A stretch of DNA of 64,000 nucleotides from an uncultured Methanosarcinales archaeon. Lineage in GTDB: Archaea > Nanobdellota > Nanobdellia > Woesearchaeales > ARS49. Made by a program: the position numbers and the translations under genes. A model generated the notes under the pieces. The model ran no database searches. It was not told where the DNA came from and was given only the letters and a program-made list of their open reading frames with translations. The DNA lies in assembly GCA_964617195.1 (NCBI GenBank), contig CAZTVK010000019.1:225019-289018 (forward strand), read 5' to 3'. Positions within the stretch are counted from its first letter, which is position 1, and the number at the start of each line of letters is the position of its first letter. Below are positions 1 to 64,000 of this stretch, piece by piece.

Positions 1-153
1 GAAATAGACCTAGTCGTGCCGTGCAACAACAAAGGCAAAAAGTCACTCGGACTATTGTTCTACATTCTCGCAAGAGAATACCTGCGCCAGCGCGGACAAC
101 TAGCAACAGACCAAGAACCAACATTCACCGTCGAAGAATTCACGGATGAATAA
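1..153 (+). CDS. 3' end of an upstream gene (partial, open at window start), unknown product
   Basis: Frame 1 is open from nt 1 to TAA at 151-153 (…TFTVEEFTDE*); no start in window; followed by T-rich tract. Confidence 0.35.
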   Translation, partial: EIDLVVPCNNKGKKSLGLLFYILAREYLRQRGQLATDQEPTFTVEEFTDE

Positions 154-158
154 TTTTT

Positions 159-854
159 TTATTCAATTTTTTTAACTCCTTTCTCAACAATCTCAAACTC
201 AACTTCCTTCTCACCAGCAATACTCCTGTGCTTTCTCAGAATAATCCTGCGCTTGCCATTATGCAAAGACTCCAACTCCAACAAACACTTGCTCGTGTAC
301 AACAAAATATCCCCGCCAACAATCTTAACACGACTGCCCTCAAAAGAAGCATACACCTGAGACGTGAGCAAAATCGGAATATTATGCTTTCGTGCGATCT
401 CATTCAACGCCAACATCTGCAAGCTCAAATCACGATTATAATTGTTATCCTCCTTAAAACTACGCTGAAGCCTATACAACATGGTCATCGTGTCAATAAC
501 AATCAAGCCAATTTTGGAATTCACCAGTTTCTTAATCATATCAACAGATTTATTCTGCTCATCAAAAGACATCGGGCGCAAAAATACCATCCTGTCAAGA
601 AATTTCTTGTACTCAGGCAAAATTTGCTTCAAACGCGCAACACTAAAACCACCCTCAGTATCAACAAAAATAACCTTCTTACCCTGCTTGGCAACATCCA
701 CAGCAGCCAACAAAGCCAAATTAGTCTTCCCAACACCAGCAGGACCATAAATTGTGGTAATGGCATCTGCCTCAAAACCACCTTCCAACAGGTCATCCAA
801 GAACCCAACCCCCGAAGACACCCTTTTCGTGTTCATACCCTTGACGTGTTTCAA
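159..854 (-). CDS. radB: RadB-like RecA-superfamily recombination ATPase
   Basis: 231 aa; Walker A GPAGVGKT, Walker B-like IVIDT, RadA/RadB/KaiC-like layout and size typical of archaeal RadB. Confidence 0.7.
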   Translation of the reverse strand: MKHVKGMNTKRVSSGVGFLDDLLEGGFEADAITTIYGPAGVGKTNLALLAAVDVAKQGKKVIFVDTEGGFSVARLKQILPEYKKFLDRMVFLRPMSFDEQNKSVDMIKKLVNSKIGLIVIDTMTMLYRLQRSFKEDNNYNRDLSLQMLALNEIARKHNIPILLTSQVYASFEGSRVKIVGGDILLYTSKCLLELESLHNGKRRIILRKHRSIAGEKEVEFEIVEKGVKKIE

Positions 855-894
855 GTCAAAAACCTTTATAAAGCCTCCTCTTTCAGACTAACAC

Positions 895-2370
895 ATGAGT
901 AAATCGTGGGTGGGGCTTACAACAGTAGTGCTATTCATATTAGCTGCCAGGCTATACTTCGCCTTCCAAACACCCTATTACACCTCAGACACAGCATACC
1001 TGGAAATCAGATCAATAGAAAGCCTGATGCAAGGCCAACTCCTCTGGCAAGACCCACTAGGCAACGGAGGAAGAACTCTTATCAGAAGCCCAGTGTTTGA
1101 CGCAATCCTGGCATTTTTCGCACTCTTCATACCATACGCGCTCAAAATAATACCAAACATCTTCGCATCACTCCTCATAATTCCGGCATTCCTGATAGCA
1201 AAAAAACTAACAGACAACACGAACATATCACTCTTCTCAGCACTGCTCGCAGGACTAGTCCCAGCATACTTCTCACACACATTCAACCACGTAGCAACCC
1301 ACACGCTATCTCTGACCCTTTTCTTTTTCCTAGTCTACGCCTGGCTCAACATACCATCAAGACCATGGATTTACACATTCCTCACAGTCCTCCTCGTATT
1401 CGTATTCCTCAGCCCGCTATCAATAATCCTAGTATTAAGCATCGGAGTATACCTCGTTCTAGCAGCGCTTGAACAAATCAAACCAAAAGCAGCAGAATAC
1501 GAACTCGGACTCTTCTCAATATTTTTCGCACTATGGGCACAATTCCTCCTATACAAAAAACTAATACTCTTCCACGGACCAAGAATAATCTGGCAAAACA
1601 TACCAAACGAACTCTTTTCAGCATTCTACTCAAACGTCACAATACTAGGAGCAATAGCACAAATAGGAATCTTCCCTCTAGTGGACGGAACATACGCGCT
1701 TTACAAAACGGCATTCAAAGAACCACGCAAAGAAACACTAATGCTTTTGAGTATAACAATCGTCTCAGCGCTAACACTCTGGTTCAAACTAATCGACATC
1801 ACCACAGGATTCATGCTCCTCGGAACAACACTCGCCATAATATTCTCCAAATCACTAATCATTACAAAGAACTATTTCAATGAAACAAAAATCAGAAAAT
1901 ACACACCGATGATACTCACACTGATCGCAATATCAGCATTCGCCACAACGGCCTACCCAGCATACACGCAAACACAATCACAACTACAACAAACCATAAC
2001 CCATGAAGAAGTCACGGCACTTACTGAACTCCAAAACATAACACCAGAAAACGCAGTGTTCATGGCACCAGCATCATACGGAAACTACATAACAGCAATC
2101 GCAAAAAGAAAAAACGTAATCGACACATACTTCTTCCTCCAGCCACGCGCAAACGAAAGATACCAAGATGCAGCGCGCATATACAAAACAACATTCGAAA
2201 CAGAAGCAGTAGAACTTCTAGACAAATACAAAGCGATGTACATAGTAGTGCCTCCGGGAACGAAAGACCTCGCCTATGGAAACGGGCTATGCTTCAAGAG
2301 AATACACGCCACAAACATAATCATATACAGAAAAGACGCATCCTGTGAAGTCAAGGTGGTCGCACGATGA
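895..2370 (+). CDS. Multi-pass membrane protein, GT-C-fold glycosyltransferase-like (STT3/PMT/ArnT superfamily-like), paralog 1
   Basis: 491 aa; ~10 predicted TM helices N-terminal, soluble C-terminal domain; first loop D-x-x-Y…R motif; paralogous to next ORF; no WWDYG motif. Confidence 0.5.
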   Translation: MSKSWVGLTTVVLFILAARLYFAFQTPYYTSDTAYLEIRSIESLMQGQLLWQDPLGNGGRTLIRSPVFDAILAFFALFIPYALKIIPNIFASLLIIPAFLIAKKLTDNTNISLFSALLAGLVPAYFSHTFNHVATHTLSLTLFFFLVYAWLNIPSRPWIYTFLTVLLVFVFLSPLSIILVLSIGVYLVLAALEQIKPKAAEYELGLFSIFFALWAQFLLYKKLILFHGPRIIWQNIPNELFSAFYSNVTILGAIAQIGIFPLVDGTYALYKTAFKEPRKETLMLLSITIVSALTLWFKLIDITTGFMLLGTTLAIIFSKSLIITKNYFNETKIRKYTPMILTLIAISAFATTAYPAYTQTQSQLQQTITHEEVTALTELQNITPENAVFMAPASYGNYITAIAKRKNVIDTYFFLQPRANERYQDAARIYKTTFETEAVELLDKYKAMYIVVPPGTKDLAYGNGLCFKRIHATNIIIYRKDASCEVKVVAR

Positions 2371-3725
2371 AAATACATATTTTCAGCATATTCGTACTAG
2401 CGCTTGTAATGATAATGCTACCACTACATCTCAGATTCTCACACCACAATCCAACACTAGCAGGAACAGAACCATACTACCACGCCCGCATGGCCATCCA
2501 ACTCTCAGAAGGCAAAATTCCAACAACAGATACGGCAATCATTTCAGGAAGACCATACACGCTAAACCCATATCATGTGATTCTGGCAGCAGCATACAAA
2601 CTACTAGGACCCCTTGCATTCAACCTTCTCCCACCAATATTCGCACTCCTGAGTTTCATCTTCGTATGGCTGCTAACAAAAAGACTAGCAATACCAGAAC
2701 ACGTACAACCATGGATACTTCTCGCATACGCTTTATCACCACCACTACTAGCAACAAGCATAATCGGAAACCCATACTCATTTGTTTTAGCATTACTCAC
2801 AGGAGGCGCCCTTCTGCTCCTAAACCATTGGTGGATACTAGGAATGATCGCAACAATAATCGCAGCACTATCAGGACCAGTATACGCCATCGCAGCAATA
2901 GCATTCCTGCTAATCCTAATCCTCACAGTAAAAAAAGAAACAAAAAACCTCTCAATAACAGCCTTCATATGTTTCATACTACTAATACTGAACTATTCAC
3001 CAGCATACGTCCCGCACGACAGAGGAATACTACAATACATCAGCGACCTTGGAGGAACGTACGGGTTCAGCATATTCGCGCTAATGCTCGCAATAGTAGG
3101 AGCAATCCTGATCTGGGAACACAAACAAAAATACTACGGAGCCTACGCAGTCTTCATGATATTCCTAATCTCAAGCTTCTTCTTCCCAGGAATGCTAGTC
3201 TTCGCAAACATACTAGTCTCAGGCCTCGCAGGAGTAGCCCTGGCATCACTTGCACAAAGAAAATGGAAACTCACATTCCTCAGACAAGCAGCACTGCTAG
3301 TACTATTCTGCGGACTATTATTCAGCAGCATATCACACGCAGTAATACTCGCGGACATGCCACCAACGATGTCATTCTTCAAAACAATAGAGTTCAAACC
3401 CGGAGTAATACTCACCCATGAAAAATACGGGTTCTGGATAGAATCAGCAGGACACACAGCAGTCATAGACCAACTATGGAAAGAACTTCCAGATGCGGAA
3501 GACCGCATATGGGACACAGCAGCACTCTTCAGCTCAACAGACCTGCAAAAAACAAAAATACTCCTGCAAAAATACAACATAACACACATACTGATAACAC
3601 CTGAAATGCAGCACGGACTCTTATGGGAAAGAGAACAAGACGGTCTTGATTTCCTCGTCGAAAACAGCGAAACGTTTAAAAAACTAGAAACAGGCTCAAA
3701 TACCAAGGTGTGGAGAATCAGATGA
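2367..3725 (+). CDS. Multi-pass membrane protein, GT-C-fold glycosyltransferase-like, paralog 2
   Basis: 452 aa; ATGA overlap with previous gene; same architecture; first-loop motif EPYYHARM resembles AglB/STT3 EL1 (DPxYHxR) but no WWDYG. Confidence 0.5.
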   Translation: MKIHIFSIFVLALVMIMLPLHLRFSHHNPTLAGTEPYYHARMAIQLSEGKIPTTDTAIISGRPYTLNPYHVILAAAYKLLGPLAFNLLPPIFALLSFIFVWLLTKRLAIPEHVQPWILLAYALSPPLLATSIIGNPYSFVLALLTGGALLLLNHWWILGMIATIIAALSGPVYAIAAIAFLLILILTVKKETKNLSITAFICFILLILNYSPAYVPHDRGILQYISDLGGTYGFSIFALMLAIVGAILIWEHKQKYYGAYAVFMIFLISSFFFPGMLVFANILVSGLAGVALASLAQRKWKLTFLRQAALLVLFCGLLFSSISHAVILADMPPTMSFFKTIEFKPGVILTHEKYGFWIESAGHTAVIDQLWKELPDAEDRIWDTAALFSSTDLQKTKILLQKYNITHILITPEMQHGLLWEREQDGLDFLVENSETFKKLETGSNTKVWRIR

Positions 3726-4348
3726 AAAAACAAACACTATTAACAACAATCCTGCTCGTCTGCGTAGTATTCGTACTCGGAATAATTTTAGGCAACTCCT
3801 GGAACAGCGCAGAAACAACAGAAGTATCAAAAGTATTGCGTCAATCAGAACTCGACGCGGAAAGCTTTCTGGCAGAACAAGAACTCTTTGAAAGCTTTGA
3901 AACAAATTGCGCACTAGCCGAAAAACGCCTGAGCTCGCTCAGCGAAGAACTATTGAAATTAGGCAAAGTCCTAGGCGCAGACGATGCCCAAGAAAAACTC
4001 GGAGAGGAAAACTACGGCTTCCTGAAAAGAAAATATCACTTGATGCAAATACGCACGTACATTCTGGACAGAAAATTACAAGAAGACTGCGGAAGCAAAA
4101 CAAACGTCATACTATACTATTTCAAACGGAAAGACGCGCCCAGCGAACAACAAGGAAAAATACTTGACGAACTAGTAGGACAATACCACCTGCACGTCTT
4201 CGCAATCGAATACAGATACTCAAAAGAACTGGAATTCTTGGAAGACTATTACGAAATAAAAGACGCGCCAGCACTCGTAGTGAATTTCGACAACACGAAA
4301 ACAGGACTGGTCACCAAAGAACAACTAATCCCGCTCCTCCATGGATGA
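3710..4348 (+). CDS. N-terminally membrane-anchored extracellular protein with degenerate thioredoxin-like fold; paralog of N-terminal module of the next gene
   Basis: 212 aa; one N-terminal TM (LLTTILLVCVVFVLGIIL); shares FLKRKYxL…ECxK…YFxxxD…QGxIL…APxLVVN pattern and two conserved Cys with 4341..6464. Confidence 0.5.
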   Translation: MENQMKKQTLLTTILLVCVVFVLGIILGNSWNSAETTEVSKVLRQSELDAESFLAEQELFESFETNCALAEKRLSSLSEELLKLGKVLGADDAQEKLGEENYGFLKRKYHLMQIRTYILDRKLQEDCGSKTNVILYYFKRKDAPSEQQGKILDELVGQYHLHVFAIEYRYSKELEFLEDYYEIKDAPALVVNFDNTKTGLVTKEQLIPLLHG

Positions 4349-6464
4349 AAAAATAAAAATACTCGGCAGAAGCCTACTTCTGACAATATTGATCTTCGCC
4401 GCAGGAATACTGCTCAACCACACTTTTGACGCATTCAGAATATCAATCATAGAAGACGTCATGACAGAACACGAAATAAACACAGAAGCGTATAGAGTAG
4501 AACGCTTCTTCACAGAAACCTTTGGAGAAGAACAATGCGACATGATGGTAGCCAGAATCTCAGACCTGAAAAAAGAAGTCAGAAAAGTAGGAGAAGACCT
4601 GGGAAGCTACTCGCGCTTCAGCTTCTTCAGACGAAAAGACTACGATTATTTGAAACGAAAATACTTTCTCCTGGAATTAAGATTTCTAGCACTAATACAA
4701 AAAATCAACAAAGAATGCGACAAACCATACCTCCCGATAATATTCTTCTACGAAATAGACCAAGACGAAAGCGAACGCCAAGGATTCATACTCCAAGACC
4801 TAAGCGAAGACTACGACCAGAACCTGATAGTGCTAACCCTTGACAAAGACTACGAAGATGAGCCATTAGTAAAAATACTCGCTGAAAACTACAACGTCAC
4901 ACAAGCACCAACGATAATAATAGATGAACAATCAATCCCAGGACTCGTTTACACAGGACAACTCAACGCGAGCATACAAAAATTCTTAAAACGCGCAGAC
5001 CCATACGCGCAAAGCATAAATTTCAATCTCGTGCCAGAAGCAGCCGGCATAGACAAACAACGACTGCTAACCCAGCTCGAAAACATTGCCAGCAATGAAA
5101 AAGCAGACCTATGGGCGCGAGCAGACGCCACACTCATCATCGGAAGATTGACAACCAATGATACACTTATCTGCGAAAGCCTACAGTTCTACGACCAAAT
5201 AAACAGCACAAGCCACGAAGAAAAAGCATTAATCTATGAAACCAGCGCCTCACTCGGCTGCGGAAGAAACAGACAGGCATTCCTGAAAGCAGCAGCAAAA
5301 GAATGGAAAGCAACCGGAAACACCTTCCGCGCAGAACTCCTCGAAAAAATATCAACAGGAACAAGACAAAAAATCAATTTCGACAAAGCAAACAACGCCA
5401 ACACAACAGTAATCACCGGATACAACACACCAATCACGCCAAAACTTGTGAAAACAAACGCAAGTTCAGTCATCATAGGAAAAACAACAATAACACTGGA
5501 TAAGGACAGCGTTATTATCTCTCAAGACGACCGCGTTTACCGCGACTGGCTAAGCGGACAAGTAGCAAACCCATACGGGCCAACAATACTAACAACATTC
5601 TCAGAAAGACTGACGTATAACCAGACAGAATTACTTCCAGAAATAGGATGGCACGAAGGCGGAAGAATAAAAGAGCTCAAAACCATAAATTTCACGCACA
5701 TACCAGCAGTCGGAACACTAGTCGCCCGCAGCAAAGACAGATGGTTTGCGGTAGACAACAATGGAACCTTCAGATTTGAAGTGCCAATCGACAAACTAAG
5801 CTATCCAACCACGCGTTTCCTACGCAGAGATTTAGCAGTAATAATAGACACCCATGGCGTAAACATGCTCGTCGAACAAGCAATAAGATACAACGCAACA
5901 ACAGTAGTCAGCGACTGCGACCATCCAGGAAAAGTCTACGCGGCAAAATACCTAAGCGAACACGGAATTTCAGTTGTTTGCTTCCCAGACAAATACGCAT
6001 ACCTAGCACTCGGACACAACCTGTCTCTAGTTGGCAGCCCTCCAACCGAAATCACACAAGACAAAGCAGTCATCGGAAACAGACCAATCAAAATAACAAC
6101 CAAAGACAAAATCGTCATTGCAAACTCAACAGACACAGCATACGCACTCTGGTACTACCAAACACCAGCATCATACTTCGAAACACTGACTACTGCCATT
6201 CCACTCAATGTCACGTACGTCAGCCTTGACAGTTTCGGACAAATGGACAAAATAACAGACAAAGCACGCGAAATCAAAGCCACAATCATAGCCACTCGCA
6301 TCTTCAACAGCGATGATTATTCAGCAATCAAAAAATGGCTTGACGAAAGCCCAGAAAGAAAAGTCATACTCTTCCACAGCTCTTCATACCCCTACGGACA
6401 AAAAATATTCAGAGAATACACAAACCAAACAACATTCGACGATCCAAACCCAGAATTCATATGA
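4341..6464 (+). CDS. Large membrane-anchored extracellular protein (surface protein candidate), N-terminal module paralogous to previous gene
   Basis: 707 aa; N-terminal TM anchor; >12 N-x-S/T sequons in ~500-aa C-terminal region; no recognisable catalytic motifs. Confidence 0.55.
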   Translation: MDEKIKILGRSLLLTILIFAAGILLNHTFDAFRISIIEDVMTEHEINTEAYRVERFFTETFGEEQCDMMVARISDLKKEVRKVGEDLGSYSRFSFFRRKDYDYLKRKYFLLELRFLALIQKINKECDKPYLPIIFFYEIDQDESERQGFILQDLSEDYDQNLIVLTLDKDYEDEPLVKILAENYNVTQAPTIIIDEQSIPGLVYTGQLNASIQKFLKRADPYAQSINFNLVPEAAGIDKQRLLTQLENIASNEKADLWARADATLIIGRLTTNDTLICESLQFYDQINSTSHEEKALIYETSASLGCGRNRQAFLKAAAKEWKATGNTFRAELLEKISTGTRQKINFDKANNANTTVITGYNTPITPKLVKTNASSVIIGKTTITLDKDSVIISQDDRVYRDWLSGQVANPYGPTILTTFSERLTYNQTELLPEIGWHEGGRIKELKTINFTHIPAVGTLVARSKDRWFAVDNNGTFRFEVPIDKLSYPTTRFLRRDLAVIIDTHGVNMLVEQAIRYNATTVVSDCDHPGKVYAAKYLSEHGISVVCFPDKYAYLALGHNLSLVGSPPTEITQDKAVIGNRPIKITTKDKIVIANSTDTAYALWYYQTPASYFETLTTAIPLNVTYVSLDSFGQMDKITDKAREIKATIIATRIFNSDDYSAIKKWLDESPERKVILFHSSSYPYGQKIFREYTNQTTFDDPNPEFI

Positions 6465-7867
6465 AACGAAACTATTCGCTCTACATAATTCTCGCTCTAG
6501 CATTAATCATACGCCTCATCTTTGCATTCTCATGGCACGAAGTCTGGTGGGACTCAGGAGTCTACATCGGCATGGGAAAACACCTGTATTCTGGAGGAGA
6601 AAACGGGCTATGGGAACACATACGCCCACCACTCCTACCAATAATGCTAGGCTTCCTATGGAAAACAGGCCTTTCACCAATACTCTTCGGAAGACTATTA
6701 GAAATAATATTCATGCTAGGCACAGTCTGGCTGACATACGAACTCGCATTACGCTGGTTTGAAAACAAAACAGCAATCATCGCATCACTTATCATCGCGC
6801 TCAGCCCAATATTCTATTATCTCAGCTTCCACCAATACAACGAAATCCCAAGCACATTCTTCGTACTACTCGCAATCTGGCTCTCACTCAAAGAAAAACA
6901 TTTCCTCGCAGGAATCTCAACAGGAATAGCATTCCTATCAAAATTCGCACCAGGAATGTTCGCAGGAATAATCATACTCTATCTCGCCATCAACAAAAAA
7001 TGGAAACCAACAATACTAACAGGAACAGGATTCGCAATAATAACATCACCCTACTTCATCTACAGCTGGATAGCATATGGAAGCCCGCTCGCAACCTTTT
7101 CAGCAGCACAAGACGCCATTGCTAACGTACTCGGCTGCAACGTATTACGCCACCAGCCATGGCACCAATACTTCTCATGGCTAATATTCAGCGAAACAAA
7201 ACTACACCTTCTAGCCATCATCGGCATATTCGCTCTTTACAAAAAATGGAAAAAACAACACTTACTATTTGTTTTCAGCTTAATCATACCATTGCTATAC
7301 TTCACACAACTCAACTGCAGAGACTACCGATACATCACACTCTTCCTGCCATTTGTTGCCATACTCACAGCACTAGGCATTGCCTGGATATACGAACAAT
7401 TCAAAGTAAAGAAGAACTTGGCATTTGTTATACTCACCATTCTCTTATCAGCATGGATGCTTAACACAACAATCAGATATTACTACGCAAATGAACTCCA
7501 ACAACCAGACACAACAGCAGAAGAATACTTCCACTATCTCTCAGACAAAAACATTACAGGAGAAATCTGGACAGCAAACCCAATTATTGCAGCTTACACT
7601 GACGAAAAACTTGAGAAAATCTATTATCCGGTCTATGACCAAGACGTGCAGAATAGATTCATTGATTACGTCACACTACATAATAAAAAAATCGGCGCAG
7701 TTCTCCTCGACAATTGCGGAGGAGGAATAATTTGTCCTTCTGCTGACCAGAATTGCTTGCAAAAAACAGAACAACTCATCAATCTTCTCGACAAAACATT
7801 CACAAGAACATTCGACAAACAAACAGGAAGATGCTGGTACAGAGTCTGGCTCATTTCTTCAGATTAA
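6461..7867 (+). CDS. GT-C glycosyltransferase, PMT/ArnT-like (GT39/GT83-like), dolichyl/polyprenyl-phosphate-sugar dependent
   Basis: 468 aa; multi-TM; first-loop motif HEVWWDSG resembling PMT DE(V)HFG motif; C-terminal soluble domain similar to the two upstream paralogs. Confidence 0.6.
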   Translation: MKRNYSLYIILALALIIRLIFAFSWHEVWWDSGVYIGMGKHLYSGGENGLWEHIRPPLLPIMLGFLWKTGLSPILFGRLLEIIFMLGTVWLTYELALRWFENKTAIIASLIIALSPIFYYLSFHQYNEIPSTFFVLLAIWLSLKEKHFLAGISTGIAFLSKFAPGMFAGIIILYLAINKKWKPTILTGTGFAIITSPYFIYSWIAYGSPLATFSAAQDAIANVLGCNVLRHQPWHQYFSWLIFSETKLHLLAIIGIFALYKKWKKQHLLFVFSLIIPLLYFTQLNCRDYRYITLFLPFVAILTALGIAWIYEQFKVKKNLAFVILTILLSAWMLNTTIRYYYANELQQPDTTAEEYFHYLSDKNITGEIWTANPIIAAYTDEKLEKIYYPVYDQDVQNRFIDYVTLHNKKIGAVLLDNCGGGIICPSADQNCLQKTEQLINLLDKTFTRTFDKQTGRCWYRVWLISSD

Positions 7868-8294
7868 TAATATCCCCGATAGTCAAAGGACCAGAAGTCT
7901 TCTTCGCAGCCTCGGCCTTTTCCTCCTCCTCAATCTCAACCAGCTTAATCTTCAACGATCTCTCCAATTTCTTCGCCAAATCAATAGGCGGAACAAACAA
8001 ATCACTCTCCAACTTGTGAATCATGCTCTCTTTCTCATTCAACTTCAAAGCAAACTCCTTCTGCGTCATCCCAGACTTCTCGCGAGCAGAACGAATCCTT
8101 TGCGCATAATCAGACACGACAACCTCAGAAGGCTCAACAGCCTTCTGGACCTGAGAACTCTTAGCAGCATGCATCACAGGCTTCTGGAGCATCTTGCCAT
8201 ACTTACCACACGCAGCGCAAACATTCAGCTCAGAGCCTTCCACTTTCGCGCGAAACAGTTCTGTCTCCTTACCGCACAACTCACAAACAGTCAT
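7851..8294 (-). CDS. mbf1: Archaeal multiprotein bridging factor 1 (aMBF1): Zn-ribbon + HTH_XRE
   Basis: 147 aa; N-terminal C-x2-C…C-x2-C ribbon, HTH (TQKEFALKLNEKESMIHKLE), acidic/Lys C-terminal tail; TATA ~25 nt upstream on minus strand. Confidence 0.75.
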   Translation of the reverse strand: MTVCELCGKETELFRAKVEGSELNVCAACGKYGKMLQKPVMHAAKSSQVQKAVEPSEVVVSDYAQRIRSAREKSGMTQKEFALKLNEKESMIHKLESDLFVPPIDLAKKLERSLKIKLVEIEEEEKAEAAKKTSGPLTIGDIINLKK

Positions 8295-8357
8295 GCAAAT
8301 CCAACAGCCAACGCACTATAAAAACATTTTGCCTTGACCACTACAAAATAGTGGCGT

Positions 8358-9476
8358 TTGTTTTTAAAAACCCCTGTGTTTGAAACACACATGGACGACG
8401 TGCTAGAGGAACACATACGTATAAGTGCAGAAAAAGGCCTTTCACGAATCGAAATCAAACAATTCCTTCTAAAAGCAGGCTGGCCAGAATCACAAGTAAC
8501 AACATACCTTGAAAAAAGCTTCAAAAAACTCGAAAAAGGCACAATATTAAGAGCGCACGGACTCTCAAAAAACTTTGAAGACCACCAAGTCCTCTCAAAT
8601 ATCGACTTTGAAATCAAAAGCGGAGAAATCTTCGGCCTAATCGGAATGAGCGGAGCAGGAAAAACAACACTGCTCAACCTATTAGTAGGATTCCTCAGAC
8701 CAGACCAAGGAGACGTCGTAATGGCACTCCAAGACGGCACAACACGAAGCGTATACAAAAATCCGCATTTAATCAGGCAACACATAGGATTCTCAACACA
8801 AACACCAAGCTTTTACGGAAAACTAACAGTAAGAGAAAACCTCGAACACTTCGCAAAACTCTACCACCTAACAGAACCAGACCTGACAAGACGCTGCAAC
8901 GCACTCCTAGACCTCGTCGGCCTAAAAGACGCAAGAGACGCAACATCATCACACCTCTCAGGAGGAATGCAAAAAAGACTAGACATAGCCTGCGCACTAC
9001 TGCACGACCCAAACATACTAGTCCTAGACGAGCCAACAGCAGACCTCGACCCAGTACTAAGAAAACAATTCTGGGAACTAATAAAACAAATCAACCAAAA
9101 AGGAACCACGATAATACTAGCATCACACTTCCTCGCAGAAATAGAACTCCTCTGCAGCAGAATAGCAATACTGCAAAACAAAACAATAGCCGAACTAGGA
9201 ACAGCAGAAGAGCTAAGAAACATCTACTCCAAAAACTACGAAATATACCTAACCACAAAAACACAAGACTACACCAAAATACTGGCAGAACTCGAAAAAA
9301 GAAAACGCTATTTCGTCAAAGCAACACAACAAGCAGGAGAACTAATCATAGAAACACCAGTCCCAGAACAAGTCCTGCCAATACTATCTTCCTGCCTTGA
9401 GAAAGAAAAAATACAAAGCCTGCACGTCGAAAGACCAACACTAGGCAAAGTCTTCGAAGCAGTGGTGCGACGATGA
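8358..9476 (+). CDS. ABC transporter ATP-binding protein with ~55-aa N-terminal helical extension
   Basis: Walker A GMSGAGKTT, signature LSGGMQKR, Walker B ILVLDEP, H-loop; alternative ATG start at 8391. Confidence 0.85.
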   Translation: MFLKTPVFETHMDDVLEEHIRISAEKGLSRIEIKQFLLKAGWPESQVTTYLEKSFKKLEKGTILRAHGLSKNFEDHQVLSNIDFEIKSGEIFGLIGMSGAGKTTLLNLLVGFLRPDQGDVVMALQDGTTRSVYKNPHLIRQHIGFSTQTPSFYGKLTVRENLEHFAKLYHLTEPDLTRRCNALLDLVGLKDARDATSSHLSGGMQKRLDIACALLHDPNILVLDEPTADLDPVLRKQFWELIKQINQKGTTIILASHFLAEIELLCSRIAILQNKTIAELGTAEELRNIYSKNYEIYLTTKTQDYTKILAELEKRKRYFVKATQQAGELIIETPVPEQVLPILSSCLEKEKIQSLHVERPTLGKVFEAVVRR

Positions 9477-11260
9477 ACTCAGACGTACTAGAACTAGTAA
9501 AGAAAAACCTGAAAAACCTAATCAGAGCAAAAGCAGGATCACTCGTCGTAATACTAGGACCACTAATCGTAATCTTCCTCGCAGGACTCGCGTTCGACAA
9601 CAGCAACGCTTACGCAGTAAAAATAGGAACATACACACCAGAACCAACAGACATCACAACAACATTCCTAGACCAGCTAAGAACACAATTCAAAGTAAGC
9701 GAGTACGAAACAGAAGAAGACTGCGTAGACGCCATCAAAAAAACAGACATCAACACGTGCATGTCCTTCTCACCAGACTTCACAATAGGAAAACCGCCAC
9801 AAAACCAAATCACATTCTACGTAGACTATTCACGCATAAACCTCGTATGGAGCATAATGCAAACCATGACCCAGAAAGTCGGAGAGAAAACACTCCAAGA
9901 AAGCCAAAGTTTGACAAAACTGCTCATAGACACCCTTGAATTCACGCACAACAAAATCAAAGACGAACGAGAAATCATAGTCAAACTAGCAACAGAAAAC
10001 GAACTAATGAACAAAAACGTCCAAGACCTCGCAGCAGAACTCGGCGACATGAGCCTGGAATTTAACGAAAACGAATTCGGAGTCCAGAACATAACCAGCG
10101 CAAAAACACAAGTCAAACAATGGATGGAAAGCACACTCACAATAAGCGAAAAAGGATTGTCAAAAGCAACAAACTTCATCAGCGCAGCAGACGCACTAGT
10201 AAAAGGCTCAGCAGCAGGACAACAAGTAAAAGACAAACTCCTCGAAAACTTCCAAAAAAGCTTAGACGAAATCAAAAAAGCCAAAGCAGAACTCGCTGAA
10301 ACAAAAAACCTCACCAAAGAATCATTCCTCAGATTTGACAAACAAATGATAGAATTAACAGAAACCATCACAATGACAAAAGACAGACTAAATGAAGCAG
10401 ACACCAGCAGACAATTAGGACTAAGAGTGCTCGAAGCCATAACAAGCCTACTTGACAAAAGCCTGATCAGCATAAGCGACGTACAACAAGCACTAAACGA
10501 CATAGACAATCGGATAAGCGCCATAGAAATCAAAGACCCAGAAGCAATCACGCAGCCAATCGTCACTTCAATCAAGCCAATAGTACAAGAAAAAACCTAC
10601 CTCAACTACCTCTTCCCAATACTCAGCATACTAATCATAATGTTCACAGCCCTGCTGATCACGCCAACACTAATCATGCTTGACAAGAACAGCCCTGCCA
10701 GCTTCAGAACATACATGACACCAGTAGCAGACACCAGCTACGTAATATCAAACTTCATCACAGCCTCAATACTGCTTTCCCTGCAAACAATAATCGTACT
10801 AGCAATCGCGAGCGTATTCTTCACCAGCCAAGTTATTTCTAATATCCCAGAAGCATTAGTGCTACTAGTCATCATCAACTCAGTTTTCATCCTAATAGGC
10901 ATGATAATCGGCTACGCATTCAACAGCGAAGAAGCAGCCACACTAGGAGGAGTAAGCATCGGAGCAGTCTTCCTCTTCCTCAGCGACGTAATCATCCCAT
11001 TAGAAAGCATGCCAGAATCATTCGCATACATCGCCAGCTTCAACCCATACGTTCTAAGCAGCCAACTACTCAGAAGAGCACTAATCTTCGACCAAACATT
11101 ACTCAGCATGCTCGGAGACATAATAATAATGCTAGGATACATCGTAGCCCTCGCAATACTCGCAACCGGCATTTACCTGCTCACCAGACGCTATTCAATG
11201 CAACAACTAATGAAAGCAATCACGCCAGTATTTGCGCGCGTAAGATTCAAGAAAAAATAA
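9473..11260 (+). CDS. ABC-2 family permease with large extracytoplasmic coiled-coil domain (YhgE/Pip-like)
   Basis: 595 aa; TM1, ~330-aa helical extracellular domain, 5 C-terminal TM helices; ATGA overlap with ATPase. Confidence 0.7.
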   Translation: MNSDVLELVKKNLKNLIRAKAGSLVVILGPLIVIFLAGLAFDNSNAYAVKIGTYTPEPTDITTTFLDQLRTQFKVSEYETEEDCVDAIKKTDINTCMSFSPDFTIGKPPQNQITFYVDYSRINLVWSIMQTMTQKVGEKTLQESQSLTKLLIDTLEFTHNKIKDEREIIVKLATENELMNKNVQDLAAELGDMSLEFNENEFGVQNITSAKTQVKQWMESTLTISEKGLSKATNFISAADALVKGSAAGQQVKDKLLENFQKSLDEIKKAKAELAETKNLTKESFLRFDKQMIELTETITMTKDRLNEADTSRQLGLRVLEAITSLLDKSLISISDVQQALNDIDNRISAIEIKDPEAITQPIVTSIKPIVQEKTYLNYLFPILSILIIMFTALLITPTLIMLDKNSPASFRTYMTPVADTSYVISNFITASILLSLQTIIVLAIASVFFTSQVISNIPEALVLLVIINSVFILIGMIIGYAFNSEEAATLGGVSIGAVFLFLSDVIIPLESMPESFAYIASFNPYVLSSQLLRRALIFDQTLLSMLGDIIIMLGYIVALAILATGIYLLTRRYSMQQLMKAITPVFARVRFKKK

Positions 11261-11272
11261 CTGTCGTCCAAA

Positions 11273-11307
11273 AAGGCTGCCTTGGCCCTTCGGGGCCGGG
11301 CGGTCTT
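11273..11307 (+). terminator. GC-rich bulged hairpin with cUUCGg tetraloop followed by T/C-rich tract (terminator or RNA stability element)
   Basis: aaggcugcc/ggcggucuu outer stem, ggccc-uucg-gggcc inner stem; 13 nt after permease stop; GC-rich in AT-rich spacer. Confidence 0.4.
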
Positions 11308-11320
11308 CCTTCTCGAAAGC

Positions 11321-11330
11321 TATTTAAATC
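11321..11330 (+). promoter_or_regulatory. TATA box (tatttaaatc) with purine-rich BRE-like upstream, for leaderless cysS
   Basis: Located 21-30 nt upstream of cysS ATG. Confidence 0.4.
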
Positions 11331-11350
11331 GTCATATAGCACGGTAGATT

Positions 11351-12787
11351 ATGAAGTTTCACAATACACTGACGAGAAAGAAAGAAGAATTCAAGCCAAT
11401 AGACAAAAAACTCGTCAGAATGTACACCTGCGGGCCAACAGTGTACAATTACATTCACATCGGCAACCTGCGCACTTTCCTATTTGAAGACCTGCTCAGA
11501 AGATGGATAAAATACCGCGGTTATAACATCAAACAAATCATGAACCTCACAGATGTAGATGACAAAATCATTCGCGATTCACAAAAAGAAGGCGTTTCGC
11601 TCAAAGAATTTACTGAACGTTATGCGAAAGCATTTTTTGATGACATCAAAACACTCAACATCGAACCAGCAGAAGTATATCCGAACGCAACTGACTATAT
11701 TCCTGAAATGGTTGCCATGATACAATGCCTGCTTCAGAAAGAAATCGCTTACAAAACAGACGACGGCATATATTTCTCTATTTCAAAATTCAAAAATTAC
11801 GGACAATTGGCAAACATTGACGTCACCAAACTTGAAGCAGGAGCATCAGGCAGAGTAAAAGCGGACGAATATGAGAAAGAAAATGTTGCAGATTTCGCGC
11901 TCTGGAAATTATGGGACGAAAAAGACGGCAAAGTCTTCTGGGAAACAGAAATAGGCAAAGGAAGGCCAGGATGGCACATCGAATGCTCGGCAATGAGCGC
12001 AAAAAACCTGACTGACGCATTCTCAGGAAGCATATTCCACCCGGAAAAATTCGAAACTATTGACATACACACTGGCGGAGTCGATAACATTTTCCCACAC
12101 CACGTTGACGAAATAGCACAAACAGAAGCATGCATAAGCAAGAAATTCGCCAACTACTGGCTGCACTCAGAGCACTTATTGGTAGACGGCAAAAAAATGT
12201 CAAAATCACTCGGAAACTTCTACACCTTGCGAGATTTAATCGCAAAAGGATACAACCCCATAGCAGTCAGATACCTATTACTATCAACCCACTACAGACA
12301 AAAAATGAATTTCACACTTGAAGCGCTCGAAGCGGCGACAGTCGCGGTACAAAGACTGAACGACTTCATGCTCAGATTAAAAGAAGCACATGGCAGCAAG
12401 AATAACGCCGAAGTACACGACGCAATACAGAAAGCGCGATTACAATTTGAAAAATCACTTGATGACGATTTAGAAATGAGTCCAGCGCTCGCGTCAATTT
12501 TTGATCTAATGAACATAATAAACAGGCATCTTGACTCACACGAGCTCAGCAAACAAGACGCAGAAGCAGTCGCTAAATTCATGGAAGACGCCAACACAGT
12601 GCTTGGAGTGCTGGTAAAAGAAGAAAAACTATCACCAGAACTACAAAAACTAGTTGATGACCGAGAAAAAGCACGACAAATCAAGAATTGGTCACGCACA
12701 GACGAATTACGAGACGAACTTAAAAAACACGGAATATCAGTCGAGGACACACCACATGGACAACGATGGAAAAGAATTTTTTCGTAA
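11351..12787 (+). CDS. cysS: Cysteinyl-tRNA synthetase
   Basis: 478 aa; HIGN (HIGH) and KMSKS motifs, class I CysRS N-terminus CGPTVYNYIHIGN. Confidence 0.95.
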   Translation: MKFHNTLTRKKEEFKPIDKKLVRMYTCGPTVYNYIHIGNLRTFLFEDLLRRWIKYRGYNIKQIMNLTDVDDKIIRDSQKEGVSLKEFTERYAKAFFDDIKTLNIEPAEVYPNATDYIPEMVAMIQCLLQKEIAYKTDDGIYFSISKFKNYGQLANIDVTKLEAGASGRVKADEYEKENVADFALWKLWDEKDGKVFWETEIGKGRPGWHIECSAMSAKNLTDAFSGSIFHPEKFETIDIHTGGVDNIFPHHVDEIAQTEACISKKFANYWLHSEHLLVDGKKMSKSLGNFYTLRDLIAKGYNPIAVRYLLLSTHYRQKMNFTLEALEAATVAVQRLNDFMLRLKEAHGSKNNAEVHDAIQKARLQFEKSLDDDLEMSPALASIFDLMNIINRHLDSHELSKQDAEAVAKFMEDANTVLGVLVKEEKLSPELQKLVDDREKARQIKNWSRTDELRDELKKHGISVEDTPHGQRWKRIFS

Positions 12788-13646
12788 GCGTTACGAACAA
12801 CTTGGCGGGGAAATCGCCGACATAAAAACACTCTCAACACTGCGAGTTAACACACTAAAAATAACGGCAAAAGAACTAATTGCGCGGCTTGAAAAACTAG
12901 GAATCAAACTAGAACGCGTACCAATCACAAAAAACGGGTATACAGTACAAAGCAAATTCTCACTCGGAGCAATAACAGAATGCCTGCTCGGCTACTATTA
13001 CCTCCAAGAAACAGCATCACAATTACCGGTAGAAGTCCTAGACCCAAAACCAACAGACATCGTGCTTGACGCATGCGCAGCACCAGGGGGAAAAACAACA
13101 CAACTCGCCGCGCACATGGAAAATCAAGGAACAATCGTCGCATGCGAGCTCAAACCACACAGAATGCCAAGCCTGCTAATGAATTTAGAACGCTGTGGAG
13201 TCAAGAACACAACAGTATTTGAAGGAAACGCAGTACTCGCAGGCAGACTTGGAGTGCAATTCGACAAAATACTACTCGACGCGCCCTGCGCGGGAAACTA
13301 TCTGACAGAACCAGGATGGTTTGAGAAAAGAACACTAGGAGGCATACAAATCAGCAGCAACATACAAAGAAGACTGCTTTCAGACTGCATAAACATGCTC
13401 AAACCAGGCGGACAACTCGTTTACAGTACCTGCTCACTAGAACCAGAAGAAAACGAGATGAACATCGACTGGGCACTCAAAAACCTACCAGTTCGATTAG
13501 AAAAAGTCAACCTGCAAATCGGAGACCCAGGCCTTACCAGCGTCTTCGGAAAAAAATTACACCCGGAAATAGCGCTATGCAAACGCTTCTGGCCACACAA
13601 AACAAAAACAGAAGGATTCTTCATCGCAAAAATGGTGAAAATATGA
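12756..13646 (+). CDS. NOL1/NOP2/Sun-family RNA (cytosine-C5)-methyltransferase (Trm4/RsmB-like)
   Basis: Motif I DACAAPGGKT, catalytic Cys motifs (PCAG, TCS); likely ATG at 12756 overlapping cysS 3' end; ORF track start 12654 lies inside cysS. Confidence 0.8.
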   Translation: MDNDGKEFFRKRYEQLGGEIADIKTLSTLRVNTLKITAKELIARLEKLGIKLERVPITKNGYTVQSKFSLGAITECLLGYYYLQETASQLPVEVLDPKPTDIVLDACAAPGGKTTQLAAHMENQGTIVACELKPHRMPSLLMNLERCGVKNTTVFEGNAVLAGRLGVQFDKILLDAPCAGNYLTEPGWFEKRTLGGIQISSNIQRRLLSDCINMLKPGGQLVYSTCSLEPEENEMNIDWALKNLPVRLEKVNLQIGDPGLTSVFGKKLHPEIALCKRFWPHKTKTEGFFIAKMVKI

Positions 13647-14116
13647 ACCCCAAAAAAATGAACCTTGACGAATTCCTCAAACCATTCGGCATAAAGAAAA
13701 AACTAGACTCGCAAATCGTCAGCAGATCATACTTCATCGTCAAAGACAAGAATTTTCTAGGCAAAAACCCGGCCTATAGCGGTGAGTGTATCGCACACAT
13801 ACGCGGACCAGTACTTATCCCTTCCATTGATTTCCTACAACAAATCGGCAAAGAAGCAAGAAGGCACGTCATCATCAACTCAAAAGCAGAATGGCTATTC
13901 ATCTGCGGAAGAGACATATTCGCAAAAGGAATAACCGCACACAACAATCCAGAAGTTGGCGACAGAGTAGTCATCCTAAACCAGCACAAAGAATGCCTCG
14001 GCTACGGAGACATGACAGCCCCCTTTACAGACACAAGAGTCGTCATCAAAAGACTATTTGACATCGGAGACCTGCTCAGAAGAGAAAGAAAGAGCAGGAA
14101 GGTCAGACAACAATAG
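13643..14116 (+). CDS. PUA-domain RNA-binding protein (separate gene following the methyltransferase)
   Basis: ~157 aa from ATG 13643 (ATGA overlap with MTase stop); PUA-like GDRVVILNQHKECLGYGD pattern. Confidence 0.6.
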   Translation: MNPKKMNLDEFLKPFGIKKKLDSQIVSRSYFIVKDKNFLGKNPAYSGECIAHIRGPVLIPSIDFLQQIGKEARRHVIINSKAEWLFICGRDIFAKGITAHNNPEVGDRVVILNQHKECLGYGDMTAPFTDTRVVIKRLFDIGDLLRRERKSRKVRQQ

Positions 14117-14147
14117 CTTTTTAAACCTGTTCTCAAGACGATAAACT

Positions 14148-16538
14148 ATGGCTGACCGATACGAACCAAAAGTCGAAGAAGAAAAATGGATGCACTTCTG
14201 GGAAAAAGAAGGCATTTTCACCTTTAATCCTGAACAAAAAGGAGAAGTGTACAGCATAGACACACCTCCACCAACAGTATCGGGAAGCATGCACATCGGA
14301 CACGCATTCTCATACACACAACAAGACATCATAGCACGCTACAAAAGACTACGAGGCTACAACGTATTCTACCCATGGGGAACAGACGACAACGGACTGC
14401 CAACAGAACGCCTTGTTGAGAAACTGAAAGGAGTTAAGGGCAGCAAAATGGACAGGCAAGAATTCATCAAACTATGCGAGCAAACACTAGCAGAAATCAT
14501 GCCAGCATTCACACACGACTGGAAAAGAATAGGCATGAGTTGCGACTTTAAACTAGCATACAGCACAATAAACGCAAACTCCAGAAGAATAAGCCAATGG
14601 AGCTTCCTAGACCTGCAAAAAAAAGGAAGAGTCTACCGAAAAAACGCGCCATCACTATGGTGCCCGCTATGCGAAACAGCAATCTCACAAGTAGAATGCC
14701 AAGACGTAGAAAAAAACAGCACATTCAACGACATAGTCTTCAAACTAGACGGAAAAGACCTAGAAATAGCAACAACAAGACCAGAACTAATACCAGCCTG
14801 CGTCGCAGTATTCGCACACCCAAACGACGACCGATACAAAAAATTATTCGGCAAAAAAGCAATCACGCCAGTATTCAACAAAGAAGTACCAATAATGCCA
14901 GACGAACGAGTAGACCCAGCCAAAGGAACAGGAATAGTCATGTGCTGCACGTTCGGAGACCAAACAGACATCGCATGGTATCTCGCCTATAACTTACCAC
15001 TCATCAACGCAATAAGCAAGAATGGCGTAATGACAGAAGCAGCAGGGAAATATCAAGGACTCAAAATTCACGAAGCCAGAAAAGCAATCCTCTCAGACAT
15101 GAAAACAACAGGACTGCTCAGAGCACAAAAACCAATCAAACACGCAGTCAAAGTACACGAAAGATGCCAAACAGAAATAGAAATCATCCAAAGCAAACAA
15201 TGGTTCATCAAATACCTCGACCTTAAAGACAAACTCCTAGAATGGGGAGCCCAACTCAACTGGAACCCAGACTTCATGATACACAGATACAACAACTGGG
15301 TCAAAGGACTACAATGGGACTGGCTCATTTCCAGACAAAGATTCTTCGGAGTCCCATTCCCAGTATGGTATTGCAAACAATGCGACGAGCCAACATTCGC
15401 AGACGACAAAAAATTGCCAATCGATCCACTGAAAGACCAACCACCAGTCAAACAATGCCTGAAATGCAAGTTCACAGAGTTTATCGGCGAAAAAGACGTC
15501 CTAGACACATGGGCGACAAGCAGCATGACACCACAACTAGCAATACAAATGGTGCCAGAAAAATATAGGGCGAAATTGTATCCAATGAGCTTACGCCCAC
15601 AAGCACACGAAATCATCAGCTTCTGGCTGTTCAATACTTTGGTCAAAAGCCAATTACACTACAACGTCAACCCATGGAAAGACATCGTCCTATCAGGCTA
15701 CGTAACAGACCCACTCGGCGAAAAAATGTCAAAAAGCAAAGGAAACGTCGTAGCCCCACAAAAAGTCCTTGAAAAATACAGCGCAGACGCCATGCGATAC
15801 TGGGCAGGCGGAAGCAAACTAGGAGAAGACATCGCCTACCAAGAAAAAGAACTCGTAACTGGAGATAAGTTCGTAACAAAACTCTGGAACGCAGCCAAAT
15901 TCACAAACATGCACTTAGAAGGATACGACCACAAAGGAACCTCAATAGAAACACTAGACCTCTGGATACACGCACGCCTCGCAAAAGCAATCAAAGAAGC
16001 AACAGAAGCCTTTGACAACTACGAATACTTCAAAGCAAAACAAGCAATAGAAGCATTCTTCTGGAAAGACTTCTGCGACAACTACCTAGAACTCATTAAA
16101 TCAAGAATGTACGAGCCAAAATCACCACAACACAAAAAAAGCGCACAACACGCGCTCAATACATGTTTATCAGCCATCGTACGGTTAATGTCACCATTCA
16201 CGCCATTCATAACAGAAGAAGTCTATAGCCTGTATTTCAAACAAAAAGAAGGCCACAAAAGCGTACACTTGTCAAACTGGCCTGAAATTCCTGCAATTAA
16301 CGAAAAAGCAGAACAAGCAGGCAATATTGCAGTTGTTATTCTCGCCGCAGTACGCAAGAAAAAATCAGAAATGAAAGTATCCATGAAAGCGCCAGTCAAA
16401 AGACTAGTTATCGATACAAAAATCGACATTTCAGGCGTACTGGACGATTTGAAAGCAACAACAGCAGCAGAAAAAATAGAAATAGGCAAAGCAACAGAAG
16501 AATTAACACCAGACGTCAAAATAACAGTAGAGTTCTAA
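14148..16538 (+). CDS. valS: Valyl-tRNA synthetase
   Basis: 796 aa; TPPPTVSGSMHIGHA (PPP + HIGH) and KMSKSKGNVV; GTDDNGLPTE; class Ia editing-type architecture. Confidence 0.75.
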   Translation: MADRYEPKVEEEKWMHFWEKEGIFTFNPEQKGEVYSIDTPPPTVSGSMHIGHAFSYTQQDIIARYKRLRGYNVFYPWGTDDNGLPTERLVEKLKGVKGSKMDRQEFIKLCEQTLAEIMPAFTHDWKRIGMSCDFKLAYSTINANSRRISQWSFLDLQKKGRVYRKNAPSLWCPLCETAISQVECQDVEKNSTFNDIVFKLDGKDLEIATTRPELIPACVAVFAHPNDDRYKKLFGKKAITPVFNKEVPIMPDERVDPAKGTGIVMCCTFGDQTDIAWYLAYNLPLINAISKNGVMTEAAGKYQGLKIHEARKAILSDMKTTGLLRAQKPIKHAVKVHERCQTEIEIIQSKQWFIKYLDLKDKLLEWGAQLNWNPDFMIHRYNNWVKGLQWDWLISRQRFFGVPFPVWYCKQCDEPTFADDKKLPIDPLKDQPPVKQCLKCKFTEFIGEKDVLDTWATSSMTPQLAIQMVPEKYRAKLYPMSLRPQAHEIISFWLFNTLVKSQLHYNVNPWKDIVLSGYVTDPLGEKMSKSKGNVVAPQKVLEKYSADAMRYWAGGSKLGEDIAYQEKELVTGDKFVTKLWNAAKFTNMHLEGYDHKGTSIETLDLWIHARLAKAIKEATEAFDNYEYFKAKQAIEAFFWKDFCDNYLELIKSRMYEPKSPQHKKSAQHALNTCLSAIVRLMSPFTPFITEEVYSLYFKQKEGHKSVHLSNWPEIPAINEKAEQAGNIAVVILAAVRKKKSEMKVSMKAPVKRLVIDTKIDISGVLDDLKATTAAEKIEIGKATEELTPDVKITVEF

Positions 16539-16939
16539 AAATTCGTAACCATGCCATTAATCTTCTTCTCAATATCATGATAACTAAGCTTGGCAAGCTT
16601 AGCAGAACGAATACGCTCTCTCACTGAAGCCAAAAACTTAGCCAGCCTCTCCTGCACCAAATCCTCCTCCTGCTTAATGCGCAACACCAAAGCACCAGCC
16701 AAAGGATGATCATCAAGAGAAGACTCCTTATGTTGCTCCTTCAACTTAGTCCTAATCTCAGAAAGCATATCCATCGCCTGCTTTCCAGGATCAGTAATAG
16801 AAAACTGCTTAACCAAAGCCTTCTCCTTACCATCACTAAACACAACTCTGACCTTCACCTGGTCAAGCTGAGAATAATAATCAACAATATCAACCTTCTT
16901 AAAGTCAACATCTACTGCTTTCATGTTCCCAATGGTCAC
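16535..16939 (-). CDS. Hypothetical protein
   Basis: 134 aa ORF with own TATA (atttatatag) ~25 nt upstream on minus strand; no recognisable motifs. Confidence 0.45.
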   Translation of the reverse strand: MTIGNMKAVDVDFKKVDIVDYYSQLDQVKVRVVFSDGKEKALVKQFSITDPGKQAMDMLSEIRTKLKEQHKESSLDDHPLAGALVLRIKQEEDLVQERLAKFLASVRERIRSAKLAKLSYHDIEKKINGMVTNF

Positions 16940-17004
16940 TGAATCTCTATATAAATATTGCTCTACACAAATATTAATAAAACATCATAACGTCGATAAA
17001 CAAC

Positions 17005-18192
17005 ATGTGGGCAAACAAACACAAACCAGAACTAGAGAATATCCCGCACGACACCAAACAATTATACGACTTTGTTACAAATTATGCTAAACAAAAGAAA
17101 AAAGCACTCTTATTGTACGGGCCAACCGGCACTGGAAAAACAGCGGCAGTAAACGCACTCGCACGACGAACAGGACTCGAACTCATCGAAGTAAATGCTT
17201 CAGACTACCGAAATGCCGATGAAATAAATTCAAAAATCGGAAACGCATTGAAACAATACAGCTTATTCTCAGCAGGAAAAATCGTTCTAGTAGACGAACT
17301 AGACGGAATAGCAGGAAACGAAGATCGAGGAGGCGTCTCAGCACTGGCAAGCCTCATTGCAGAATCCAAATTTCCCATCATTCTCATAGCAAACGACCCA
17401 TGGAACAGCAAATTCAACACTATTCGAACAAAAAGCACACTCGTTGAATTCCCAGCAATCACCATGACGGCAATGATACCAGCATTACAACGCATTCTAC
17501 AAAAAGAAAACATCACAGCAGACGACGTAATCGTAAAAACAATCGCTCGCAGAAGCGGCGGAGACTTACGAGGAGCAATAACAGACCTGCAAACACTCTC
17601 ACTAGCAAACGCGCTAACTGTTCAAGGCCTAGAAACACTCCACGAAAGAGAACACTCAGAAAGTATCATGCAAGCACTAGTCAAAATATTGAAATCAACA
17701 GACCCAGTCGTAGCAGTAAGCGCACTAGACCTAGTAGATGAGGATATCGACGAATGCTTTTTGTGGATAGATGAGAATCTGCCAAAAGAATACAAAAATC
17801 CGCAAGACCTGGCACGCGCATACGAGATGTTGTCAAAAGCAGACATTTATCGCGGAAGAATCAGAAGATGGCAATACTGGCGTTATCTAGCTTATGTTGA
17901 TGTTCTAATAACAGCAGGCGTTGCGGTAGCAAAAGACAAAAAATCAATAACATTTATCACATACAGCAGAACACAAAGACTGCTAAAACACTGGATGGCA
18001 AACCAAAAATACGCACGGCGCAAAAGAGTCGCTGAGAAACTGGCAGCCGCAACCCATTGTTCAAAGAAAAAAGCACTACAAGACACACTGCCATACGTCC
18101 ACAGACTCTACCAATTAAAACATCCAAGCGCAGAAATGATAACAGAGGAATTAAAGCTGGATGAAGAAGAGCTAGAATGGCTGAATAAATAA
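17005..18192 (+). CDS. rfcL: Replication factor C large subunit
   Basis: 395 aa; Walker A LLYGPTGTGKT, RFC box NASD, Walker B VDELDGIAGNEDRGG typical of RFC large subunit. Confidence 0.75.
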   Translation: MWANKHKPELENIPHDTKQLYDFVTNYAKQKKKALLLYGPTGTGKTAAVNALARRTGLELIEVNASDYRNADEINSKIGNALKQYSLFSAGKIVLVDELDGIAGNEDRGGVSALASLIAESKFPIILIANDPWNSKFNTIRTKSTLVEFPAITMTAMIPALQRILQKENITADDVIVKTIARRSGGDLRGAITDLQTLSLANALTVQGLETLHEREHSESIMQALVKILKSTDPVVAVSALDLVDEDIDECFLWIDENLPKEYKNPQDLARAYEMLSKADIYRGRIRRWQYWRYLAYVDVLITAGVAVAKDKKSITFITYSRTQRLLKHWMANQKYARRKRVAEKLAAATHCSKKKALQDTLPYVHRLYQLKHPSAEMITEELKLDEEELEWLNK

Positions 18193-18447
18193 CTACTTAT
18201 GCCCGTGACCGCCAAGATAAATATGCTTGATCTTATCAGTCTTCATGATTGATTTATCACCATGCAAAGCAACCCTGCCTTCTTCAAGAACGTAAATGTG
18301 GTCTGCAATCTCACACGCAGCCTTAGCATTCTGCTCGACCATTATGATTGCAGTGCCCTCCTTGTTAATATCCTGAATTTTCCAGAAACCTTTAAAAAGC
18401 ACTCTCGATAGCTTTTTCTTATGGCCACATATGAAGACGTCGTCAAT
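18193..18447 (-). pseudogene. Remnant C-terminal fragment of an ABC transporter ATP-binding protein (LivF/LivG-like)
   Basis: Translation …EGTAIIMVEQNAKAACEIADHIYVLEEGRVALHG matches D-loop/H-loop/C-terminus of branched-chain ABC ATPases; N-terminal ~160 aa (Walker A, signature) absent, displaced by glyS start; ORF begins with GTG. Confidence 0.55.
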
Positions 18448-19905
18448 CTAGCACTAAGAAGAAGCCTATTCTACCCAGCAAACGAGATTTACGCAAATGC
18501 ACCAGCAGGATTCTACGACTTCGGACCCTACGGAGCGACCATCAGGCGAAAAATCGTGGAACTCTGGAGAAAACACCTAGTGCAAAAAGAAGAATTCTTA
18601 GAACTAGACGGCGCGATAACAATGCCAGAAGACGTATTCAAAGCGTCAGGGCATTTGACAAACTTCAACGACCCAATCACACAATGCAAAAAATGCAACA
18701 CAATACACAGAGCAGACAAACTCTTGGAAGAAACAACCAAAAAACCATACAAAGAATCAGCACCACTAGAGGAACTCACGGCAGCATTGCGAGAGCACAA
18801 TCTCAAATGCCCAAAATGCAAAGGAGACTTAATGGACGTAAAACGCTTCAACATGATGGTAAAAGCGGATATTGGCGTATCAACAAAAGCAGCATGCTAC
18901 CTTCGACCAGAAACATGTCAAACGATATTTGTTGATTGGTCAAGGATGGTAAGATCGATGAGGGTAAAGCTGCCAAAAGGAGTGGCGCAAGTCGGAAAAT
19001 CATTCAGAAACGAAATCTCACCAAGACAAACACTATTACGACAAGTAGAATTCTCGCAAATGGAAGCAGAAGTATTCTTCGACCCAGAACAAATCAACGA
19101 AATAGAAAGATGGGAAGAAGTCAAAAATTACGCACTACGCATAATGAAAGTAGGAAGCGACAAAACAGAATATATCCCAGCAGAAAAACTAGTCAAAGAT
19201 AACGTCGTATCAGGCAAAATTATCGCTTATTACCTAGCAAGAACACAACAATTATTCGAAAAATGCGGAATACCAACAGAAAAAATGAGGTTCAGACAAC
19301 TAGACGACAAAGAAAGAGCATTCTACGCAAAAGAAGGCTGGGACTTCGAAGTCGAAACATCACTAGGCTGGGTAGAACTAGTAGCAAACAACTACAGAAC
19401 AGACTATGACCTCAAAGGACACATGGAAGGAAGCAAAACAGACTTACAATTCGCAACACCAGAAGGCAGAAAATTCATACCACACATCTGGGAAATCTCA
19501 ATAGGCCTGGACAGAACATTCTACGCAACACTAGAAATGGCATACAGACAAAAAGACGACAGAATATGGCTATCACTACCACCATCACTAGCACCAATAC
19601 ACGTAGGCATATTCCCACTCATGGCAAACGAAAAAGCCAAAGACCTAGTCAAGAAAGCAGAAGAAATACGAGAAGAACTCCGCGAATGCTACGAAGTACA
19701 ATACGATGACAGTGGCAGCATTGGTAAAAGATACGCGCGAATGGACGAAATAGGAGTGCCATGGTGCATCACAATAGATTTCGGCTCAGTCACAAATGAT
19801 GACGTAACAATCAGAGCAAGAGACACTGCAGCACAGAAAAGAGTAAAAATAAGCGAACTAAAAGATACACTATACCAATTAATAACAGGAAAAATGCACA
19901 TTTAA
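18421..19905 (+). CDS. glyS: Glycyl-tRNA synthetase (archaeal/eukaryotic class II type)
   Basis: 494 aa; N-terminus RRSLFYPANEIYANAPAGFYDFGPYG matches GlyRS signature (RRGFFWPSFEIYGG..GFYDYGP); Zn-like CKKC…CPKC insertion. Confidence 0.8.
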   Translation: MATYEDVVNLALRRSLFYPANEIYANAPAGFYDFGPYGATIRRKIVELWRKHLVQKEEFLELDGAITMPEDVFKASGHLTNFNDPITQCKKCNTIHRADKLLEETTKKPYKESAPLEELTAALREHNLKCPKCKGDLMDVKRFNMMVKADIGVSTKAACYLRPETCQTIFVDWSRMVRSMRVKLPKGVAQVGKSFRNEISPRQTLLRQVEFSQMEAEVFFDPEQINEIERWEEVKNYALRIMKVGSDKTEYIPAEKLVKDNVVSGKIIAYYLARTQQLFEKCGIPTEKMRFRQLDDKERAFYAKEGWDFEVETSLGWVELVANNYRTDYDLKGHMEGSKTDLQFATPEGRKFIPHIWEISIGLDRTFYATLEMAYRQKDDRIWLSLPPSLAPIHVGIFPLMANEKAKDLVKKAEEIREELRECYEVQYDDSGSIGKRYARMDEIGVPWCITIDFGSVTNDDVTIRARDTAAQKRVKISELKDTLYQLITGKMHI

Positions 19906-19916
19906 GAGGGAACAAA

Positions 19917-20204
19917 ATGGAAATCAAAGACCTACAAGCAGGACAAGGAAAAATTGACATTACGGTAGAAGTAGCCAGCGTAGATGCTCCAAGAGCATTC
20001 GACAAGTTTGGAAAAGCAGGAAAAGTGGCAAATGCCAAAGCAAAAGACGCAAGCGGCGAGATAACACTCACACTCTGGAACGAACAATGCGACTTAGTCA
20101 AAGCAGGAATGAAAGTCCACATAATCAACGGCTACGTATCAGAGTTCAGAGGAGAAAAACAACTAGGCACAGGAAAGTTCGGAAGACTGGAAGTTGTGCA
20201 GTAA
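19917..20204 (+). CDS. OB-fold nucleic-acid-binding protein (SSB/RPA-like single OB domain)
   Basis: 95 aa; pattern typical of tRNA_anti/OB-fold proteins (GKIDITVEV…GEITLTLW…GMKVHIINGYVSEFRG). Confidence 0.55.
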   Translation: MEIKDLQAGQGKIDITVEVASVDAPRAFDKFGKAGKVANAKAKDASGEITLTLWNEQCDLVKAGMKVHIINGYVSEFRGEKQLGTGKFGRLEVVQ

Positions 20205-20235
20205 ATTATTTTGTTTCTTCTTTTAACAGAAAACC

Positions 20236-20243
20236 TTTTAAAG
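20236..20243 (+). promoter_or_regulatory. TATA box (ttttaaag) for tRNA-Phe
   Basis: ~25 nt upstream of tRNA 5' end. Confidence 0.4.
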
Positions 20244-20267
20244 CTTTCATAGAGAGAAACGCTTGAT

Positions 20268-20341
20268 GGGAGTGTAACTCAGCCCGGGAGAGTACACCGC
20301 TGAAGACGGTGCTGTCGCTGGTTCAAATCCGGCCACTCCCA
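20268..20341 (+). tRNA. tRNA-Phe (anticodon GAA)
   Basis: 74 nt cloverleaf: acceptor GGGAGUG/CACUCCC, D-loop with GG, anticodon stem CACCG/CGGUG with loop CUGAAGA, T-loop UUCAAAU, discriminator A; CCA not encoded; oligo-T follows. Confidence 0.9.
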
Positions 20342-20348
20342 TTTTTTC

Positions 20349-22514
20349 TTAATTAATCGCCATCACAGCGCCGCTCACAATTCTCGAAGCGATAATGTTG
20401 AACAACAACATCACAACACCAGAAATAAAACAATACAACAAAGTGCTTTTAATCAAATTATTGCCGAGCAAATAACGCTCCTGCAGCTTATCAGCGCCAT
20501 TCTCAATTCCATTAGACAAAACAGTCAAAATGTACACTATCTGGAAAACATAAATTCCAACAACAGCCTGGAAATAATAAGTAGGAACACCATCACCAAA
20601 GAAGTTAGCCAACGCGCCAATCTGAGTGCCAGCCTGCTCCTCGCCCAAATTAGTGATATTCTTCGACAAATTACCCAAAATGTAAGTAATCATAGAGGTA
20701 ATTCCGATAACAATCCCTGAAATAGCAGGCGTCAAGAAAGCAATCTGAGACTTCATGTCAGAAATGATATCGGCCATCAAATCCTTCAACCGCTCGTTCA
20801 CCTTATGAATCTCCTTAATGTAACGCGCAATATTCAACAACGCCTGCGCAGCAATCAAAGGACCCTTCTTAACGCTCTCAATAAGCACTTTCATGGAAGA
20901 CTGAATAATCGCGCTCGGGAAAGCAGCCAAAGCACCCTGCTGCGGGTTAAAAAGAGCATCGCGCACACTCATGCCCAATCTGCTAATATTCGTAGCAACC
21001 AACTTGAAGAACCGACCAGAAGTTGATTCTTCCATAACTTCAGCAACTTTCTGGAACGCAATCTCGGCAGGCAAACCATCACCCAAACGGTTACCAAGCT
21101 GGAACAAAGCAGAAGAAAACTCGTCCTCCAATTTTTTCGCTTCCTCGCGAATCTTAATCACGTTCTGACTGCGCAGCCTATAGTACAAACCAAAGCTCAT
21201 AGCCAGACTAATCGGGAAAAACAAAGACAACAAACTCGCGCCAAGCCCGAACGGACCAATAATCAAGTCCTCAACCTTCATGCTTTCCTTATAGCCCAAC
21301 AACTCAAAACCAGCAAAAGAAATATCATAGGTTGGATTAACAAAATAAATAATCAAAGGCGAAAGTGCAAGAACAAGCATTGCAAAACCGACAATAAGCG
21401 CGATAAAAAAAGGAGGAATCACTATTTCAGCACCACCAACCTTTATTATAACATTATTATACTTCTTCAAAGCCGGATTAATCTCAGAAATATCCGTATC
21501 ACCATAACCAGTCGGCCTCTTAGACAAAACATTCTTGCCCATAAAGTAAACAGTCAAAGGCAACACGACATTATACAATGCAGCAATATGATACCAGGAA
21601 ACTCCCTCCATAAAACTAATCATCAAAGGCAAAATTACCAGGCCCAAAATAGGCAGGATGACTCCCAACATGTGCAGCATGGTGATAGGACCCTTCAAGT
21701 TCTGCGCGTAATGCAACATCTTCTCATACGTCTCATCAAGAATAACATCAAGACCCTTGTCCAACAAGCCCAAACGCCTCTCCTCAGAAGTCTCATACAA
21801 AGAGCTCTGCACAAGATGGAAAGACTCAACAAACTCCATGTTAGACGAACGCCAACTCTCCAAATAAGACGAGAGAGAATCCTTGATGTTCTCAAACCTA
21901 CTGTTCTCAACATCCCAAATGACCTTGCGCAAGTCCAAACTCAAAGGAGGAGCCAAATGCTCGGAAGCAAACTCAATAGCGAGCTCCAAATTGGAAGTAT
22001 GACGCATGTACGTAACAACATAAAAAATGCACAACACCATCTGATTACTAGACTTCATCCTCCACGTATTAGCCATGAACTCAGGAGTCTTTTGCAACAA
22101 AAAAATACCGGAAATACCAATGGCAAGACCAAACAACGTGAAAAAAATACTGTTCAACACAAACAGAGAAAATATCAAGCTAACAAAAATGAACGCAACA
22201 GGCACAACAATGCTCGCAGCCAACACGCCAGCAGGAGTAGTCTGCAAATGAGCAATATTAATCAAATCCTGAACCTGCGCAGCCTTCTCAGGCTTAACCT
22301 TCATCTTCAACAATTTCTCACAAAAATTACACAAGTTCTCGTACGCAGTCATATGAGGAGGCAAGAGCTCCTTCCTGAAAATATTGTACTCGCGACTATA
22401 CAACTGCCCGCTTCCAGCAGAACCCTGAATGTCCAACTGCTCAGACAACTTATGCTTGTACTTCTCAATCAAATCCTGTTCAGCAGTCACTTTCTCACCG
22501 CATTCTTCAACCAC
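20349..22514 (-). CDS. FlaJ/TadC-like polytopic membrane protein of archaeal type IV pilus/archaellum assembly (T2SS-F domain)
   Basis: 721 aa; cytoplasmic helical domains alternating with TM clusters; immediately downstream of secretion ATPase gene. Confidence 0.75.
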   Translation of the reverse strand: MVEECGEKVTAEQDLIEKYKHKLSEQLDIQGSAGSGQLYSREYNIFRKELLPPHMTAYENLCNFCEKLLKMKVKPEKAAQVQDLINIAHLQTTPAGVLAASIVVPVAFIFVSLIFSLFVLNSIFFTLFGLAIGISGIFLLQKTPEFMANTWRMKSSNQMVLCIFYVVTYMRHTSNLELAIEFASEHLAPPLSLDLRKVIWDVENSRFENIKDSLSSYLESWRSSNMEFVESFHLVQSSLYETSEERRLGLLDKGLDVILDETYEKMLHYAQNLKGPITMLHMLGVILPILGLVILPLMISFMEGVSWYHIAALYNVVLPLTVYFMGKNVLSKRPTGYGDTDISEINPALKKYNNVIIKVGGAEIVIPPFFIALIVGFAMLVLALSPLIIYFVNPTYDISFAGFELLGYKESMKVEDLIIGPFGLGASLLSLFFPISLAMSFGLYYRLRSQNVIKIREEAKKLEDEFSSALFQLGNRLGDGLPAEIAFQKVAEVMEESTSGRFFKLVATNISRLGMSVRDALFNPQQGALAAFPSAIIQSSMKVLIESVKKGPLIAAQALLNIARYIKEIHKVNERLKDLMADIISDMKSQIAFLTPAISGIVIGITSMITYILGNLSKNITNLGEEQAGTQIGALANFFGDGVPTYYFQAVVGIYVFQIVYILTVLSNGIENGADKLQERYLLGNNLIKSTLLYCFISGVVMLLFNIIASRIVSGAVMAIN

Positions 22515-24739
22515 TCATTCCACTGGAAAAAGATGCGCTGGCTGTCCAACACACCAACTTCTTCCCGCACCTGCTCTGAAATCCTGTGGAACTCGTCATT
22601 CGCACGAATGTAAAAACCAGCCTCCAACAAATCAAAATTTTTCAGCTTGTTTGCAGTTGCTACAAGAGTCTCCTTAATCTTAGCCCTAAGCTGAATGTTA
22701 TCCCACACTGCGTCCCAATTGCCCGCCCACTCCTTAACACTGCCAGCCACAGACTTGATAACATCACTATCGCCCCTCAACAAATCATTTGTGGGAACGA
22801 GCGCATCAATCTGAGGATCATACTTGAACAAGTCAACAAAACCATTCTCGGTCAGAGGGTCGTCCTCCCACAACTTACGCACTTCAGTAATCTGAGTAAC
22901 CCTTCTGTAACGATGAATTCCATCAGGACTTCTAACAGGATTAGCAACAACAATAAGATCAGTTGCTTTGAAACTCGTTCTCGGAACTCCCAAGTCGTTC
23001 ACGACACGGTCAAACACACCATACGGACTATCACCGTGAATCGTGCCGGCAACAACATTAGCCAAAGCACCAACACGCATAGCTTCATACAATGAACGCG
23101 CTTCAACACTTCTAACTTCACCAACAATCAAACTGGAATCGCCAAGACGAAGCGTACTACGAATGCCCTCATCAGCACTAACTTCAGTCGTGCCCCTCGT
23201 CAAAGCAGACGCGACCTTCATGCTCTGCACGTTATACCCTAATTTGCGCAAAGCATCAACAGGAAGCTCCAAAGTATCTTCTATTGTAATTATTCTCGAA
23301 CGGCGCATGATATCAACCATAACCGCGCCAAGCAAAGAAGTCTTACCCGAGCTTCTAGTACCAGCAACCAAAATAGTCCTGCTTCCATCAATCAAAAAGC
23401 TCAACGCGCCAGCAGCCAACGGAGTTAACATCCTAGTATTCATGAACAACGGCAGCGTCCACGGCTTGTCACGATGACGCCTAATAGAATACGCGAGACC
23501 TGTAGGATTCAAAGGAGCAGCAATAGCAGCAACTCTAGCGCGCGCTTGAGGCAAAACAAGCTCTGTATCAAGAATAGGATTAGCCTCGTCCAACGGCCTA
23601 CCAGAAAGCATCCTCAACTTTGAAGCCCAGCTCTCACCCTCAGGAGCAGTCGGAATAATATTTGTAGTGCAATCGCCAAAATCATTATGCACAATGAACA
23701 TCGGAATCCTGCCCATAGGAGAATTAATCGTGATATCCTGCACCTTATCATCCGCAAGCAAAACTTCAATCAAACCAAAACCAACAGTGTATCTAACCAG
23801 AATTTCAGCCAAATCATCACGATCCTTATTACGCAAGTGAATGTTACGATGATTTGACAATTCCTCCAACAAATCAGTACCAACACTCGTGAACACCTGA
23901 CGCATCCGCTGAGGATCAACAAACTCAGAACGCTTCGGCTGATGCTCAGACATAATCTTCCTGGCAGCATCCAACAACTCATACTTTTCCTCAGACAGCT
24001 TGAACTCAGGAGGAACCATATGGTAAAGATACTGCACTGTTTCCGGAAGCTGGAAAATAGTAATTTCAGTCTCACCAACCTGATAACTGGCCAATTCCTC
24101 GCCTTCTGAAGGGAAAGTCGCCATCAATTTAGTAAACATGAAATCAGGCTTGATCGTCGGAGAAAACAAACGGCGATAAATCGTCCTATCACCAGGCTGA
24201 AAACCCGGCAGATACGGCTGAGCGAGCTGGATCAACTTCGTCTGCTCAAGCATGCCAATAGTCTCTTGCAATAACCTGAAATAATTCTGCAAACACTGCA
24301 CGCCATCAGGAGTAGTAATATTCGCTTCAATCTGCCGTTTCTCCTCTCTAAGCAAACGCTTCAGCTCAACATACGCAGCAACAGGATCAGCCTTAAAAGT
24401 CCGATACAAAATATTCTGAATCAACGTATATCTAGGATTAATCCAACGCGCACACTCAGGCTTAGCAAGCATGCCATAAGCAAACTTCTGCTTCACCAAA
24501 TTCTTGTAAACAACCGCAAGCTCAGAAAGCAGTGCAACCTGGCCCTCATCATACTCAAAATCACGCTTTTGCACAAAAACAAGCTGGGTAACCATTCCAA
24601 CCTCTGACAACATGTCAATGGTCATACCCATCAAACGAGGCTCATCCTCCAAGCTAGGGAAAAAAGAGCAGCCTTCACAATCTACCCTGAGAATAATATC
24701 TTCCCCTTCACGAATAATATCGTACTTTCCGCACTCCAT
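22487..24739 (-). CDS. FlaI/PilB/VirB11-family secretion ATPase (type IV pilus or archaellum assembly), long form
   Basis: 750 aa; Walker A AGTRSSGKTS, Asp/His boxes, N-terminal ~200-aa extension with CEGC motif; TATA ~25 nt upstream on minus strand. Confidence 0.85.
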   Translation of the reverse strand: MECGKYDIIREGEDIILRVDCEGCSFFPSLEDEPRLMGMTIDMLSEVGMVTQLVFVQKRDFEYDEGQVALLSELAVVYKNLVKQKFAYGMLAKPECARWINPRYTLIQNILYRTFKADPVAAYVELKRLLREEKRQIEANITTPDGVQCLQNYFRLLQETIGMLEQTKLIQLAQPYLPGFQPGDRTIYRRLFSPTIKPDFMFTKLMATFPSEGEELASYQVGETEITIFQLPETVQYLYHMVPPEFKLSEEKYELLDAARKIMSEHQPKRSEFVDPQRMRQVFTSVGTDLLEELSNHRNIHLRNKDRDDLAEILVRYTVGFGLIEVLLADDKVQDITINSPMGRIPMFIVHNDFGDCTTNIIPTAPEGESWASKLRMLSGRPLDEANPILDTELVLPQARARVAAIAAPLNPTGLAYSIRRHRDKPWTLPLFMNTRMLTPLAAGALSFLIDGSRTILVAGTRSSGKTSLLGAVMVDIMRRSRIITIEDTLELPVDALRKLGYNVQSMKVASALTRGTTEVSADEGIRSTLRLGDSSLIVGEVRSVEARSLYEAMRVGALANVVAGTIHGDSPYGVFDRVVNDLGVPRTSFKATDLIVVANPVRSPDGIHRYRRVTQITEVRKLWEDDPLTENGFVDLFKYDPQIDALVPTNDLLRGDSDVIKSVAGSVKEWAGNWDAVWDNIQLRAKIKETLVATANKLKNFDLLEAGFYIRANDEFHRISEQVREEVGVLDSQRIFFQWNEWLKNAVRK

Positions 24740-24828
24740 GATTCCCCTCTTTTACTACTAATATAAAGTCACACAAGTTTATGATATTCCCCAATAACTT
24801 TAAGACTTGAGGTATTTAAACATTTAGC

Positions 24829-25320
24829 ATGGCAGACGAAGCAATACAATATGGCGCGGAAGCGCCAACACCAGCCCAGCCAGCCAAAAAAGGGCTATTC
24901 TCAGCAAAAACACCACCTCCAATGCCAGACATCAGCGGAATGACAGACCAAATCAACTCAATGGCTGCCAGAGTGCGCATAGGAGAAGAAAGATATAGCG
25001 AAATCCGCAAAAAACTACTCCTAATAGAACAAAACATGCTATCAAACCACAAAAAAGCCATGTCTGAAATAAAAACACTGCAAACAGACCTCCTGGAAAT
25101 GAAACACACAATACAAACAGTCGAAGACAGAATAATAATGGTAATTAAAGAATTACGATTAACAGCAAGAAAAGAAGACGTAGACGTCATGAAAAGATAT
25201 CTAGACCTCTGGGACCCAGTCAAATTCATCACAGCAGACAGAGTGGAAAAACTCATTGATGAAAAACTCGGCAAACCAGAAGAACAACGCATACCGCCGA
25301 ACTATGACAGCCCGTCATAG
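24829..25320 (+). CDS. Coiled-coil protein, unknown function
   Basis: 163 aa; Pro/Ala-rich N-terminus then heptad-rich helical region; divergent from the ATPase gene. Confidence 0.45.
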   Translation: MADEAIQYGAEAPTPAQPAKKGLFSAKTPPPMPDISGMTDQINSMAARVRIGEERYSEIRKKLLLIEQNMLSNHKKAMSEIKTLQTDLLEMKHTIQTVEDRIIMVIKELRLTARKEDVDVMKRYLDLWDPVKFITADRVEKLIDEKLGKPEEQRIPPNYDSPS

Positions 25321-25365
25321 CAAAAGGTTTTAAAAGCTATCATACAAATAACCGCATAAAAAGAG

Positions 25366-26040
25366 TTGAACACAATGCCAATAATGGATATATTCAAGAA
25401 AAAGAAACCAGAAGGATCACCATACTCAATGCCAGGAGCTCAAGAAATGATGCCTCCTCCAATGGGACAAGGCATGCAAGCACCCATGGCACCATCTTCT
25501 GAAGTACCAATCTCACAAGTCGTAAGCATGCAATCACAAGGACTAACTAACAACCAAATCATACAATCATTGCAAAGACAAGGCTACCAGCCAACACAAA
25601 TCTATGACTCGCTGGCGCAGGCAGAAGCAAAAAGAAGCATAGAACCAATGGAAGTGCCGGGAGAAATGGCGCCAAAAGCAGAAATGAGAATGCCGCCCAC
25701 AACAACGCATCCTGAATCAGAAGCAATAGTGGAACAAATAATAGAAGAAAAATGGCATGAACTCCAAAAAGACCTCGGAAAAATAAACGAGTGGAAAGAA
25801 CTAATCACATCACGCATGGACAAACTCGAACAAAGCACAACAGACATGAAAATGGACCTGGACGGACTCCACAAAGCAATAGTCGCGCGCATAGGAGAAT
25901 ACGACAAGACTCTAATGGACGTAGGAACAGAAATCAAAGCCATGGAAAAAGTCTTCCAAAAAGTATTACCAGAACTAACAGGAAACATTCAAGAGCTTTC
26001 TAGAATAACAAAAAACGTGAAAGGCCCAGTAAAAAGATAA
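25366..26040 (+). CDS. Coiled-coil protein with Pro/Met/Gln-rich N-terminus and a short helix-hairpin motif
   Basis: 224 aa; MPPPMGQGMQAPMAP low-complexity; GLTNNQIIQSLQRQGYQPTQIYDSL motif; C-terminal coiled coil paralogous to previous ORF. Confidence 0.45.
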   Translation: MNTMPIMDIFKKKKPEGSPYSMPGAQEMMPPPMGQGMQAPMAPSSEVPISQVVSMQSQGLTNNQIIQSLQRQGYQPTQIYDSLAQAEAKRSIEPMEVPGEMAPKAEMRMPPTTTHPESEAIVEQIIEEKWHELQKDLGKINEWKELITSRMDKLEQSTTDMKMDLDGLHKAIVARIGEYDKTLMDVGTEIKAMEKVFQKVLPELTGNIQELSRITKNVKGPVKR

Positions 26041-26041
26041 A

Positions 26042-26599
26042 CTAGCCAGAACTCGTCATCTTACTAATAGTAAAGTAAGCAACAAGCAGAACCAAAACCA
26101 TGCCCAAAATCTTAGGATGGAACAAAGTCTGCCAGAAACCAAATTCTTTCTCAGGAGGATGCTCACCTAACGTGGCGTTTCCCCCAGCCAAATCCCTGAA
26201 GCCCTTCTCCTCATTAATAACGAAAAACAAAGAGCCAAGACCAATAATCAACATGATAGAAAGCACCCACATGCCAAAAGCGCCACCATACTCTTCACCA
26301 GTAATCGTCTCAATAACCTTCTCCTTGCTGATTCCAAAAGTCATGTAAGCAAGAACGATCAGCACGCCAAAAATAATGAACAGCACAAACCACGGCGCCA
26401 TCAAATTAATAGTCTTAATCGCAATCCTGGAAAACAAAGTCATGATAGCAGCAATAATCGCAATCAAAGCAGCCATGCCTTGCTTTTCCTTAAACCAATC
26501 ACTCTGAGAAAGAATCGCGTAAACAAGCACGAGAACTAACAAAAACGGGAAAATCCCTCCAAACTGCTGCAAAACACTAATGTCTAAAGGAGTCGCCAT
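26042..26599 (-). CDS. 4-TM membrane protein, member of tandem paralog family (P4)
   Basis: 185 aa; 4 hydrophobic helices; the most divergent of four adjacent paralogs. Confidence 0.5.
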   Translation of the reverse strand: MATPLDISVLQQFGGIFPFLLVLVLVYAILSQSDWFKEKQGMAALIAIIAAIMTLFSRIAIKTINLMAPWFVLFIIFGVLIVLAYMTFGISKEKVIETITGEEYGGAFGMWVLSIMLIIGLGSLFFVINEEKGFRDLAGGNATLGEHPPEKEFGFWQTLFHPKILGMVLVLLVAYFTISKMTSSG

Positions 26600-26601
26600 G
26601 G

Positions 26602-27291
26602 TCAGGGCTTAGTAAGCATCCACCTCTTCATAGCCACTTCCATCTTCTCTCCGCCCTCAGGCCTGATAACCCACCAGCCAACCAAGCCCATAGTTAACAA
26701 CACAACTATGAGCGCCTGGATTGCAGGATCACGAAGCCACGTAGACGTAGGAAGCCAATACGGAAACATGTTCATCAAGAACAAAACAACAAGCACGCCA
26801 ACAGCAGCAACAGCCACAAACATCTGCATCATACTAGGCATGCCAGCACCAGCCAAGCCGAGCAATAACAACACGACAAAAACAGCCATAAGCACAATCG
26901 CAGTACTAGGCAAGAATGCGCTAATCATGTCAATAGGATCCTGACCAGGAGGATAATAACCAAGAATATGAGGCATGGTAACAGACAAAGAGATAACAAT
27001 CGCGATCATAGAATTAATACGCTTGTTGCCAACCATGACGTCAACGGTTCTTGCATCGTTGCCCGTGCCAACAGTCTTTGTCTTCCCAACCAATTGTCCC
27101 TGCGCATTTTTCTCCATCACTTGCACTTGGAACAAAGGAGTTCGTTGCAAAATGGCAAAAATTAAAGTGAAAAACAACAAAGCAGGCAAGAGAAAATCCT
27201 GAAAGCCAAAGTCAGTCAAGTACTGAAACAAACTACTAAGCTGACCTCCGCCACTCGGGTACTGTTGCATAAATTGAAACAACATTTTCAC
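26602..27291 (-). CDS. 4-TM membrane protein, tandem paralog family (P3)
   Basis: 229 aa; shares SGGG…SLFQxLxDxGFxDxLLPxLLxFTxIFxILQ and YPPGQDP(I/V)D…FLPSTA(I/V)…LLLLGLAG blocks with P2. Confidence 0.55.
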   Translation of the reverse strand: MKMLFQFMQQYPSGGGQLSSLFQYLTDFGFQDFLLPALLFFTLIFAILQRTPLFQVQVMEKNAQGQLVGKTKTVGTGNDARTVDVMVGNKRINSMIAIVISLSVTMPHILGYYPPGQDPIDMISAFLPSTAIVLMAVFVVLLLLGLAGAGMPSMMQMFVAVAAVGVLVVLFLMNMFPYWLPTSTWLRDPAIQALIVVLLTMGLVGWWVIRPEGGEKMEVAMKRWMLTKP

Positions 27292-27905
27292 TTAATCTCG
27301 CCAAACATACGATTCAGCCAATCAGTAAATCCATGCGAGTTTGGCGCCGTTGGCTCTCGGATAACAAAAAAGCCAACCAGACCCATGACTAGCAGAATGA
27401 TAACCAAAGCCTGAATGGACGGGTCATGCAAGAAGCTAAAAGTAGGCCAGAAGCCAGGAAGCACGGCCATCAAGATCATCACGATCAAAAAGCCCAAAGC
27501 GACAAGAGCAACAGTCCACAACATAAAGCTCGGAACAGCGCCGCCAGCCAAGCCAAGCAATAATATAACACACAACACTGCTAATAAGATAACGGCAGTG
27601 CTAGGCAAGAACTGATTGATGATGTCAACAGGATCCTGACCAGGAGGGTAAGCCCCAATAATATGAGGAACGACAACCATAGCAGCAATAATAAAGCCTA
27701 GAACAGCGTTAATTTGCTTATCAGGCTTCTTGTCATCTCCTTTATGGAACAAAGCAATCTTCTGCAAAATACCAAATATGATTGTGAACAACAACAAGAA
27801 CGGCAATAAAGCATCAATGAAGCCCCAGTCTACCAAAGCCTGGAACAATGACTGGATAGCGCTTCCGCCGCCACCAGAATACGGTGCATATGCTTGAAAC
27901 AACAT
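27288..27905 (-). CDS. 4-TM membrane protein, tandem paralog family (P2)
   Basis: 205 aa; ATGA overlap with P3; conserved blocks as above. Confidence 0.55.
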   Translation of the reverse strand: MLFQAYAPYSGGGGSAIQSLFQALVDWGFIDALLPFLLLFTIIFGILQKIALFHKGDDKKPDKQINAVLGFIIAAMVVVPHIIGAYPPGQDPVDIINQFLPSTAVILLAVLCVILLLGLAGGAVPSFMLWTVALVALGFLIVMILMAVLPGFWPTFSFLHDPSIQALVIILLVMGLVGFFVIREPTAPNSHGFTDWLNRMFGEIK

Positions 27906-27920
27906 TCTACTCCTCCTTTT

Positions 27921-28517
27921 TTATTCACTCTTAGACTCTTTAGTTATCCAGACCATAAAGATAATGATTACGATTATTAAAACTATCGCAGCAACAGCAG
28001 CATTAGTATAGAACTGACTCAGCCAGTCCCAAAAGATTTCCAGCCAAGTACGGCCATCCTCAGCCACAATAGCATCCAAAAAGATGAAAATGATTGAAAT
28101 AGCAATGATGAACATGAACGTGGTCCTCCACGCTTTGTCAGTCGGCAAAAGCTCACCTTTCTTAATCTCATCATAAGTTCGGAAAGTGCCAATAAGCATC
28201 AAGAAAAACACTATCAACAAAAGCAACACGATAATCTCACTGCTCACCTTTGTAATAGTCTCAACCAACTTCGAGCTTGCCACAACCATGAAAGCAATGA
28301 CAAAACTGACCATCGCGTTCAGATTCTTCTTAGTAATAGCACGATCCTTGACAGTGCCCTCAGTGCCGAAAATCTGAGTTCGCTCAAGAATAGCGAACAT
28401 AATCGTAAAAACAAGAATGAATGGAAGGACAACATCATAGACACCCAATTCTTTGAAGAACTCTAACACATTGCCCAATGCAGTTTCAGCCATCAAGTCA
28501 CACTCTTTACGATTCAC
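27921..28517 (-). CDS. 4-TM membrane protein, tandem paralog family (P1)
   Basis: 198 aa; same TM topology; N-terminal LEFFKELGVYDVVLPFILVFTIMFAILERT matches family block. Confidence 0.5.
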   Translation of the reverse strand: MNRKECDLMAETALGNVLEFFKELGVYDVVLPFILVFTIMFAILERTQIFGTEGTVKDRAITKKNLNAMVSFVIAFMVVASSKLVETITKVSSEIIVLLLLIVFFLMLIGTFRTYDEIKKGELLPTDKAWRTTFMFIIAISIIFIFLDAIVAEDGRTWLEIFWDWLSQFYTNAAVAAIVLIIVIIIFMVWITKESKSE

Positions 28518-28588
28518 TATTGGATTTCGTGGTTATATAAAGCTTTCTGTGGCAACATTTATAAATCACGACGAAAGCTAAAAATACA

Positions 28589-29164
28589 ATGATAAACAAG
28601 AAAGCCTTCTCAGAAATGCGCGAATACATGGAAAAATTCGACAAACTACGAGAACAACTAATAGCAGACAGCAGAGTAATACTCAAGTCAAGCAAAGCAG
28701 CCATATACGCAGCCCACAGAGGAGACATGAAAGAAGCAGACAAACTGCTAACAGAAGCAAAAACAGTCATCAAAAGCATGGACACACTCCTAAAAAAAGA
28801 CTCAAACCTCGCAACAAGCACAGGAGCATATTCAGACGCACTAGAAGAATACACAGAAGCAAGCTGCTACGTACACTACCTGAAAACAAAAGAAATACCA
28901 ACAGCCAAACAATTAGGCGTAGACGTAGAAGTATACCTTCCAGCACTCTCAGACGTAGTAGGAGAACTAGTCAGAAAAGCCATCAACAGCAGCATACAAG
29001 GAGACTACACAACAGCACTAGAAATCAAAGACTTTGTAACAGACTTATACCAAGAACTCATGCTCTTCGACTGGAGAAACACACCAGTCAGAAAAAAGTT
29101 TGACGCGATCAAATACGGACTCGAAAAACTAGAAGACCTTTCTTTGAAGATAAAACTAAAATGA
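28589..29164 (+). CDS. Translin-family protein
   Basis: 191 aa all-helical; C-terminal YLPALSDVVGELVRKAI…GDYTTALEIKDFVTDLYQEL…RKKFDAIKYGLEKLED aligns with translin YLxGVxDLTGELMRxAI…GD…IxxFxxxIYxEL…RxKxxxLxxSLxKVE. Confidence 0.6.
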   Translation: MINKKAFSEMREYMEKFDKLREQLIADSRVILKSSKAAIYAAHRGDMKEADKLLTEAKTVIKSMDTLLKKDSNLATSTGAYSDALEEYTEASCYVHYLKTKEIPTAKQLGVDVEVYLPALSDVVGELVRKAINSSIQGDYTTALEIKDFVTDLYQELMLFDWRNTPVRKKFDAIKYGLEKLEDLSLKIKLK

Positions 29165-29808
29165 CTCACATCGCCTTTGACTGGGACGGCACAATCGCGA
29201 AAAAAGAAGTAGTCGAAGAAGCCAATGTCAGAAGATGCAAAACACTAGACATCTCCATCCCTCTGGAAAAAATGCGCGAAATGCAAAAAACACACGCGCA
29301 CTACGAAATCAACAAAGAAGCAATCAGAAAATACACAGGTGTAACAGATCCACGAATGCAGACAATCATCATGACGAACCTATTCCACCTGCACTACCTC
29401 GGCGTTGTCAATGAGTGGAAACACAAAATATTCTATAGCGGAATGGAAGACGTAATTGAAAAACTCAAAAAACAAGGCACGACAATGTCAATCGTCACAA
29501 CACTCAGAACAGACATCATAGAGCCAACCTTGGAAATGTTCGGCATGCAAAACACGTTCAGCAAAGTATACGGCAACACACCAGATCTGATCTATTCAAA
29601 AGAACAATTGCTCAGACAAGCACTTACGGACTGCGGACAAGTACACCTAATGATAGGAGACAGAGAAGAAGATATGAAAGCAGGCAGAGCAGTCAAAGCA
29701 AAAACGGCATTCGCAAGCTGGGGACACGGAGAACTAACAGACAAAAAACTCGCAGATGTCGTTCTAAAGGCGCCTAAAGATATCTATGCTTTCGCCAAAA
29801 GCTTATAA
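29161..29808 (+). CDS. HAD-superfamily hydrolase/phosphatase
   Basis: 215 aa; motif I FDWDGT, motif III K…, motif IV GDREEDMKAG. Confidence 0.75.
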   Translation: MTHIAFDWDGTIAKKEVVEEANVRRCKTLDISIPLEKMREMQKTHAHYEINKEAIRKYTGVTDPRMQTIIMTNLFHLHYLGVVNEWKHKIFYSGMEDVIEKLKKQGTTMSIVTTLRTDIIEPTLEMFGMQNTFSKVYGNTPDLIYSKEQLLRQALTDCGQVHLMIGDREEDMKAGRAVKAKTAFASWGHGELTDKKLADVVLKAPKDIYAFAKSL

Positions 29809-29832
29809 ATTACTTCTAAAACCAGAATAGAG

Positions 29833-31602
29833 ATGAAAAGAACGCACACATGCGGCGAAATCACAAAAAAAGAACTACAAAAAGAAGTAGTGCTCTGCGG
29901 CTGGGTACAAACAAGAAGAGACCACGGAGGCAAAATCTTCGTAGACCTACGCGACAGATACGGAATCACCCAAGCAGTCTTTGACCCATCACACAACAAA
30001 CAAGCACACGAAACAGCACAACACCTAGGCAGAGAATGGGTACTCCAAATAACCGGACACGTCAGACTAAGACCGCAAGGCATGACGAACACAAAAATCG
30101 TAACAGGAGAAGTAGAAGTCCTCTGCGACTCACTAACAGTCCTCAACCAATCAGAAACACCACCATTCGAAATCGAAGACCGAGAAGAAACAAACGAAGA
30201 ATTACGCCTAGAATACAGATACTTAGACCTAAGAAGACAAAGCATGCAAGAAAGATTATTACTACGCCACAACGCAGCACAAGCAGCACGAGAATACCTG
30301 TCATCGCAAAACTTCATGGAAATAGAAACACCAATACTCCAAAGAACAACACCAGGAGGAGCAAGAGTATACAAAGTACCAAGCAGAGCACACCCAGGAA
30401 AATTCTTCGCACTACCAGAATCACCACAAATCTACAAACAACTATTGATGGTAAGCGGATGCGACAGATACTTCCAACTAGCACGATGCCTCCGCGACGA
30501 AGACTTACGAGCAGACAGACAACCAGAATTCACACAAATAGACCTAGAAATGAGCTTTGTAGACGAAAAAGACGTACAAACAATCGTAGAAGGACTCATC
30601 AAACACACATTCAAAAAAGTACTCAACAAAGAAGTGCAAACACCATTCGCCAGAATGACATTCCACGAAGCCATGACCAAATACGGAAGCGACAAACCAG
30701 ACCTGCGCTTTGGGTTAGAGTTTGTTGACGTAACAGACATAGTAAAACACTCCGACTTCGGAATATTCAAATCAGTGGCAGACAAAAAAGGAAAAATATT
30801 CTGCCTAAACGCAAAAGGAGCAGGAAAGTTCACACGCACAGAAATAGAAGAACTAATCGAAATCGCCAAACTATACAAACTCCCAGGACTAGCATGGATG
30901 AAAGTAACAGGAACAAACATGCTCGAAAGCAGCATAGTAAAGTATTTCCAACAAAACATCCAAGCACAACTAATCAACGCAGTAAAAGCACAAGAAGGAG
31001 ACTTATTGCTTTTCGCAGCAGACCAATTCGAAAAAGCAGCAAACGCGCTAGGACAAGTAAGACTACACATCGGCAAAAAACTAGGACTAATCAAAGAAGG
31101 AGAATACAACTTCCTATGGGTAGTAGACTTCCCATTATACGAATGGAACGAAGAAATCAACAGCTGGCAAGCAAGACACCACATCTTCACGCATCCAAAA
31201 GACGAAGACCTAGACAAACTAGAAACAGCACCAGGAGAAGTCAGAGCAAAAGCATACGACTGCATCCTGAACGGAGTAGAACTAGGAGGCGGAAGCATCA
31301 GAATCCACAGAAAAGACGTACAAGCACGCGTATTACACGTTATTGGTCTCGAATATGAAGAAGCAGAAAAAAGATTCGACTTCCTAATGAGAGCCTTCAA
31401 ATACGGCGCGCCACCACACGGCGGAATAGCAATCGGATTCGACAGATTCGTAGCACTAATGTGCGGACTAAATGATATCAGAGAAGCAATCGCGTTCCCA
31501 AGAAACAAAGCATCAGAAAACCCGCTAGACGGCAGCCCACAAGACTGGACAGAAGAATTTTTGAAAGAACTACGAATGAAACTGGACATTGTTAAAAAAT
31601 AA
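29833..31602 (+). CDS. aspS: Aspartyl-tRNA synthetase, bacterial-type (long form with GAD insertion domain); likely non-discriminating
   Basis: 589 aa; N-terminal OB domain (RTHTCGEI…VLCGWVQTRRDHGGKIFVDLRDRYG), class II motifs 1-3 (FRDEDLRADRQPEFTQID; GGGSIRIH; GFDRFVALMCG). Confidence 0.9.
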   Translation: MKRTHTCGEITKKELQKEVVLCGWVQTRRDHGGKIFVDLRDRYGITQAVFDPSHNKQAHETAQHLGREWVLQITGHVRLRPQGMTNTKIVTGEVEVLCDSLTVLNQSETPPFEIEDREETNEELRLEYRYLDLRRQSMQERLLLRHNAAQAAREYLSSQNFMEIETPILQRTTPGGARVYKVPSRAHPGKFFALPESPQIYKQLLMVSGCDRYFQLARCLRDEDLRADRQPEFTQIDLEMSFVDEKDVQTIVEGLIKHTFKKVLNKEVQTPFARMTFHEAMTKYGSDKPDLRFGLEFVDVTDIVKHSDFGIFKSVADKKGKIFCLNAKGAGKFTRTEIEELIEIAKLYKLPGLAWMKVTGTNMLESSIVKYFQQNIQAQLINAVKAQEGDLLLFAADQFEKAANALGQVRLHIGKKLGLIKEGEYNFLWVVDFPLYEWNEEINSWQARHHIFTHPKDEDLDKLETAPGEVRAKAYDCILNGVELGGGSIRIHRKDVQARVLHVIGLEYEEAEKRFDFLMRAFKYGAPPHGGIAIGFDRFVALMCGLNDIREAIAFPRNKASENPLDGSPQDWTEEFLKELRMKLDIVKK

Positions 31603-31623
31603 TAGGTTTTGCAATTATAACAA

Positions 31624-31646
31624 GGGGGCCTTAACGCCCGGCCCCC
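31624..31646 (+). terminator. GC-rich hairpin (gggggcc-uuaacgccc-ggccccc) followed by UUU
   Basis: 7-bp perfect GC stem 22 nt after aspS stop, before gatC. Confidence 0.4.
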
Positions 31647-31665
31647 TTTGGAACCCCCGACGCTC

Positions 31666-31950
31666 ATGGACATAACCCCAGAACTAGTAAAAAGAGTAGC
31701 TGCAAACGCACGGCTGAATCTGAAAGACACAGAACTCAAACAGTTCGCAACAGAAATGAAAGAAATTCTCGCAACATTCGAAAAACTCGCAGAAGTCAAA
31801 ACAGACAATATAGAGCCAAGCTTCCACCCAATACCTGTAAAGAATGTCGTACGCGAAGACAAACCAGGAAAATGCCTTGACAGAGAAGAAGCACTAGCTC
31901 TCACGCCCCACAAAAAAGACAAATACTTCAGAGGGCCAAAAACAATATGA
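31666..31950 (+). CDS. gatC: Aspartyl/glutamyl-tRNA amidotransferase subunit C
   Basis: ~94 aa from ATG 31666 (ORF-track start 31648 is TTG inside the hairpin); GatC-like ITPELVKRVA…LNL…E…F; ATGA overlap with gatA. Confidence 0.75.
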   Translation: MDITPELVKRVAANARLNLKDTELKQFATEMKEILATFEKLAEVKTDNIEPSFHPIPVKNVVREDKPGKCLDREEALALTPHKKDKYFRGPKTI

Positions 31951-33353
31951 TAAAACAATTCGTCAAAGACGCAATCTCAGGAAAAATAAACATAGTAGAA
32001 CACACAGAAAAAGCAATAGAGGAAGCAGAAAAAATCAACAAAGAATACAAGTATGTCACAGCATGGGCCGACGCAGTTGAACGAGCAAAAGAATTGCAAG
32101 AACAAGTCAAAAACGGAACAGCACACGGAAGACTATTCGGAGTCCTAATTTCTGTCAAGGACAACATCTGCGTCAAAGGAGTAGAAAGCACAGCAAGCAG
32201 CGCCATACTGAAAGGCTACAAACCAGTATTCAACGCAACAGTAATCGAAAAATGCCTGCGCGAAGGAGCAATAATACTCGGCAAAACAGTCCAAGACGAA
32301 TTCGGATTCGGAGGATTTGCAGTCAATGTAGGCAAAGGCTTTGAAAAACCGTTAAACCCAATAGACAAGAAAAGAACAACAGGCGGAAGCTCAGGAGGAG
32401 CAGCAGGACTCACAAAAAAAGCAACATTCCCACACCTAGCATTATCAGAAAGCACAGGAGGAAGCATAGTCGACCCAGCATCATTCTGCGGAGTAGTCGG
32501 CATCTGCCCAACCTACGGACGCGTCTCACGATACGGACTCATCGACTACGCAAACAGCCTGGACAAAATCGGAACAATGGGACTAACAGTAGACGACGCA
32601 GCGCTGTTGCTAGAAATAATCTCAGGACACGACGCAAAAGACAGCACATCAGCAGAAATCCCAGTACACCCACTAGACACGGCCGGAGCAATAAACGGAC
32701 TAAAAATAGGAATAGTCACGGAAGCATTCGAGGGAGTGGACGCTAACGTCAGAAAAGCAGTAATGGAAGCAATCTACAAACTAGAACAAAAAGGAGCACG
32801 AAGAATAGAAATTTCACTTCCAATCTCAATGAAATACGGACTCGCAGCATACTACACTTTAGCCATGACAGAAGCAAGCACCAACCTCGCAAAATACTGC
32901 GGACTACGCTACGGAGCAACAGACCAACTAACAGGAACATACAACGAATACTTCACACGCGTAAGAACCAACAATTTCGGAGAAGAAGCAAAAAGAAGAC
33001 TATTGCTAGGAACATTCGCCAGAATGGCAGGATACCGCGATGCATTCTACAAAAAAGCAGCACAAGTCAGAACCTTAATACTCAAAGAATACGCTGAAGC
33101 GTTCAAAAAAGTCGACGTTTTGATAACGCCAACAATGCCAATCGTCGCGCCAACATTCGACGAAATCAAAAAACTAACACCACTCCAGAATTACCTGATG
33201 GACATTCTTACTGTTTCTCCAAATCTTGCAGGACTGCCGCACATTACAATACCATGCGGTCAACACAACAACCTGCCAATCGGCCTGATGATAACCGGAC
33301 CACACTTCGCAGAACAAAAAATAATACAGGTAGCAAAAGCACATGGAAACTGA
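31947..33353 (+). CDS. gatA: Asp-tRNA(Asn)/Glu-tRNA(Gln) amidotransferase subunit A (amidase)
   Basis: 468 aa; amidase signature GGSSGGAAG, Ser-cisSer-Lys triad context. Confidence 0.9.
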   Translation: MIKQFVKDAISGKINIVEHTEKAIEEAEKINKEYKYVTAWADAVERAKELQEQVKNGTAHGRLFGVLISVKDNICVKGVESTASSAILKGYKPVFNATVIEKCLREGAIILGKTVQDEFGFGGFAVNVGKGFEKPLNPIDKKRTTGGSSGGAAGLTKKATFPHLALSESTGGSIVDPASFCGVVGICPTYGRVSRYGLIDYANSLDKIGTMGLTVDDAALLLEIISGHDAKDSTSAEIPVHPLDTAGAINGLKIGIVTEAFEGVDANVRKAVMEAIYKLEQKGARRIEISLPISMKYGLAAYYTLAMTEASTNLAKYCGLRYGATDQLTGTYNEYFTRVRTNNFGEEAKRRLLLGTFARMAGYRDAFYKKAAQVRTLILKEYAEAFKKVDVLITPTMPIVAPTFDEIKKLTPLQNYLMDILTVSPNLAGLPHITIPCGQHNNLPIGLMITGPHFAEQKIIQVAKAHGN

Positions 33354-34716
33354 TATTATAATAGGACTAGAAATTCACGTACAGCTCAAAACAGCCACAA
33401 AACTATTCTGCAGCTGCCCAACAGAATCAGCAGAGCCAAACACGGCAATCTGCCCAACCTGCCTAGGACACCCAGGAAGCAAACCAACACTAAACGCAAA
33501 AGCACTAGAGTACGGCACAAAACTCGCGCTATCACTCGGCTGCACAATCGCGCCAACAGTAGTCTTTTCCAGAAAAACATACTTCTACCCAGACCTAGTC
33601 AAAAACTTCCAAATAACACAATACGAAGTTCCACTCGGCAGCAACGGACAAATAGTGCTGGAAAACAAAAAACTCATCACAATACAACGAGTCCACATAG
33701 AAGAAGACCCAGGAGCATTAATCCACGAAGCAGGAAGCTCACTTATTGATTATAATCGAAGCGGCATACCATTATGCGAGATTGTAACTTTGCCAGACAT
33801 GAGCTCTCCAGCAGAAGCACGCGAGTTCATGAAAAAACTACTGAACGTGCTCGGATATCTAGGAATATTTGACCAGAACACCTGCGTCATAAAAGCAGAC
33901 GCAAACGTCTCAATCAAAGAAAAAGGCTACACGAGAGTAGAAATCAAAAACATCACAGGATTCAAAGAAATAGAACGCGCACTAAACTACGAAGTTCAAA
34001 GACAAAAACAACAAGACGTCAAAAGAGAAACAAGAGGATGGGACGCAGACAAAGGAACAACATATCATTTGCGAAGCAAAGAAACAGAAGAAGACTACGG
34101 CTACATCGTAGAACCAGACTTGCCATTATTCGAAATCTCGCAAGATTGGATACGAAAAATACAAGCAACAATCCCAGAACTCGCAGAACAACGCGCACTA
34201 CGCTGGATGAAAGACTGGAAAATAGACCAAGACGACGCCAGAATAATCGCTTCAGATTTAGACGTCGCAGTACTGTTTGAAACAATCGCGAAAAAAACAG
34301 ATCCAATACTGACAGCACGCTGGATCAGAAGAGAAGTACTCAGACTATTGAACGACAAGAAAAAAGAATTACGAGAAACAGCGTTTGACGTGGAAGGACT
34401 AACTGAACTATTGCAATTATTCGCAGACAAAAAAATAAACAACAGAGTAGCCCAGCGCCTCATAGAACAGCTTGCTGACAAGAAATTCTCACCAGCAGCA
34501 TACGTCAAAGAACAGAATTTAACGATGGTCGCAGATGAAGGTGCACTAGAAGCTGCCTGCAAAGACGCAATCGCGAAAAATCCAAAAGCAGTTGAAGACT
34601 ACAAGAAAGGAGAGCAGAAATCGATTATGTTCTTGGTTGGACAGGTTATGAAGCAGACCAAAGGAACAGCATCAGCGCAAGTGATTCAGGAATTGTTGAA
34701 ATCGCTTCTGAAGTAG
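33343..34716 (+). CDS. gatB: Asp-tRNA(Asn)/Glu-tRNA(Gln) amidotransferase subunit B
   Basis: 457 aa; GatB N-terminus IIGLEIHVQL…KLFC…C, C-terminal YqeY-like tail. Confidence 0.9.
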   Translation: METDIIIGLEIHVQLKTATKLFCSCPTESAEPNTAICPTCLGHPGSKPTLNAKALEYGTKLALSLGCTIAPTVVFSRKTYFYPDLVKNFQITQYEVPLGSNGQIVLENKKLITIQRVHIEEDPGALIHEAGSSLIDYNRSGIPLCEIVTLPDMSSPAEAREFMKKLLNVLGYLGIFDQNTCVIKADANVSIKEKGYTRVEIKNITGFKEIERALNYEVQRQKQQDVKRETRGWDADKGTTYHLRSKETEEDYGYIVEPDLPLFEISQDWIRKIQATIPELAEQRALRWMKDWKIDQDDARIIASDLDVAVLFETIAKKTDPILTARWIRREVLRLLNDKKKELRETAFDVEGLTELLQLFADKKINNRVAQRLIEQLADKKFSPAAYVKEQNLTMVADEGALEAACKDAIAKNPKAVEDYKKGEQKSIMFLVGQVMKQTKGTASAQVIQELLKSLLK

Positions 34717-34753
34717 AATAAATCTTATATAGTGGATTATCTTCTAAAATTCT

Positions 34754-35230
34754 ATGGGAGAACTTGAAGAACTGATAGAAAAACTTCAAACAGAAGAAGG
34801 AAAAATCGCAGCAATTGTCGATGCTGTTGAACGTAAGCTGATTACCAATCCAGATTATATTGAGCGCACATTCCAATTTTATGTGAATTTAGGGATAACT
34901 GACCAGTACAGTGCAATTGATGGACTGAAGAAGCTTGATTTACCGCAATATTCAGAAAGAATTATTGATGCTTTAGAAAACATGAAAGAATATGTAGAAG
35001 CTGCAGAATTCGCCCAAAAAAACGGATTTCTTGAGCGAGCTATAATTAACTATGAACGTTCAGGCAACTTTGTTTTCGCAGCGAAAAACTGTGAAGAACA
35101 CGCCATGCAAATAAAAGCTGAAAATCCTGATGAAGCCATCAAATACTCCGTGAAAGCTGAAAATTATCTTGAACTCGCAAAAGCACTTGGCCACGAAAAA
35201 GTCATAGCTCTTTTTGAAGAGAAGCGCTAG
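34754..35230 (+). CDS. Hypothetical all-helical protein
   Basis: 158 aa, no recognisable motif. Confidence 0.4.
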   Translation: MGELEELIEKLQTEEGKIAAIVDAVERKLITNPDYIERTFQFYVNLGITDQYSAIDGLKKLDLPQYSERIIDALENMKEYVEAAEFAQKNGFLERAIINYERSGNFVFAAKNCEEHAMQIKAENPDEAIKYSVKAENYLELAKALGHEKVIALFEEKR

Positions 35231-36429
35231 TTCTGGAACAAATTATCCAGTTCAGAATGCAATCTTGACTCGAAATCAGCGTTTCTCTCGCCTTCCAACT
35301 TCTCAGAAGACAACGAATGCATCAGTTTCTTGGCAAGCTCAACATCATCCGCAGAGAATTTGAACTGAGAAGCATGCTGTTGCAACAATGAATGCTCAAC
35401 CTCCTCAACATTAGCCTCCTTCACCATAATAACTTCCAAATCCTTGCTAGTAAAGGCATTCGTATTCTTCATCACAAAATAAGCCTTCCTAGCGTAAACC
35501 TCATGGAAAACATCATTCCAACGAACATCAGCAGGCCTGCCCTGACGCAAACAACCAGAAACACGAACAGCCACAATAGAATTAGCCAGACTATACTTGC
35601 CAAGCTCAATCATAATCAACGCCTCAACCTCAGAAGGAGTCTTACCGTCAGCATCAACAGAAACGCACACAGCAGGATGCACAACAAGAGGAACATGCAA
35701 CACGTTCCCATTCTCCACAATCACAAAACTACCATGCTTCAACTTCTCAACCTCAGAAAAATTATTAGGAAAAATAGGACCAGGGTAAACAATGTTCTTG
35801 TACTTGCCAATAGTTTGCTTATCAACCACGTGCACATGACCGCCAGCATAATAATCAAAACCAGCAGGCATCAATGAAACAGCCATCGCGTCCATCTGCT
35901 CCAAATCCTTAGGCTTCAACTCAGCCAAAGCACTATGAAACATGAAAATTTTGAAACCAGGCTCACTCTCAAGATGCTCTTTAGCCAAATGATAATAATA
36001 TCCCTTCTCAAGACCGCCCTTCTTGCCAAGCATACCAGTAATCTTAACACCAGTCTTCTGATCAACAGTAAAATGCAATTTGATTTTGTTATCAGGAGTT
36101 TCCTCACCACGCGCAACATTAACCGCAAGACCAGCATGCTCAAGAACATCCAACATGGTCTTGCCACTAGGACTAAAATCATGACTGCCGGCAATATAAT
36201 ACACAGGAATCCCAGCATCCTTAACTTTCTTCAACTGCTCAACAGCCATCTTCAAACTATCAATGCCTGGCACAGCAGTATTAAACAAATCACCAGAGAT
36301 GAGAATAAAATCCACTTTTCCAGCAAGACATTTTTCAATCGCCATTATGAAACTCTTGCTATTCGCATCACGCAGCCGAGGCTCACGCCAACCACCAATA
36401 TGACAATCAGACAAATGAGCGAACTTCAT
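35227..36429 (-). CDS. mre11: Mre11-like DNA double-strand-break repair nuclease (calcineurin-like metallophosphoesterase)
   Basis: 400 aa; phosphoesterase motifs I DCHIG, II GDLFN, III GSHD, IV FHSA, V GGHVH. Confidence 0.8.
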
Positions 36430-37925
36430 AACTTCAACCCAGCAAAACTCTGACGAGGCTTACTTACAACTTTATGTTCTTCATGCAAAATCTTGATAGG
36501 CGTGGCAAAACTCAAGAAATTACTCGTCACAATAGCCTCGCCCTTATCCAAACTCGCAATCATACGATCATCACTTGACAAGTCCTGCGCAGCACTCTCA
36601 ATAATGGCCTGACGCTCAGGCTTCAACTCAATACCAAGAATAATTTTCGTATTAATATTAGCAAGAACTTCCCTTGGAATCAAAGAAGGCAACTGCGTAA
36701 TCGCAATCAAGCCAACATTAAACTTTCGACCTTCACGCGCAACAGTAGAAAACACATTCGGACCTCTCTCCAACACGTCCTTGCCAAGAACACGAGGAGC
36801 CTCCTCCAAAACAATACTCACAACAGGCTTGCTCTTCATCTCATGCAAAGAATAAGTCTTATGCCGCTCCAAAACCATATGCGCAATCATGCTGCCAATC
36901 AAAATCTCAACATTACCATAAAAAGAACTCGTGTCCATGACAACAGTCTTTCCCGACTCAAGCGCATTCACAATATCAGGAACAGTAGTCTGGCCAGCAC
37001 TAGTATCAAACACGCCATGACAAGAAATATTCTTCTCATCATCAACATCCAAACGCAACAACTGCATTAAAGTACGCTTGACAACAGCCAAAGTCCCCTC
37101 GTGAAACTGCTGGCGCAACTCATGCTCCCGCAAAACAGCCTCAACCCAAGAATCCTTGTAAGCCTGATAATACGCAGTCAGGGCCTGACGCTGAGCATCA
37201 GTCCACTCAACAGCACCATCAAAATGACGCGGATTAAGCTGGCCAAGATGAACCTTCAAAGTCCTTCCACCCGGAGGAGGATTATACGGAGTATAGTAAA
37301 CAATCTGTTCACGCGCACCAGGATGCTTCTGCAATTTCTCATAATACTCATCATGAGGGTCAAGCACCAGCATAGCGCAATAATCCTTGTCAAGAGCATC
37401 CCACAACAAATTAGTCATCAACACGCTCTTGCCACGACCAGTCGTGCCAGCAATCAGAATATGATGGCTTAAAGCCAACCTGCCATCAACCGAAACAGGA
37501 ACCTCCAACACCTTAGAACCACTCCTCAGCTTACCAAGAAATAACGGATTGTGAGGAGTCGTGATAAAAGAAACATCACTTGCCTGAATTTCGCGAACCT
37601 TACTAAAAAAGGTAGGCAGGGTCTTAGCAGAACGCGCATTCTTTCCAGAAATAAAAGCCAAATTCTTCAAACGAGCAAGCACATAAGTTCGCAATTTAGC
37701 ATCCATCAGCTCTAACTTCTCATCCTCCTCCAATTTCAAACCAGAAATAAGCTCAAGATGCTGCTGGGTCAACTGAGAACCATATAACAAATCAAAAGCC
37801 TGCAATAACATCTGTCCATTCGATGTATCAGCAATCAGAAGCTCACCTAACTCCAACGCCTGCTCGTTCTTCTGGCGGACGAGAATATTTCCAAACTCTC
37901 CCCCAATAATCAACCCTTTAGTCAC
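36426..37925 (-). CDS. herA: HerA-like FtsK/HerA-superfamily ATPase/helicase
   Basis: 499 aa; Walker [11 protein letters not shown], HerA-type LVLDPHDEY block; ATGA overlap with mre11. Confidence 0.75.
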
Positions 37926-38013
37926 AATAAAAACTGGTTTTCAGCACTATATATTATTTGCGCGACTGGAAAATAGATTTAATAAAAGAAAAAGATAGAA
38001 AGAAAAAAATAAT

Positions 38014-38247
38014 TTATCTGCGGCCGCCGCGTGCCATCTTTGCACGTGAAACATCGCCTGCCTTGTCGACAAAGTACAAGAATCCTGATTGCTTCTTTAC
38101 GCCGACTTTTGAAACTTTTTCAACTTTGCCAGCTTTTCCTTTTCGACCGCGTGCCATCTTTGCCCTGGAAACATCTCCTGCTTTGTCTACAAAGTATAGA
38201 TAGCCTGTTGCTTTCTTTACGCCAACTTTTGCTACTTTTTCTGCCAT
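38014..38247 (-). CDS. Small Lys/Arg-rich protein made of two tandem ~35-aa repeats (nucleic-acid-binding/chromatin protein candidate)
   Basis: 78 aa from ATG 38247 with GGAGG 4-11 nt upstream; repeats KVGVKKxxG(Y/F)LYFVDKAGDVSRAKMARG x2; ORF-track start at 38412 is an upstream extension without RBS. Confidence 0.55.
   Translation of the reverse strand: MAEKVAKVGVKKATGYLYFVDKAGDVSRAKMARGRKGKAGKVEKVSKVGVKKQSGFLYFVDKAGDVSRAKMARGGRR
38031..38245 (-). repeat. Two diverged tandem copies (~85% identical) of a ~105-bp unit inside the small basic protein gene
   Basis: cgtgccatctttgc(a/c)c…caaagta…ctttacgcc(g/a)acttttg… occurs at 38031 and again at 38151. Confidence 0.7.
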
Positions 38248-38342
38248 TTTGTTTTCCTCCGTCTTTTTTAAGAAGGTCTTAGAAAATAACCTTCCCCCGT
38301 CGATATTCTTTATCTGACTATTTTTAGAAAAACGCCTGATGT

Positions 38343-38552
38343 TTATAAAGTTTTCTTTTTTCTCGTCGGTAAACTCGCTTTTTTGTCGAGTTTCTCGTCG
38401 TGAACGAACCATTGAGGCTTAAGCAATTTTCTCAATTTCTCCGCCTGCTCAAGCCCGTCCTTATAGATAGCAGTGATTTCTTCTCTAGTTGGAACTGGAA
38501 TTTTTTCCAATTCTTTCGCCCGTTCCATCGCTTTACGCACTTCTTTTTTCAT
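38343..38552 (-). CDS. Hypothetical small charged protein
   Basis: 69 aa, Lys/Glu-rich, upstream of the basic repeat protein on same strand. Confidence 0.4.
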   Translation of the reverse strand: MKKEVRKAMERAKELEKIPVPTREEITAIYKDGLEQAEKLRKLLKPQWFVHDEKLDKKASLPTRKKKTL

Positions 38553-38670
38553 TTGAGTTGTTTAGACGCTATAATCTTATAAATTTATCGAAGCTAACAC
38601 CTCTTAACTCAACGAAAACTATATATACTACGCCGTAGGCTAAATTAATGTAACAAAAAAGGTGGGTTTG

Positions 38671-39300
38671 ATGCTGCAAAAAATAAAAAAATTCTTCACA
38701 AATTTCTTTGGCGGAACAAAACAAAACTTCAAACTCGGACTTTACGGACCACCAAACTCCGGCAAGACAACACTCGCAAACAAAATATGCATTGATTGGA
38801 CAGGAAAAGAAATGGGCAAAGTGAGTCCAGTAGCCCACGAAACTAGAGAAATCGGAGTAAAAGAAAACGTCACCATCAAAAGTAAAGATGGAAAAGAACT
38901 CATGTTCTCACTTATCGACACGCCTGGCATCGCAACAAAAATCGACTATGAGGACTTCATGAAAGCAGGAATGTCAGCAGGCCAGGCAAAAAAAAGAGCA
39001 AGAGAAGCAACAAAAGGAGTCATCGAAAGCATCAAATGGCTTGACGAAGTAGACACAGTAATGGTCGTGCTTGACGGCACACAAGACCCATACTCACAAG
39101 TAAATGTCACGATCATCGGCAACCTGCAGGCAAGAAACATACCAGTGCTCATCGTGGCAAATAAAGCAGACCTGAGAAAGTGCAAAGTCAAAAAAGTCCA
39201 ATCAGCTTTCCCACAATACGAAGTTCTAGGAGTAAGCGCCAAATACGGCAAAAATATCGACAAATTATACGAAAAACTATTCGAGCTCGCGAGAAAATAA
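38671..39300 (+). CDS. Small GTP-binding protein (MMR_HSR1/EngB-like)
   Basis: G1 GPPNSGKTT, G3 DTPG, G4 NKAD; likely ATG 38671 (ORF-track start 38662 is GTG). Confidence 0.75.
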   Translation: MLQKIKKFFTNFFGGTKQNFKLGLYGPPNSGKTTLANKICIDWTGKEMGKVSPVAHETREIGVKENVTIKSKDGKELMFSLIDTPGIATKIDYEDFMKAGMSAGQAKKRAREATKGVIESIKWLDEVDTVMVVLDGTQDPYSQVNVTIIGNLQARNIPVLIVANKADLRKCKVKKVQSAFPQYEVLGVSAKYGKNIDKLYEKLFELARK

Positions 39301-39301
39301 A

Positions 39302-39727
39302 ATGGTAACAATACAATTCGTACCCTACACGGAAATCGAAGGATTAACCGGACTCGGCAGGATCAGAAAACTCCTTAACATAGCAAAGATGAACAAAATA
39401 GTATTGCTCCAAGGACGCTTAAGAAAAGAAGAAGAAGCAGAACTAATCAAAACAACAATGGAAGAAATCGACAAAAAATTCAAAGGCATAGAACTCGCAG
39501 TAATCAACCCATCACAAACAGCGCAAGATGGTCTGCAAAAATTCAAATACGACCTTCTAGGATTATTCCTGGGAGAAAGCCAAGGCCTCACAATCATCGG
39601 ACCATCAAACATAGTCAAAAGCATCAAAAAAGATCCGAACAAAATAGAACTGCTCACATCGGAGGTATCGGCAAAAAGATTCGCCGGAACTTCCTCTTAT
39701 AAGTCGGAGGCGCGCAAGCGCAAATAA
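39302..39727 (+). CDS. Conserved archaeal protein of the GTPase-associated pair (DUF2073-like)
   Basis: 141 aa; immediately after the GTPase stop; conserved gene-neighbourhood in archaea. Confidence 0.45.
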   Translation: MVTIQFVPYTEIEGLTGLGRIRKLLNIAKMNKIVLLQGRLRKEEEAELIKTTMEEIDKKFKGIELAVINPSQTAQDGLQKFKYDLLGLFLGESQGLTIIGPSNIVKSIKKDPNKIELLTSEVSAKRFAGTSSYKSEARKRK

Positions 39728-39729
39728 CA

Positions 39730-40110
39730 ATGCCGCACCAGTGCGTCAGATGCAGCATCTTCTATGAAGACGGCGCAAAAGAAATCCTCAAAGGATGCCC
39801 ATGCGGAGCAAGACTCTTCTTCTTCATAAGAAAAGAAAAACTCGAAGCGGCAAGGAAAGTCCTCCCAACAGAACTGCCACCAGAACAGAAAAAACAAATA
39901 GAACAGGACGTCCTGAACTTAGTAGGATACACAGAAGACACGCCAGTAGTATTAGACTTTGAAAGCGTCAGAGTAGTCGAGCCAGGCAAATACGAGCTAG
40001 ACCTAGTGCAATTATTCAAAGGAGCACCATTAATATTCAAGCTCGAAGAAGGAAAATACGTTATAGATATAGTGGAAAGCTTCGAACGGTTACGAAAACC
40101 TAAAAAGTGA
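39730..40110 (+). CDS. Zn-ribbon protein (C-x2-C…C-x-C) of the same conserved triad
   Basis: 126 aa; HQCVRCS…GCPCG motif. Confidence 0.5.
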   Translation: MPHQCVRCSIFYEDGAKEILKGCPCGARLFFFIRKEKLEAARKVLPTELPPEQKKQIEQDVLNLVGYTEDTPVVLDFESVRVVEPGKYELDLVQLFKGAPLIFKLEEGKYVIDIVESFERLRKPKK

Positions 40111-40269
40111 GAAAAGTAAAAGTCGCGAAATAATCAGAATAGACGATTTTTACTATCCTCGACTTTTGCCCATTTATATATGAAATTTGACAAAAGTCAA
40201 GGAAAAGTAAGATTTATATATTAGAAGCAGTTAAGATTGACTATTACGTTTAAATGAGGTGACCGTCAA

Positions 40270-40758
40270 ATGGAAGAAGAACACCGAGGAATTGCACTCG
40301 TCATTCTTGGAATAATAGCAATCATCGCAGTTATCGGCCTTGTGCTCATGTTCTCAGGAGCAAAGAAAAGCACAGGAGCTATCTTTACAAGCGCTACAGA
40401 CGGCACGTACGTCTGCCCAATAGCCACAGAAGTGGGACAACCACAATGGTTCCCAGTCCTAGCAGGACCATACGAGAACCAGGCATTCCTAGAGAGATGG
40501 ATTGCAGCAGGTTACGAATGCCTCCCGGCAGCAGGCGCAACACAATTTGACGAGTACAGCTATTCAACCTGGTGTTGCAGAAACCCAGTCGTAGGCCAAG
40601 CAGGAATCAACCCGCAAGTCCTAGACAGAGGCGACACGTCACTTGACACCCGAAGAGGATTCGGAGTGCCAGTCGGCAGCAACCAATACGGCGGATCATA
40701 CCCTGTAGAATATCCATACGGATCAGGACAGGAAAACCCGCCACGACTCGGTCCATAA
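40270..40758 (+). CDS. Small secreted/membrane-anchored Cys-containing protein with class-III (prepilin-like) N-terminal signal
   Basis: 162 aa; MEEEHRG-IALVILGIIAIIAVIGLVLMF (charged-G-21 hydrophobic), 4 Cys, Gly/Pro/Tyr-rich C-terminus; locally elevated GC. Confidence 0.5.
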   Translation: MEEEHRGIALVILGIIAIIAVIGLVLMFSGAKKSTGAIFTSATDGTYVCPIATEVGQPQWFPVLAGPYENQAFLERWIAAGYECLPAAGATQFDEYSYSTWCCRNPVVGQAGINPQVLDRGDTSLDTRRGFGVPVGSNQYGGSYPVEYPYGSGQENPPRLGP

Positions 40759-41019
40759 ATGCGTTTTTATTTTTTAATTCTTATTTCTATTTTTTTTATA
40801 AGCACAATAGCTGTAATAACAGTAAACTCAATCACAGGCAACATTGCAGTAATAGCAGGCTGCCCGTCAAGATGCACCTACTTCCCATTTGAAACACAAG
40901 AAGACCTTGCACGCATTCAAAGCAGAATAGCAGAAAACTTCTTCATATACGACGTATACAACTCACCAGGCTATGGAACTGAAGGAGAATACGTAATATG
41001 CGCCTGTCCAAAAAACTAA
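40759..41019 (+). CDS. Small signal-anchored Cys-containing protein
   Basis: 86 aa; hydrophobic N-terminus, 4 Cys (GCPSRC…CAC). Confidence 0.45.
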   Translation: MRFYFLILISIFFISTIAVITVNSITGNIAVIAGCPSRCTYFPFETQEDLARIQSRIAENFFIYDVYNSPGYGTEGEYVICACPKN

Positions 41020-41940
41020 TTATTCCTCGTCAATAACAAGCCTGGCAACATTATTCGTCAAAGTCACCATAGTCCTGAACAATTCAGAAACGCCAGGGGG
41101 CAATTCTCCAGCTTCCTTCAGCAAATTCTCACGCTGCAAGGCAACACCATCAGCCACTTTCTTATCACGAGTAAAGTACGCCTTCATGACGTCCAAATAA
41201 CTCTTCTCAACCTTCTGAAGAACACCCTTAATCTTATCCTTCTTCTTCTCCTTAACCAAATAATCAGCCAACTGCTTAGCGCAATCAGCATAATTCTCCA
41301 GATTAATAGTCAAGTAATAGTAGCTCAGCACTTTATCGTTCGACAACTGGAAAAAGTCAGCAATCTGCTTATTCCGCAAAGAACTCTTCAACAAACGCAT
41401 CAACAAGAAGTAAGCACGATTAACCTCATAATCGCGAACAAAAACACTCTGCGCCAACTCAGCATTATCCAGAGAGCCAATACCGTCCTGAATCATGCTA
41501 CGCACAAGCATATCCATCCTGCGCAACGTCTTATCAATGCTGATTTCCTTCAAATTCAACAAGTCCTTAGCAACAATGCTGTTAGTAGTCTGGTCAGCAA
41601 CCTCCAACGCCACAAAATCGTGCAACATCTTCCGAATATCCTTAGTAAGCCTAGTCACACTCTGACCATTCAGAATAATAGTGTTGTAATTGTTGATATA
41701 CGCGCTAGTAATCTCGCGCTGAATAGTACTCAACTCCTTATCGTCAACAGGAATAGTAATCTCCTTCTGAGGCACCTGTTCATCCGCCTTACTTTCAGGA
41801 GTTATAGTGAGCTCCTTATCACCTTTCTCGTACAAATACACCAAATCGCCTTTCTTCAATTTATGACGATCAAGCCATTCTTTAGGAAGAGAAATCGTAT
41901 GCGAAGCCTGTCCTGCCTTAACCAGTCTACGAATAATCAT
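41020..41940 (-). CDS. Transcriptional regulator: AbrB/SpoVT swapped-hairpin DNA-binding domain fused to PhoU-like domains
   Basis: 306 aa; N-terminal MIIRRLVKAGQASHTISLPKEWLDRHKLKKGDLVYL (AbrB/MazE-like), remainder helical PhoU-like repeats. Confidence 0.7.
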   Translation of the reverse strand: MIIRRLVKAGQASHTISLPKEWLDRHKLKKGDLVYLYEKGDKELTITPESKADEQVPQKEITIPVDDKELSTIQREITSAYINNYNTIILNGQSVTRLTKDIRKMLHDFVALEVADQTTNSIVAKDLLNLKEISIDKTLRRMDMLVRSMIQDGIGSLDNAELAQSVFVRDYEVNRAYFLLMRLLKSSLRNKQIADFFQLSNDKVLSYYYLTINLENYADCAKQLADYLVKEKKKDKIKGVLQKVEKSYLDVMKAYFTRDKKVADGVALQRENLLKEAGELPPGVSELFRTMVTLTNNVARLVIDEE

Positions 41941-42019
41941 GTGTTCACCTTTTTAGTCGTACTATCGTACTTATGATACCATAAGTATATATAAATCTTT
42001 TGCCATGATAAATTTGATA

Positions 42020-42260
42020 CTGGCGTATCAGAAACCGCGAGGTTTCTGAGTACTCTCGGAATTCTGGCGAATTCCGAAGTATCACAACAACACGCAACGA
42101 AAGTTGCAGCATCACTCACAGGGCAGGTCTCAAAGGCCTGCCACTTCAAACTCATGCCAAGGAAACTCGCAGAATTTCCTGGTCATCAAAAATCGTGATT
42201 TTCAATGCAAACCCCCCAAAACAAATTGGCGCACCCCCACCTTTTTCTAGCGCCAATTAA
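42020..42260 (+). ncRNA. Candidate structured non-coding RNA or structured 5' leader (seven consecutive hairpins)
   Basis: Hairpins at 42028-42049 (9 bp, GCGA loop), 42057-42076 (8 bp), 42094-42107 (GAAA loop), 42122-42142, 42157-42182, 42188-42202, 42225-42257; TATA box 41986-41996 ~25 nt upstream; 5' tggcg and 3' cgcca could close the domain. Confidence 0.35.
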
Positions 42261-42272
42261 AACCGAGCTAGA

Positions 42273-43361
42273 ATGAACACTATCACAAACCCACAAACGC
42301 TTGAACGAGTCGACAATTTTCTTAGAAACATCACCAAACAAGACAAAATATGCATAATACACGACACAGACCCAGACGGAGTATGCTCAGCAGTAATAAT
42401 GGCGAAATGCATAGAACGCCTGCACGGAAAGAAAATAGACGTGAGAATTCCACTCGACAAAAAACAATACGGAATAACAGATAAAATGATGAAAAAAATT
42501 AAATCAAAAAAAATAACCAAGCTCATAACAACAGACTTCAGCGCAGAACACAACATACCAGTCCTGAAAGAAATAGAAAAACAAGCAGAAATACTCGTCG
42601 TCGACCACCACAAACTCTATGCAGACTACAAAAGCGACAAAACAATACTCTACAAACCACAATATTTCACAAACATAGAACCAAGCACCTATTGCACGGC
42701 CAAACTCGCATACGACGCAGCAAACAGAATGGTCGACGCAAAAGACTTGGACTGGGTAGCAGCAACAGCATGCATCGCAGACATCGCCACAGCACCCTGG
42801 AAAAAATGGCTATCAAACGTTTTCAAAAAATACAAAGTAAAAATGAAAAAAGAACTCTTCCAAACAGAAATCGGACAAGTAGCAGCCACAATCAGCAGCA
42901 CAGAAGTCTATGATGTCAAGCTCGTCCCACAATGCTATGACGTCTTCTATAAAGCAAAAAAGCCAAAAGACATCCTCACATCAAAACTAGGCAAGTACAA
43001 AAAAATAATCGACAAAGAACTGAACAAAAACCTTGTCCTATTCGAGAAAAAAGCAGAAAAACACAAAGAACTGCGCATCTATGAACTAGTTTCACCCTAC
43101 AGAGTCCACTCACCACTCAGCACAATCCTAGGACTCAAACACCCACACAAAACAGTCATAATCATTAACAAGACAGGAAACCCAATATCAGTCAGCGCCA
43201 GAAGACACGACAGAAAAATAGCAGTCAACAACCTGCTCGAAAAAGCGATCAAAGGTTTCGCAGGAGCAAACGCCGGCGGGCATGCACCAGCAGCAGGAGC
43301 AGGCTTCCACAAAAAATACTTATCAACATTCAGAAAGAGGCTCATACAATGGAACCAATGA
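42273..43361 (+). CDS. DHH-family phosphoesterase (NrnA-like nanoRNase/pAp phosphatase)
   Basis: 362 aa; motif I HDTDPDG, DHH motif VVDHHK, DHHA1-like C-terminus GGHAPAAG. Confidence 0.7.
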   Translation: MNTITNPQTLERVDNFLRNITKQDKICIIHDTDPDGVCSAVIMAKCIERLHGKKIDVRIPLDKKQYGITDKMMKKIKSKKITKLITTDFSAEHNIPVLKEIEKQAEILVVDHHKLYADYKSDKTILYKPQYFTNIEPSTYCTAKLAYDAANRMVDAKDLDWVAATACIADIATAPWKKWLSNVFKKYKVKMKKELFQTEIGQVAATISSTEVYDVKLVPQCYDVFYKAKKPKDILTSKLGKYKKIIDKELNKNLVLFEKKAEKHKELRIYELVSPYRVHSPLSTILGLKHPHKTVIIINKTGNPISVSARRHDRKIAVNNLLEKAIKGFAGANAGGHAPAAGAGFHKKYLSTFRKRLIQWNQ

Positions 43362-43457
43362 AAGTCGGAATGGCAGTAGCAAGCATAATTGTCGTAATGG
43401 CAATATTCGCAAGCATGCTTATCTTGAGCGGCAGATTTGTTTTTATCACGTGAACTC

Positions 43458-44543
43458 ATGAAAGTTCTAATATATTCTGGCAGCAACTGGAACGGACTGT
43501 GGTCGCACAGCCATGAACTTGCAAAATATTTTGCAAAACACACCAAAGTAATCTTCCTCAGCGTGCCATCCTGCCAAGACCCAGCACATCCAAACATAAG
43601 CAAGAAAACAGAATATCCAATACCGAAGAACACAACAGTCGTATTCTCAGACAAAGTATTCCAAAAATACACGCTACTGTATCTCATCTACACACAGTTC
43701 TACACTATAACAAAGTTTTTCTCCCTGCCAAAAGCAGAGCACTTCTTCCTCTACAACACATACGACATCCCATTCTTCATACTGGCAAAGATTTTCGGCA
43801 AGAAAGTACACTTTATGTACATAGACGATTACCCGGCACTCGCAAAGCACCCACTCCTCAAAGCAATCGCCACAATCGGAACTTGGCTATTCCTCAAATT
43901 CAGCAAAGACGTATTCTGCACGGCCAAAGTTCTCGAGCAAAAAGCAAGACTACACAATGACGAAGTCTACTACGTACCAAACTCGGTAAATCTGGAAGAT
44001 GCAAAGGATATTCGCCCCAAAACAAGAAAAGAATTCATCATAGGATTCGTAGGCACAATAGGGCACTGGGTGAGAACAGACCAAATACTCGACATAGCAC
44101 GCGCATTCAAAGACGCAAAAATATGGATAGTGGGATCAGGAGAAGGGCTTGCAACACTGCAAAAACACAAAAAACAAGAAAACCTAAAAAACCTAGAACT
44201 CTTCGGATTCGTATCCCATCAAAAAATGTACGAGCACATGTCCCAATTTAACATAGCCATAATCCCGTTCTACATAAACGAGATAACAAACGCAGTATCA
44301 CCAATCAAACTATTCGAATACTGGCTTGCAAAAAAGCCAGTCGTGTGCACGAAAACAACAGAACTCGCACAATTCAAAGGCGAAGTGTTATATGCAAACA
44401 AGAGCGAAGAATTTATTAAACAACTCAGGATGCTTAAAAACAATTCCAAACAAAGAAAGAAGCTGGCAGAAAAAGGATACAGTCTGGTAATGGAAAAGTA
44501 CAACTGGAACAAAATGATAGAGGTTTACCAAAAAGCACTATGA
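43458..44543 (+). CDS. Glycosyltransferase family 4-like
   Basis: GT-B C-terminal domain with EX7E-like block (EITNAVSPIKLFEY); ATG 43458 (ORF-track start 43437 is TTG). Confidence 0.7.
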   Translation: MKVLIYSGSNWNGLWSHSHELAKYFAKHTKVIFLSVPSCQDPAHPNISKKTEYPIPKNTTVVFSDKVFQKYTLLYLIYTQFYTITKFFSLPKAEHFFLYNTYDIPFFILAKIFGKKVHFMYIDDYPALAKHPLLKAIATIGTWLFLKFSKDVFCTAKVLEQKARLHNDEVYYVPNSVNLEDAKDIRPKTRKEFIIGFVGTIGHWVRTDQILDIARAFKDAKIWIVGSGEGLATLQKHKKQENLKNLELFGFVSHQKMYEHMSQFNIAIIPFYINEITNAVSPIKLFEYWLAKKPVVCTKTTELAQFKGEVLYANKSEEFIKQLRMLKNNSKQRKKLAEKGYSLVMEKYNWNKMIEVYQKAL

Positions 44544-45700
44544 AACTCTGCATTGTTGTCGGAACACGGCCAGAAATTATCAAAATGGCGCCCGTTATTC
44601 GCGAGTGCCAACGCAAAAAAATAGATTTCTTCATACTCCACAGCGGACAGCACTATGACTACAAAATGGACAAGCTGTTCTTCGAAGAACTCGAGCTACC
44701 ACAACCAAAATACAACCTAAGAGTAGGCTCACAACCATTCAGAAAACACGTTGGCATGATGATGAAAGGCATGATGAAAGTCTACCTAAAAGAGCAGCCA
44801 GATGCAGTAATCGTTCAAGGAGATACGATAACAATCCTAATGGGCGCCATGGCAGCAAAAAGATGGGACATACCGGTCGCACACCACGAAGCCGGACTCA
44901 GAAGCTACGACCTTTCCATGCCTGAAGAAATAAACAGAACACTAACCGACCACCTTTCCGAATTCCTCTTCGCACCAACCCAAGACGCCATCAAAAACAT
45001 CAAAGAAGAAGGGCTAAACGCAAAATACCACTCAAAAACAGGAAATACCATCGTTGATGCGGTCTTACAAAACATCAAACTGGCAGACAAAAAAGTAAAC
45101 ATACTCAAAACTTTTCACTTGCAATCCAAAAAATACTTTTTAGTAACCGCGCACAGGCAAGAAAACGTCGACAGACCACAGCGATTACAAGGAATTCTTA
45201 CAGGACTCGGAAAAATAAAACAAGCCTATCCTGCTTATAAAATAATTTATCCAATGCATCCCAGAACAAAGAAAAAAATTGCAGAGTTCAAACTTGTAAT
45301 TCCGAAAGGAATACAGGTCACAGAGCCAGTCGGCTTCCTCGAATTCCTCCAACTAGAAAAAAACGCAGCGCTCTGCATAACAGACTCAGGAGGCGTCCAA
45401 GAAGAATCGAGCATCCTTCATACCCCCTGCGTAACAATACGGGATAACACCGAACGGCCAGAAACCATCAAAGCAGGCATGAACGTGCTGGCAGGAACAG
45501 ACCCAGACAAAATACTTTCCTGTGCCAAAACCATGCTGAACAAAAAAATAAAGTGGAAAATGGTATTCGGTGACGGTCATGCAGCAGAAAGAATAGTTGA
45601 AGAACTCGTACTACAAATAAAGAAAAGAAAAAGCCTCACAGAAAGAATGAAGTGGATAATGCGGCTTCTCAAGAAAAATATAAAATCATTCCTTGGGTGA
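44540..45700 (+). CDS. wecB: UDP-N-acetylglucosamine 2-epimerase (non-hydrolysing)
   Basis: 386 aa; N-terminus VVGTRPEIIKMAPV…HSGQHYD, typical WecB/MnaA family. Confidence 0.9.
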   Translation: MKLCIVVGTRPEIIKMAPVIRECQRKKIDFFILHSGQHYDYKMDKLFFEELELPQPKYNLRVGSQPFRKHVGMMMKGMMKVYLKEQPDAVIVQGDTITILMGAMAAKRWDIPVAHHEAGLRSYDLSMPEEINRTLTDHLSEFLFAPTQDAIKNIKEEGLNAKYHSKTGNTIVDAVLQNIKLADKKVNILKTFHLQSKKYFLVTAHRQENVDRPQRLQGILTGLGKIKQAYPAYKIIYPMHPRTKKKIAEFKLVIPKGIQVTEPVGFLEFLQLEKNAALCITDSGGVQEESSILHTPCVTIRDNTERPETIKAGMNVLAGTDPDKILSCAKTMLNKKIKWKMVFGDGHAAERIVEELVLQIKKRKSLTERMKWIMRLLKKNIKSFLG

Positions 45701-45703
45701 ATT

Positions 45704-46711
45704 ATGAATCTAAAATATAACAAGGAACTAGCACTCAACTGGCTCAGGCGCTCACAACGCATGACAGGCAAAGGATTCAGCGCGTGGTACATACCAATAC
45801 TGGGCTGGGCGCAATCATACCCTGAAACCACAGGATACATCATACCAACAATGCTGCGTACAAGCAGCAAGGAAGACAAAAAAATAGCCCAACAAGCAGG
45901 AGACTGGCTTCTCACAATGCAAATGGAAAACGGAGCCATGCCTTGCATAGGAACAACAATCCCACTCGTATTCGACACAGGACAAGTAATATTCGGAATG
46001 ACGGCACTATACAAGGAAACACACAACAAAAAATATCTTGAATCAGCAAAAAAAGCCGGAGACTGGATAATAAAACAACAAGACTCAAAAGGATACTGGA
46101 TCAAGCACGCGTACCAAAACATGCCCCACACGTACTACTCGCGCGTCTCATGGGCGCTGCTCGAGCTTTGGAAAGTCACTAAGGATAAAGCATACAAACG
46201 ATCAGCAGAAAAACAACTCACATGGGTACTCAAACAACAACAGCCAAACGGATTCTTCCACTATAGCGGATTCTTCAGAAAAGATTTGGCAGTACTACAC
46301 ACAATAGCGTACACACTAGAAGGCCTAATAGAATCAGGAAAAATACTCAAAGACAAAAAACTACTTGATGCTGCCAGAAAAACCTGCAACGTACTTGTAA
46401 AACTTTCACCAGACGGAATACCCTACGGTCACTATGACGACCAGTGGCGGCCCAAGCTTACAGGCAGATGCATAACCGGAATTGCCCAAACAGCCCTGTG
46501 CCTGATTAGACTAGACACACGATACAAGCCAGCCGCAGAAAAAATGCTTAAGTACCTATGCGACGTACAAAACAAATCAAATAATCCGAACGTACGAGGA
46601 GCCCTTCCTGGTAGCGTGCCATTTTGGGGTTGGTATATGCCGTTCAGATACATCAATTGGGCAGCAAAATTCTTCATAGACGCCATAGATGCTTATCAAG
46701 CTAAGATTTAA
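45704..46711 (+). CDS. (alpha/alpha)6-toroid repeat protein (prenyltransferase/terpene-cyclase-like QW repeats)
   Basis: 335 aa; repeated GDW(L/I)…Q…NG…W motifs. Confidence 0.4.
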   Translation: MNLKYNKELALNWLRRSQRMTGKGFSAWYIPILGWAQSYPETTGYIIPTMLRTSSKEDKKIAQQAGDWLLTMQMENGAMPCIGTTIPLVFDTGQVIFGMTALYKETHNKKYLESAKKAGDWIIKQQDSKGYWIKHAYQNMPHTYYSRVSWALLELWKVTKDKAYKRSAEKQLTWVLKQQQPNGFFHYSGFFRKDLAVLHTIAYTLEGLIESGKILKDKKLLDAARKTCNVLVKLSPDGIPYGHYDDQWRPKLTGRCITGIAQTALCLIRLDTRYKPAAEKMLKYLCDVQNKSNNPNVRGALPGSVPFWGWYMPFRYINWAAKFFIDAIDAYQAKI

Positions 46712-46736
46712 ATAACAAACGCTCCCAGTAAGAAGC

Positions 46737-47930
46737 ATGAAAGTCTGTGTTATTGGCCTAGGGTACATAGGACTGCCCACAGCCCTTCTACTTGCAAAAG
46801 GCGGTCACGAAGTAGAAGGCTACGATCTGATAAAAGAAAAAATCGCAATTCTAAACAAAGGAGAACTGCCCTTCCAAGAAAAAGGACTTCCAGAACTCTT
46901 CGCAGAAGCGAAAAAGAAATTCAAAGCAACAAGCACACTTGCAAAAAATTATGACGCTTTCATAATCTGCGTCCCAACGCCGCACACCAAACAAAACACC
47001 TGCGACCTTGAATATGTCGAGTCAGCAATACGCTCTATAATTCCGGCGCTCAAGAAAAATGCAATAGTAATACTTGAGTCAACAGTCGCACCAGGAACAA
47101 CCACAAACGTCGTAAAACCAATACTTGAGCAAACAGGTCTGAAGGCAGGAAAAGACTTCCAATTGGCGTGCGTCTGCGAAAAAGCAATACCAGGAAACAC
47201 TATAAATGAAATGATAAATAACGCTAGGATCATAGGCGGTTATGACGAAGCAAGCAAACAAAAAGCACAAGAAGTCTACAAAGCTTTTGTCAAAGGAGAA
47301 ATAATCCTGACGGACTGCACAACATCAGAAACAGTAAAACTCGTGGAAAACACATATAGAGACATCAACATCGCGTTTGCAAACGACCTGGCAAAAATAT
47401 GCGCCAAACTAGGCATAAACGTCTGGGACGTCATAAAATATGCAAATATGCACTCACGAGTTAACGTACACCAGCCAGGACCAGGAGTAGGAGGACACTG
47501 CATAGCAATAGACCCATGGTTTTTGGTAGAAAAACACCCAAGCGAGCTGGTCAAAGCAGCTCGAACAATCAATAACTCAATGCCAAAACACGTGTTCTCA
47601 TACATACAAAAAATGGCAAAAGGAAAACCAACAATAGGCATACTCGGAGTTGCGTACAAGAAAAACGTTGACGATTCACGAGAAACACCAGCACTAGAAC
47701 TAATACGGTTGATAAAAGAAAAAGGCTGGAATATAACTATAAACGACCCATTGGTTAAACGCTTTGAACACCCGCTGGATGATCTAGGCAAAGTGCTCAA
47801 AGCAGATATTGTAGTAATAGTCACAGACCACGACGAATACAAAAAAATAGACTTTTCAAAAGTCAAAACAGTGGTAGACACAAGAAACATGGGAATCAAA
47901 AACAGCCACCTGCTAGGAAGGGACTTCTAA
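46737..47930 (+). CDS. wecC: Nucleotide-sugar 6-dehydrogenase (UDP-ManNAc/UDP-GlcNAc dehydrogenase, WecC/WbpA-like)
   Basis: 397 aa; NAD fold VIGLGYIGLPTA, catalytic Cys region GGHCIAIDP. Confidence 0.85.
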   Translation: MKVCVIGLGYIGLPTALLLAKGGHEVEGYDLIKEKIAILNKGELPFQEKGLPELFAEAKKKFKATSTLAKNYDAFIICVPTPHTKQNTCDLEYVESAIRSIIPALKKNAIVILESTVAPGTTTNVVKPILEQTGLKAGKDFQLACVCEKAIPGNTINEMINNARIIGGYDEASKQKAQEVYKAFVKGEIILTDCTTSETVKLVENTYRDINIAFANDLAKICAKLGINVWDVIKYANMHSRVNVHQPGPGVGGHCIAIDPWFLVEKHPSELVKAARTINNSMPKHVFSYIQKMAKGKPTIGILGVAYKKNVDDSRETPALELIRLIKEKGWNITINDPLVKRFEHPLDDLGKVLKADIVVIVTDHDEYKKIDFSKVKTVVDTRNMGIKNSHLLGRDF

Positions 47931-48865
47931 TGAAAACAGTACTCGTAACAGGAGGCGCAGGAGCCATCGGCATAAACCTTGTTAACGGACTTCTTGATAA
48001 AGCAGAAAAAATCATAGTAGTTGACGACCTGTCCTCAGGGCATTCAGAGTTCCTAACAAGAAACAAAAAAATAGAGTTCATAAAAGACTCGATAACAGAT
48101 GGTGAGCTCTACGAAAAACTTTCAAAACAACCCATTCAAATTATCTTTCATCTAGCAGCGCACTTTGCCAACCAAAACTCAGTCGAACACCCACGACGGG
48201 ATTTGAAGGTAAACGGCTTGGGAACATTAAAACTGCTAGAATTTGCCGTCAAAAATAAAATTGAAAAATTCGTCTACATTTCATCATCCTGCGTGTACGG
48301 CAACAACCACGACGCAGCGGAAGAAGACCTCAGCAAAATACAACTCGACACGCCCTACGCCATAACAAAATACCTCGGGGAACACTACACTTCATTTTTC
48401 CACGAATATCACAAGCTCAACACAGTCATACTGCGCGTGTTCAATTCATTCGGGCCAGGAGAACTCGGAGGAAAATACAGAAACGTCATACCTAATTTCA
48501 TTGACAATGCTATAAAAGGAAAACCACTCACCATTACCGGCACGGGCAACGAAACACGCGATTTCAACTGGGTAGGAAACGTCGTACAGGCCTGCATATT
48601 GGCAGCAACAAAAGAAAAGGCCAACGGGCAAATGTTCAACATCGGCTCAGGCGTTGAGACAAAAATTATTGACATAGCAAAAACGATACAACGACTGTCA
48701 AAAAATAAGACGCGAATCATATTCAAGCCACGCCGAGACTGGGACAAAGTCCTAAGAAGAAAAGCCAACATAAAACAAGCACAAAAGCTACTAGACTACA
48801 AACCAGAAATAAATCTTCAAAAACACTTCAAAATAACATATGACTGGTACGTTAAACACAAATGA
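47930..48865 (+). CDS. NAD-dependent nucleotide-sugar epimerase/dehydratase (extended SDR)
   Basis: 311 aa; TGGAGAIG Rossmann motif, YxxxK (YAITK). Confidence 0.8.
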   Translation: MKTVLVTGGAGAIGINLVNGLLDKAEKIIVVDDLSSGHSEFLTRNKKIEFIKDSITDGELYEKLSKQPIQIIFHLAAHFANQNSVEHPRRDLKVNGLGTLKLLEFAVKNKIEKFVYISSSCVYGNNHDAAEEDLSKIQLDTPYAITKYLGEHYTSFFHEYHKLNTVILRVFNSFGPGELGGKYRNVIPNFIDNAIKGKPLTITGTGNETRDFNWVGNVVQACILAATKEKANGQMFNIGSGVETKIIDIAKTIQRLSKNKTRIIFKPRRDWDKVLRRKANIKQAQKLLDYKPEINLQKHFKITYDWYVKHK

Positions 48866-49893
48866 AAAAAATAAAGTTCGCCATAATCGGATGCGGAAAA
48901 ATAGGAACAAGACATGCAGAAAAAATGCAATTAGTTCCGGAAGCAGAACTTTACGCTGTCTGCGACGTAATAGAAGCACGAGCCAAAGCCGTAGCAGACA
49001 AATACAAATGCAAATACTACACAGATTACCACGAACTACTGAAAGACAAAAAAATAGAAGTCGTTAACGTCTGCGTGCCAAACGGATTACACGCACAAGT
49101 GTCAATAGATGCAATGGACGCAAAGAAAAACGTTCTCTGCGAAAAACCTATGTGCATTACATTAAAAGATGCAGACAAAATGGTCGAAGCACAAAAAAAG
49201 AACAACGTCAAATTCTTTCTAGTAAAACAAAACAGATACAACCCGCCAATTGTAGCGCTAAAAGAGGCTGTTACAAATAATAAGCTCGGCAAAATCTACA
49301 TGGTAAACAGCACAGTATTCTGGAACAGAAACCAAGCCTACTATGACGAAGAAGCCTGGAGAGGCACAAAAAACATGGATGGAGGAACATTATACACGCA
49401 ATGCAGCCACTTCCTAGACCTCATGCTCTGGCTCGGCGGAGACGTCAAAAGCATACACGCTAAAATGGAACTCTACAACCACGACATAGAAACAGAAGAC
49501 ACAGGAGTAGTGCTGCTAAAATTCAAAAACGGAGCACTTGGAGTATTACAATACACCACCTGCGCCTATGAAAAAAACATGGAAGGCTCCCTCACAGTCA
49601 TGGGCACAAAAGGCAGTGCCAAAGCAGGCGGGCAATACCTCAACGAAATGGAATACTGGAACGTTGAAAACACGCCAATGCCAAAAATAGAAGAAAGCGC
49701 AGAGCCAAACACATACGGAACGTACCAAGGCTCAATGTCAAACCACGACAAAGTCATCGCGCACGTTGCAGATGTACTCTTACACGGCGGAAACCCAGGA
49801 GTACCAGTAGAACAAGGAAGATACTCAGTCAAAATAATGGAAGCAGCATACAAATCAGCACAAACAGGAAAGGAGATAGTGTTCAATGACTGA
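48862..49893 (+). CDS. Gfo/Idh/MocA-family oxidoreductase (WbpB-like UDP-GlcNAcA 3-dehydrogenase candidate)
   Basis: 343 aa; IIGCGKIGTRH Rossmann, EKP motif. Confidence 0.85.
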   Translation: MKKIKFAIIGCGKIGTRHAEKMQLVPEAELYAVCDVIEARAKAVADKYKCKYYTDYHELLKDKKIEVVNVCVPNGLHAQVSIDAMDAKKNVLCEKPMCITLKDADKMVEAQKKNNVKFFLVKQNRYNPPIVALKEAVTNNKLGKIYMVNSTVFWNRNQAYYDEEAWRGTKNMDGGTLYTQCSHFLDLMLWLGGDVKSIHAKMELYNHDIETEDTGVVLLKFKNGALGVLQYTTCAYEKNMEGSLTVMGTKGSAKAGGQYLNEMEYWNVENTPMPKIEESAEPNTYGTYQGSMSNHDKVIAHVADVLLHGGNPGVPVEQGRYSVKIMEAAYKSAQTGKEIVFND

Positions 49894-50470
49894 CGTCAAG
49901 CTAGGAAAAGGCACAGAAGTACAAGACTTCGTCATAATAGGAGTTTTACCAAAAGAAACAGGCAACAACACTAAAACCATAATCGGCAAAAACTCAGTCA
50001 TACGCTCACACACAGTCATCTACGCAGGAAACAAAATAGGAGACAACTTCCAAACAGGACACGGCGTTAACATACGCGAATACAACACCATTGGAAATAA
50101 TGTCTCAATCGGAACACATTCTATTATCGAACACCACGTAAAAATAGAAGACAACGTACGAATACACAGCGACGCGTTCATTCCAGAATATTCCATTCTA
50201 AAAAAAGGCTGCTGGATAGGCCCAGGCGCAATATTCACCAACGTACGCGTACCATTGGACCCAGAATCAAAGAAAAAAATCAAAGGGCCAACAATAGAAG
50301 AAGGCGCAATAATAGGCGCAGGAGCAATAATCCTTCCCGGAATTACCATAGGAAAAAACGCCCTTGTCGGAGCAGGCTCAGTCGTCACAAAAGACGTTCC
50401 TGCAGGCGCCGTTGTAGTCGGAAACCCGGCTAGAGTAGTCAAGAAAAAAACAGAGATAACAAAAAAATGA
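49886..50470 (+). CDS. Hexapeptide-repeat N-acetyltransferase (WbpD-like)
   Basis: 194 aa; left-handed beta-helix repeats [LIV]G.N..I. Confidence 0.8.
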   Translation: MTDVKLGKGTEVQDFVIIGVLPKETGNNTKTIIGKNSVIRSHTVIYAGNKIGDNFQTGHGVNIREYNTIGNNVSIGTHSIIEHHVKIEDNVRIHSDAFIPEYSILKKGCWIGPGAIFTNVRVPLDPESKKKIKGPTIEEGAIIGAGAIILPGITIGKNALVGAGSVVTKDVPAGAVVVGNPARVVKKKTEITKK

Positions 50471-51555
50471 TACCACTAGTGGATTTGAAAGCACAGTACG
50501 CCACAATCAAAAAAGAGATTGACACGGCCATACAAACAGTCCTCAACAACACTTCTTTTATTCTCGGAGAACACGTAGAAGAATTTGAGAAGAACTTTGC
50601 CAAATACAACAACGCAAAACACTGCGTTGCCCTAAAAAGCGGAACAGCAGCATTACACTTAGCCCTTCTAGCACTCGGCATCAAACCAGGAGATGAAGTA
50701 ATCACAATATCCCACACTTTCATCGCAACAACAGAAGCAATCATACACTCCGGAGCAAAGCCAGTCTTCGTCGACATCAGCCCAGACACTTACCTCATTA
50801 ATACGGACCAAATAGAAAAAGCAATCACGCCAAAGACCAAGGCGATACTGCCAGTAGACATCTACGGGCAAATGGCAGACATGAAGACGCTTAGAAAAAT
50901 CTGCGATAAGCATGGACTTAAGCTAATTGAAGACGCAGCACAAGCCCACGGCGCAGAACAAAACAACGAAAAACCAGGAAAATACGCAGATGTAGCTGCA
51001 TTCAGCTTCTACCCAGGAAAAAACCTCGGCGCATACGGAGACGCAGGCGCAATAATCACAAATAACAACGCACTAGCAGAAAAAATAGCCATGCTTAGAG
51101 ACCATGGACGAAGAAAGGGTGCCAAATACGAACACGAAATCGTCGGCTACAACGAACGCATGGACGGCTTGCAAGGGGCTGTTCTTAATGTAAAACTCAA
51201 ACACCTCGACGCCTGGATAAACAAGCGAAGAAAAATCGCACAACAATATAACAAAGGACTAAACATACAAACACCAGTAGAAGCGCTAGGAAACAAACAC
51301 GCCTACCACTTATACGTCGTCCAGCACGAGAAAAGAGACGCACTACTTGAACACCTAAAGAAAAAAGACATCCAAGCAGGCATACATTACCCAATATCAC
51401 TGCATTTACAGCAAGCGCACAAGGATCTTAAAATAAAAAGCGCATATCCAGCCACTGAAAAAGCAGCAAAACGAATACTCTCACTCCCCATATATCCTGA
51501 AATGACAGACGAACAAATAGCTTTAGTCATAAAAGCGGTGAACGAATTCAAATGA
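50467..51555 (+). CDS. DegT/DnrJ/EryC1/StrS PLP-dependent sugar aminotransferase (WbpE-like)
   Basis: 362 aa; family-typical blocks incl. AFSFYPGKNLGAYGDAG and PLP-Lys region. Confidence 0.85.
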   Translation: MIPLVDLKAQYATIKKEIDTAIQTVLNNTSFILGEHVEEFEKNFAKYNNAKHCVALKSGTAALHLALLALGIKPGDEVITISHTFIATTEAIIHSGAKPVFVDISPDTYLINTDQIEKAITPKTKAILPVDIYGQMADMKTLRKICDKHGLKLIEDAAQAHGAEQNNEKPGKYADVAAFSFYPGKNLGAYGDAGAIITNNNALAEKIAMLRDHGRRKGAKYEHEIVGYNERMDGLQGAVLNVKLKHLDAWINKRRKIAQQYNKGLNIQTPVEALGNKHAYHLYVVQHEKRDALLEHLKKKDIQAGIHYPISLHLQQAHKDLKIKSAYPATEKAAKRILSLPIYPEMTDEQIALVIKAVNEFK

Positions 51556-52688
51556 AACTCGTCGTCTTTCCAACAGACCCAGTTGAAAGCTATGCCAGAA
51601 AAGGAGAAGTCAAACAAGGATACTACAACCCAGGCAACTTCTTCGACGAAATACACATAATCAACCTCGCACACCAGGACAAAACACTTGACTATTCGGT
51701 AATATCCCAAATGTGCGGCAAAGCAAAATGCCACATCCACTACATGGGACCATGGAAACCCGGCAACATCAGCGCACTCAAGAAAAAAATCATACGAGAA
51801 ATACAAAACATACAACCAGACGCAATACGCGCATACGGCTTACTATTTGAAGGCTACTTCGCCTCACGTGCAGCACGCGCGCTCAATATCCCGCTCGTCA
51901 TATCACTCCATGACAACTACAAAGAATATTTCAAATTCTCATGGGTATTAGAAAAAAACATCCCTAAATGGCTGTTCTTCAAATACTGGCAATACTTCGT
52001 GCTCCCAAGCATAGTACACACCGCAAGCTACGTCATCGCCGTCTACCCCCACGCCATCAGAGGCGTACCAGCAACCATACGCTGCCCATACCAACTAATT
52101 TACAACAAAGTCTACGCAAAACGATTCAAACCAATTAAAGTCAAAAAATATTCACAATTTACGGCAGTCACTGTGGGCAACTTGTTGCACATGAAAGGAA
52201 CATCTGTTCTTTTAGATGTCATACACGGAACAGACGTACGCCTGATAATATTAGGTCAAGGGCCATTAAAACAACAGCTTGTTGAAAAAGCAAAAAGAAA
52301 TGGCGTTGAAAATCAAGTAGAATTCATCGACTCAATACCGAACAAAGACCTGCCAGCATTCTACAACAAAGCACATTGCTTTATAACAGCAATACGACAA
52401 GGAGGCATCGGCATACCAATGATAGAATCAATGGCGTGCGGGCTGCCAATAATACACGGACGACCAATGTACATCGACCATCCAGACCTCTACAACGGAA
52501 AAAACATGCTATTAGTAGACAGCACTCAAGAAGCGCTCAGCAAAGCGCTCACACAGTTCAAAAACAACACAAAAATAAGACAACAATACGCCAAAGAAGG
52601 ACTCAAAACCTTCAAAGAAATCGAAGGCAAGAAAATGGAGAAAAAAGAGGCGGACGTGTACAGGCAAGTTCTCAAGAAAGCTTTATAA
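51552..52688 (+). CDS. Glycosyltransferase family 4
   Basis: 378 aa; C-terminal GT-B motif GGIGIPMIESMACGLPII. Confidence 0.7.
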   Translation: MKLVVFPTDPVESYARKGEVKQGYYNPGNFFDEIHIINLAHQDKTLDYSVISQMCGKAKCHIHYMGPWKPGNISALKKKIIREIQNIQPDAIRAYGLLFEGYFASRAARALNIPLVISLHDNYKEYFKFSWVLEKNIPKWLFFKYWQYFVLPSIVHTASYVIAVYPHAIRGVPATIRCPYQLIYNKVYAKRFKPIKVKKYSQFTAVTVGNLLHMKGTSVLLDVIHGTDVRLIILGQGPLKQQLVEKAKRNGVENQVEFIDSIPNKDLPAFYNKAHCFITAIRQGGIGIPMIESMACGLPIIHGRPMYIDHPDLYNGKNMLLVDSTQEALSKALTQFKNNTKIRQQYAKEGLKTFKEIEGKKMEKKEADVYRQVLKKAL

Positions 52689-52690
52689 GT

Positions 52691-53299
52691 ATGCTGGAGA
52701 GCAGATTTATCATGATAAAAGTACACCCAACAGCAGAAGTACACCCGGACGCAAAAATAGGCGATGGCACAACAATCTGGAATCACGCACAAGTCAGGGA
52801 AAAGGCAATCTTGGGAAAGAATTGCATTCTAAGCAAAAATGTCTATGTTGACATTGACGTCAAAATAGGCAATAATGTAAAATTACAGAATAATGTCTCT
52901 GTCTACAAAGGCGTCACCATAGAAGACGACGTATTTGTTGGCCCAAATGCGGTCTTTACCAACGATTTGTATCCACGTGCGATAATCTGGGATGAAATAC
53001 GCTTACAAACAACACTAGTCAAAAAAGGAGCAAGTATAGGCGCAGGATCAATCATCATCTGCGGCAAACGTGTTATCGGCGAACATGCAATGGTTGGCTC
53101 AGGAGCAGTAGTCACCAAAAACGTCCCCGCACACGGACTTGTCCTCGGCAATCCAGCACGCCTTGTGGGCTTTGTGTGCACGTGCGGCTACCGATTACAC
53201 GAAAAAACAAAACAGCAACACTCATACCTCATGCACTGTGCGGCATGCAAGAAAGAGATTGATATTCCACTTACCGATTATAGTTTACTGAAAAAATGA
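52691..53299 (+). CDS. Hexapeptide-repeat sugar N-acetyltransferase (second copy)
   Basis: ATG 52691 just after GT4 stop (ORF-track start 52376 is an out-of-context upstream extension); beta-helix repeats; C-terminal Cys cluster. Confidence 0.8.
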   Translation: MLESRFIMIKVHPTAEVHPDAKIGDGTTIWNHAQVREKAILGKNCILSKNVYVDIDVKIGNNVKLQNNVSVYKGVTIEDDVFVGPNAVFTNDLYPRAIIWDEIRLQTTLVKKGASIGAGSIIICGKRVIGEHAMVGSGAVVTKNVPAHGLVLGNPARLVGFVCTCGYRLHEKTKQQHSYLMHCAACKKEIDIPLTDYSLLKK

Positions 53300-54393
53300 T
53301 ACCCATCTCAAAACCACTCATCGGCCCAGAAGAAGAAAAAGCAGTACTTGAAGTCCTCAAATCAGGCATGATTGCACAAGGGCCTAAAGTCAAAGAATTC
53401 GAAGAAAAATTTGCAGCATACTGCGGCTCCAAACACGCGATTGCCATGAACTCAGGCACAGCAGCATTGCATGCCTGCATGCACGCACTCGGTCTCAAGC
53501 CAGGAGATGAGGTTATTACAACACCATTCACATTTGTGGCCAGCGCAAACAGCATCCTAATGCAAGGCGCCAAGCCAGTCTTTGCAGACATTGAAGAAGA
53601 AACATTCAACCTCGACACAAAACAAGTTGAAAAGAAAATAACGCCAAAAACCAAAGCCATTCTTACGGTCAACCTCTACGGCCAAATCTGCCACGCACAA
53701 GCATTCAAAGACCTTGCAAAAAAACACAATCTTAAATTAATCGAGGACGCCTGCCAGTCAGTCGGAGCAGAAGCAGACGGCATGAAGTCAGGCGTCATAG
53801 GCGATATTGCTGCTTTTTCCTTCTACGCCACTAAGAACTTAATGTGTGGAGAAGGAGGCATTGTAACTACAAACAATGCAGAATGGGCAGAACTCTGCAA
53901 ACGTTTCAGACACCACGGACAAAGTGAGCAGACACGCTATGAATACTATGATATTGGCTATAATTACCGCATGATGGACCTCGTAGCAGTAATCGGACTG
54001 GCACAATTGGCCAAAATAGATAATTTTACAAAAAAAAGAATAGAAAATGCCACAAAGCTGACAGAAGGGCTAAAAAACATCAAAGAAATCGTAGTGCCAA
54101 AAATACTTCCGAGCAACAAGCACGTCTTCCACCAATACACAATCAAAGTATTGAAAGACAGAGACAAACTTCTTGCACACCTCAAAGAAAAAGGAATAGG
54201 CGCAGGTATTTACTATCCGAAACCACTGCACTTGCACCCACACTTTGCAAAACTCGGATACAAAAAAGGAGATTTCCCAGTGTCAGAGCGAGTTTCAGAA
54301 CAGGTATTATCATTGCCAGTGCATCCAGCGTTAACAGAAGAAGATATTAAGATGATAATTAAAACAATCAAAGACTTCTATGAAAAAGCCTAA
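53296..54393 (+). CDS. DegT-family PLP-dependent sugar aminotransferase (second copy)
   Basis: 365 aa; paralogous to 50467..51555. Confidence 0.85.
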   Translation: MIPISKPLIGPEEEKAVLEVLKSGMIAQGPKVKEFEEKFAAYCGSKHAIAMNSGTAALHACMHALGLKPGDEVITTPFTFVASANSILMQGAKPVFADIEEETFNLDTKQVEKKITPKTKAILTVNLYGQICHAQAFKDLAKKHNLKLIEDACQSVGAEADGMKSGVIGDIAAFSFYATKNLMCGEGGIVTTNNAEWAELCKRFRHHGQSEQTRYEYYDIGYNYRMMDLVAVIGLAQLAKIDNFTKKRIENATKLTEGLKNIKEIVVPKILPSNKHVFHQYTIKVLKDRDKLLAHLKEKGIGAGIYYPKPLHLHPHFAKLGYKKGDFPVSERVSEQVLSLPVHPALTEEDIKMIIKTIKDFYEKA

Positions 54394-55354
54394 TCTCTCA
54401 TTGAAAGGAAAACATGTTTGCGTAACCGGCGGTGCCGGCTTCATTGGCAGCCATGTCGTCGATGCAGTTATAAAAGAACGGCCTGCGTCGATTATCGTAC
54501 TCGACAATCTCTTTCTTGGAAAAGAATCTAATTTGGAGGATGCAAAAAAAGCATATCCCTTGCTTGTTTTCTACAAAATTGACGTTTCAGACTACTCCGC
54601 AACCAAAAAAATCTTTGACAAGCACACCATTGATGTGGTATTCAATCTCGCTGTCCAACCACTGCCCTATTCACTCGAGCATCCACGCGAATGCTTCATG
54701 ACCAATTGCGGCATTACAGCAAACATCTGCGAATTATGCAGGCAGAAGAAGATTACACTGATTCACTTCTCCTCATCAGAGGCGTACGGCACTGCAAAAA
54801 CATCCATTATTGACGAAGACCATCCACTTGATCCAATAACACCCTATGCGGCCAGCAAATCAGGAACAGACCACCTAGTTCTTTCGTACATCAGAACATA
54901 CGGTTTGGATTCCGCCATTGCAAGACCGTTCAACACATACGGTCCGCGACAGAATGAAGGCTCCTATGCGGGTGTCATACCTGCAACAGCCAAAAAACTG
55001 CTTAGCGGTAACCAGCCGGTTATATATGGAGATGGAAAGCAAACGCGCGATTTTGCCTATGTAGAAGACACTGCACAAGCGGCGATTGCCATCTATGCAC
55101 ATCCAGAAACCAGAGGCAGAATATTGAACATCGCGACCGGAGAAGAAGTGACCATTCACGAACTCATACAAACGATACAGAAAATAATGGGGGATAAACA
55201 GGCGATAGCGTTTGAGCCAGACCGTCCCGGTGATGTCCGACGGCTGCGAGGCGACGCGCGTCTTCTCAATACATTAGCAGGATTCAAGCCGCGCATAAAG
55301 TTGGCAGAAGGCCTGAAGAAAACAATTGATTGGTATAAAAAGACGCTAAAGTAA
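54380..55354 (+). CDS. NAD-dependent sugar-nucleotide dehydratase/epimerase (extended SDR)
   Basis: 324 aa; VTGGAGFIGSH, YAASK. Confidence 0.8.
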   Translation: MKKPNLSLKGKHVCVTGGAGFIGSHVVDAVIKERPASIIVLDNLFLGKESNLEDAKKAYPLLVFYKIDVSDYSATKKIFDKHTIDVVFNLAVQPLPYSLEHPRECFMTNCGITANICELCRQKKITLIHFSSSEAYGTAKTSIIDEDHPLDPITPYAASKSGTDHLVLSYIRTYGLDSAIARPFNTYGPRQNEGSYAGVIPATAKKLLSGNQPVIYGDGKQTRDFAYVEDTAQAAIAIYAHPETRGRILNIATGEEVTIHELIQTIQKIMGDKQAIAFEPDRPGDVRRLRGDARLLNTLAGFKPRIKLAEGLKKTIDWYKKTLK

Positions 55355-55355
55355 C

Positions 55356-56363
55356 CTACATCTTTACGAGAATTTTCTTTGTCCCTGAATTAAGAATTGC
55401 CAATGCAACTTCAACTGCCCGTGCGCCGTCTTCAACCGTTACTTGCGGTTGGATGTTTTTTGTAACAATATCCAAGAAGTGTGAAAGCTCCCTGCTCAAT
55501 GGTTCCTGATTCCTGATAGGATACTTTATTACTTTTCCCTCGCTCACTTTTCCGCCAAACTGTAGTCCTTTGAAGTAATCGGGACTGAGCGGCGTCAGTT
55601 CAGCACCTTCAGCATTCTCATAAAACCATACTTCTTGATTCTGGTAATCTACAGAAAGAATTCCCTTTGTGCCATAAATTTCAATGCTTCTTATACGGCG
55701 CGGAGAAACCCAACTGAATTCACAAGAACCCTTTACTGCGTTTTCAAGCTCCAACATCACGTTTGCATAAATCTCCTGTTCCTTCTCGAACAACAGCTGC
55801 GCGAAAACGCTTGAGATGTGACCGATAAGGTGTTCAACAATATCAACATCATGGACTGCGAGATCAATCAGCACACCTTGTTTTGTGCCAATCAGGCGCT
55901 TTGGATACGGGCCGTTTCTACGCGTCTGGAACAGGTATGGTTTTCCAATATCCTTGATCAGTTCCTGCATCTTTGCAACAGCAGGATTAAACCGCTCAAT
56001 ATGCCCAACCAGCACCTTTGTTTTTGACTTTTTCACCGCCTTTATTATTGCTTCAACATCATCCATGGAGTGCGCCAGCGGCTTTTCGCACAGGATAGCC
56101 TTGCATTTGTCAAGGCACTGTAGCAGTACAGACTTATGTGTTGATGAAGGTGTTGCGATAATTATGCCATCAGGTTTTTCATTTGCCAACATATCAGCCA
56201 AGTCCTTGTACGCTGCACCAATCCCGTATCGAGCAGCAATACTGCCACGTTTTGCATCATCAACTTCAACAACGACAATCCGCGGAGCACTTTCAAGGCT
56301 GGCAAGTACACGGATGTGGTTGGAACCCATTGCGCCGGTTCCGATTACTGCAATGCAAGTCAT
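55356..56363 (-). CDS. Gfo/Idh/MocA-family oxidoreductase (second copy)
   Basis: 335 aa; N-terminal Rossmann VIGTGAMGSNH, EKP. Confidence 0.8.
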   Translation of the reverse strand: MTCIAVIGTGAMGSNHIRVLASLESAPRIVVVEVDDAKRGSIAARYGIGAAYKDLADMLANEKPDGIIIATPSSTHKSVLLQCLDKCKAILCEKPLAHSMDDVEAIIKAVKKSKTKVLVGHIERFNPAVAKMQELIKDIGKPYLFQTRRNGPYPKRLIGTKQGVLIDLAVHDVDIVEHLIGHISSVFAQLLFEKEQEIYANVMLELENAVKGSCEFSWVSPRRIRSIEIYGTKGILSVDYQNQEVWFYENAEGAELTPLSPDYFKGLQFGGKVSEGKVIKYPIRNQEPLSRELSHFLDIVTKNIQPQVTVEDGARAVEVALAILNSGTKKILVKM

Positions 56364-57109
56364 CGTTTCTTCCGTGCTTTAAAGAAAAGCACATGGCCGA
56401 ATTTTTTCAATGGAGAATTTCCCAAAACCTTATCCAACCCGAAAAGAAAATTTGGGAACTTGACAAGAATGTCAGGATAGCTGAACCGGCATGAGCGGAC
56501 TTCTTCTATCTCGAGCCCTGCTTTTTCAGTAATGCTTACGGTTTTTGAATAAGGACGATAGACACAATAATCAATCTTCCTTTCCGTACCCTGCAAAGTA
56601 CGTAAAACTTTCACTGGGAAACGCAGAACATCATTTATCCATTTTGCGCGCCGATTTGGAGTTGAAAAGACGAATATTCCGCCTGGCTTCAGCGTCCTCT
56701 GCACTTCCTTAAAGATTTTCTTCCAACTTTCTTCTTTCAGAACGTGCACCAGTACATCAATGCAGACTACCACATCAAAGTAATTATCCTTGAAAGGAAG
56801 GTTTGTACCGCTGGTAAGCGCCACTTCATCGTACCCGCGCTTTTTCGCGATTTCTAACCGCTCTTTGCTGATATCAACGCCAATGATGTGTTTCGATTTC
56901 TGCGCGCGCAAAAAAGGATACCATGCACCTATCGAGCATCCCAGATCAAGAACTCTGTCCTTTTTTTCTCCGTGAAGAAGTTTTGCTACAATGCGCTCGC
57001 GTGTCTTCTTGTCATATGCGCAAAAACGCCTGTCAGTATCAAGATTCGTGTCTTCCCACGTATTGCCTATCTTGTTGATATTTTCATATTCGTCTTTTCC
57101 CATGCTCAC
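56360..57109 (-). CDS. Class I SAM-dependent methyltransferase
   Basis: 249 aa; motif I VLDLGCSIGAW, motif post-I, FDVVVCIDVL. Confidence 0.7.
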   Translation of the reverse strand: MSMGKDEYENINKIGNTWEDTNLDTDRRFCAYDKKTRERIVAKLLHGEKKDRVLDLGCSIGAWYPFLRAQKSKHIIGVDISKERLEIAKKRGYDEVALTSGTNLPFKDNYFDVVVCIDVLVHVLKEESWKKIFKEVQRTLKPGGIFVFSTPNRRAKWINDVLRFPVKVLRTLQGTERKIDYCVYRPYSKTVSITEKAGLEIEEVRSCRFSYPDILVKFPNFLFGLDKVLGNSPLKKFGHVLFFKARKKR

Positions 57110-57147
57110 AAGTCTACTCAGGGGCGTATTTAAATCTAACGTCTATC

Positions 57148-58227
57148 TTATTTTCGCACAGCGTCTTCATAATGGCGGATTAATTTAGGAATCAGCGCAT
57201 CAGGGCTGTGATATTTCAGCATCCAATCACGCGCCTTCATGCCTATTTTCTTAAGCTCGCGTTTGTGGTCGTATGCACTAGATATTTGCTCAATAATATC
57301 TTCTTTTGTTTTCGCATTAAGTACTGGAGGCATATCGTGATAGCATTCTTTGCCAATCTCCTCGTCAAAATACACCATGACTGACTTTGCACACGACATC
57401 GCCTCTGCTGTGGAAAGACCAAATGAACCGAGCTTGAACTGGTCAACAACAACGTCCGCAGCATTGTACCATTCAATTATCTGCTCCTTACTCAAGAGCG
57501 GAAGAATAGTGATTTTTTTCTCAAGGTTCAATTCCTTGATCAATTCCAATGTTTTGTCCCTGTTGTATGAGTGCGACTTCGGACCAAGATCCACCATAAC
57601 CAAGCGAGCACTTTTCTTCTGACCTATGATTTCAGCAAATCCATGCAATAACATGTCAGTTCCTTTCCCGTTCCAGTCCCATCGCGAACCGCAAAACAAA
57701 AGCAACTGTTCAGAGAATTTTTCCCTCAACGCAGTCTTTCGCGGTGAATATTTATCAGTATCAATACAGAATGGAAAATACTCTGCATTAGTCAGCTTAA
57801 GCTGGTGAACTTGTTTAATTGTATCAGGATTTGTGAAAAAAAGCACTTTTGATCTGCGATATGCTCTTCGCAAAAAGAAACCGCCAACAGTATTTGAGAC
57901 AGCCATCTCACGCAAATCGCTCCCTGTGCTGTGTGAAAACAAGGGCGCTGAGGCGAATTGGCAATACGCTGGTGAAACTGTATACGCATGGATAATATCG
58001 TACCTTTTCAATTTCTGCCTTGCCTGAAATGGAAGCATCCATTGAGGACCCATGTTCCATTCATAGACCCACTCGGGAACAGAACCATCTTCATGCGTCG
58101 GCAGCGCAGTTTTGGTTGTATTCTTATACATGTTAACAAACAAATCAGCTTCAATACCTCTTTTTCTCAGCTCTTTCACAATCGAATAAGCCACATTGCC
58201 CAAATTACCTACGTGCGCAATTCTCAT
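57148..58227 (-). CDS. Glycosyltransferase (GT-B fold, GT4-like)
   Basis: 359 aa; GT-B two-domain pattern, C-terminal E…E region. Confidence 0.6.
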   Translation of the reverse strand: MRIAHVGNLGNVAYSIVKELRKRGIEADLFVNMYKNTTKTALPTHEDGSVPEWVYEWNMGPQWMLPFQARQKLKRYDIIHAYTVSPAYCQFASAPLFSHSTGSDLREMAVSNTVGGFFLRRAYRRSKVLFFTNPDTIKQVHQLKLTNAEYFPFCIDTDKYSPRKTALREKFSEQLLLFCGSRWDWNGKGTDMLLHGFAEIIGQKKSARLVMVDLGPKSHSYNRDKTLELIKELNLEKKITILPLLSKEQIIEWYNAADVVVDQFKLGSFGLSTAEAMSCAKSVMVYFDEEIGKECYHDMPPVLNAKTKEDIIEQISSAYDHKRELKKIGMKARDWMLKYHSPDALIPKLIRHYEDAVRK

Positions 58228-59057
58228 CCGAGCACCTTCTGAAGACCTTCTCGAAGCGACGTTTTTGGAGTAAATACGAGAAGTTTGCGCATTGACGTGA
58301 TATCAGCAACCATATCAAGGTTGGGTTTTACGTTTTTAGAAAAAACAGGTTTCTTTCCCAATAACTCGCCCGCACTATTAGCTATTTCCTTAATTTGCAC
58401 CGCGCTTCCTGCTATCAATATACGCAATGGAGGATTTCGAAGCAAGCAGAGCCGCTTCAATGCTTCTGCAACATCTTCGATATATGTCACGGAGAGTCGC
58501 GGACCTCCGTCTTCGTTTGTTGCAATTGGCTGCTGTTCCTGCACTTTTTTGATCAAACGAGGAACCAGACGCTGCGGCGATTGTCCAGGGCCATACGGGA
58601 AGAACAAATAAGCAATTGACACTTTGAAATGTCTCTGATACTTGAGAACTTCTTTCTCAGCAGCATCTTTGCTTTCAGCATACTTGTCAACGGGGCTTCG
58701 AACAGTATTTTCCGTGATTGGAAAATTTGAACGCTGAAACACGCCTCCAGTAGAAATGTAAATGAATTTTTTAACGTGAGCCTTTTTTGATGCCTTCAGC
58801 AACATTTTCGTGCCTCCGACGTTGATCCGATACCCTTTTCCTGGTTGGCTTTTAAACATCTCAGGCAAGGCAGTCGCAACATGCACAACAACATCGATGT
58901 TTTTCAAGTCAACTTTTTTTTGTTTCGCCAAATCTATCCGAATCAATCCTTGTTTTTTCTGACTGCTCGTGCCGCGCACTTGAAAAAATGCTGATAATTT
59001 TCGTGCAAGAGCAGTGCCTACAAACCCTGAGACGCCTGTGATTAATACTGTTTTCAT
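58224..59057 (-). CDS. NAD(P)-dependent sugar epimerase/reductase (SDR, RmlD-like size)
   Basis: 277 aa; ITGVSGFVG Rossmann, YAESK. Confidence 0.7.
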   Translation of the reverse strand: MKTVLITGVSGFVGTALARKLSAFFQVRGTSSQKKQGLIRIDLAKQKKVDLKNIDVVVHVATALPEMFKSQPGKGYRINVGGTKMLLKASKKAHVKKFIYISTGGVFQRSNFPITENTVRSPVDKYAESKDAAEKEVLKYQRHFKVSIAYLFFPYGPGQSPQRLVPRLIKKVQEQQPIATNEDGGPRLSVTYIEDVAEALKRLCLLRNPPLRILIAGSAVQIKEIANSAGELLGKKPVFSKNVKPNLDMVADITSMRKLLVFTPKTSLREGLQKVLG

Positions 59058-59069
59058 AGATACACCATC

Positions 59070-60059
59070 TTAAATGTTCTTGACAATCATTTTTTTCATA
59101 TTTCGAATAATTGCATTCTTCCATCCGCTTATCTCCTTCGTAAACGTGTACACTTCACAAAAACTTCCGCCCCATTTCTGCTTAAACCTGTAAATTCCCT
59201 CTTCTTTCGAGCCGGGAGCTGGCTTTGGGTTACAGCCGCCTAAATCATAAACTTTGTATCCTTTTGCATGGCCCCAACAAATGATTTCCCACTTCAGCAA
59301 GTCATTCGCATACAAAGTCTTGTACTGTTCATCACGACCGGCGCCGATCTCTCTGATAAAACCGCCCTTATGCATAACTCCCATACCTGCAATAATTTTC
59401 CCTTGGTATTCGGCAAGAAAAACATTGTAGTCAGGACCAAAATGCTTGCAACAGTTTAAAATGTCCTGATACGGCCCGGTTGCAAAGCCCAACTTTTTCC
59501 TGCTAGACTTCAACAAATTGTAATAGCCTTCAAAATCAGTTTCTGAAACAGCAACACGAACCGTCACGTCTTCGCGCTTTGCCTTATTCACCAGCTTCCG
59601 CGCCTCTTTCTTCACATTTTTCAACAATGTTGCCTCATCCTTTGACAAATCAACCAGAAAAGTCCCCCATATCTGTTTTTCAAAACCGTTAGCTTCCAAT
59701 ATATCAATCAACAAGGCATCCTGCGGTCTGCGCAAGTCATTCACAAAAAAAGAAACACAGCCAAGCTTTCGTGCAAAATCAATCCCCTCTTTTACAAAAT
59801 CCTCAGCATCACCAGTTGGGCTGCCATACGCATGCAGAGAGCTGAAAAACCAGCCAATCGGCTTCAGCCAATGAAACTGAGGAGCGCGCGCAACCAAATT
59901 CTGCCTTATCAAAATCCAGTACCCGGTACTGCGCGCAATAAAAACAGGGGAACTCTCTGAATTCAAGCCAGCCCAGCTCTCTGACGCATACAAACTACCA
60001 CCATGGACTTTCCCATCCGGGTATTTCTCAATACGAACATTCATAGAAACCTGATTCAC
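59070..60059 (-). CDS. FemAB-family/GNAT-fold aminoacyl- or acyl-transferase-like protein
   Basis: 329 aa; tandem GNAT-like halves typical of FemAB/BioF2-like (Acetyltransf_6) proteins. Confidence 0.45.
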   Translation of the reverse strand: MNQVSMNVRIEKYPDGKVHGGSLYASESWAGLNSESSPVFIARSTGYWILIRQNLVARAPQFHWLKPIGWFFSSLHAYGSPTGDAEDFVKEGIDFARKLGCVSFFVNDLRRPQDALLIDILEANGFEKQIWGTFLVDLSKDEATLLKNVKKEARKLVNKAKREDVTVRVAVSETDFEGYYNLLKSSRKKLGFATGPYQDILNCCKHFGPDYNVFLAEYQGKIIAGMGVMHKGGFIREIGAGRDEQYKTLYANDLLKWEIICWGHAKGYKVYDLGGCNPKPAPGSKEEGIYRFKQKWGGSFCEVYTFTKEISGWKNAIIRNMKKMIVKNI

Positions 60060-60063
60060 GTAA

Positions 60064-60729
60064 ATGTTTATAAATTCAGTGGCTACAATTAATACGATGT
60101 ACTGGAAAATACGAGCACTCTGGAAAAAATACCCTAACTACTTCTGGGGAGACCAATTAGATGTACGATACTATTTATGTGAACAGATTTCGAAGCTTAA
60201 AAGAAAACGCATACTTGACATTGGCTGCAACATAGGAATCATTTCAGGATGTGCAGACAAAACAAACGCTATAATCGGAATTGATACTGACAGAAAATCA
60301 ATCGCAATCGCAAAGAGCCTAAATCCGCACAGCACTTATCTCTCAAAAGATTTCTGGAAATTTAAAACAAACCCTGTTGACGCAGTTTTGTTTGTGAATA
60401 TGATAGAAATATTCCAGCGAGAACAAAGAAAAAAACTCATACAACACATTGCAAGTTATCTTAGAAAAAATGGAACGCTATACCTCACAACGCCTAACAG
60501 AAACAACCCATACTACCAAAAGCATCCAAACAAATTAACACCTGAAGAATTACTTGGCCACCTAACTCCCCATTTCAAAGTTGAGCATGTCGTATTCTGG
60601 AATCCAATTAGCGTACATGCAGGCCATCTTGCTTTCTTTCCAGGCGCGTATACCCTGATGAAATGGATTTCACTCTTATTTCAAAGCAAAAAAAGCGTCA
60701 GCATTTACATCAAAGCACGAAAGCGCTAA
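60064..60729 (+). CDS. Class I SAM-dependent methyltransferase (second)
   Basis: 221 aa; motif I ILDIGCNIGIISG. Confidence 0.65.
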   Translation: MFINSVATINTMYWKIRALWKKYPNYFWGDQLDVRYYLCEQISKLKRKRILDIGCNIGIISGCADKTNAIIGIDTDRKSIAIAKSLNPHSTYLSKDFWKFKTNPVDAVLFVNMIEIFQREQRKKLIQHIASYLRKNGTLYLTTPNRNNPYYQKHPNKLTPEELLGHLTPHFKVEHVVFWNPISVHAGHLAFFPGAYTLMKWISLLFQSKKSVSIYIKARKR

Positions 60730-62207
60730 CGCTTCAAAGCCACGCGGGCAAGCTCTTTCAATTCCTTAACGTCCAACACGCGCAGCAAGAATATCAAAAT
60801 AATGTAAATTATTCCTGCAATGGCAAGCACAAGGCCCGCTTCAACGAAAACATTCAACTGCAGAATCTTTTTCAGCCAAAACATCGACCCGATCATGGCC
60901 AAACAACACAACACGTTCTTCATCCAAGACCAAACAGGAGAAACAACAGCCAAATGACGATGCAAATGCCAAGCGCTCATTATTAACAATAACAGCAATG
61001 ACAAACTTGTCGCCGCTGCAGCACCCGCAATGCCATATGACGGAATAAACAAGAAGTTCAAAACTACATTCACAATTGCCACAATGCCAACAAAGCGCGT
61101 GACAAGGCCGGGCTTTCCACTAGCATTGAAATAACTCAAATTCACCTGCGCAATAATGTTCATCAAAGCACCAATACTCAAAATCCGCAAAGGCATAGCA
61201 GCAGAAACATAATCCGCGCCGAATATTGTCTGAATAATAAGCTCGGGGAAAGTCACCATAACTGCCACAGCAGGCAGAGCAATTACGATCCCATACTTAT
61301 ACAATAATCTAAACGCCTCCTTGATACGATCCTTCAATTTCCGAGCAAGCAATTCTGAAAATAACGGCAGAGTAATCGTTGTAATAGCAGCGCTCAAATA
61401 AAGCAATAAATTGGAAATAGGAACTGCGGCATTGTAGATGCCTACATCAGCAACAGACTTCATGCGAGTCAACATCAAGGAGTCAGTATATTGCAGGATG
61501 AACGGACCAATGCCTGCCAAGAACACCTTCGCGCCAAATGAAAAAACTCTTCGCAAAAACTCGAAATTCCATTTAATCGGAACTCCCCACTGAGTCAAAC
61601 GAGCAAAAGAAGGCGCCCAAAGAACAACAATGCTTGCATAACTAAGAAGCAAGGCTAATGCCGGTGCTCTCACATTTGGAACTACCTGTAATAGGCCAAA
61701 AGTGTACACTAGCAGCAATAAAGGTTGCACGACACCCATAACTGCATACTGCCTAGGCTTCTGAAATCCAATATAGACTGAAGTAAGTAAAGCGTGCAGT
61801 GTACCAACCAAGAATACAAACGAAAACAGAATAAAAATACCACTTAAACCAGACTGTTTGAAAAAGTAAGTCTCAATAGAAGAACTCCAAAGCATAACAA
61901 ACAGAAGAATCAGCAAAGAAACAACCAAACTATACAAAGCGGATACAAGCACAGTCAACTTAATCTTTCCGTACTCCTTTTTAATCATCCATTCAGGAAT
62001 AAACTTAATCAACGCGCTTGTAGTTCCGATGTCACGGATAATAAACGCCAGAGAAAAGAAAGAAAGCATAGCATAATACAGACCATACTCTGCGACGCTC
62101 AAATTCTTAGTCAATAAAACCCTGAAAAGAAACCCGCACAAAGTCCCAATCACATACATGCCCAACACAGAACCAATTCCCCATACAGCACGGCGAAGGA
62201 ACGTCAT
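60726..62207 (-). CDS. wzx: Wzx-type polysaccharide/oligosaccharide flippase (MOP superfamily)
   Basis: ~494 aa from ATG 62207 (4-nt overlap with GT4 stop); 12-14 TM helices, polysacc_synt family pattern. Confidence 0.8.
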   Translation of the reverse strand: MTFLRRAVWGIGSVLGMYVIGTLCGFLFRVLLTKNLSVAEYGLYYAMLSFFSLAFIIRDIGTTSALIKFIPEWMIKKEYGKIKLTVLVSALYSLVVSLLILLFVMLWSSSIETYFFKQSGLSGIFILFSFVFLVGTLHALLTSVYIGFQKPRQYAVMGVVQPLLLLVYTFGLLQVVPNVRAPALALLLSYASIVVLWAPSFARLTQWGVPIKWNFEFLRRVFSFGAKVFLAGIGPFILQYTDSLMLTRMKSVADVGIYNAAVPISNLLLYLSAAITTITLPLFSELLARKLKDRIKEAFRLLYKYGIVIALPAVAVMVTFPELIIQTIFGADYVSAAMPLRILSIGALMNIIAQVNLSYFNASGKPGLVTRFVGIVAIVNVVLNFLFIPSYGIAGAAAATSLSLLLLLIMSAWHLHRHLAVVSPVWSWMKNVLCCLAMIGSMFWLKKILQLNVFVEAGLVLAIAGIIYIILIFLLRVLDVKELKELARVALKR

Positions 62208-63271
62208 TTTATATCCCTCAGCACACTCTGCATCTTGCCAACAATCACATCCCAATCGAACTTCTTGCGAACGGTTTTCTGTGATTTGGTGCCAAACTTT
62301 TCACGCAACTTAGCATTCTTAACCAGCACAGAAATTTTATTGCGCAATGCTTTTGTGTCGCCAGCTTTGACTAAAAATCCACTTTTTCCGTTGTCAATAA
62401 TCTCGCGCGTGCCGCCAACATCAGTCGCAACAACAGCCAAACCCATCGCGCCAGCTTCAAGAACGGCAGTAGGCAAGCCCTCGCCATAAGACGGATTCAC
62501 AAGAATATCCGAATTAGCAAGAACATCACGCACATCTTTAGCATCTTTCTCGCCCACAAATTTTCCACCGAGCTTTTTCAGCTCACTCTCGTACGGACCT
62601 TTGCCAACAATAACTACTTCCGCTTTCAAGCCTTTAGCAGCTTTCAGCAAATCTTGCACGCCCTTCTCCTTAATTAACCGACCAACAAATGCTATCCGGA
62701 TACCAGTATGCTTTTTTCTTTTACCATCAAAAAACTTTGTGTCAACGCCGTTGTAAAGAACATCGCACTTGCGAGCTCCTAATTTCTTCCCAAAATTACA
62801 CGACGCCTTAGAAACACCAGCAACGCGAGCATGCTTCAAAATCCACCTGCCAAAAACAGCATCAACAGTCCTGACTCCTGCCTGAATAATGAGATTATCA
62901 TACGGCTGCTGAGTACCATGCTCGACATGCAGCCAAGGAATATCATGACGGTGCGCATACAAGCCAGCAGCAAAAGACAACGGGTAAAAACGCGTGTGCG
63001 TAACAACCGCATCAACCTTTCCAATCTTTTTAAAAACATCAGACACAGGAGAAAGCTGAAGCGTAAGCCTATCAGACAACAATTCAACAGAAGGAATACG
63101 CAAAACAGAAACTCCATCAATCTTCTCATTATTCTTCAAGCCAGGCAAACTAGAAGTCACAACCCACACTTTGTGACCGCGCTTCACCAATCTTTTTGCT
63201 GTATTATGAACATAATTCTCCACGCCGCCCTTATGCGGAAGAAAATACGAAGAAAAAATAAGGATTCTCAT
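62204..63271 (-). CDS. Glycosyltransferase family 4
   Basis: 355 aa; N-terminal HKGGVE, C-terminal GEGLPTAVLEAGAMGLAVVAT EX7E motif. Confidence 0.85.
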   Translation of the reverse strand: MRILIFSSYFLPHKGGVENYVHNTAKRLVKRGHKVWVVTSSLPGLKNNEKIDGVSVLRIPSVELLSDRLTLQLSPVSDVFKKIGKVDAVVTHTRFYPLSFAAGLYAHRHDIPWLHVEHGTQQPYDNLIIQAGVRTVDAVFGRWILKHARVAGVSKASCNFGKKLGARKCDVLYNGVDTKFFDGKRKKHTGIRIAFVGRLIKEKGVQDLLKAAKGLKAEVVIVGKGPYESELKKLGGKFVGEKDAKDVRDVLANSDILVNPSYGEGLPTAVLEAGAMGLAVVATDVGGTREIIDNGKSGFLVKAGDTKALRNKISVLVKNAKLREKFGTKSQKTVRKKFDWDVIVGKMQSVLRDIK

Positions 63272-63594
63272 TTCTTTAGGGCGATTTCCCTTACTAATTT
63301 GGTAATCTCGTGCTCCAACTTGTCGATTTTCATATTTTGCTGGAAGACCAAGTAAAACAACATCATGATGGCGATGTATACTATAAGATCAATACCCCTG
63401 CCAACGCCAATCGGGCGAGACAACGCGTCAATAATAGGCGTAACAGAGACAATCAGCAAAACCGCGAACCAGACGAAAAACCAGAAAATCGCAGTCTTCA
63501 AAGGCAACTTCTTCGTCTTCCACAAAGCCATAATGCGAGCTATGTGAATCGCTGCAAAAACAAACGCTGCAATCTGAATCGGTTGTAAGCTCAT
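63268..63594 (-). CDS. Small 3-TM membrane protein (DUF2304-like, glycosyltransferase-associated)
   Basis: 108 aa; overlaps GT genes on both sides. Confidence 0.45.
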   Translation of the reverse strand: MSLQPIQIAAFVFAAIHIARIMALWKTKKLPLKTAIFWFFVWFAVLLIVSVTPIIDALSRPIGVGRGIDLIVYIAIMMLFYLVFQQNMKIDKLEHEITKLVREIALKK

Positions 63595-64000
63595 TTTGTC
63601 AACTTATGCAAAAGCATCCTGTAAAAAATCTTAATCGCGTTAAAGCTGCTCTGCCCATGCTGTTTACTATACTCAGTGTATTTAATAATTACGGGAACCT
63701 CAACAAAACGCAAGTGATTCTTCTTAATTTCAGACAAAATCTCGCTCGCATGCTCCATCTGATCCATGGAAATATCTATCTGCTCGGCGGCATGACTGGA
63801 AAATGCGCGAAAACCATTATGCACATCAGTCAGCCTAATACCGTAAAACATCCACACGACAATAATACCAGTCTTCAGCACAAGCTTGCGGAAAAACGGA
63901 ATCTCAGTACCCTTTGACAAGAAACGACTGCCCAAAGAAACATCAACCTCGCCTCTCTTCACAGGCTCAATAACTCTAGGAATGTCCTCAACACGATGCT
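63591..64000 (-). CDS. GT2-family glycosyltransferase (dolichyl-phosphate sugar synthase-like), 5'-partial in window
   Basis: C-terminal part with GT2 blocks (TDVHNGFRAF); reading frame stays open to window end. Confidence 0.7.
   Translation of the reverse strand, partial: HRVEDIPRVIEPVKRGEVDVSLGSRFLSKGTEIPFFRKLVLKTGIIVVWMFYGIRLTDVHNGFRAFSSHAAEQIDISMDQMEHASEILSEIKKNHLRFVEVPVIIKYTEYSKQHGQSSFNAIKIFYRMLLHKLTK

Follow-up and report, generated by a model that had tools for sequence, protein, structure and literature searches.

In the 64-kb stretch of DNA analysed here (referred to as the window), a gene encoding an AbrB-PhoU regulator and a gene encoding a DHH protein (start codon ATG at 42273..42275, + strand) are separated by a spacer that a first-pass annotation described as densely structured, and the element is indeed present, with matching coordinates and sequence. 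The + strand of 41997-42272 folds to -86.6 kcal/mol vs. -57.9 ± 4.7 kcal/mol in shuffles (z = -6.1), and the - strand of the spacer gives z = -3.8. The spacer contains three perfect 9-bp inverted repeats (42028-42049, 42056-42077, and 42224-42258), and three of the six distinct perfect hairpins (stem of at least 8 bp, loop of 3-8 nt) in the whole window fall within the 110 nt of 41968-42077; this hairpin density far exceeds chance. Seven hairpins had originally been listed, among which the three with perfect 9-bp stems and the others are present, although the one at 42189-42202 is weak and an eighth (42015-42030) had been overlooked. Several of them had also been credited with GNRA loops (GCGA and GAAA), which are present; the loop at 42056-42077 is UGGC and not a GNRA loop. 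The setting is not unusually GC-rich, with a GC content of 0.46 in the spacer region compared to ~0.43 in the window.

Related loci (referred to by L numbers where they need to be told apart) were gathered via a protein route in genome and metagenome collections. The same element is present between AbrB-PhoU and DHH genes in 14 syntenic loci of related Woesearchaeota, and a fifteenth, more distant locus (L004) has ~550 nt inserted inside the element, in which the linker, H3, and H4 described below stay beside the DHH gene, ~550 nt away from the promoter-proximal hairpins. In all 15 loci the element is a modular, single-copy, non-coding unit immediately upstream of the recJ-like DHH gene, with a conserved core in the order H1, H2, linker, H3, C-run, and H4. 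No conserved ORF was found on either strand of the spacer across the loci; a 23-codon frame of the window starting from AUGCAAACC and ending in an AUGA overlap with the DHH start was rejected as a leader peptide or small ORF, since it is broken in L002 and L003. With a covariance model (R1), each locus gives a single copy and no credible match appears elsewhere in ~300 kb, its only extra match in the window (6742-6871, E = 0.02) being rejected as a paralogue because it lies inside a 468-aa ORF and is attributed to chance.

Upstream of the core is a 27-nt promoter block (CCATAAG-TATATATAAAT-CTTTTGCCA, 41979..42005) with a palindromic TATA and BRE-like sequence on both sides, which does not vary among the 12 closest syntenic loci; in the other two of the 14 (L019 and L020), 2-4 substitutions flank an identical TATATATAAAT. 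The TATA box that had been noted upstream of the hairpins is real and invariant in 14/14 syntenic loci. Its BRE is better on the minus-strand side, where it certainly fits the AbrB-PhoU gene. In the same genome, single palindromic TATAs serve divergent genes, with ~22-23 nt from the TATA end to the start, and the TATA here is probably bidirectional, driving both the AbrB-PhoU gene and the structured RNA. The predicted transcription start sites are ~41965 on the - strand (for an AbrB-PhoU mRNA with a 25-nt leader containing AGGTG) and ~42016-42019 on the + strand (for the structured RNA). Between the TATA and the AbrB-PhoU start is a direct repeat, gtCGTACtatCGTAC (41957..41971, CGTAC repeats), conserved in 14/14 loci; it lies outside the RNA and may serve as an operator for the divergently transcribed regulator.

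The core begins with H1 (UGAUAC-UGGC-GUAUCA, 42015..42030, + strand), a 5' hairpin with an invariant UGGC loop found in 9/15 loci, in which G-C pairs covary to A-U and G·U pairs are formed on the plus strand. H2 (GCAAC-GAAA-GUUGC, 42094..42107, + strand), capped by a GNRA loop, is identical in nine loci, replaced in L020 by GCAGC-CCA-GCUGC (G-C in place of A-U), and extended to a 7-bp version in L006. It is followed by a 13-nt single-stranded linker, GCAUCACUCACAG (42109..42121, + strand), identical in 11 of the 14 loci holding it; L019 has one substitution, L006 and L004 have shortened versions, and L020 retains only a degenerate trace, with H1-H3 as a whole degenerate in that locus. The best-supported helix is H3, GGCAGGUC-UCAAA-GGCCUGCC (42122..42142, + strand; 8 bp including one U·G), whose arms are GGUGGGCC/GGCCCACC in L019 and GGGACGGUG/CGCCGUCCC in L004, with changes on both sides at four positions, where the three lineages have different yet still paired bases. 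One H3 position alternates between U·G and U-A, readable on the + strand only, and the loops in relatives are UUCG, GCAA, and CUUGC. Downstream of H3 is the conserved C-run block AUGCAAACCCCCC (42205..42217, + strand), the AUGC of which we tentatively pair with the GCAU of the linker, thereby enclosing H3. This lower helix (3-5 bp) appears in the MFE folds of L010, L003, and L019 and reaches at least 4 bp in 11/14 loci, but is short, lacks covariation, and is not individually significant.

Of the seven hairpins of the first-pass annotation, only H2, H3, and H4 are conserved across loci, together with the overlooked H1, and the remaining four are lineage-specific insertions that most relatives lack. 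The first insertion hairpin (42028..42049, + strand; 9 bp, GCGA loop) overlaps the 3' arm of H1 by 3 nt and has no other copy in the window or any locus; L002 alone has a hairpin resembling it (GAAAACC-GCAA-GGUUUUC), at a different position. The second (42056..42077, + strand; 9 bp, UGGC loop), unique to the window and extendable to 42051-42082 by GUACU/AGUAU, duplicates the loop and closing pair of H1 (C-UGGC-G) and carries the direct repeat D1 (ATACTGGCGTAT / ATTCTGGCGAAT). Two further single-copy insertion hairpins at 42157..42202 (+ strand), absent in all compact relatives, consist of 8 bp (3+5) with one bulged A (42157-42182) and of just five weak A-U pairs (42189-42202). We rejected a dispersed palindromic repeat or MITE, as every spacer hairpin lacks a second copy in the window and in ~300 kb of related loci. 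Searches for phage similarity by blastn gave no match, and the linker plus H3 start, used as a pattern, had 0 matches in viral contigs.

That the element is more than a simple spacer, as had been proposed, is borne out by helices that covary across the homologous loci, and compensatory substitutions are present in H1-H3. A covariance-model alignment (A4) misaligns the insertion-bearing loci (the window, L006, L014, and L020), and its pair counts are therefore inflated for H1 and H2; these counts were set aside, and covariation was counted on hand-curated helix arms with loops replaced by fixed placeholders. In the curated arms 94% of cells are paired, compared to 24-37% in slid controls, and 10 pairs are altered on both sides vs. 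4.3 ± 1.4 in shuffles, with none of 500 shuffles reaching 10, although these statistics rest on few independent events because the 15 distinct sequences come from one clade. In H1-H3, six wobbles are readable on the + strand vs. two on the - strand, both of the latter at stem ends; fold z-scores are stronger for + than for - in four loci, and the loops read on the + strand are UUCG, GAAA, and GCAA. The compensatory changes in H1-H3, together with the plus-strand G·U pairs and the UUCG/GNRA loops, argue for an RNA transcribed from the + strand. Identity in the conserved blocks is 61-87%, vs. 40-67% at third codon positions of the adjacent gene, and by this comparison the blocks are under purifying selection.

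H4 requires separate treatment. It is a perfect 9-bp repeat, AAUUGGCGC-17 nt-GCGCCAAUU (42224..42258, + strand), with an invariant GGCGC/GCGCC core, and is kept in L020, where H1-H3 have decayed, and in L019 and L002, which lack H1. Two flanking pairs are altered on both sides; these alterations are symmetric and thus fit an RNA stem and a DNA operator equally. H4 may form the RNA's 3' hairpin, or it may be a palindrome in the DNA on either side of the DHH core promoter. The H4 loop contains a candidate BRE/TATA of the DHH gene (cccacc-TTTTTCTA, 42236..42249, + strand), whose T-rich octamer ends 24 nt upstream of the DHH ATG. In the loci compared, most DHH genes lack an SD sequence and the octamer is 23-30 nt upstream of the start, while in 10/14 loci a CTA occurs 20-26 nt past the octamer, regardless of the distance to the start codon; in the window the corresponding conserved CUAG (42268..42271, + strand) is the putative start site of a leaderless DHH mRNA. 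Because the leaderless genes of the window have the same promoter geometry, the DHH gene seems to have its own promoter, and for the same reason some or all of the role of H4 may lie at the level of DNA. T5 runs, which could mark a 3' end of the RNA, are found within the H4 loop or downstream of H4 in some loci only. The 5' UGGCG and 3' CGCCA segments had been suggested to close a terminal helix, but they are the H1 loop and an H4 arm respectively, and the pairing is not a feature of the family: both sides are invariant, no covariation is seen, and the 5' partner is missing in L002 and L019.

Taken together, a structured element conserved with compensatory changes in a clade of Woesearchaeota (DPANN), and outside the described RNA families, is real. 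It is best read as linked to the recJ-like gene, either as a new small RNA specific to the clade or as a regulatory transcript made upstream. We consider the chances about even that a structured small RNA confined to this clade is encoded on the plus strand of the spacer; its structure is conserved, and a plausible promoter is at hand in the invariant palindromic TATA, which BRE-like sequences flank on either side. Transcription of this RNA would begin ~23 nt past the TATA shared with the divergent AbrB-PhoU gene, and its 3' end would lie at or inside H4, the loop of which would double as BRE/TATA of the leaderless DHH mRNA. The length would be ~200-245 nt in the window vs. ~110-150 nt in compact relatives; if H4 and its loop are purely DNA-level (promoter plus palindrome), the RNA may be shorter. 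The stable hairpins may scaffold and protect the RNA, while the invariant CA-rich and C-rich stretches left unpaired (GCAUCACUCACAG; CAAACCCCCC) may provide the functional surface, to which a protein or a G-rich RNA could bind. Such a transcript would run into the core promoter of the DHH gene, and making it would therefore probably also have a cis effect on the expression of that gene. As a trans target we considered the mRNA of the neighbouring upstream GTPase gene, whose SD region is complementary to the H4 loop/C-run, with an 11-nt stretch perfectly matching the H4 loop in the window and a 12-nt stretch in L019, and rejected it: 6/10 loci show nothing, and the mean is 7.5 nt within loci vs. 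6.7 nt across loci.

An independent small RNA and a cis-acting leader are equally compatible with an element that always adjoins the DHH gene. The element could instead be a 5' leader or attenuator of a DHH mRNA transcribed from the upstream TATA, in which H3 with the internal-loop sequences and H4 with a U-tract control read-through or translation, possibly by ligand or protein binding; we regard this as possible though rather unlikely. Abutment on the DHH gene holds in 15/15 loci, L004 included, where the linker, H3, and H4 are kept despite the 550-nt insertion, and this position is conserved, but a leaderless-type promoter is found between the structure and the start codon, and its apparent place in the H4 loop weakens the leader reading. 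A U-rich tract follows H4 in L003, L012, L014, L015, and L004 (T7), but is missing in six loci, including the window. The UGGCG of the H1 loop could conceivably pair with the 3' arm of H4 in place of the 5' arm, but this UGGCG/CGCCA pairing, absent from L002 and L019, offers no more than 5 bp where H4 has 9-10 bp. The folds consist of a simple string of hairpins, with no multi-helix junction or pseudoknot typical of aptamers, the start codon is not sequestered in them, and no riboswitch model matched.

A more ambitious version of an RNA reading, which we hold to be doubtful, is a new class of archaeal functional RNA for the DPANN RecJ/Cdc45-like DHH nuclease, acting either as a ligand- or protein-sensing leader, which would make it a new riboswitch-like class in archaea, or as a partner or regulator of the nuclease, with the invariant GCAUCACUCACAG/ACUUUA internal loop around H3 as a binding pocket. 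The DHH protein had been described as a phosphoesterase of the nanoRNA/pAp/c-di-AMP type; we found it closest to RecJ/GAN-type nucleases, and not to NrnA or GdpP.

Could the conserved blocks act without any functional RNA? They would then work at the DNA level, as promoters and as operators bound by the AbrB-PhoU regulator or a different factor, in a control region between divergent genes, with the palindromes as protein-binding sites. In favour of this, the regulator gene is divergent and its promoter has conserved CGTAC repeats nearby, a promoter-like loop is enclosed by H4 arms whose variation is symmetric throughout, L020 retains H4 although its H1-H3 are degenerate, and TGGCG recurs in the H1 loop, the H4 arm, a reversed palindrome (L006), and unpaired (L020). 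Against it, the H3 sequence is wholly changed in L019 and L004 while complementarity is kept, and H1 and H2 covary as well; the strand-specific alternation of U·G and U-A and the UUCG, GNRA, and CUUG loops are signatures of RNA and not of operators. The H4 half-sites, 25-26 bp centre to centre (~2.5 helical turns), would be awkward for a simple dimer. An explanation without RNA is therefore improbable.

A highly divergent member of a known family (RNase P RNA, SRP RNA, H/ACA or C/D box sRNA) missed by the Rfam models is very improbable, even though the element is single-copy and densely structured with a strong promoter, and DPANN lineages are known for divergent RNAs. None of the Rfam 15 families reaches its gathering threshold in the element, the only match at that level in the window being a tRNA (20268-20341). 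At E ≤ 10 the spacer gives chance matches to unrelated families, the best with 19.8 bits vs. a cutoff of 50, and scans of two compact orthologues (L010 and L019) returned nothing credible at either the gathering or the permissive level; compact members comprise merely 2-4 simple hairpins in ~110-150 nt. For RNase P RNA (A, M, and T), no model matched, no P4-type pseudoknot was found, and the conserved blocks contain no CR-I (GGAAAGUCC-like) or CR-V (ACAGAA..GGCUUA-like) sequence. For SRP RNA, there is no match at E ≤ 10, no long helix, no helix-8 GNAR loop, and no asymmetric loops, and H3 is a perfect helix of 8-9 bp with a freely varying loop. The box C/D features RUGAUGA and CUGA are not conserved, as UGAUGA follows H3 in L019 alone, L008 and L013 have near-matches, and AUGCAAAC takes its place elsewhere; a SNORD48 match on the minus strand scores 14.8 bits vs. 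a cutoff of 36. H3 and the tentative GCAU/AUGC stem do give a stem-internal loop-stem arrangement, but the combination of pocket, K-turn, and ACA of archaeal H/ACA RNAs is absent: the H3 apex is a plain variable tetraloop with no K-turn, and the 3' trinucleotide is inconsistent (AAA/ACA). Finally, part of a replication origin, with ORB-like repeats (two tandem units of C-string, ~12 nt, and GCGC) beside a RecJ/Cdc45-like gene and an 'origin-associated' oapB/oapC cluster (neighbouring genes carrying PF09845/PF09846, OapC/OapB), is hardly credible, given that the locus lacks an AT-rich unwinding element, has no orc1/cdc6 (Orc1/Cdc6) gene among its neighbours, shows a monotonic cumulative GC skew across the window, and displays RNA-type covariation.

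To our knowledge, almost no non-coding RNAs apart from rRNA, tRNA, and introns have been described in DPANN archaea, and our literature search found none in Woesearchaeota. The candidate offers clear covariation and is anchored in the genome by two defined neighbours, the genes for the recJ-like DHH protein and for the AbrB-PhoU regulator; the natural series from minimal (~110 nt) to expanded (~245 nt) forms delimits the essential core. It also illustrates how regulation is packed into a single spacer of a compact genome, with one palindromic TATA apparently firing both ways and a second, putative core promoter within a conserved palindrome. Should the RNA control the nuclease or act as its partner, RNA-based regulation would be tied to DNA replication or repair in reduced archaeal genomes; if it is merely a clade-specific small RNA, it adds one further motif to the catalogue.

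Several known systems resemble the element in part. The Hgc and SscA RNAs (Rfam RF00058-RF00064) are intergenic structured small RNAs of AT-rich hyperthermophilic archaea, found by structure and composition. Similarly, the element would be a small, promoter-driven, hairpin-rich intergenic non-coding RNA of a narrow clade in an AT-leaning archaeal genome, but it matches them in neither sequence nor structure, belongs to Woesearchaeota, and is tightly linked to one gene. The RsaE/RoxS-type small RNAs of Firmicutes are regulators with C-rich motifs, and here too stable hairpins expose conserved unpaired C-rich motifs that could pair with G-rich or SD-like mRNA; this is an analogy only, across domains of life, without homology, and the complementarity to the GTPase SD is not conserved. 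As with riboswitch or attenuator leaders of DHH-family phosphoesterase genes (such as the c-di-AMP ydaO class), an RNA that is both conserved and structured directly precedes a DHH/DHHA1 gene here. It differs from them in having no riboswitch match, junction, or pseudoknot, in the downstream gene looking leaderless with its own promoter, and in the downstream protein being RecJ-like instead of a cyclic-dinucleotide or nanoRNA enzyme. Repressor operators overlapping BRE/TATA are a general principle of archaeal transcription regulation, and the H4 inverted repeat similarly brackets a BRE/TATA-like sequence at -48..-14 of the putative DHH start. Unlike such operators, H4 has an atypical half-site spacing of ~2.5 turns, and the same sequence, if transcribed, folds as an RNA hairpin of 9-10 bp.

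The 332-nt spacer at 41941-42272, on a contig of metagenomic origin, lies between a minus-strand gene encoding an AbrB/MazE-type domain and a PhoU domain (41020-41940) and a plus-strand gene encoding DHH and DHHA1 domains (42273-43361). All hairpins reported there by the first-pass annotation were found in place: two perfect 9-bp inverted repeats with the loops GCGA (42028-42049) and UGGC (42056-42077), a third with a 17-nt loop (H4, 42224-42258), a GCAAC-GAAA-GUUGC hairpin (H2, 42094-42107), an 8-bp stem with one U·G pair (H3, 42122-42142), a stem with a bulged A (42157-42182), and a weak hairpin with A/U pairs throughout (42189-42202). Missing from that list was UGAUAC-UGGC-GUAUCA (referred to as H1, 42015-42030). 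Compared with dinucleotide shuffles, the spacer folds 6 SD better on the plus strand and 3.8 SD better on the minus strand. The 64-kb window contains six distinct perfect hairpins (stem of at least 8 bp, loop of 3-8 nt), three of them within 110 nt in the spacer; the remaining ones are at 8126-8147, 16584-16602, and 44320-44341 only. The region is not especially GC-rich (GC 0.46 vs. about 0.43). The earlier observation itself stands, and its overall interpretation stands in part.

For the DHH protein, about 100 homologues were found, of which the named ones belong to Candidatus Woesearchaeota. Protein-anchored searches yielded 14 distinct syntenic loci, with DHH identity to the window ranging from 88% down to 54%, and a more distant locus, L004 (43%). 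The divergent AbrB-PhoU/DHH arrangement is present in 14/14 syntenic loci (spacer about 210-395 nt) and is also kept in L004 (about 795 nt). Common to the spacers is a series of blocks in fixed order: an invariant promoter block (CCATAAGTATATATAAATCTTTTGCCA), H1 (GUGAUAC-UGGC-GUAUCAC), a short spacer AACAC, H2 (GCAAC-GAAA-GUUGC), an invariant linker (GCAUCACUCACAG, 42109-42121), H3 (GGCAGGUC-loop-GACCUGCC), ACUUUA followed by a variable stretch and AUGCAAACCCCCC, H4 (AAUUGGCGC(G)-CCCCAAACUUAUUCU-(C)GCGCCAAUU), and about 14 nt, then CUAG and the DHH start. Between predicted start and H4 end, the compact members (L019, L007, L008, L010, and L003) span about 110-150 nt; the window version is one of the two most expanded. 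The hairpin core H1-H4 is conserved among the related loci, but the hairpins at 42028-42049, 42056-42077, 42157-42182, and 42189-42202 lack a counterpart in most relatives. As these four recur neither elsewhere in the window nor in ~300 kb from the related loci, they were rejected as dispersed repeats and are regarded as lineage-specific expansions of the conserved core. In the GC-rich L004 the element is split (2236-2960): about 550 nt lie between its promoter-proximal hairpins, among them CGGAAC-GAAC-GGUUCCG and a stem that contains UGGCG, and the part with the linker, H3, C-run, and H4, which is followed by a T7 run; the insert contains a possible 88-aa ORF without a Pfam match.

Covariation was scored on hand-curated helix arms, with 500 shuffles as control. 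In these arms 94% of cells are paired, falling to 24-37% when partners are slid by 1-3 columns, and 10 both-sided pair changes were observed vs. 4.3 ± 1.4 in shuffles, a number reached by 0/500. Compensatory changes in homologous loci were found for H1-H3, the strongest case being H3 (arms GGUGGGCC/GGCCCACC in L019 and GGGACGGUG/CGCCGUCCC in L004), in which four positions are fully compensated and another alternates between U-A and U·G, a pairing readable on the plus strand only. In H1, four loci have A-U in place of G-C and three others have G·U pairs readable on the plus strand; H2 changes from A-U to G-C in L020. Among the wobbles in H1-H3, six are plus-strand and two minus-strand, both of the latter at terminal stem positions. 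The loops of the relatives (UUCG, GCAA, GAAA, CUUGC) are all of a stable RNA type when read on the plus strand, and fold z-scores are better on that strand in four loci. The conserved blocks show 61-87% identity vs. 40-67% at third codon positions of the adjacent gene, and the spacer contains no conserved ORF on either strand. A covariance model found exactly one copy per locus; a single marginal extra match in the window, inside a long ORF, was rejected. The element is genuine, with good covariation support across 15 sequences of one clade, and we conclude that H1-H3 and the linker form an RNA-level element on the plus strand.

The TATA block upstream is palindromic (TATATATA) and flanked on either side by BRE-like sequence, GCAAAAG (minus strand) and CCATAAG (plus strand). 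Sharing of one palindromic TATA (TTTATAAA) by two divergent leaderless genes is routine in this genome, in gaps of about 58 nt such as 836-895; in a 58-nt divergent gap of the window, a single one must serve both genes. Taking start sites from this geometry, we infer a minus-strand start near 41965, giving AbrB-PhoU a 25-nt leader with AGGTG, and a plus-strand start at 42016-42019, exactly at the H1 5' arm. A minority of genes (38671, 40270, 41940) have leaders with GGTG-type Shine-Dalgarno sequences. The stretch from the shared TATA to the AbrB-PhoU start codon contains CGTAC-N3-CGTAC (gtcgtactatcgtac, 41957-41971), a direct repeat kept in 14/14 syntenic loci and a probable autoregulatory operator of this regulator. 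An 8-bp perfect palindrome (TACTTATG-ATAC-CATAAGTA, 41968-41987), present in the window only, overlaps the plus-side BRE.

The element is conserved, single-copy, plus-strand, and structured, and always adjoins the recJ-like gene. Our preferred reading is a small RNA that starts on the plus side of the predicted bidirectional promoter, to which GNRA/UUCG-capped hairpins would give stability, and whose functional surface would be the invariant unpaired segments, i.e., the linker, the ACUUUA stretch, and the C-run (42205-42217), with ACUUUA placed opposite the linker across a possible short GCAU/AUGC helix. Such a transcript would extend into the core promoter of DHH and may for this reason modulate that gene in cis as well.

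This promoter is predicted from the H4 loop, where a T-rich octamer (CTTTTTCT in the window; in most relatives CTTATTCT with CCAAA in front of it) stops 24 nt short of the DHH ATG. In many genes of the genome, a box of the TTTAWAAA type stops about 22-23 nt short of the ATG, and these genes are therefore considered leaderless. Given this geometry, the presence of CUA 20-26 nt after the octamer in 10/14 loci (independent of the distance to the start codon), and the lack of a Shine-Dalgarno sequence in most DHH genes, the H4 loop probably harbours a separate promoter of the leaderless type for DHH. The main rival explanation, that the element belongs to the DHH mRNA as a genuine 5' leader or attenuator rather than an independent ncRNA (both had been proposed in the first-pass annotation), draws on its strict adjacency to DHH and on L004, which keeps the linker, H3, and H4 with DHH despite the 550-nt insertion upstream, but is weakened by the leaderless promoter geometry and by the absence of an aptamer-like architecture.

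An element acting purely at the DNA level would account for H4 and the recurring TGGCG motif, but does not explain H1-H3. The H4 core GGCGC/GCGCC does not vary among loci, and two flanking pairs change on both sides symmetrically, as also expected of a DNA palindrome, which leaves H4 ambiguous between RNA and DNA. In L020, H4 is retained and H1-H3 have decayed. It may serve as the RNA's 3' hairpin, as a palindrome on both sides of the DHH promoter, or as both. A replication origin at the spacer is unlikely, given the lack of an AT-rich element, the absence of a nearby orc1/cdc6 gene, and a monotonic GC skew.

The proposed terminal helix UGGCG/CGCCA was not supported: UGGCG is the H1 loop and CGCCA an H4 arm, both invariant and hence without covariation, and the 5' partner is absent in L002 and L019. 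As a trans target, we considered the Shine-Dalgarno region of the upstream GTPase gene, which heads the oapB/oapC cluster, via the C-rich H4 loop or the C-run. The H4 loop (CCCACCUUUUU, 42236-42246) is perfectly complementary over 11 nt to this region (38656-38666), and the different H4 loop of L019 (CCCCUCCUCUUU) matches its own, different GTPase region over 12 nt. The target was rejected as the match is not conserved across loci (none in 6/10), and these matches may be compositional coincidence.

The best family-level matches of the DHH protein are RecJ-type, all below curated cutoffs, and among solved structures it is closest to Pyrococcus RecJ (5x4h), Thermococcus GAN (5ghr), and a bacterial RecJ; it is not obviously a nanoRNA, pAp, or c-di-AMP enzyme, as had been suggested. 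A 34-aa hydrophobic ORF (MEPMKVGMAVASIIVVMAIFASMLILSGRFVFIT, 43349-43453, plus strand) without a Pfam match overlaps its stop codon, and a 34-residue gene is called at the matching place in nearly every related locus; it probably encodes a small, conserved membrane protein that is translated together with DHH. Upstream of the AbrB-PhoU/recJ-like pair, a cluster of GTPase (MMR_HSR1), OapB (PF09846), and OapC (PF09845) genes (about 38671-40110), syntenic in all related loci, adjoins genes for a HerA-like DUF87 protein and an Mre11-like metallophosphatase. The neighbourhood is conserved and consists of replication- and repair-flavoured genes, with orc1/cdc6 not in view.

No Rfam family was found for the element at the gathering level, and permissive scans of the window and two compact orthologues, a check suggested by the first-pass annotation, gave chance matches only. 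The alignment was also inspected for the hallmarks of C/D, H/ACA, SRP, and RNase P RNAs, none of which is present. Literature searches on Woesearchaeota or DPANN yielded no described non-coding RNA of this kind, and the element, which we rate as a putative clade-specific structured small RNA or upstream regulatory transcript, sits in a host lineage with almost no known ncRNAs.

What the first reader, a model, noticed from the sequence alone, without database searches (positions are those of the whole stretch)
44540..64000. ~20-kb glycan cluster encoding a 2,3-diacetamido-2,3-dideoxy-uronic acid pathway plus FemAB-like and two methyltransferases
Established family assignments give WecB/WbpI (2-epimerase), WecC/WbpA (6-dehydrogenase), WbpB-like Gfo/Idh/MocA oxidoreductase, WbpE-like DegT aminotransferase and WbpD-like hexapeptide acetyltransferase in one block. 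A second oxidoreductase/aminotransferase/acetyltransferase/SDR set, four GT4 and one GT2 glycosyltransferases and a Wzx flippase follow. This is the enzymology that makes GlcNAc3NAcA/ManNAc3NAcA, sugars known from methanogen N-glycans. The FemAB/GNAT-fold gene and two SAM methyltransferases suggest amino-acid and methyl decorations of the glycan. Together with the GT-C island at 895-7867 this may constitute the organism's surface glycosylation system.
Basis: partly seen in the sequence, partly recalled or inferred. Interest (0 to 1): 0.55.

Follow-up and report, generated by a model that had tools for sequence, protein, structure and literature searches.

The report
Variable archaeal surface-glycan gene cluster
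This is a real block of about 21 kb of sugar-building genes in the chromosome of an uncultured Woesearchaeota (DPANN) archaeon; most of its chemistry is already known from bacteria and methanogens, but its middle section differs between close relatives and carries an unusual enzyme that probably adds an amino acid from a charged tRNA.

Summary
The host is a Woesearchaeota archaeon, not a methanogen.

The core of the diacetamido-sugar pathway (3-dehydrogenase, aminotransferase, N-acetyltransferase) is present twice, as two unrelated sets. The supposed first and last enzymes fail their tests. The 2-epimerase has the residues of ordinary WecB, not WbpI. The 6-dehydrogenase matches UDP-ManNAc dehydrogenases (WecC), not WbpA. 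Both also occur in sister loci that lack the amino-sugar sets. So UDP-ManNAcA synthesis is well supported, but a uronic-acid form of the diamino sugar is unproven.

New points:
- The locus has conserved flanks around a replaceable ~12-kb middle, and at least four variants exist in relatives.
- Positions 52.7-60.7 kb lack the genome's extreme strand skew, which suggests recent arrival.
- The FemAB-like protein is a full-length FemX homologue that keeps the catalytic Phe-Lys pair. It recurs next to methyltransferases and 3-amino-sugar genes, and is fused to a methyltransferase in a sister locus.
- The truncated GT2 plus DUF2304 resembles a polyprenyl-phosphate-sugar synthase pair.

Verdict: a new member of a known kind, of moderate interest.

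The parts
43437..44543 (+). GT4 glycosyltransferase (a).
   Evidence: Pfam Glycos_transf_1, 52 bits. 86% identical to the syntenic gene in sister locus L085.
44540..45700 (+). WecB-type non-hydrolysing UDP-GlcNAc 2-epimerase
   Evidence: TIGR00236 393 bits, cut-off 210. Lys15-Met16 and Gln-Gly-Asp95 give the UDP-GlcNAc-type signature. Conserved in L085, L088 and L001.
45704..46711 (+). Cytoplasmic (alpha/alpha)6-toroid protein of unknown activity; part of the conserved frame
   Evidence: Weak Pfam hits only. More than 1300 homologues, mostly from DPANN archaea and Patescibacteria. AF2 model pLDDT 96.7. Best folds are GH88 hydrolases and AGE-type 2-epimerases, TM 0.75-0.80, at most 17% identity.
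46737..47930 (+). WecC-type UDP-ManNAc 6-dehydrogenase
   Evidence: TIGR03026 429 bits (cut-off 190); NF040825 366 bits; TviB model only 140 bits. PDB hits Cap5O 336 bits and 4r16 300 bits.
47930..48865 (+). WbmF/Mth375-type SDR, a probable epimerase of N-acetylated uronic-acid sugars
   Evidence: PDB 6pmh 291 bits, 2pzj 163 bits. Motifs HFANQ, SSC, YAITK, GKYRNV and ETRDF match the WbmF group as tabulated in PMC12820599.
48862..49893 (+). Module A: WlbA-like nucleotide-sugar 3-dehydrogenase (Gfo/Idh/MocA)
   Evidence: PDB 3q2i 234 bits, 3q2k 211 bits. Pfam GFO_IDH_MocA N- and C-terminal domains. Absent from L085 and L088.
49886..50470 (+). Module A: left-handed beta-helix 3-amino-sugar N-acetyltransferase (QdtC-like)
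   Evidence: PDB QdtC 3fs8 158 bits, 3mqg 78 bits. Pfam Hexapep.
50467..51555 (+). Module A: DegT-family sugar 3-aminotransferase
   Evidence: Pfam DegT 422 bits. PDB 7b0d 399, QdtB 325, DesV-type 2oga 319, WbpE 283 bits.
51552..52688 (+). GT4 glycosyltransferase (b)
   Evidence: Pfam Glycos_transf_1, 90 bits. Only 41-43% identical to the GT4 in L085 and L088.
52691..53299 (+). Module B: WlbB-like 3-amino-sugar N-acetyltransferase. The start is either ATG 52691 or ATG 52712.
   Evidence: PDB 3mqg 144 bits, 4mzu 142 bits. 93% identical to the L001 homologue. Start codons checked.
53296..54393 (+). Module B: DegT-family sugar aminotransferase (3- or 4-position not resolved)
   Evidence: Pfam DegT 434 bits. 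PDB 7b0d 275, perosamine synthetase 264, QdtB 243, WbpE 227 bits. 92% identical to the L001 homologue.
54380..55354 (+). SDR 2: epimerase, dehydratase or decarboxylase-like, role unresolved (motif SSSEAYG / YAASK)
   Evidence: Pfam Epimerase 196 bits. PDB 6dnt 182 bits. dTDP-glucose 4,6-dehydratase model 228 bits, below its 365 cut-off.
55356..56363 (-). Module B: Gfo/Idh/MocA oxidoreductase closest to the archaeal UDP-GlcNAc 3-dehydrogenase
   Evidence: NF040723 234 bits, below its 450 cut-off. No close solved relative. 25% identical to gene 48862.
56360..57109 (-). SAM-dependent methyltransferase 1
   Evidence: Pfam Methyltransf_11 78 bits, Methyltransf_25 73 bits.
57148..58227 (-). GT4 glycosyltransferase (c)
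   Evidence: Pfam Glycos_transf_1 44 bits, Glyco_transf_4 32 bits.
58224..59057 (-). SDR 3 (277 aa), reductase- or epimerase-like, role unresolved
   Evidence: Pfam Epimerase 111 bits, RmlD_sub_bind 56 bits.
59070..60059 (-). FemX-like double-GNAT transferase, probably aminoacyl-tRNA dependent. An ATG start at 60044 is possible.
   Evidence: Pfam FemAB and Acetyltransf_6. The family profile hits S. aureus FemX 6snr at E=8e-38 and W. viridescens FemX at 74 bits over the full length. The invariant F292-K293 aligns with FemX F304-K305.
60064..60729 (+). SAM-dependent methyltransferase 2, divergent from the FemX-like gene with only 4-19 nt between the starts
   Evidence: Pfam Methyltransf_23 45 bits. 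62% identical homologue in L001.
60726..62255 (-). Wzx/MOP-family flippase (likely start ATG 62207)
   Evidence: Pfam Polysacc_synt 91 bits, Polysacc_synt_3 68 bits. 55-56% identical in L085 and L088. Start checked.
62204..63271 (-). GT4 glycosyltransferase (d); conserved right-hand frame
   Evidence: Pfam Glycos_transf_1 120 bits, Glyco_transf_4 76 bits. 79-80% identical in L001 and L085.
63268..63594 (-). DUF2304 small membrane protein, partner of the GT2
   Evidence: Pfam DUF2304 88 bits.
63591..64000 (-). C-terminal part of a GT2 polyprenyl-phosphate-sugar synthase; the gene runs off the window
   Evidence: NCBIfam PpgS 106.6 bits (model positions 89-223 of 226), AglJ 38.8 bits. No Pfam hit.
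48862..60729 (.). Variable middle of the locus: no nucleotide similarity to sister locus L085, whose flanks are collinear
   Evidence: blastn of window against L085: collinear over 36226-48862 (71-87%), a break, then resumes at 60763-63324.
52691..60729 (.). Sub-segment that lacks the genome's extreme third-codon-position strand skew, so probably recently acquired or inverted
   Evidence: Plus-strand AT3 skew is -0.06 to 0.48 here (mean 0.19), against a mean of 0.67 for 37 other genes; Mann-Whitney p=3.6e-6.

Best explanation
This is a chromosomal surface-glycan locus of a Woesearchaeota (DPANN) archaeon. It has a conserved frame around a replaceable middle.

Frame (shown by homology and synteny):
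- WecB converts UDP-GlcNAc to UDP-ManNAc, and a WecC-type dehydrogenase oxidises it to UDP-ManNAcA.
- A WbmF-type SDR probably epimerises this uronic acid. The conserved (alpha/alpha)6 protein may also act on it.
- GT4 enzymes build an oligosaccharide on a polyprenyl or dolichyl phosphate carrier, and a Wzx-type flippase moves it across the membrane.
- A GT2/DUF2304 pair makes a polyprenyl-phosphate monosaccharide. It could either prime the chain (as AglJ does) or feed an outward-facing GT-C transferase.

Middle (inferred):
- Two unrelated modules each combine a 3-dehydrogenase, an aminotransferase and an N-acetyltransferase. They oxidise C3 of a UDP-HexNAc or UDP-HexNAcA, aminate it and acetylate it, giving 2,3-diacetamido-2,3-dideoxy sugars.
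- Module A is 48862-51555. Module B is 52691-54393 plus 55356-56363.
- Whether the product is a uronic acid depends on whether the WecC-type enzyme, or another enzyme encoded elsewhere, supplies the C6 oxidation.
- The FemX-like enzyme most likely transfers an amino acid from aminoacyl-tRNA onto a sugar amino group, and the adjacent methyltransferases then methylate the product.

The middle is exchanged by recombination among closely related populations, so relatives display different glycans.
For: - Family and closest-structure assignments.
- Archaeal chromosomal context: RFC large subunit 354 bits against a cut-off of 280, Mre11, HerA and a FlaI-like ATPase. All named RFC relatives are Woesearchaeota or Nanoarchaeia, at up to 82% identity.
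- Operon-like packing, with overlaps of 4-14 nt.
- Conserved frame and variable middle. L085 is collinear with 36226-48862 and 60763-63324 but unrelated in between. L088 and L001 are two further variants of the same locus. L001 and L087 come from the same metagenome, 3300010391.
- WecB- and WecC-type signatures.
- WbmF motifs in gene 47930.
- FemX homology with the Phe-Lys pair retained. Lys305 is the catalytic residue of FemX, and a Fem-like enzyme (Orf11) is known to aminoacylate an amino sugar from Gly-tRNA (PMC12945691).
- The FemX-like gene recurs with methyltransferases and a 3-amino trio:
  - in L001;
  - in the independent locus L089, as a Gfo::LbH fusion, DegT, GT4, FemAB and three methyltransferases;
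  - as a FemAB::methyltransferase fusion in L085;
  - as a methyltransferase-FemAB-methyltransferase fusion in P0378.
- The GT2 fragment matches PpgS and AglJ and is paired with DUF2304.
- GlcNAc3NAcA, ManNAc3NAmA6Thr and glyceroyl-acylated diaminoglucuronic acid are documented in archaeal N-glycans (PMC11407970).
Against: - Nothing here is biochemical.
- No UDP-GlcNAc 6-dehydrogenase of the WbpA/TviB type and no WbpI-type epimerase is present, so the substrate of the WlbA-like enzyme (normally UDP-GlcNAcA) is unaccounted for.
- Most equivalog-level NCBIfam scores fall below their curated cut-offs: NF040723 scores 234 against 450, and the UDP-ManNAc dehydrogenase models score 366 against 750 and 346 against 459.
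- The roles of the aminotransferase at 53296, two SDRs, both methyltransferases and the toroid protein are unresolved.
- The window contains no priming phosphoglycosyltransferase, no polymerase and no AglB, so the final acceptor is unknown.
- Some FemAB/Acetyltransf_6 relatives may use acyl donors other than aminoacyl-tRNA.
- The presence of two acetyltransferases alongside the FemX-like enzyme is not explained.
Confidence: 0.6

Rival explanations
1. The cluster encodes the complete five-step Wbp/Wlb pathway: gene 46737 acts as WbpA (UDP-GlcNAc 6-dehydrogenase), 48862, 50467 and 49886 act as WbpB, WbpE and WbpD, and 44540 acts as WbpI. The product is UDP-ManNAc3NAcA.
For: All five enzyme families sit in one co-directional block. 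The WlbA-type relatives of 48862 use UDP-GlcNAcA (enzyme identity from my own knowledge and the references). The adjacent WbmF-type SDR is reported to act on UDP-ManNAc3NAcA in Bordetella (PMC12820599). Nucleotide-sugar dehydrogenases and 2-epimerases can shift substrate with few changes.
Against: Gene 44540 carries Met16 and Gln93, the UDP-GlcNAc type, instead of Ala and Tyr. Gene 46737 scores 2.4 times higher on UDP-ManNAc dehydrogenase models than on the TviB-type model, and its best solved relatives are UDP-ManNAc dehydrogenases. Both genes persist in sister loci L085 and L088, which lack the trio.
Confidence: 0.2
2. The product is not a protein N-glycan. It is a free or lipid-anchored acidic polymer or capsule, similar to teichuronic acid or enterobacterial common antigen, built around ManNAcA.
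For: There are weak but consistent hits to teichuronic-acid proteins: TuaH 59 bits, TuaC 110 bits, TuaB 43 bits, TuaD 158 bits. The WecB/WecC pair is the hallmark of ECA and of ManNAcA-type teichuronic acid. No AglB is present in the window.
Against: No Wzy-like polymerase, chain-length regulator or ligase lies in the cluster; every ORF of 80 aa or more is accounted for. All Tua scores are far below their cut-offs. Archaeal N-glycans do contain ManNAcA and diamino-uronic acids. AglB is usually encoded elsewhere in the genome.
Confidence: 0.25
3. The FemAB-like protein is an ordinary acyl-CoA-dependent GNAT N-acyltransferase. It would add, for example, an acetyl, glyceroyl or hydroxybutyryl group to the amino sugar, and tRNA would not be involved.
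For: It matches the GNAT-family model Acetyltransf_6. Sister loci L085 and L088 have a DegT aminotransferase and a FemAB-like gene but no hexapeptide acetyltransferase, as if the FemAB-like enzyme were the only N-acylase there. Non-acetyl N-acyl groups occur on archaeal diamino-uronic acids.
Against: The profile aligns over the full length with tRNA-dependent FemX enzymes (E=8e-38). It keeps the Phe-Lys pair that contacts the aminoacyl-tRNA 3' end in FemX. It also hits a solved 'aminoacyl-tRNA-dependent peptide synthase', 9wqw.
Confidence: 0.25
4. The block, or its middle, is a recent foreign insertion of bacterial origin that is not functional.
For: Positions 52.7-60.7 kb lack the genome's third-position strand skew. 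Many of the best characterised relatives are bacterial enzymes.
Against: GC (0.42-0.46), GC3 and codon usage are native. All ORFs are intact and tightly coupled. The low-skew genes have homologues that are 87% identical at nucleotide level, and 92-93% at protein level, on a contig of a close relative (L001), where they sit between the same WecB and GT4 flanks. The exchange is therefore within the lineage.
Confidence: 0.03

Closest known systems
Wbp/Wlb pathway for UDP-ManNAc3NAcA (P. aeruginosa WbpA/B/E/D/I; Bordetella WlbA-D)
   Same: It has a 3-dehydrogenase of the B. pertussis/C. violaceum WlbA subgroup, a DegT 3-aminotransferase and left-handed beta-helix 3-N-acetyltransferases, encoded side by side. 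The pathway chemistry is as summarised in PMC10622841.
   Different: The 2-epimerase and the 6-dehydrogenase are of the WecB and WecC type, not WbpI and WbpA. The trio is present twice, as non-paralogous sets that are 25%, 44% and 34% identical. The host is an archaeon.
Methanococcus N-glycan sugar genes (archaeal UDP-GlcNAc 3-dehydrogenase family NF040723; WecB/WecC-type UDP-ManNAcA synthesis)
   Same: Gene 55356 is closest to the archaeal UDP-GlcNAc 3-dehydrogenase model, and gene 46737 to the archaeal UDP-ManNAc dehydrogenase model. The predicted sugars match those found in Methanococcus glycans.
   Different: The scores are below the equivalog cut-offs. The organism is a DPANN archaeon. 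No threonine-amidating or acetamidino-forming genes were recognised. A FemX-like gene is present instead.
Haloferax volcanii agl cluster (AglJ GT2 priming on dolichol phosphate, AglR Wzx-like flippase, AglM dehydrogenase, AglP methyltransferase, AglS GT-C). The gene roles given here are from my own knowledge.
   Same: It has the same parts list: an AglJ/PpgS-like GT2, a MOP flippase, a nucleotide-sugar dehydrogenase, SAM methyltransferases, several soluble glycosyltransferases, and a PMT_2-type GT-C elsewhere in the window.
   Different: The sugars differ (HexNAc uronic acids and diamino sugars). No equivalog-level match was found for any Agl protein: AglJ scores 39 bits against a cut-off of 325, and AglM 178 against 670.
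M. tuberculosis PpgS (Rv3631) / Rv3632 / GT-C Rv3779 system. The gene roles are from my own knowledge.
   Same: A GT2 polyprenyl-phospho-sugar synthase is encoded next to a DUF2304 small membrane protein.
   Different: Only the C-terminal 135 residues are in the window. The score of 106.6 bits is below the 370 cut-off. The sugar and the acceptor are unknown.
Fem-family aminoacyl-tRNA transferases (FemX of W. viridescens and S. aureus; Orf11 of the BD-12 streptothricin pathway)
   Same: It has the double-GNAT architecture without a coiled-coil insert and keeps the catalytic Phe-Lys pair. [quoted passage not shown]
   Different: It sits in an archaeal glycan cluster, not in a peptidoglycan or antibiotic pathway. 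It is coupled to, and in relatives fused with, methyltransferases. Identity to the solved Fem proteins is low.
Bacterial O-antigen and capsule loci, and archaeal glycosylation islands, with conserved flanks and swappable centres
   Same: The flanking genes are 67-87% identical at nucleotide level, the centre is unrelated, gene identities are mosaic, and variants coexist in one sample.
   Different: It is documented here for a Woesearchaeota lineage. Recency is revealed by loss of an extreme strand skew rather than by a change in GC content.

Membership tests
Wbp/Wlb UDP-ManNAc3NAcA pathway | UDP-GlcNAc 6-dehydrogenase (WbpA/TviB type) supplying UDP-GlcNAcA | tested here: not met
   Gene 46737 is the only nucleotide-sugar dehydrogenase. 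It scores 366 and 346 bits on UDP-ManNAc dehydrogenase models and 140 bits on the TviB model. Its best solved relatives are Cap5O at 336 bits and 4r16 at 300 bits. This is a sequence-level test; substrate promiscuity is not excluded.
Wbp/Wlb UDP-ManNAc3NAcA pathway | UDP-GlcNAcA 3-dehydrogenase (WbpB/WlbA) | tested here: met
   Gene 48862: 3q2i 234 bits and 3q2k 211 bits over residues 2-339; the next hit scores 131 bits. The EKP motif is present. The mapping of these PDB codes to WlbA is from my own knowledge. Substrate was not tested.
Wbp/Wlb UDP-ManNAc3NAcA pathway | PLP-dependent 3-aminotransferase (WbpE) | tested here: met
   Gene 50467: WbpE 283 bits over the full length. Higher scores go to other sugar 3-aminotransferases (QdtB 325, 2oga 319) and to 7b0d (399). 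Membership is met at the level of the 3-aminotransferase group; the exact substrate is unknown.
Wbp/Wlb UDP-ManNAc3NAcA pathway | Left-handed beta-helix 3-N-acetyltransferase (WbpD/WlbB) | tested here: met
   Gene 52691: 3mqg is the best hit at 144 bits. Gene 49886: QdtC 158 bits, 3mqg 78 bits.
Wbp/Wlb UDP-ManNAc3NAcA pathway | 2-epimerase specific for UDP-GlcNAc3NAcA (WbpI type: Ala after the substrate-binding Lys, and Tyr two residues before the catalytic Asp) | tested here: not met
   Gene 44540 reads RPEIIK15-M16 and VQ93-G-D95, that is Met and Gln. This is the pattern PMC10622841 gives for UDP-GlcNAc enzymes.
WecB/WecC UDP-ManNAcA route | Non-hydrolysing UDP-GlcNAc 2-epimerase above the curated cut-off, plus an adjacent UDP-ManNAc dehydrogenase | tested here: met
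   TIGR00236 scores 393 bits against 210. The dehydrogenase passes the subfamily model TIGR03026 (429 against 190), and its best relatives are UDP-ManNAc dehydrogenases. The equivalog cut-offs (750 and 459) are not reached.
WbmF-type SDR (Group 3 nucleotide-sugar SDR) | Substrate-binding motifs HFANQ, S-x-C, YxxxK, GKYRNV and ETRD(W/F) | tested here: met
   Gene 47930 has HFANQ, SSC, YAITK, GKYRNV and ETRDF, compared with Table 4 of PMC12820599. PDB 6pmh scores 291 bits. Activity of this group is inferred, not measured, even for Mth375.
Fem (FemABX) aminoacyl-tRNA transferases | Double-GNAT fold aligned over the full length with FemX | tested here: met
   Profile A1 against PDB: 6snr E=8e-38; 1ne9, 4ii9 and 3gkr at 74 bits, covering profile positions 14-321 against chain residues 10-305.
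Fem (FemABX) aminoacyl-tRNA transferases | Catalytic Lys (FemX Lys305) preceded by an aromatic residue | tested here: met
   F292-K293 is invariant in the 10-sequence alignment and aligns with the F-K at residues 304-305 of FemX. The role of Lys305 is taken from PMC12945691.
Fem (FemABX) aminoacyl-tRNA transferases | Use of aminoacyl-tRNA as donor, with an amine acceptor | not testable with these tools
   This needs an enzyme assay. Context supports a sugar amine as acceptor: DegT genes are adjacent in L001, L085, L088 and L089.
Archaeal N-glycosylation (agl) pathway | AglB/STT3 oligosaccharyltransferase with the WWDxG motif | tested here: not met
   A six-frame motif scan found only one WWDSG, at residue 28 of the PMT_2-type protein 6461-7867. 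That protein is not STT3-like. AglB may lie outside the window.
Archaeal N-glycosylation (agl) pathway | Lipid-carrier priming enzyme and a flippase | tested here: inconclusive
   A Wzx/MOP flippase is present. The GT2 fragment hits PpgS at 107 bits and AglJ at 39 bits, both below cut-off and on a truncated gene. No AglH/WecA-type enzyme was found.

The most novel reading that the evidence does not exclude
In this lineage and its relatives, a FemX-like enzyme takes an amino acid from aminoacyl-tRNA and attaches it to the 3-amino group of a 2,3-diamino sugar destined for the cell surface. A coupled or fused methyltransferase then methylates it. This would be the first tRNA-dependent modification of a surface glycan in Archaea. 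The module would travel as part of a recombining cassette that diversifies the surface of host-dependent DPANN cells.
Probability: 0.3. Interest if true: 0.65.

Novelty: new member of a known kind. Interest (0 to 1): 0.38.

Why it matters
DPANN archaea live attached to other cells, and their surface glycans are likely to mediate that contact and also virus attack. No DPANN glycan structure or pathway has been determined, to my knowledge. This locus gives a concrete, testable parts list.

It also shows that close relatives swap the middle of the locus, in the way serotype loci behave in bacteria. That points to diversifying selection on the surface.

The recurring FemX-like/methyltransferase module next to amino-sugar genes suggests an uncharacterised route for adding amino acids to glycans. 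The route could be tested with recombinant proteins.

The core sugar enzymology itself is textbook and would not surprise a specialist.

Tried and rejected
- **Exact look-ups.** Exact-sequence look-ups of window proteins to find the source contig failed. Cluster look-ups returned no names or accessions.
- **Genome scan.** The single GTDB genome scan, run with the FemX-like alignment, did not recover the source genome. It returned only relatives of about 25-36% identity, mostly Chloroflexota, which are probably peptidoglycan-type Fem proteins.
- **Rarity of the FemX-like protein.** I first thought it was rare, with 10 word-indexed hits. The exhaustive profile search found 25,918 cluster representatives, so I dropped the rarity claim.
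- **Distant Fem relatives.** P0009 and P0010 sit in bacterial contexts, next to a Mur ligase or a sigma factor. I did not use them as support.
- **Pilin or archaellin targets.** I tested whether the four roughly 200-residue ORFs at 26042-28517 are pilins or archaellins that could be glycan targets. They are multi-pass membrane proteins with 0-1 sequons. Rejected.
- **AglB.** None was found in the window.
- **Module B as a 4-amino-4,6-dideoxy-hexose (bacillosamine or viosamine type) pathway.** This is not supported.
  - SDR 54380 has SSE rather than the TDE dehydratase motif and falls below the dehydratase cut-off.
  - The acetyltransferase is WlbB-like, i.e. 3-amino specific.
  - The regiochemistry of the aminotransferase is still unresolved.
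- **Toroid protein as a uronic-acid C5-epimerase.** Only faint precomputed hits to C5-epim_C exist in homologues. The fold search gives generic (alpha/alpha)6 matches. Left open.
- **PDB code checks.** Literature checks of PDB codes 3Q2I, 3Q2K and 3MQG failed because the papers are not held. Those identities rest on my own knowledge and the reference list seen.
- **Promoters and terminators.** I did not scan for them, because the tool covers only sigma-70 promoters and this is an archaeon.

Full report
**What is in the sequence.** From 43437 to the end of the window, every ORF of useful size belongs to one compact block.
- Twelve genes run on the plus strand from 43437 to 55354. They overlap by 4-14 nt or lie 2-25 nt apart.
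- The next gene is convergent. Its stop codon lies 1 nt from the stop of the last plus-strand gene.
- From there to the window end, nine genes run on the minus strand, interrupted by one plus-strand methyltransferase at 60064-60729.

- The 'GT2' is only a 135-residue C-terminal fragment cut by the window end. It has no Pfam hit but scores 106.6 bits on the polyprenyl-phospho-GalNAc synthase PpgS model and 38.8 bits on AglJ.

**Host and setting.** The window is archaeal and chromosomal.
- It encodes an RFC large subunit (354 bits, above the cut-off), Mre11, HerA, a FlaI-like ATPase, several aminoacyl-tRNA synthetases and GatA/GatB.
- Every named relative of the RFC protein is from 'Candidatus Woesearchaeota' or Nanoarchaeia, at up to 82% identity.
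- GC content is 0.41-0.46 throughout. GC3 and codon usage of the cluster match the rest of the window.

**Testing the proposed diacetamido-uronic-acid pathway.** The established pathway has five steps: WbpA (6-dehydrogenase), WbpB (3-dehydrogenase), WbpE (3-aminotransferase), WbpD (N-acetyltransferase) and WbpI (2-epimerase) (PMC10622841).

The three middle steps are well supported:
- Gene 48862 has as best solved relatives 3q2i and 3q2k, at 234 and 211 bits over its whole length. I know these as WlbA from C. violaceum and B. pertussis. That paper is cited, but I could not open it.
- Gene 50467 matches sugar 3-aminotransferases: QdtB 325 bits, WbpE 283 bits.
- Gene 49886 matches QdtC (158 bits), and gene 52691 matches 3mqg/WlbB (144 bits).

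A second, non-paralogous set exists. It consists of 55356 (closest to the archaeal UDP-GlcNAc 3-dehydrogenase model, 234 bits, below the cut-off), 53296 and 52691. The two sets are only 25%, 44% and 34% identical.

The first and last steps fail:
- The only 6-dehydrogenase (46737) is of the UDP-ManNAc type. It scores 336 bits on Cap5O, 300 bits on the P. horikoshii enzyme and 366 bits on NF040825, against 140 bits on the TviB model.
- The 2-epimerase has Met16 after the substrate-binding lysine and Gln93 two residues before the catalytic aspartate. PMC10622841 gives exactly this pattern for UDP-GlcNAc enzymes. The UDP-GlcNAc3NAcA enzyme has Ala and Tyr at these positions.

The cluster therefore securely encodes UDP-ManNAcA synthesis and the capacity to make 3-amino, 3-N-acetyl sugars. 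Whether the latter are uronic acids remains unproven.

**The adjacent SDR.** Gene 47930 carries the WbmF/Mth375 substrate motifs (HFANQ, SSC, YAITK, GKYRNV, ETRDF) and scores 291 bits on 6pmh. This group is thought to epimerise N-acetylated mannuronic acids towards the L-series.

**Comparison with relatives: a conserved frame and a swappable middle.** Homologues of the toroid and FemAB-like proteins led to contigs from close relatives.
- L085 (GCA_964497645.1) is collinear with the window from the Mre11/HerA genes through the RecJ-like gene, GT4a, WecB, the toroid gene, the dehydrogenase and the WbmF-like SDR (36226-48862, 71-87% nucleotide identity). It is collinear again from Wzx to DUF2304 (60763-63324). 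Nothing between 48862 and 60763 is similar.
- In place of that stretch, L085 has methyltransferases, one different DegT and a FemAB::methyltransferase fusion.
- L088 is a third arrangement.
- L001 is a fourth, and it is a mosaic. Its WecB end is 95% identical to the window at nucleotide level. Genes 52691 and 53296 are 92-93% identical at protein level. The FemAB-like protein is only 67% identical and Wzx only 35%.
- L001 and the L085-type contig L087 come from the same metagenome, so variants coexist.

This is the architecture of a serotype-type locus.

**A compositional clock.** The genome has an extraordinary strand asymmetry at silent sites that does not depend on gene orientation.
- Plus-strand AT3 skew averages 0.67 and GC3 skew averages -0.45 over 37 genes.
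- The nine genes from 52691 to 60729 average 0.19 and -0.26 (Mann-Whitney p=3.6e-6 and 1.1e-3).
- Module A and GT4b (48862-52688) are absent from L085 but show the native skew.
- So 52.7-60.7 kb looks like the most recent arrival or inversion.
- It arrived from within the lineage, given the 87% nucleotide match in L001.
- The variable part of L085 is also atypical, with GC 0.34-0.35 and a reversed AT skew.

**The FemAB-like gene.** It is not a rare family: the exhaustive search found 25,918 cluster representatives. It is, however, a genuine FemX homologue.
- The profile aligns over the full length with S. aureus FemX (E=8e-38) and W. viridescens FemX (74 bits).
- Its invariant F292-K293 falls on FemX F304-K305.
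- Lys305 is the residue assigned a catalytic role in FemX. A Fem-like enzyme, Orf11, is already known to glycylate an amino sugar from Gly-tRNA (PMC12945691).

Context supports a sugar amine as the acceptor and a functional tie to methylation. The gene sits:
- beside a hexapeptide acetyltransferase, DegT and Gfo trio and a methyltransferase in L001;
- in the order Gfo::LbH fusion, DegT, GT4, FemAB and three methyltransferases in the independent locus L089, whose FemAB-like protein is 40% identical;
- fused to methyltransferases in L085 and in P0378.

More distant relatives sit in bacterial peptidoglycan-type contexts. The chemistry would be acylation of a sugar amine, not amidation of a uronic-acid carboxyl as in the Methanococcus threonine modification.

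**The other frame genes.**
- The toroid protein models confidently (pLDDT 96.7) as an (alpha/alpha)6 barrel. It resembles GH88 hydrolases and AGE-type 2-epimerases at no more than 17% identity.
- It has more than 1300 homologues, many from DPANN archaea and Patescibacteria, and some are fused to methyltransferases.
- Its fixed place between WecB and WecC suggests it acts on the same sugar, but its activity is unknown.
- The GT2 fragment with DUF2304 resembles the PpgS/Rv3632 pair, which makes a polyprenyl-phosphate sugar (gene roles from my own knowledge).
ORF 6461-7867 matches PMT_2 (48.5 bits), but the neighbouring ORFs have no profile hits.
- No AglB is in the window, so the final acceptor of the glycan cannot be named.

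**Verdict.** This is a real, native, probably functional surface-glycan locus. It is a new member of a known kind. The more interesting aspects are the cassette structure in a DPANN lineage, the FemX-like/methyltransferase module and, outside the finding proper, the extreme strand skew of this genome.

Noticed in passing
window 1-64000 (all genes except 52691-60729): There is an extreme strand asymmetry at third codon positions that does not depend on gene orientation. Plus-strand AT3 skew is +0.5 to +0.9 (A:T up to about 10:1 or more), and GC3 skew is -0.3 to -0.65, for genes on both strands. The sign never changes across the 64 kb. Sister locus L085 shows the same sign. To my knowledge this is far stronger than usual for archaea. 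A literature search found nothing on it.
   Followed up: partly
window 45704-46711; homologues P0017-P0135: This is a large uncharacterised family of cytoplasmic (alpha/alpha)6-toroid proteins, with more than 1300 hits. They are common in Woesearchaeota/Nanoarchaeota, Bathyarchaeota and Patescibacteria, and are variously mis-annotated as terpene cyclase, GH88 or GH127. Some are fused to a methyltransferase (for example in Thermococcus sp. 9N3). Here the gene sits in a fixed position between WecB and WecC.
   Followed up: partly
L001 and L087 (both JGI metagenome 3300010391); L085, L086, L088: At least four different gene contents occupy the same chromosomal slot between WecB and the GT4/DUF2304/GT2 genes in close relatives. 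Two of the variants occur in the same metagenome.
   Followed up: partly
window 55354-55356, 60044-60064 and 60726-60729: Gene packing is unusually tight at changes of strand. The convergent stops of 54380-55354 and 55356-56363 are 1 nt apart. The convergent ends of 60064-60729 and the Wzx gene overlap by 4 nt. The divergent starts of the FemX-like and methyltransferase genes are only 4-19 nt apart, which leaves no room for separate promoters.
   Followed up: no
ORFs 895-2370 and 2367-3725 are multi-pass membrane proteins with no Pfam or NCBIfam hit. ORF 4341-6464 has a single N-terminal hydrophobic stretch and no hit.
   Followed up: partly
window 29833-31602, 31947-34716: The window has a bacterial-type AspRS carrying a GAD insertion domain, followed by GatA and GatB, in an archaeal genome. 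This implies the indirect Asn-tRNA/Gln-tRNA route with a bacterial-like synthetase.
   Followed up: no
window 20349-28517: A FlaI-like ATPase (750 aa) and a 721-aa protein with no profile hit lie close to four small multi-pass membrane proteins of 185-229 aa that have no family hits. Two of these, 26602-27291 and 27288-27905, are clear paralogues. This may be an uncharacterised surface-filament or secretion module.
   Followed up: no
L089 4179-5723: In an unrelated metagenomic glycan locus, the 3-dehydrogenase and the hexapeptide N-acetyltransferase are fused into a single 514-residue protein (Gfo/Idh/MocA::LbH). It lies next to DegT and a FemAB-like gene.
   Followed up: no
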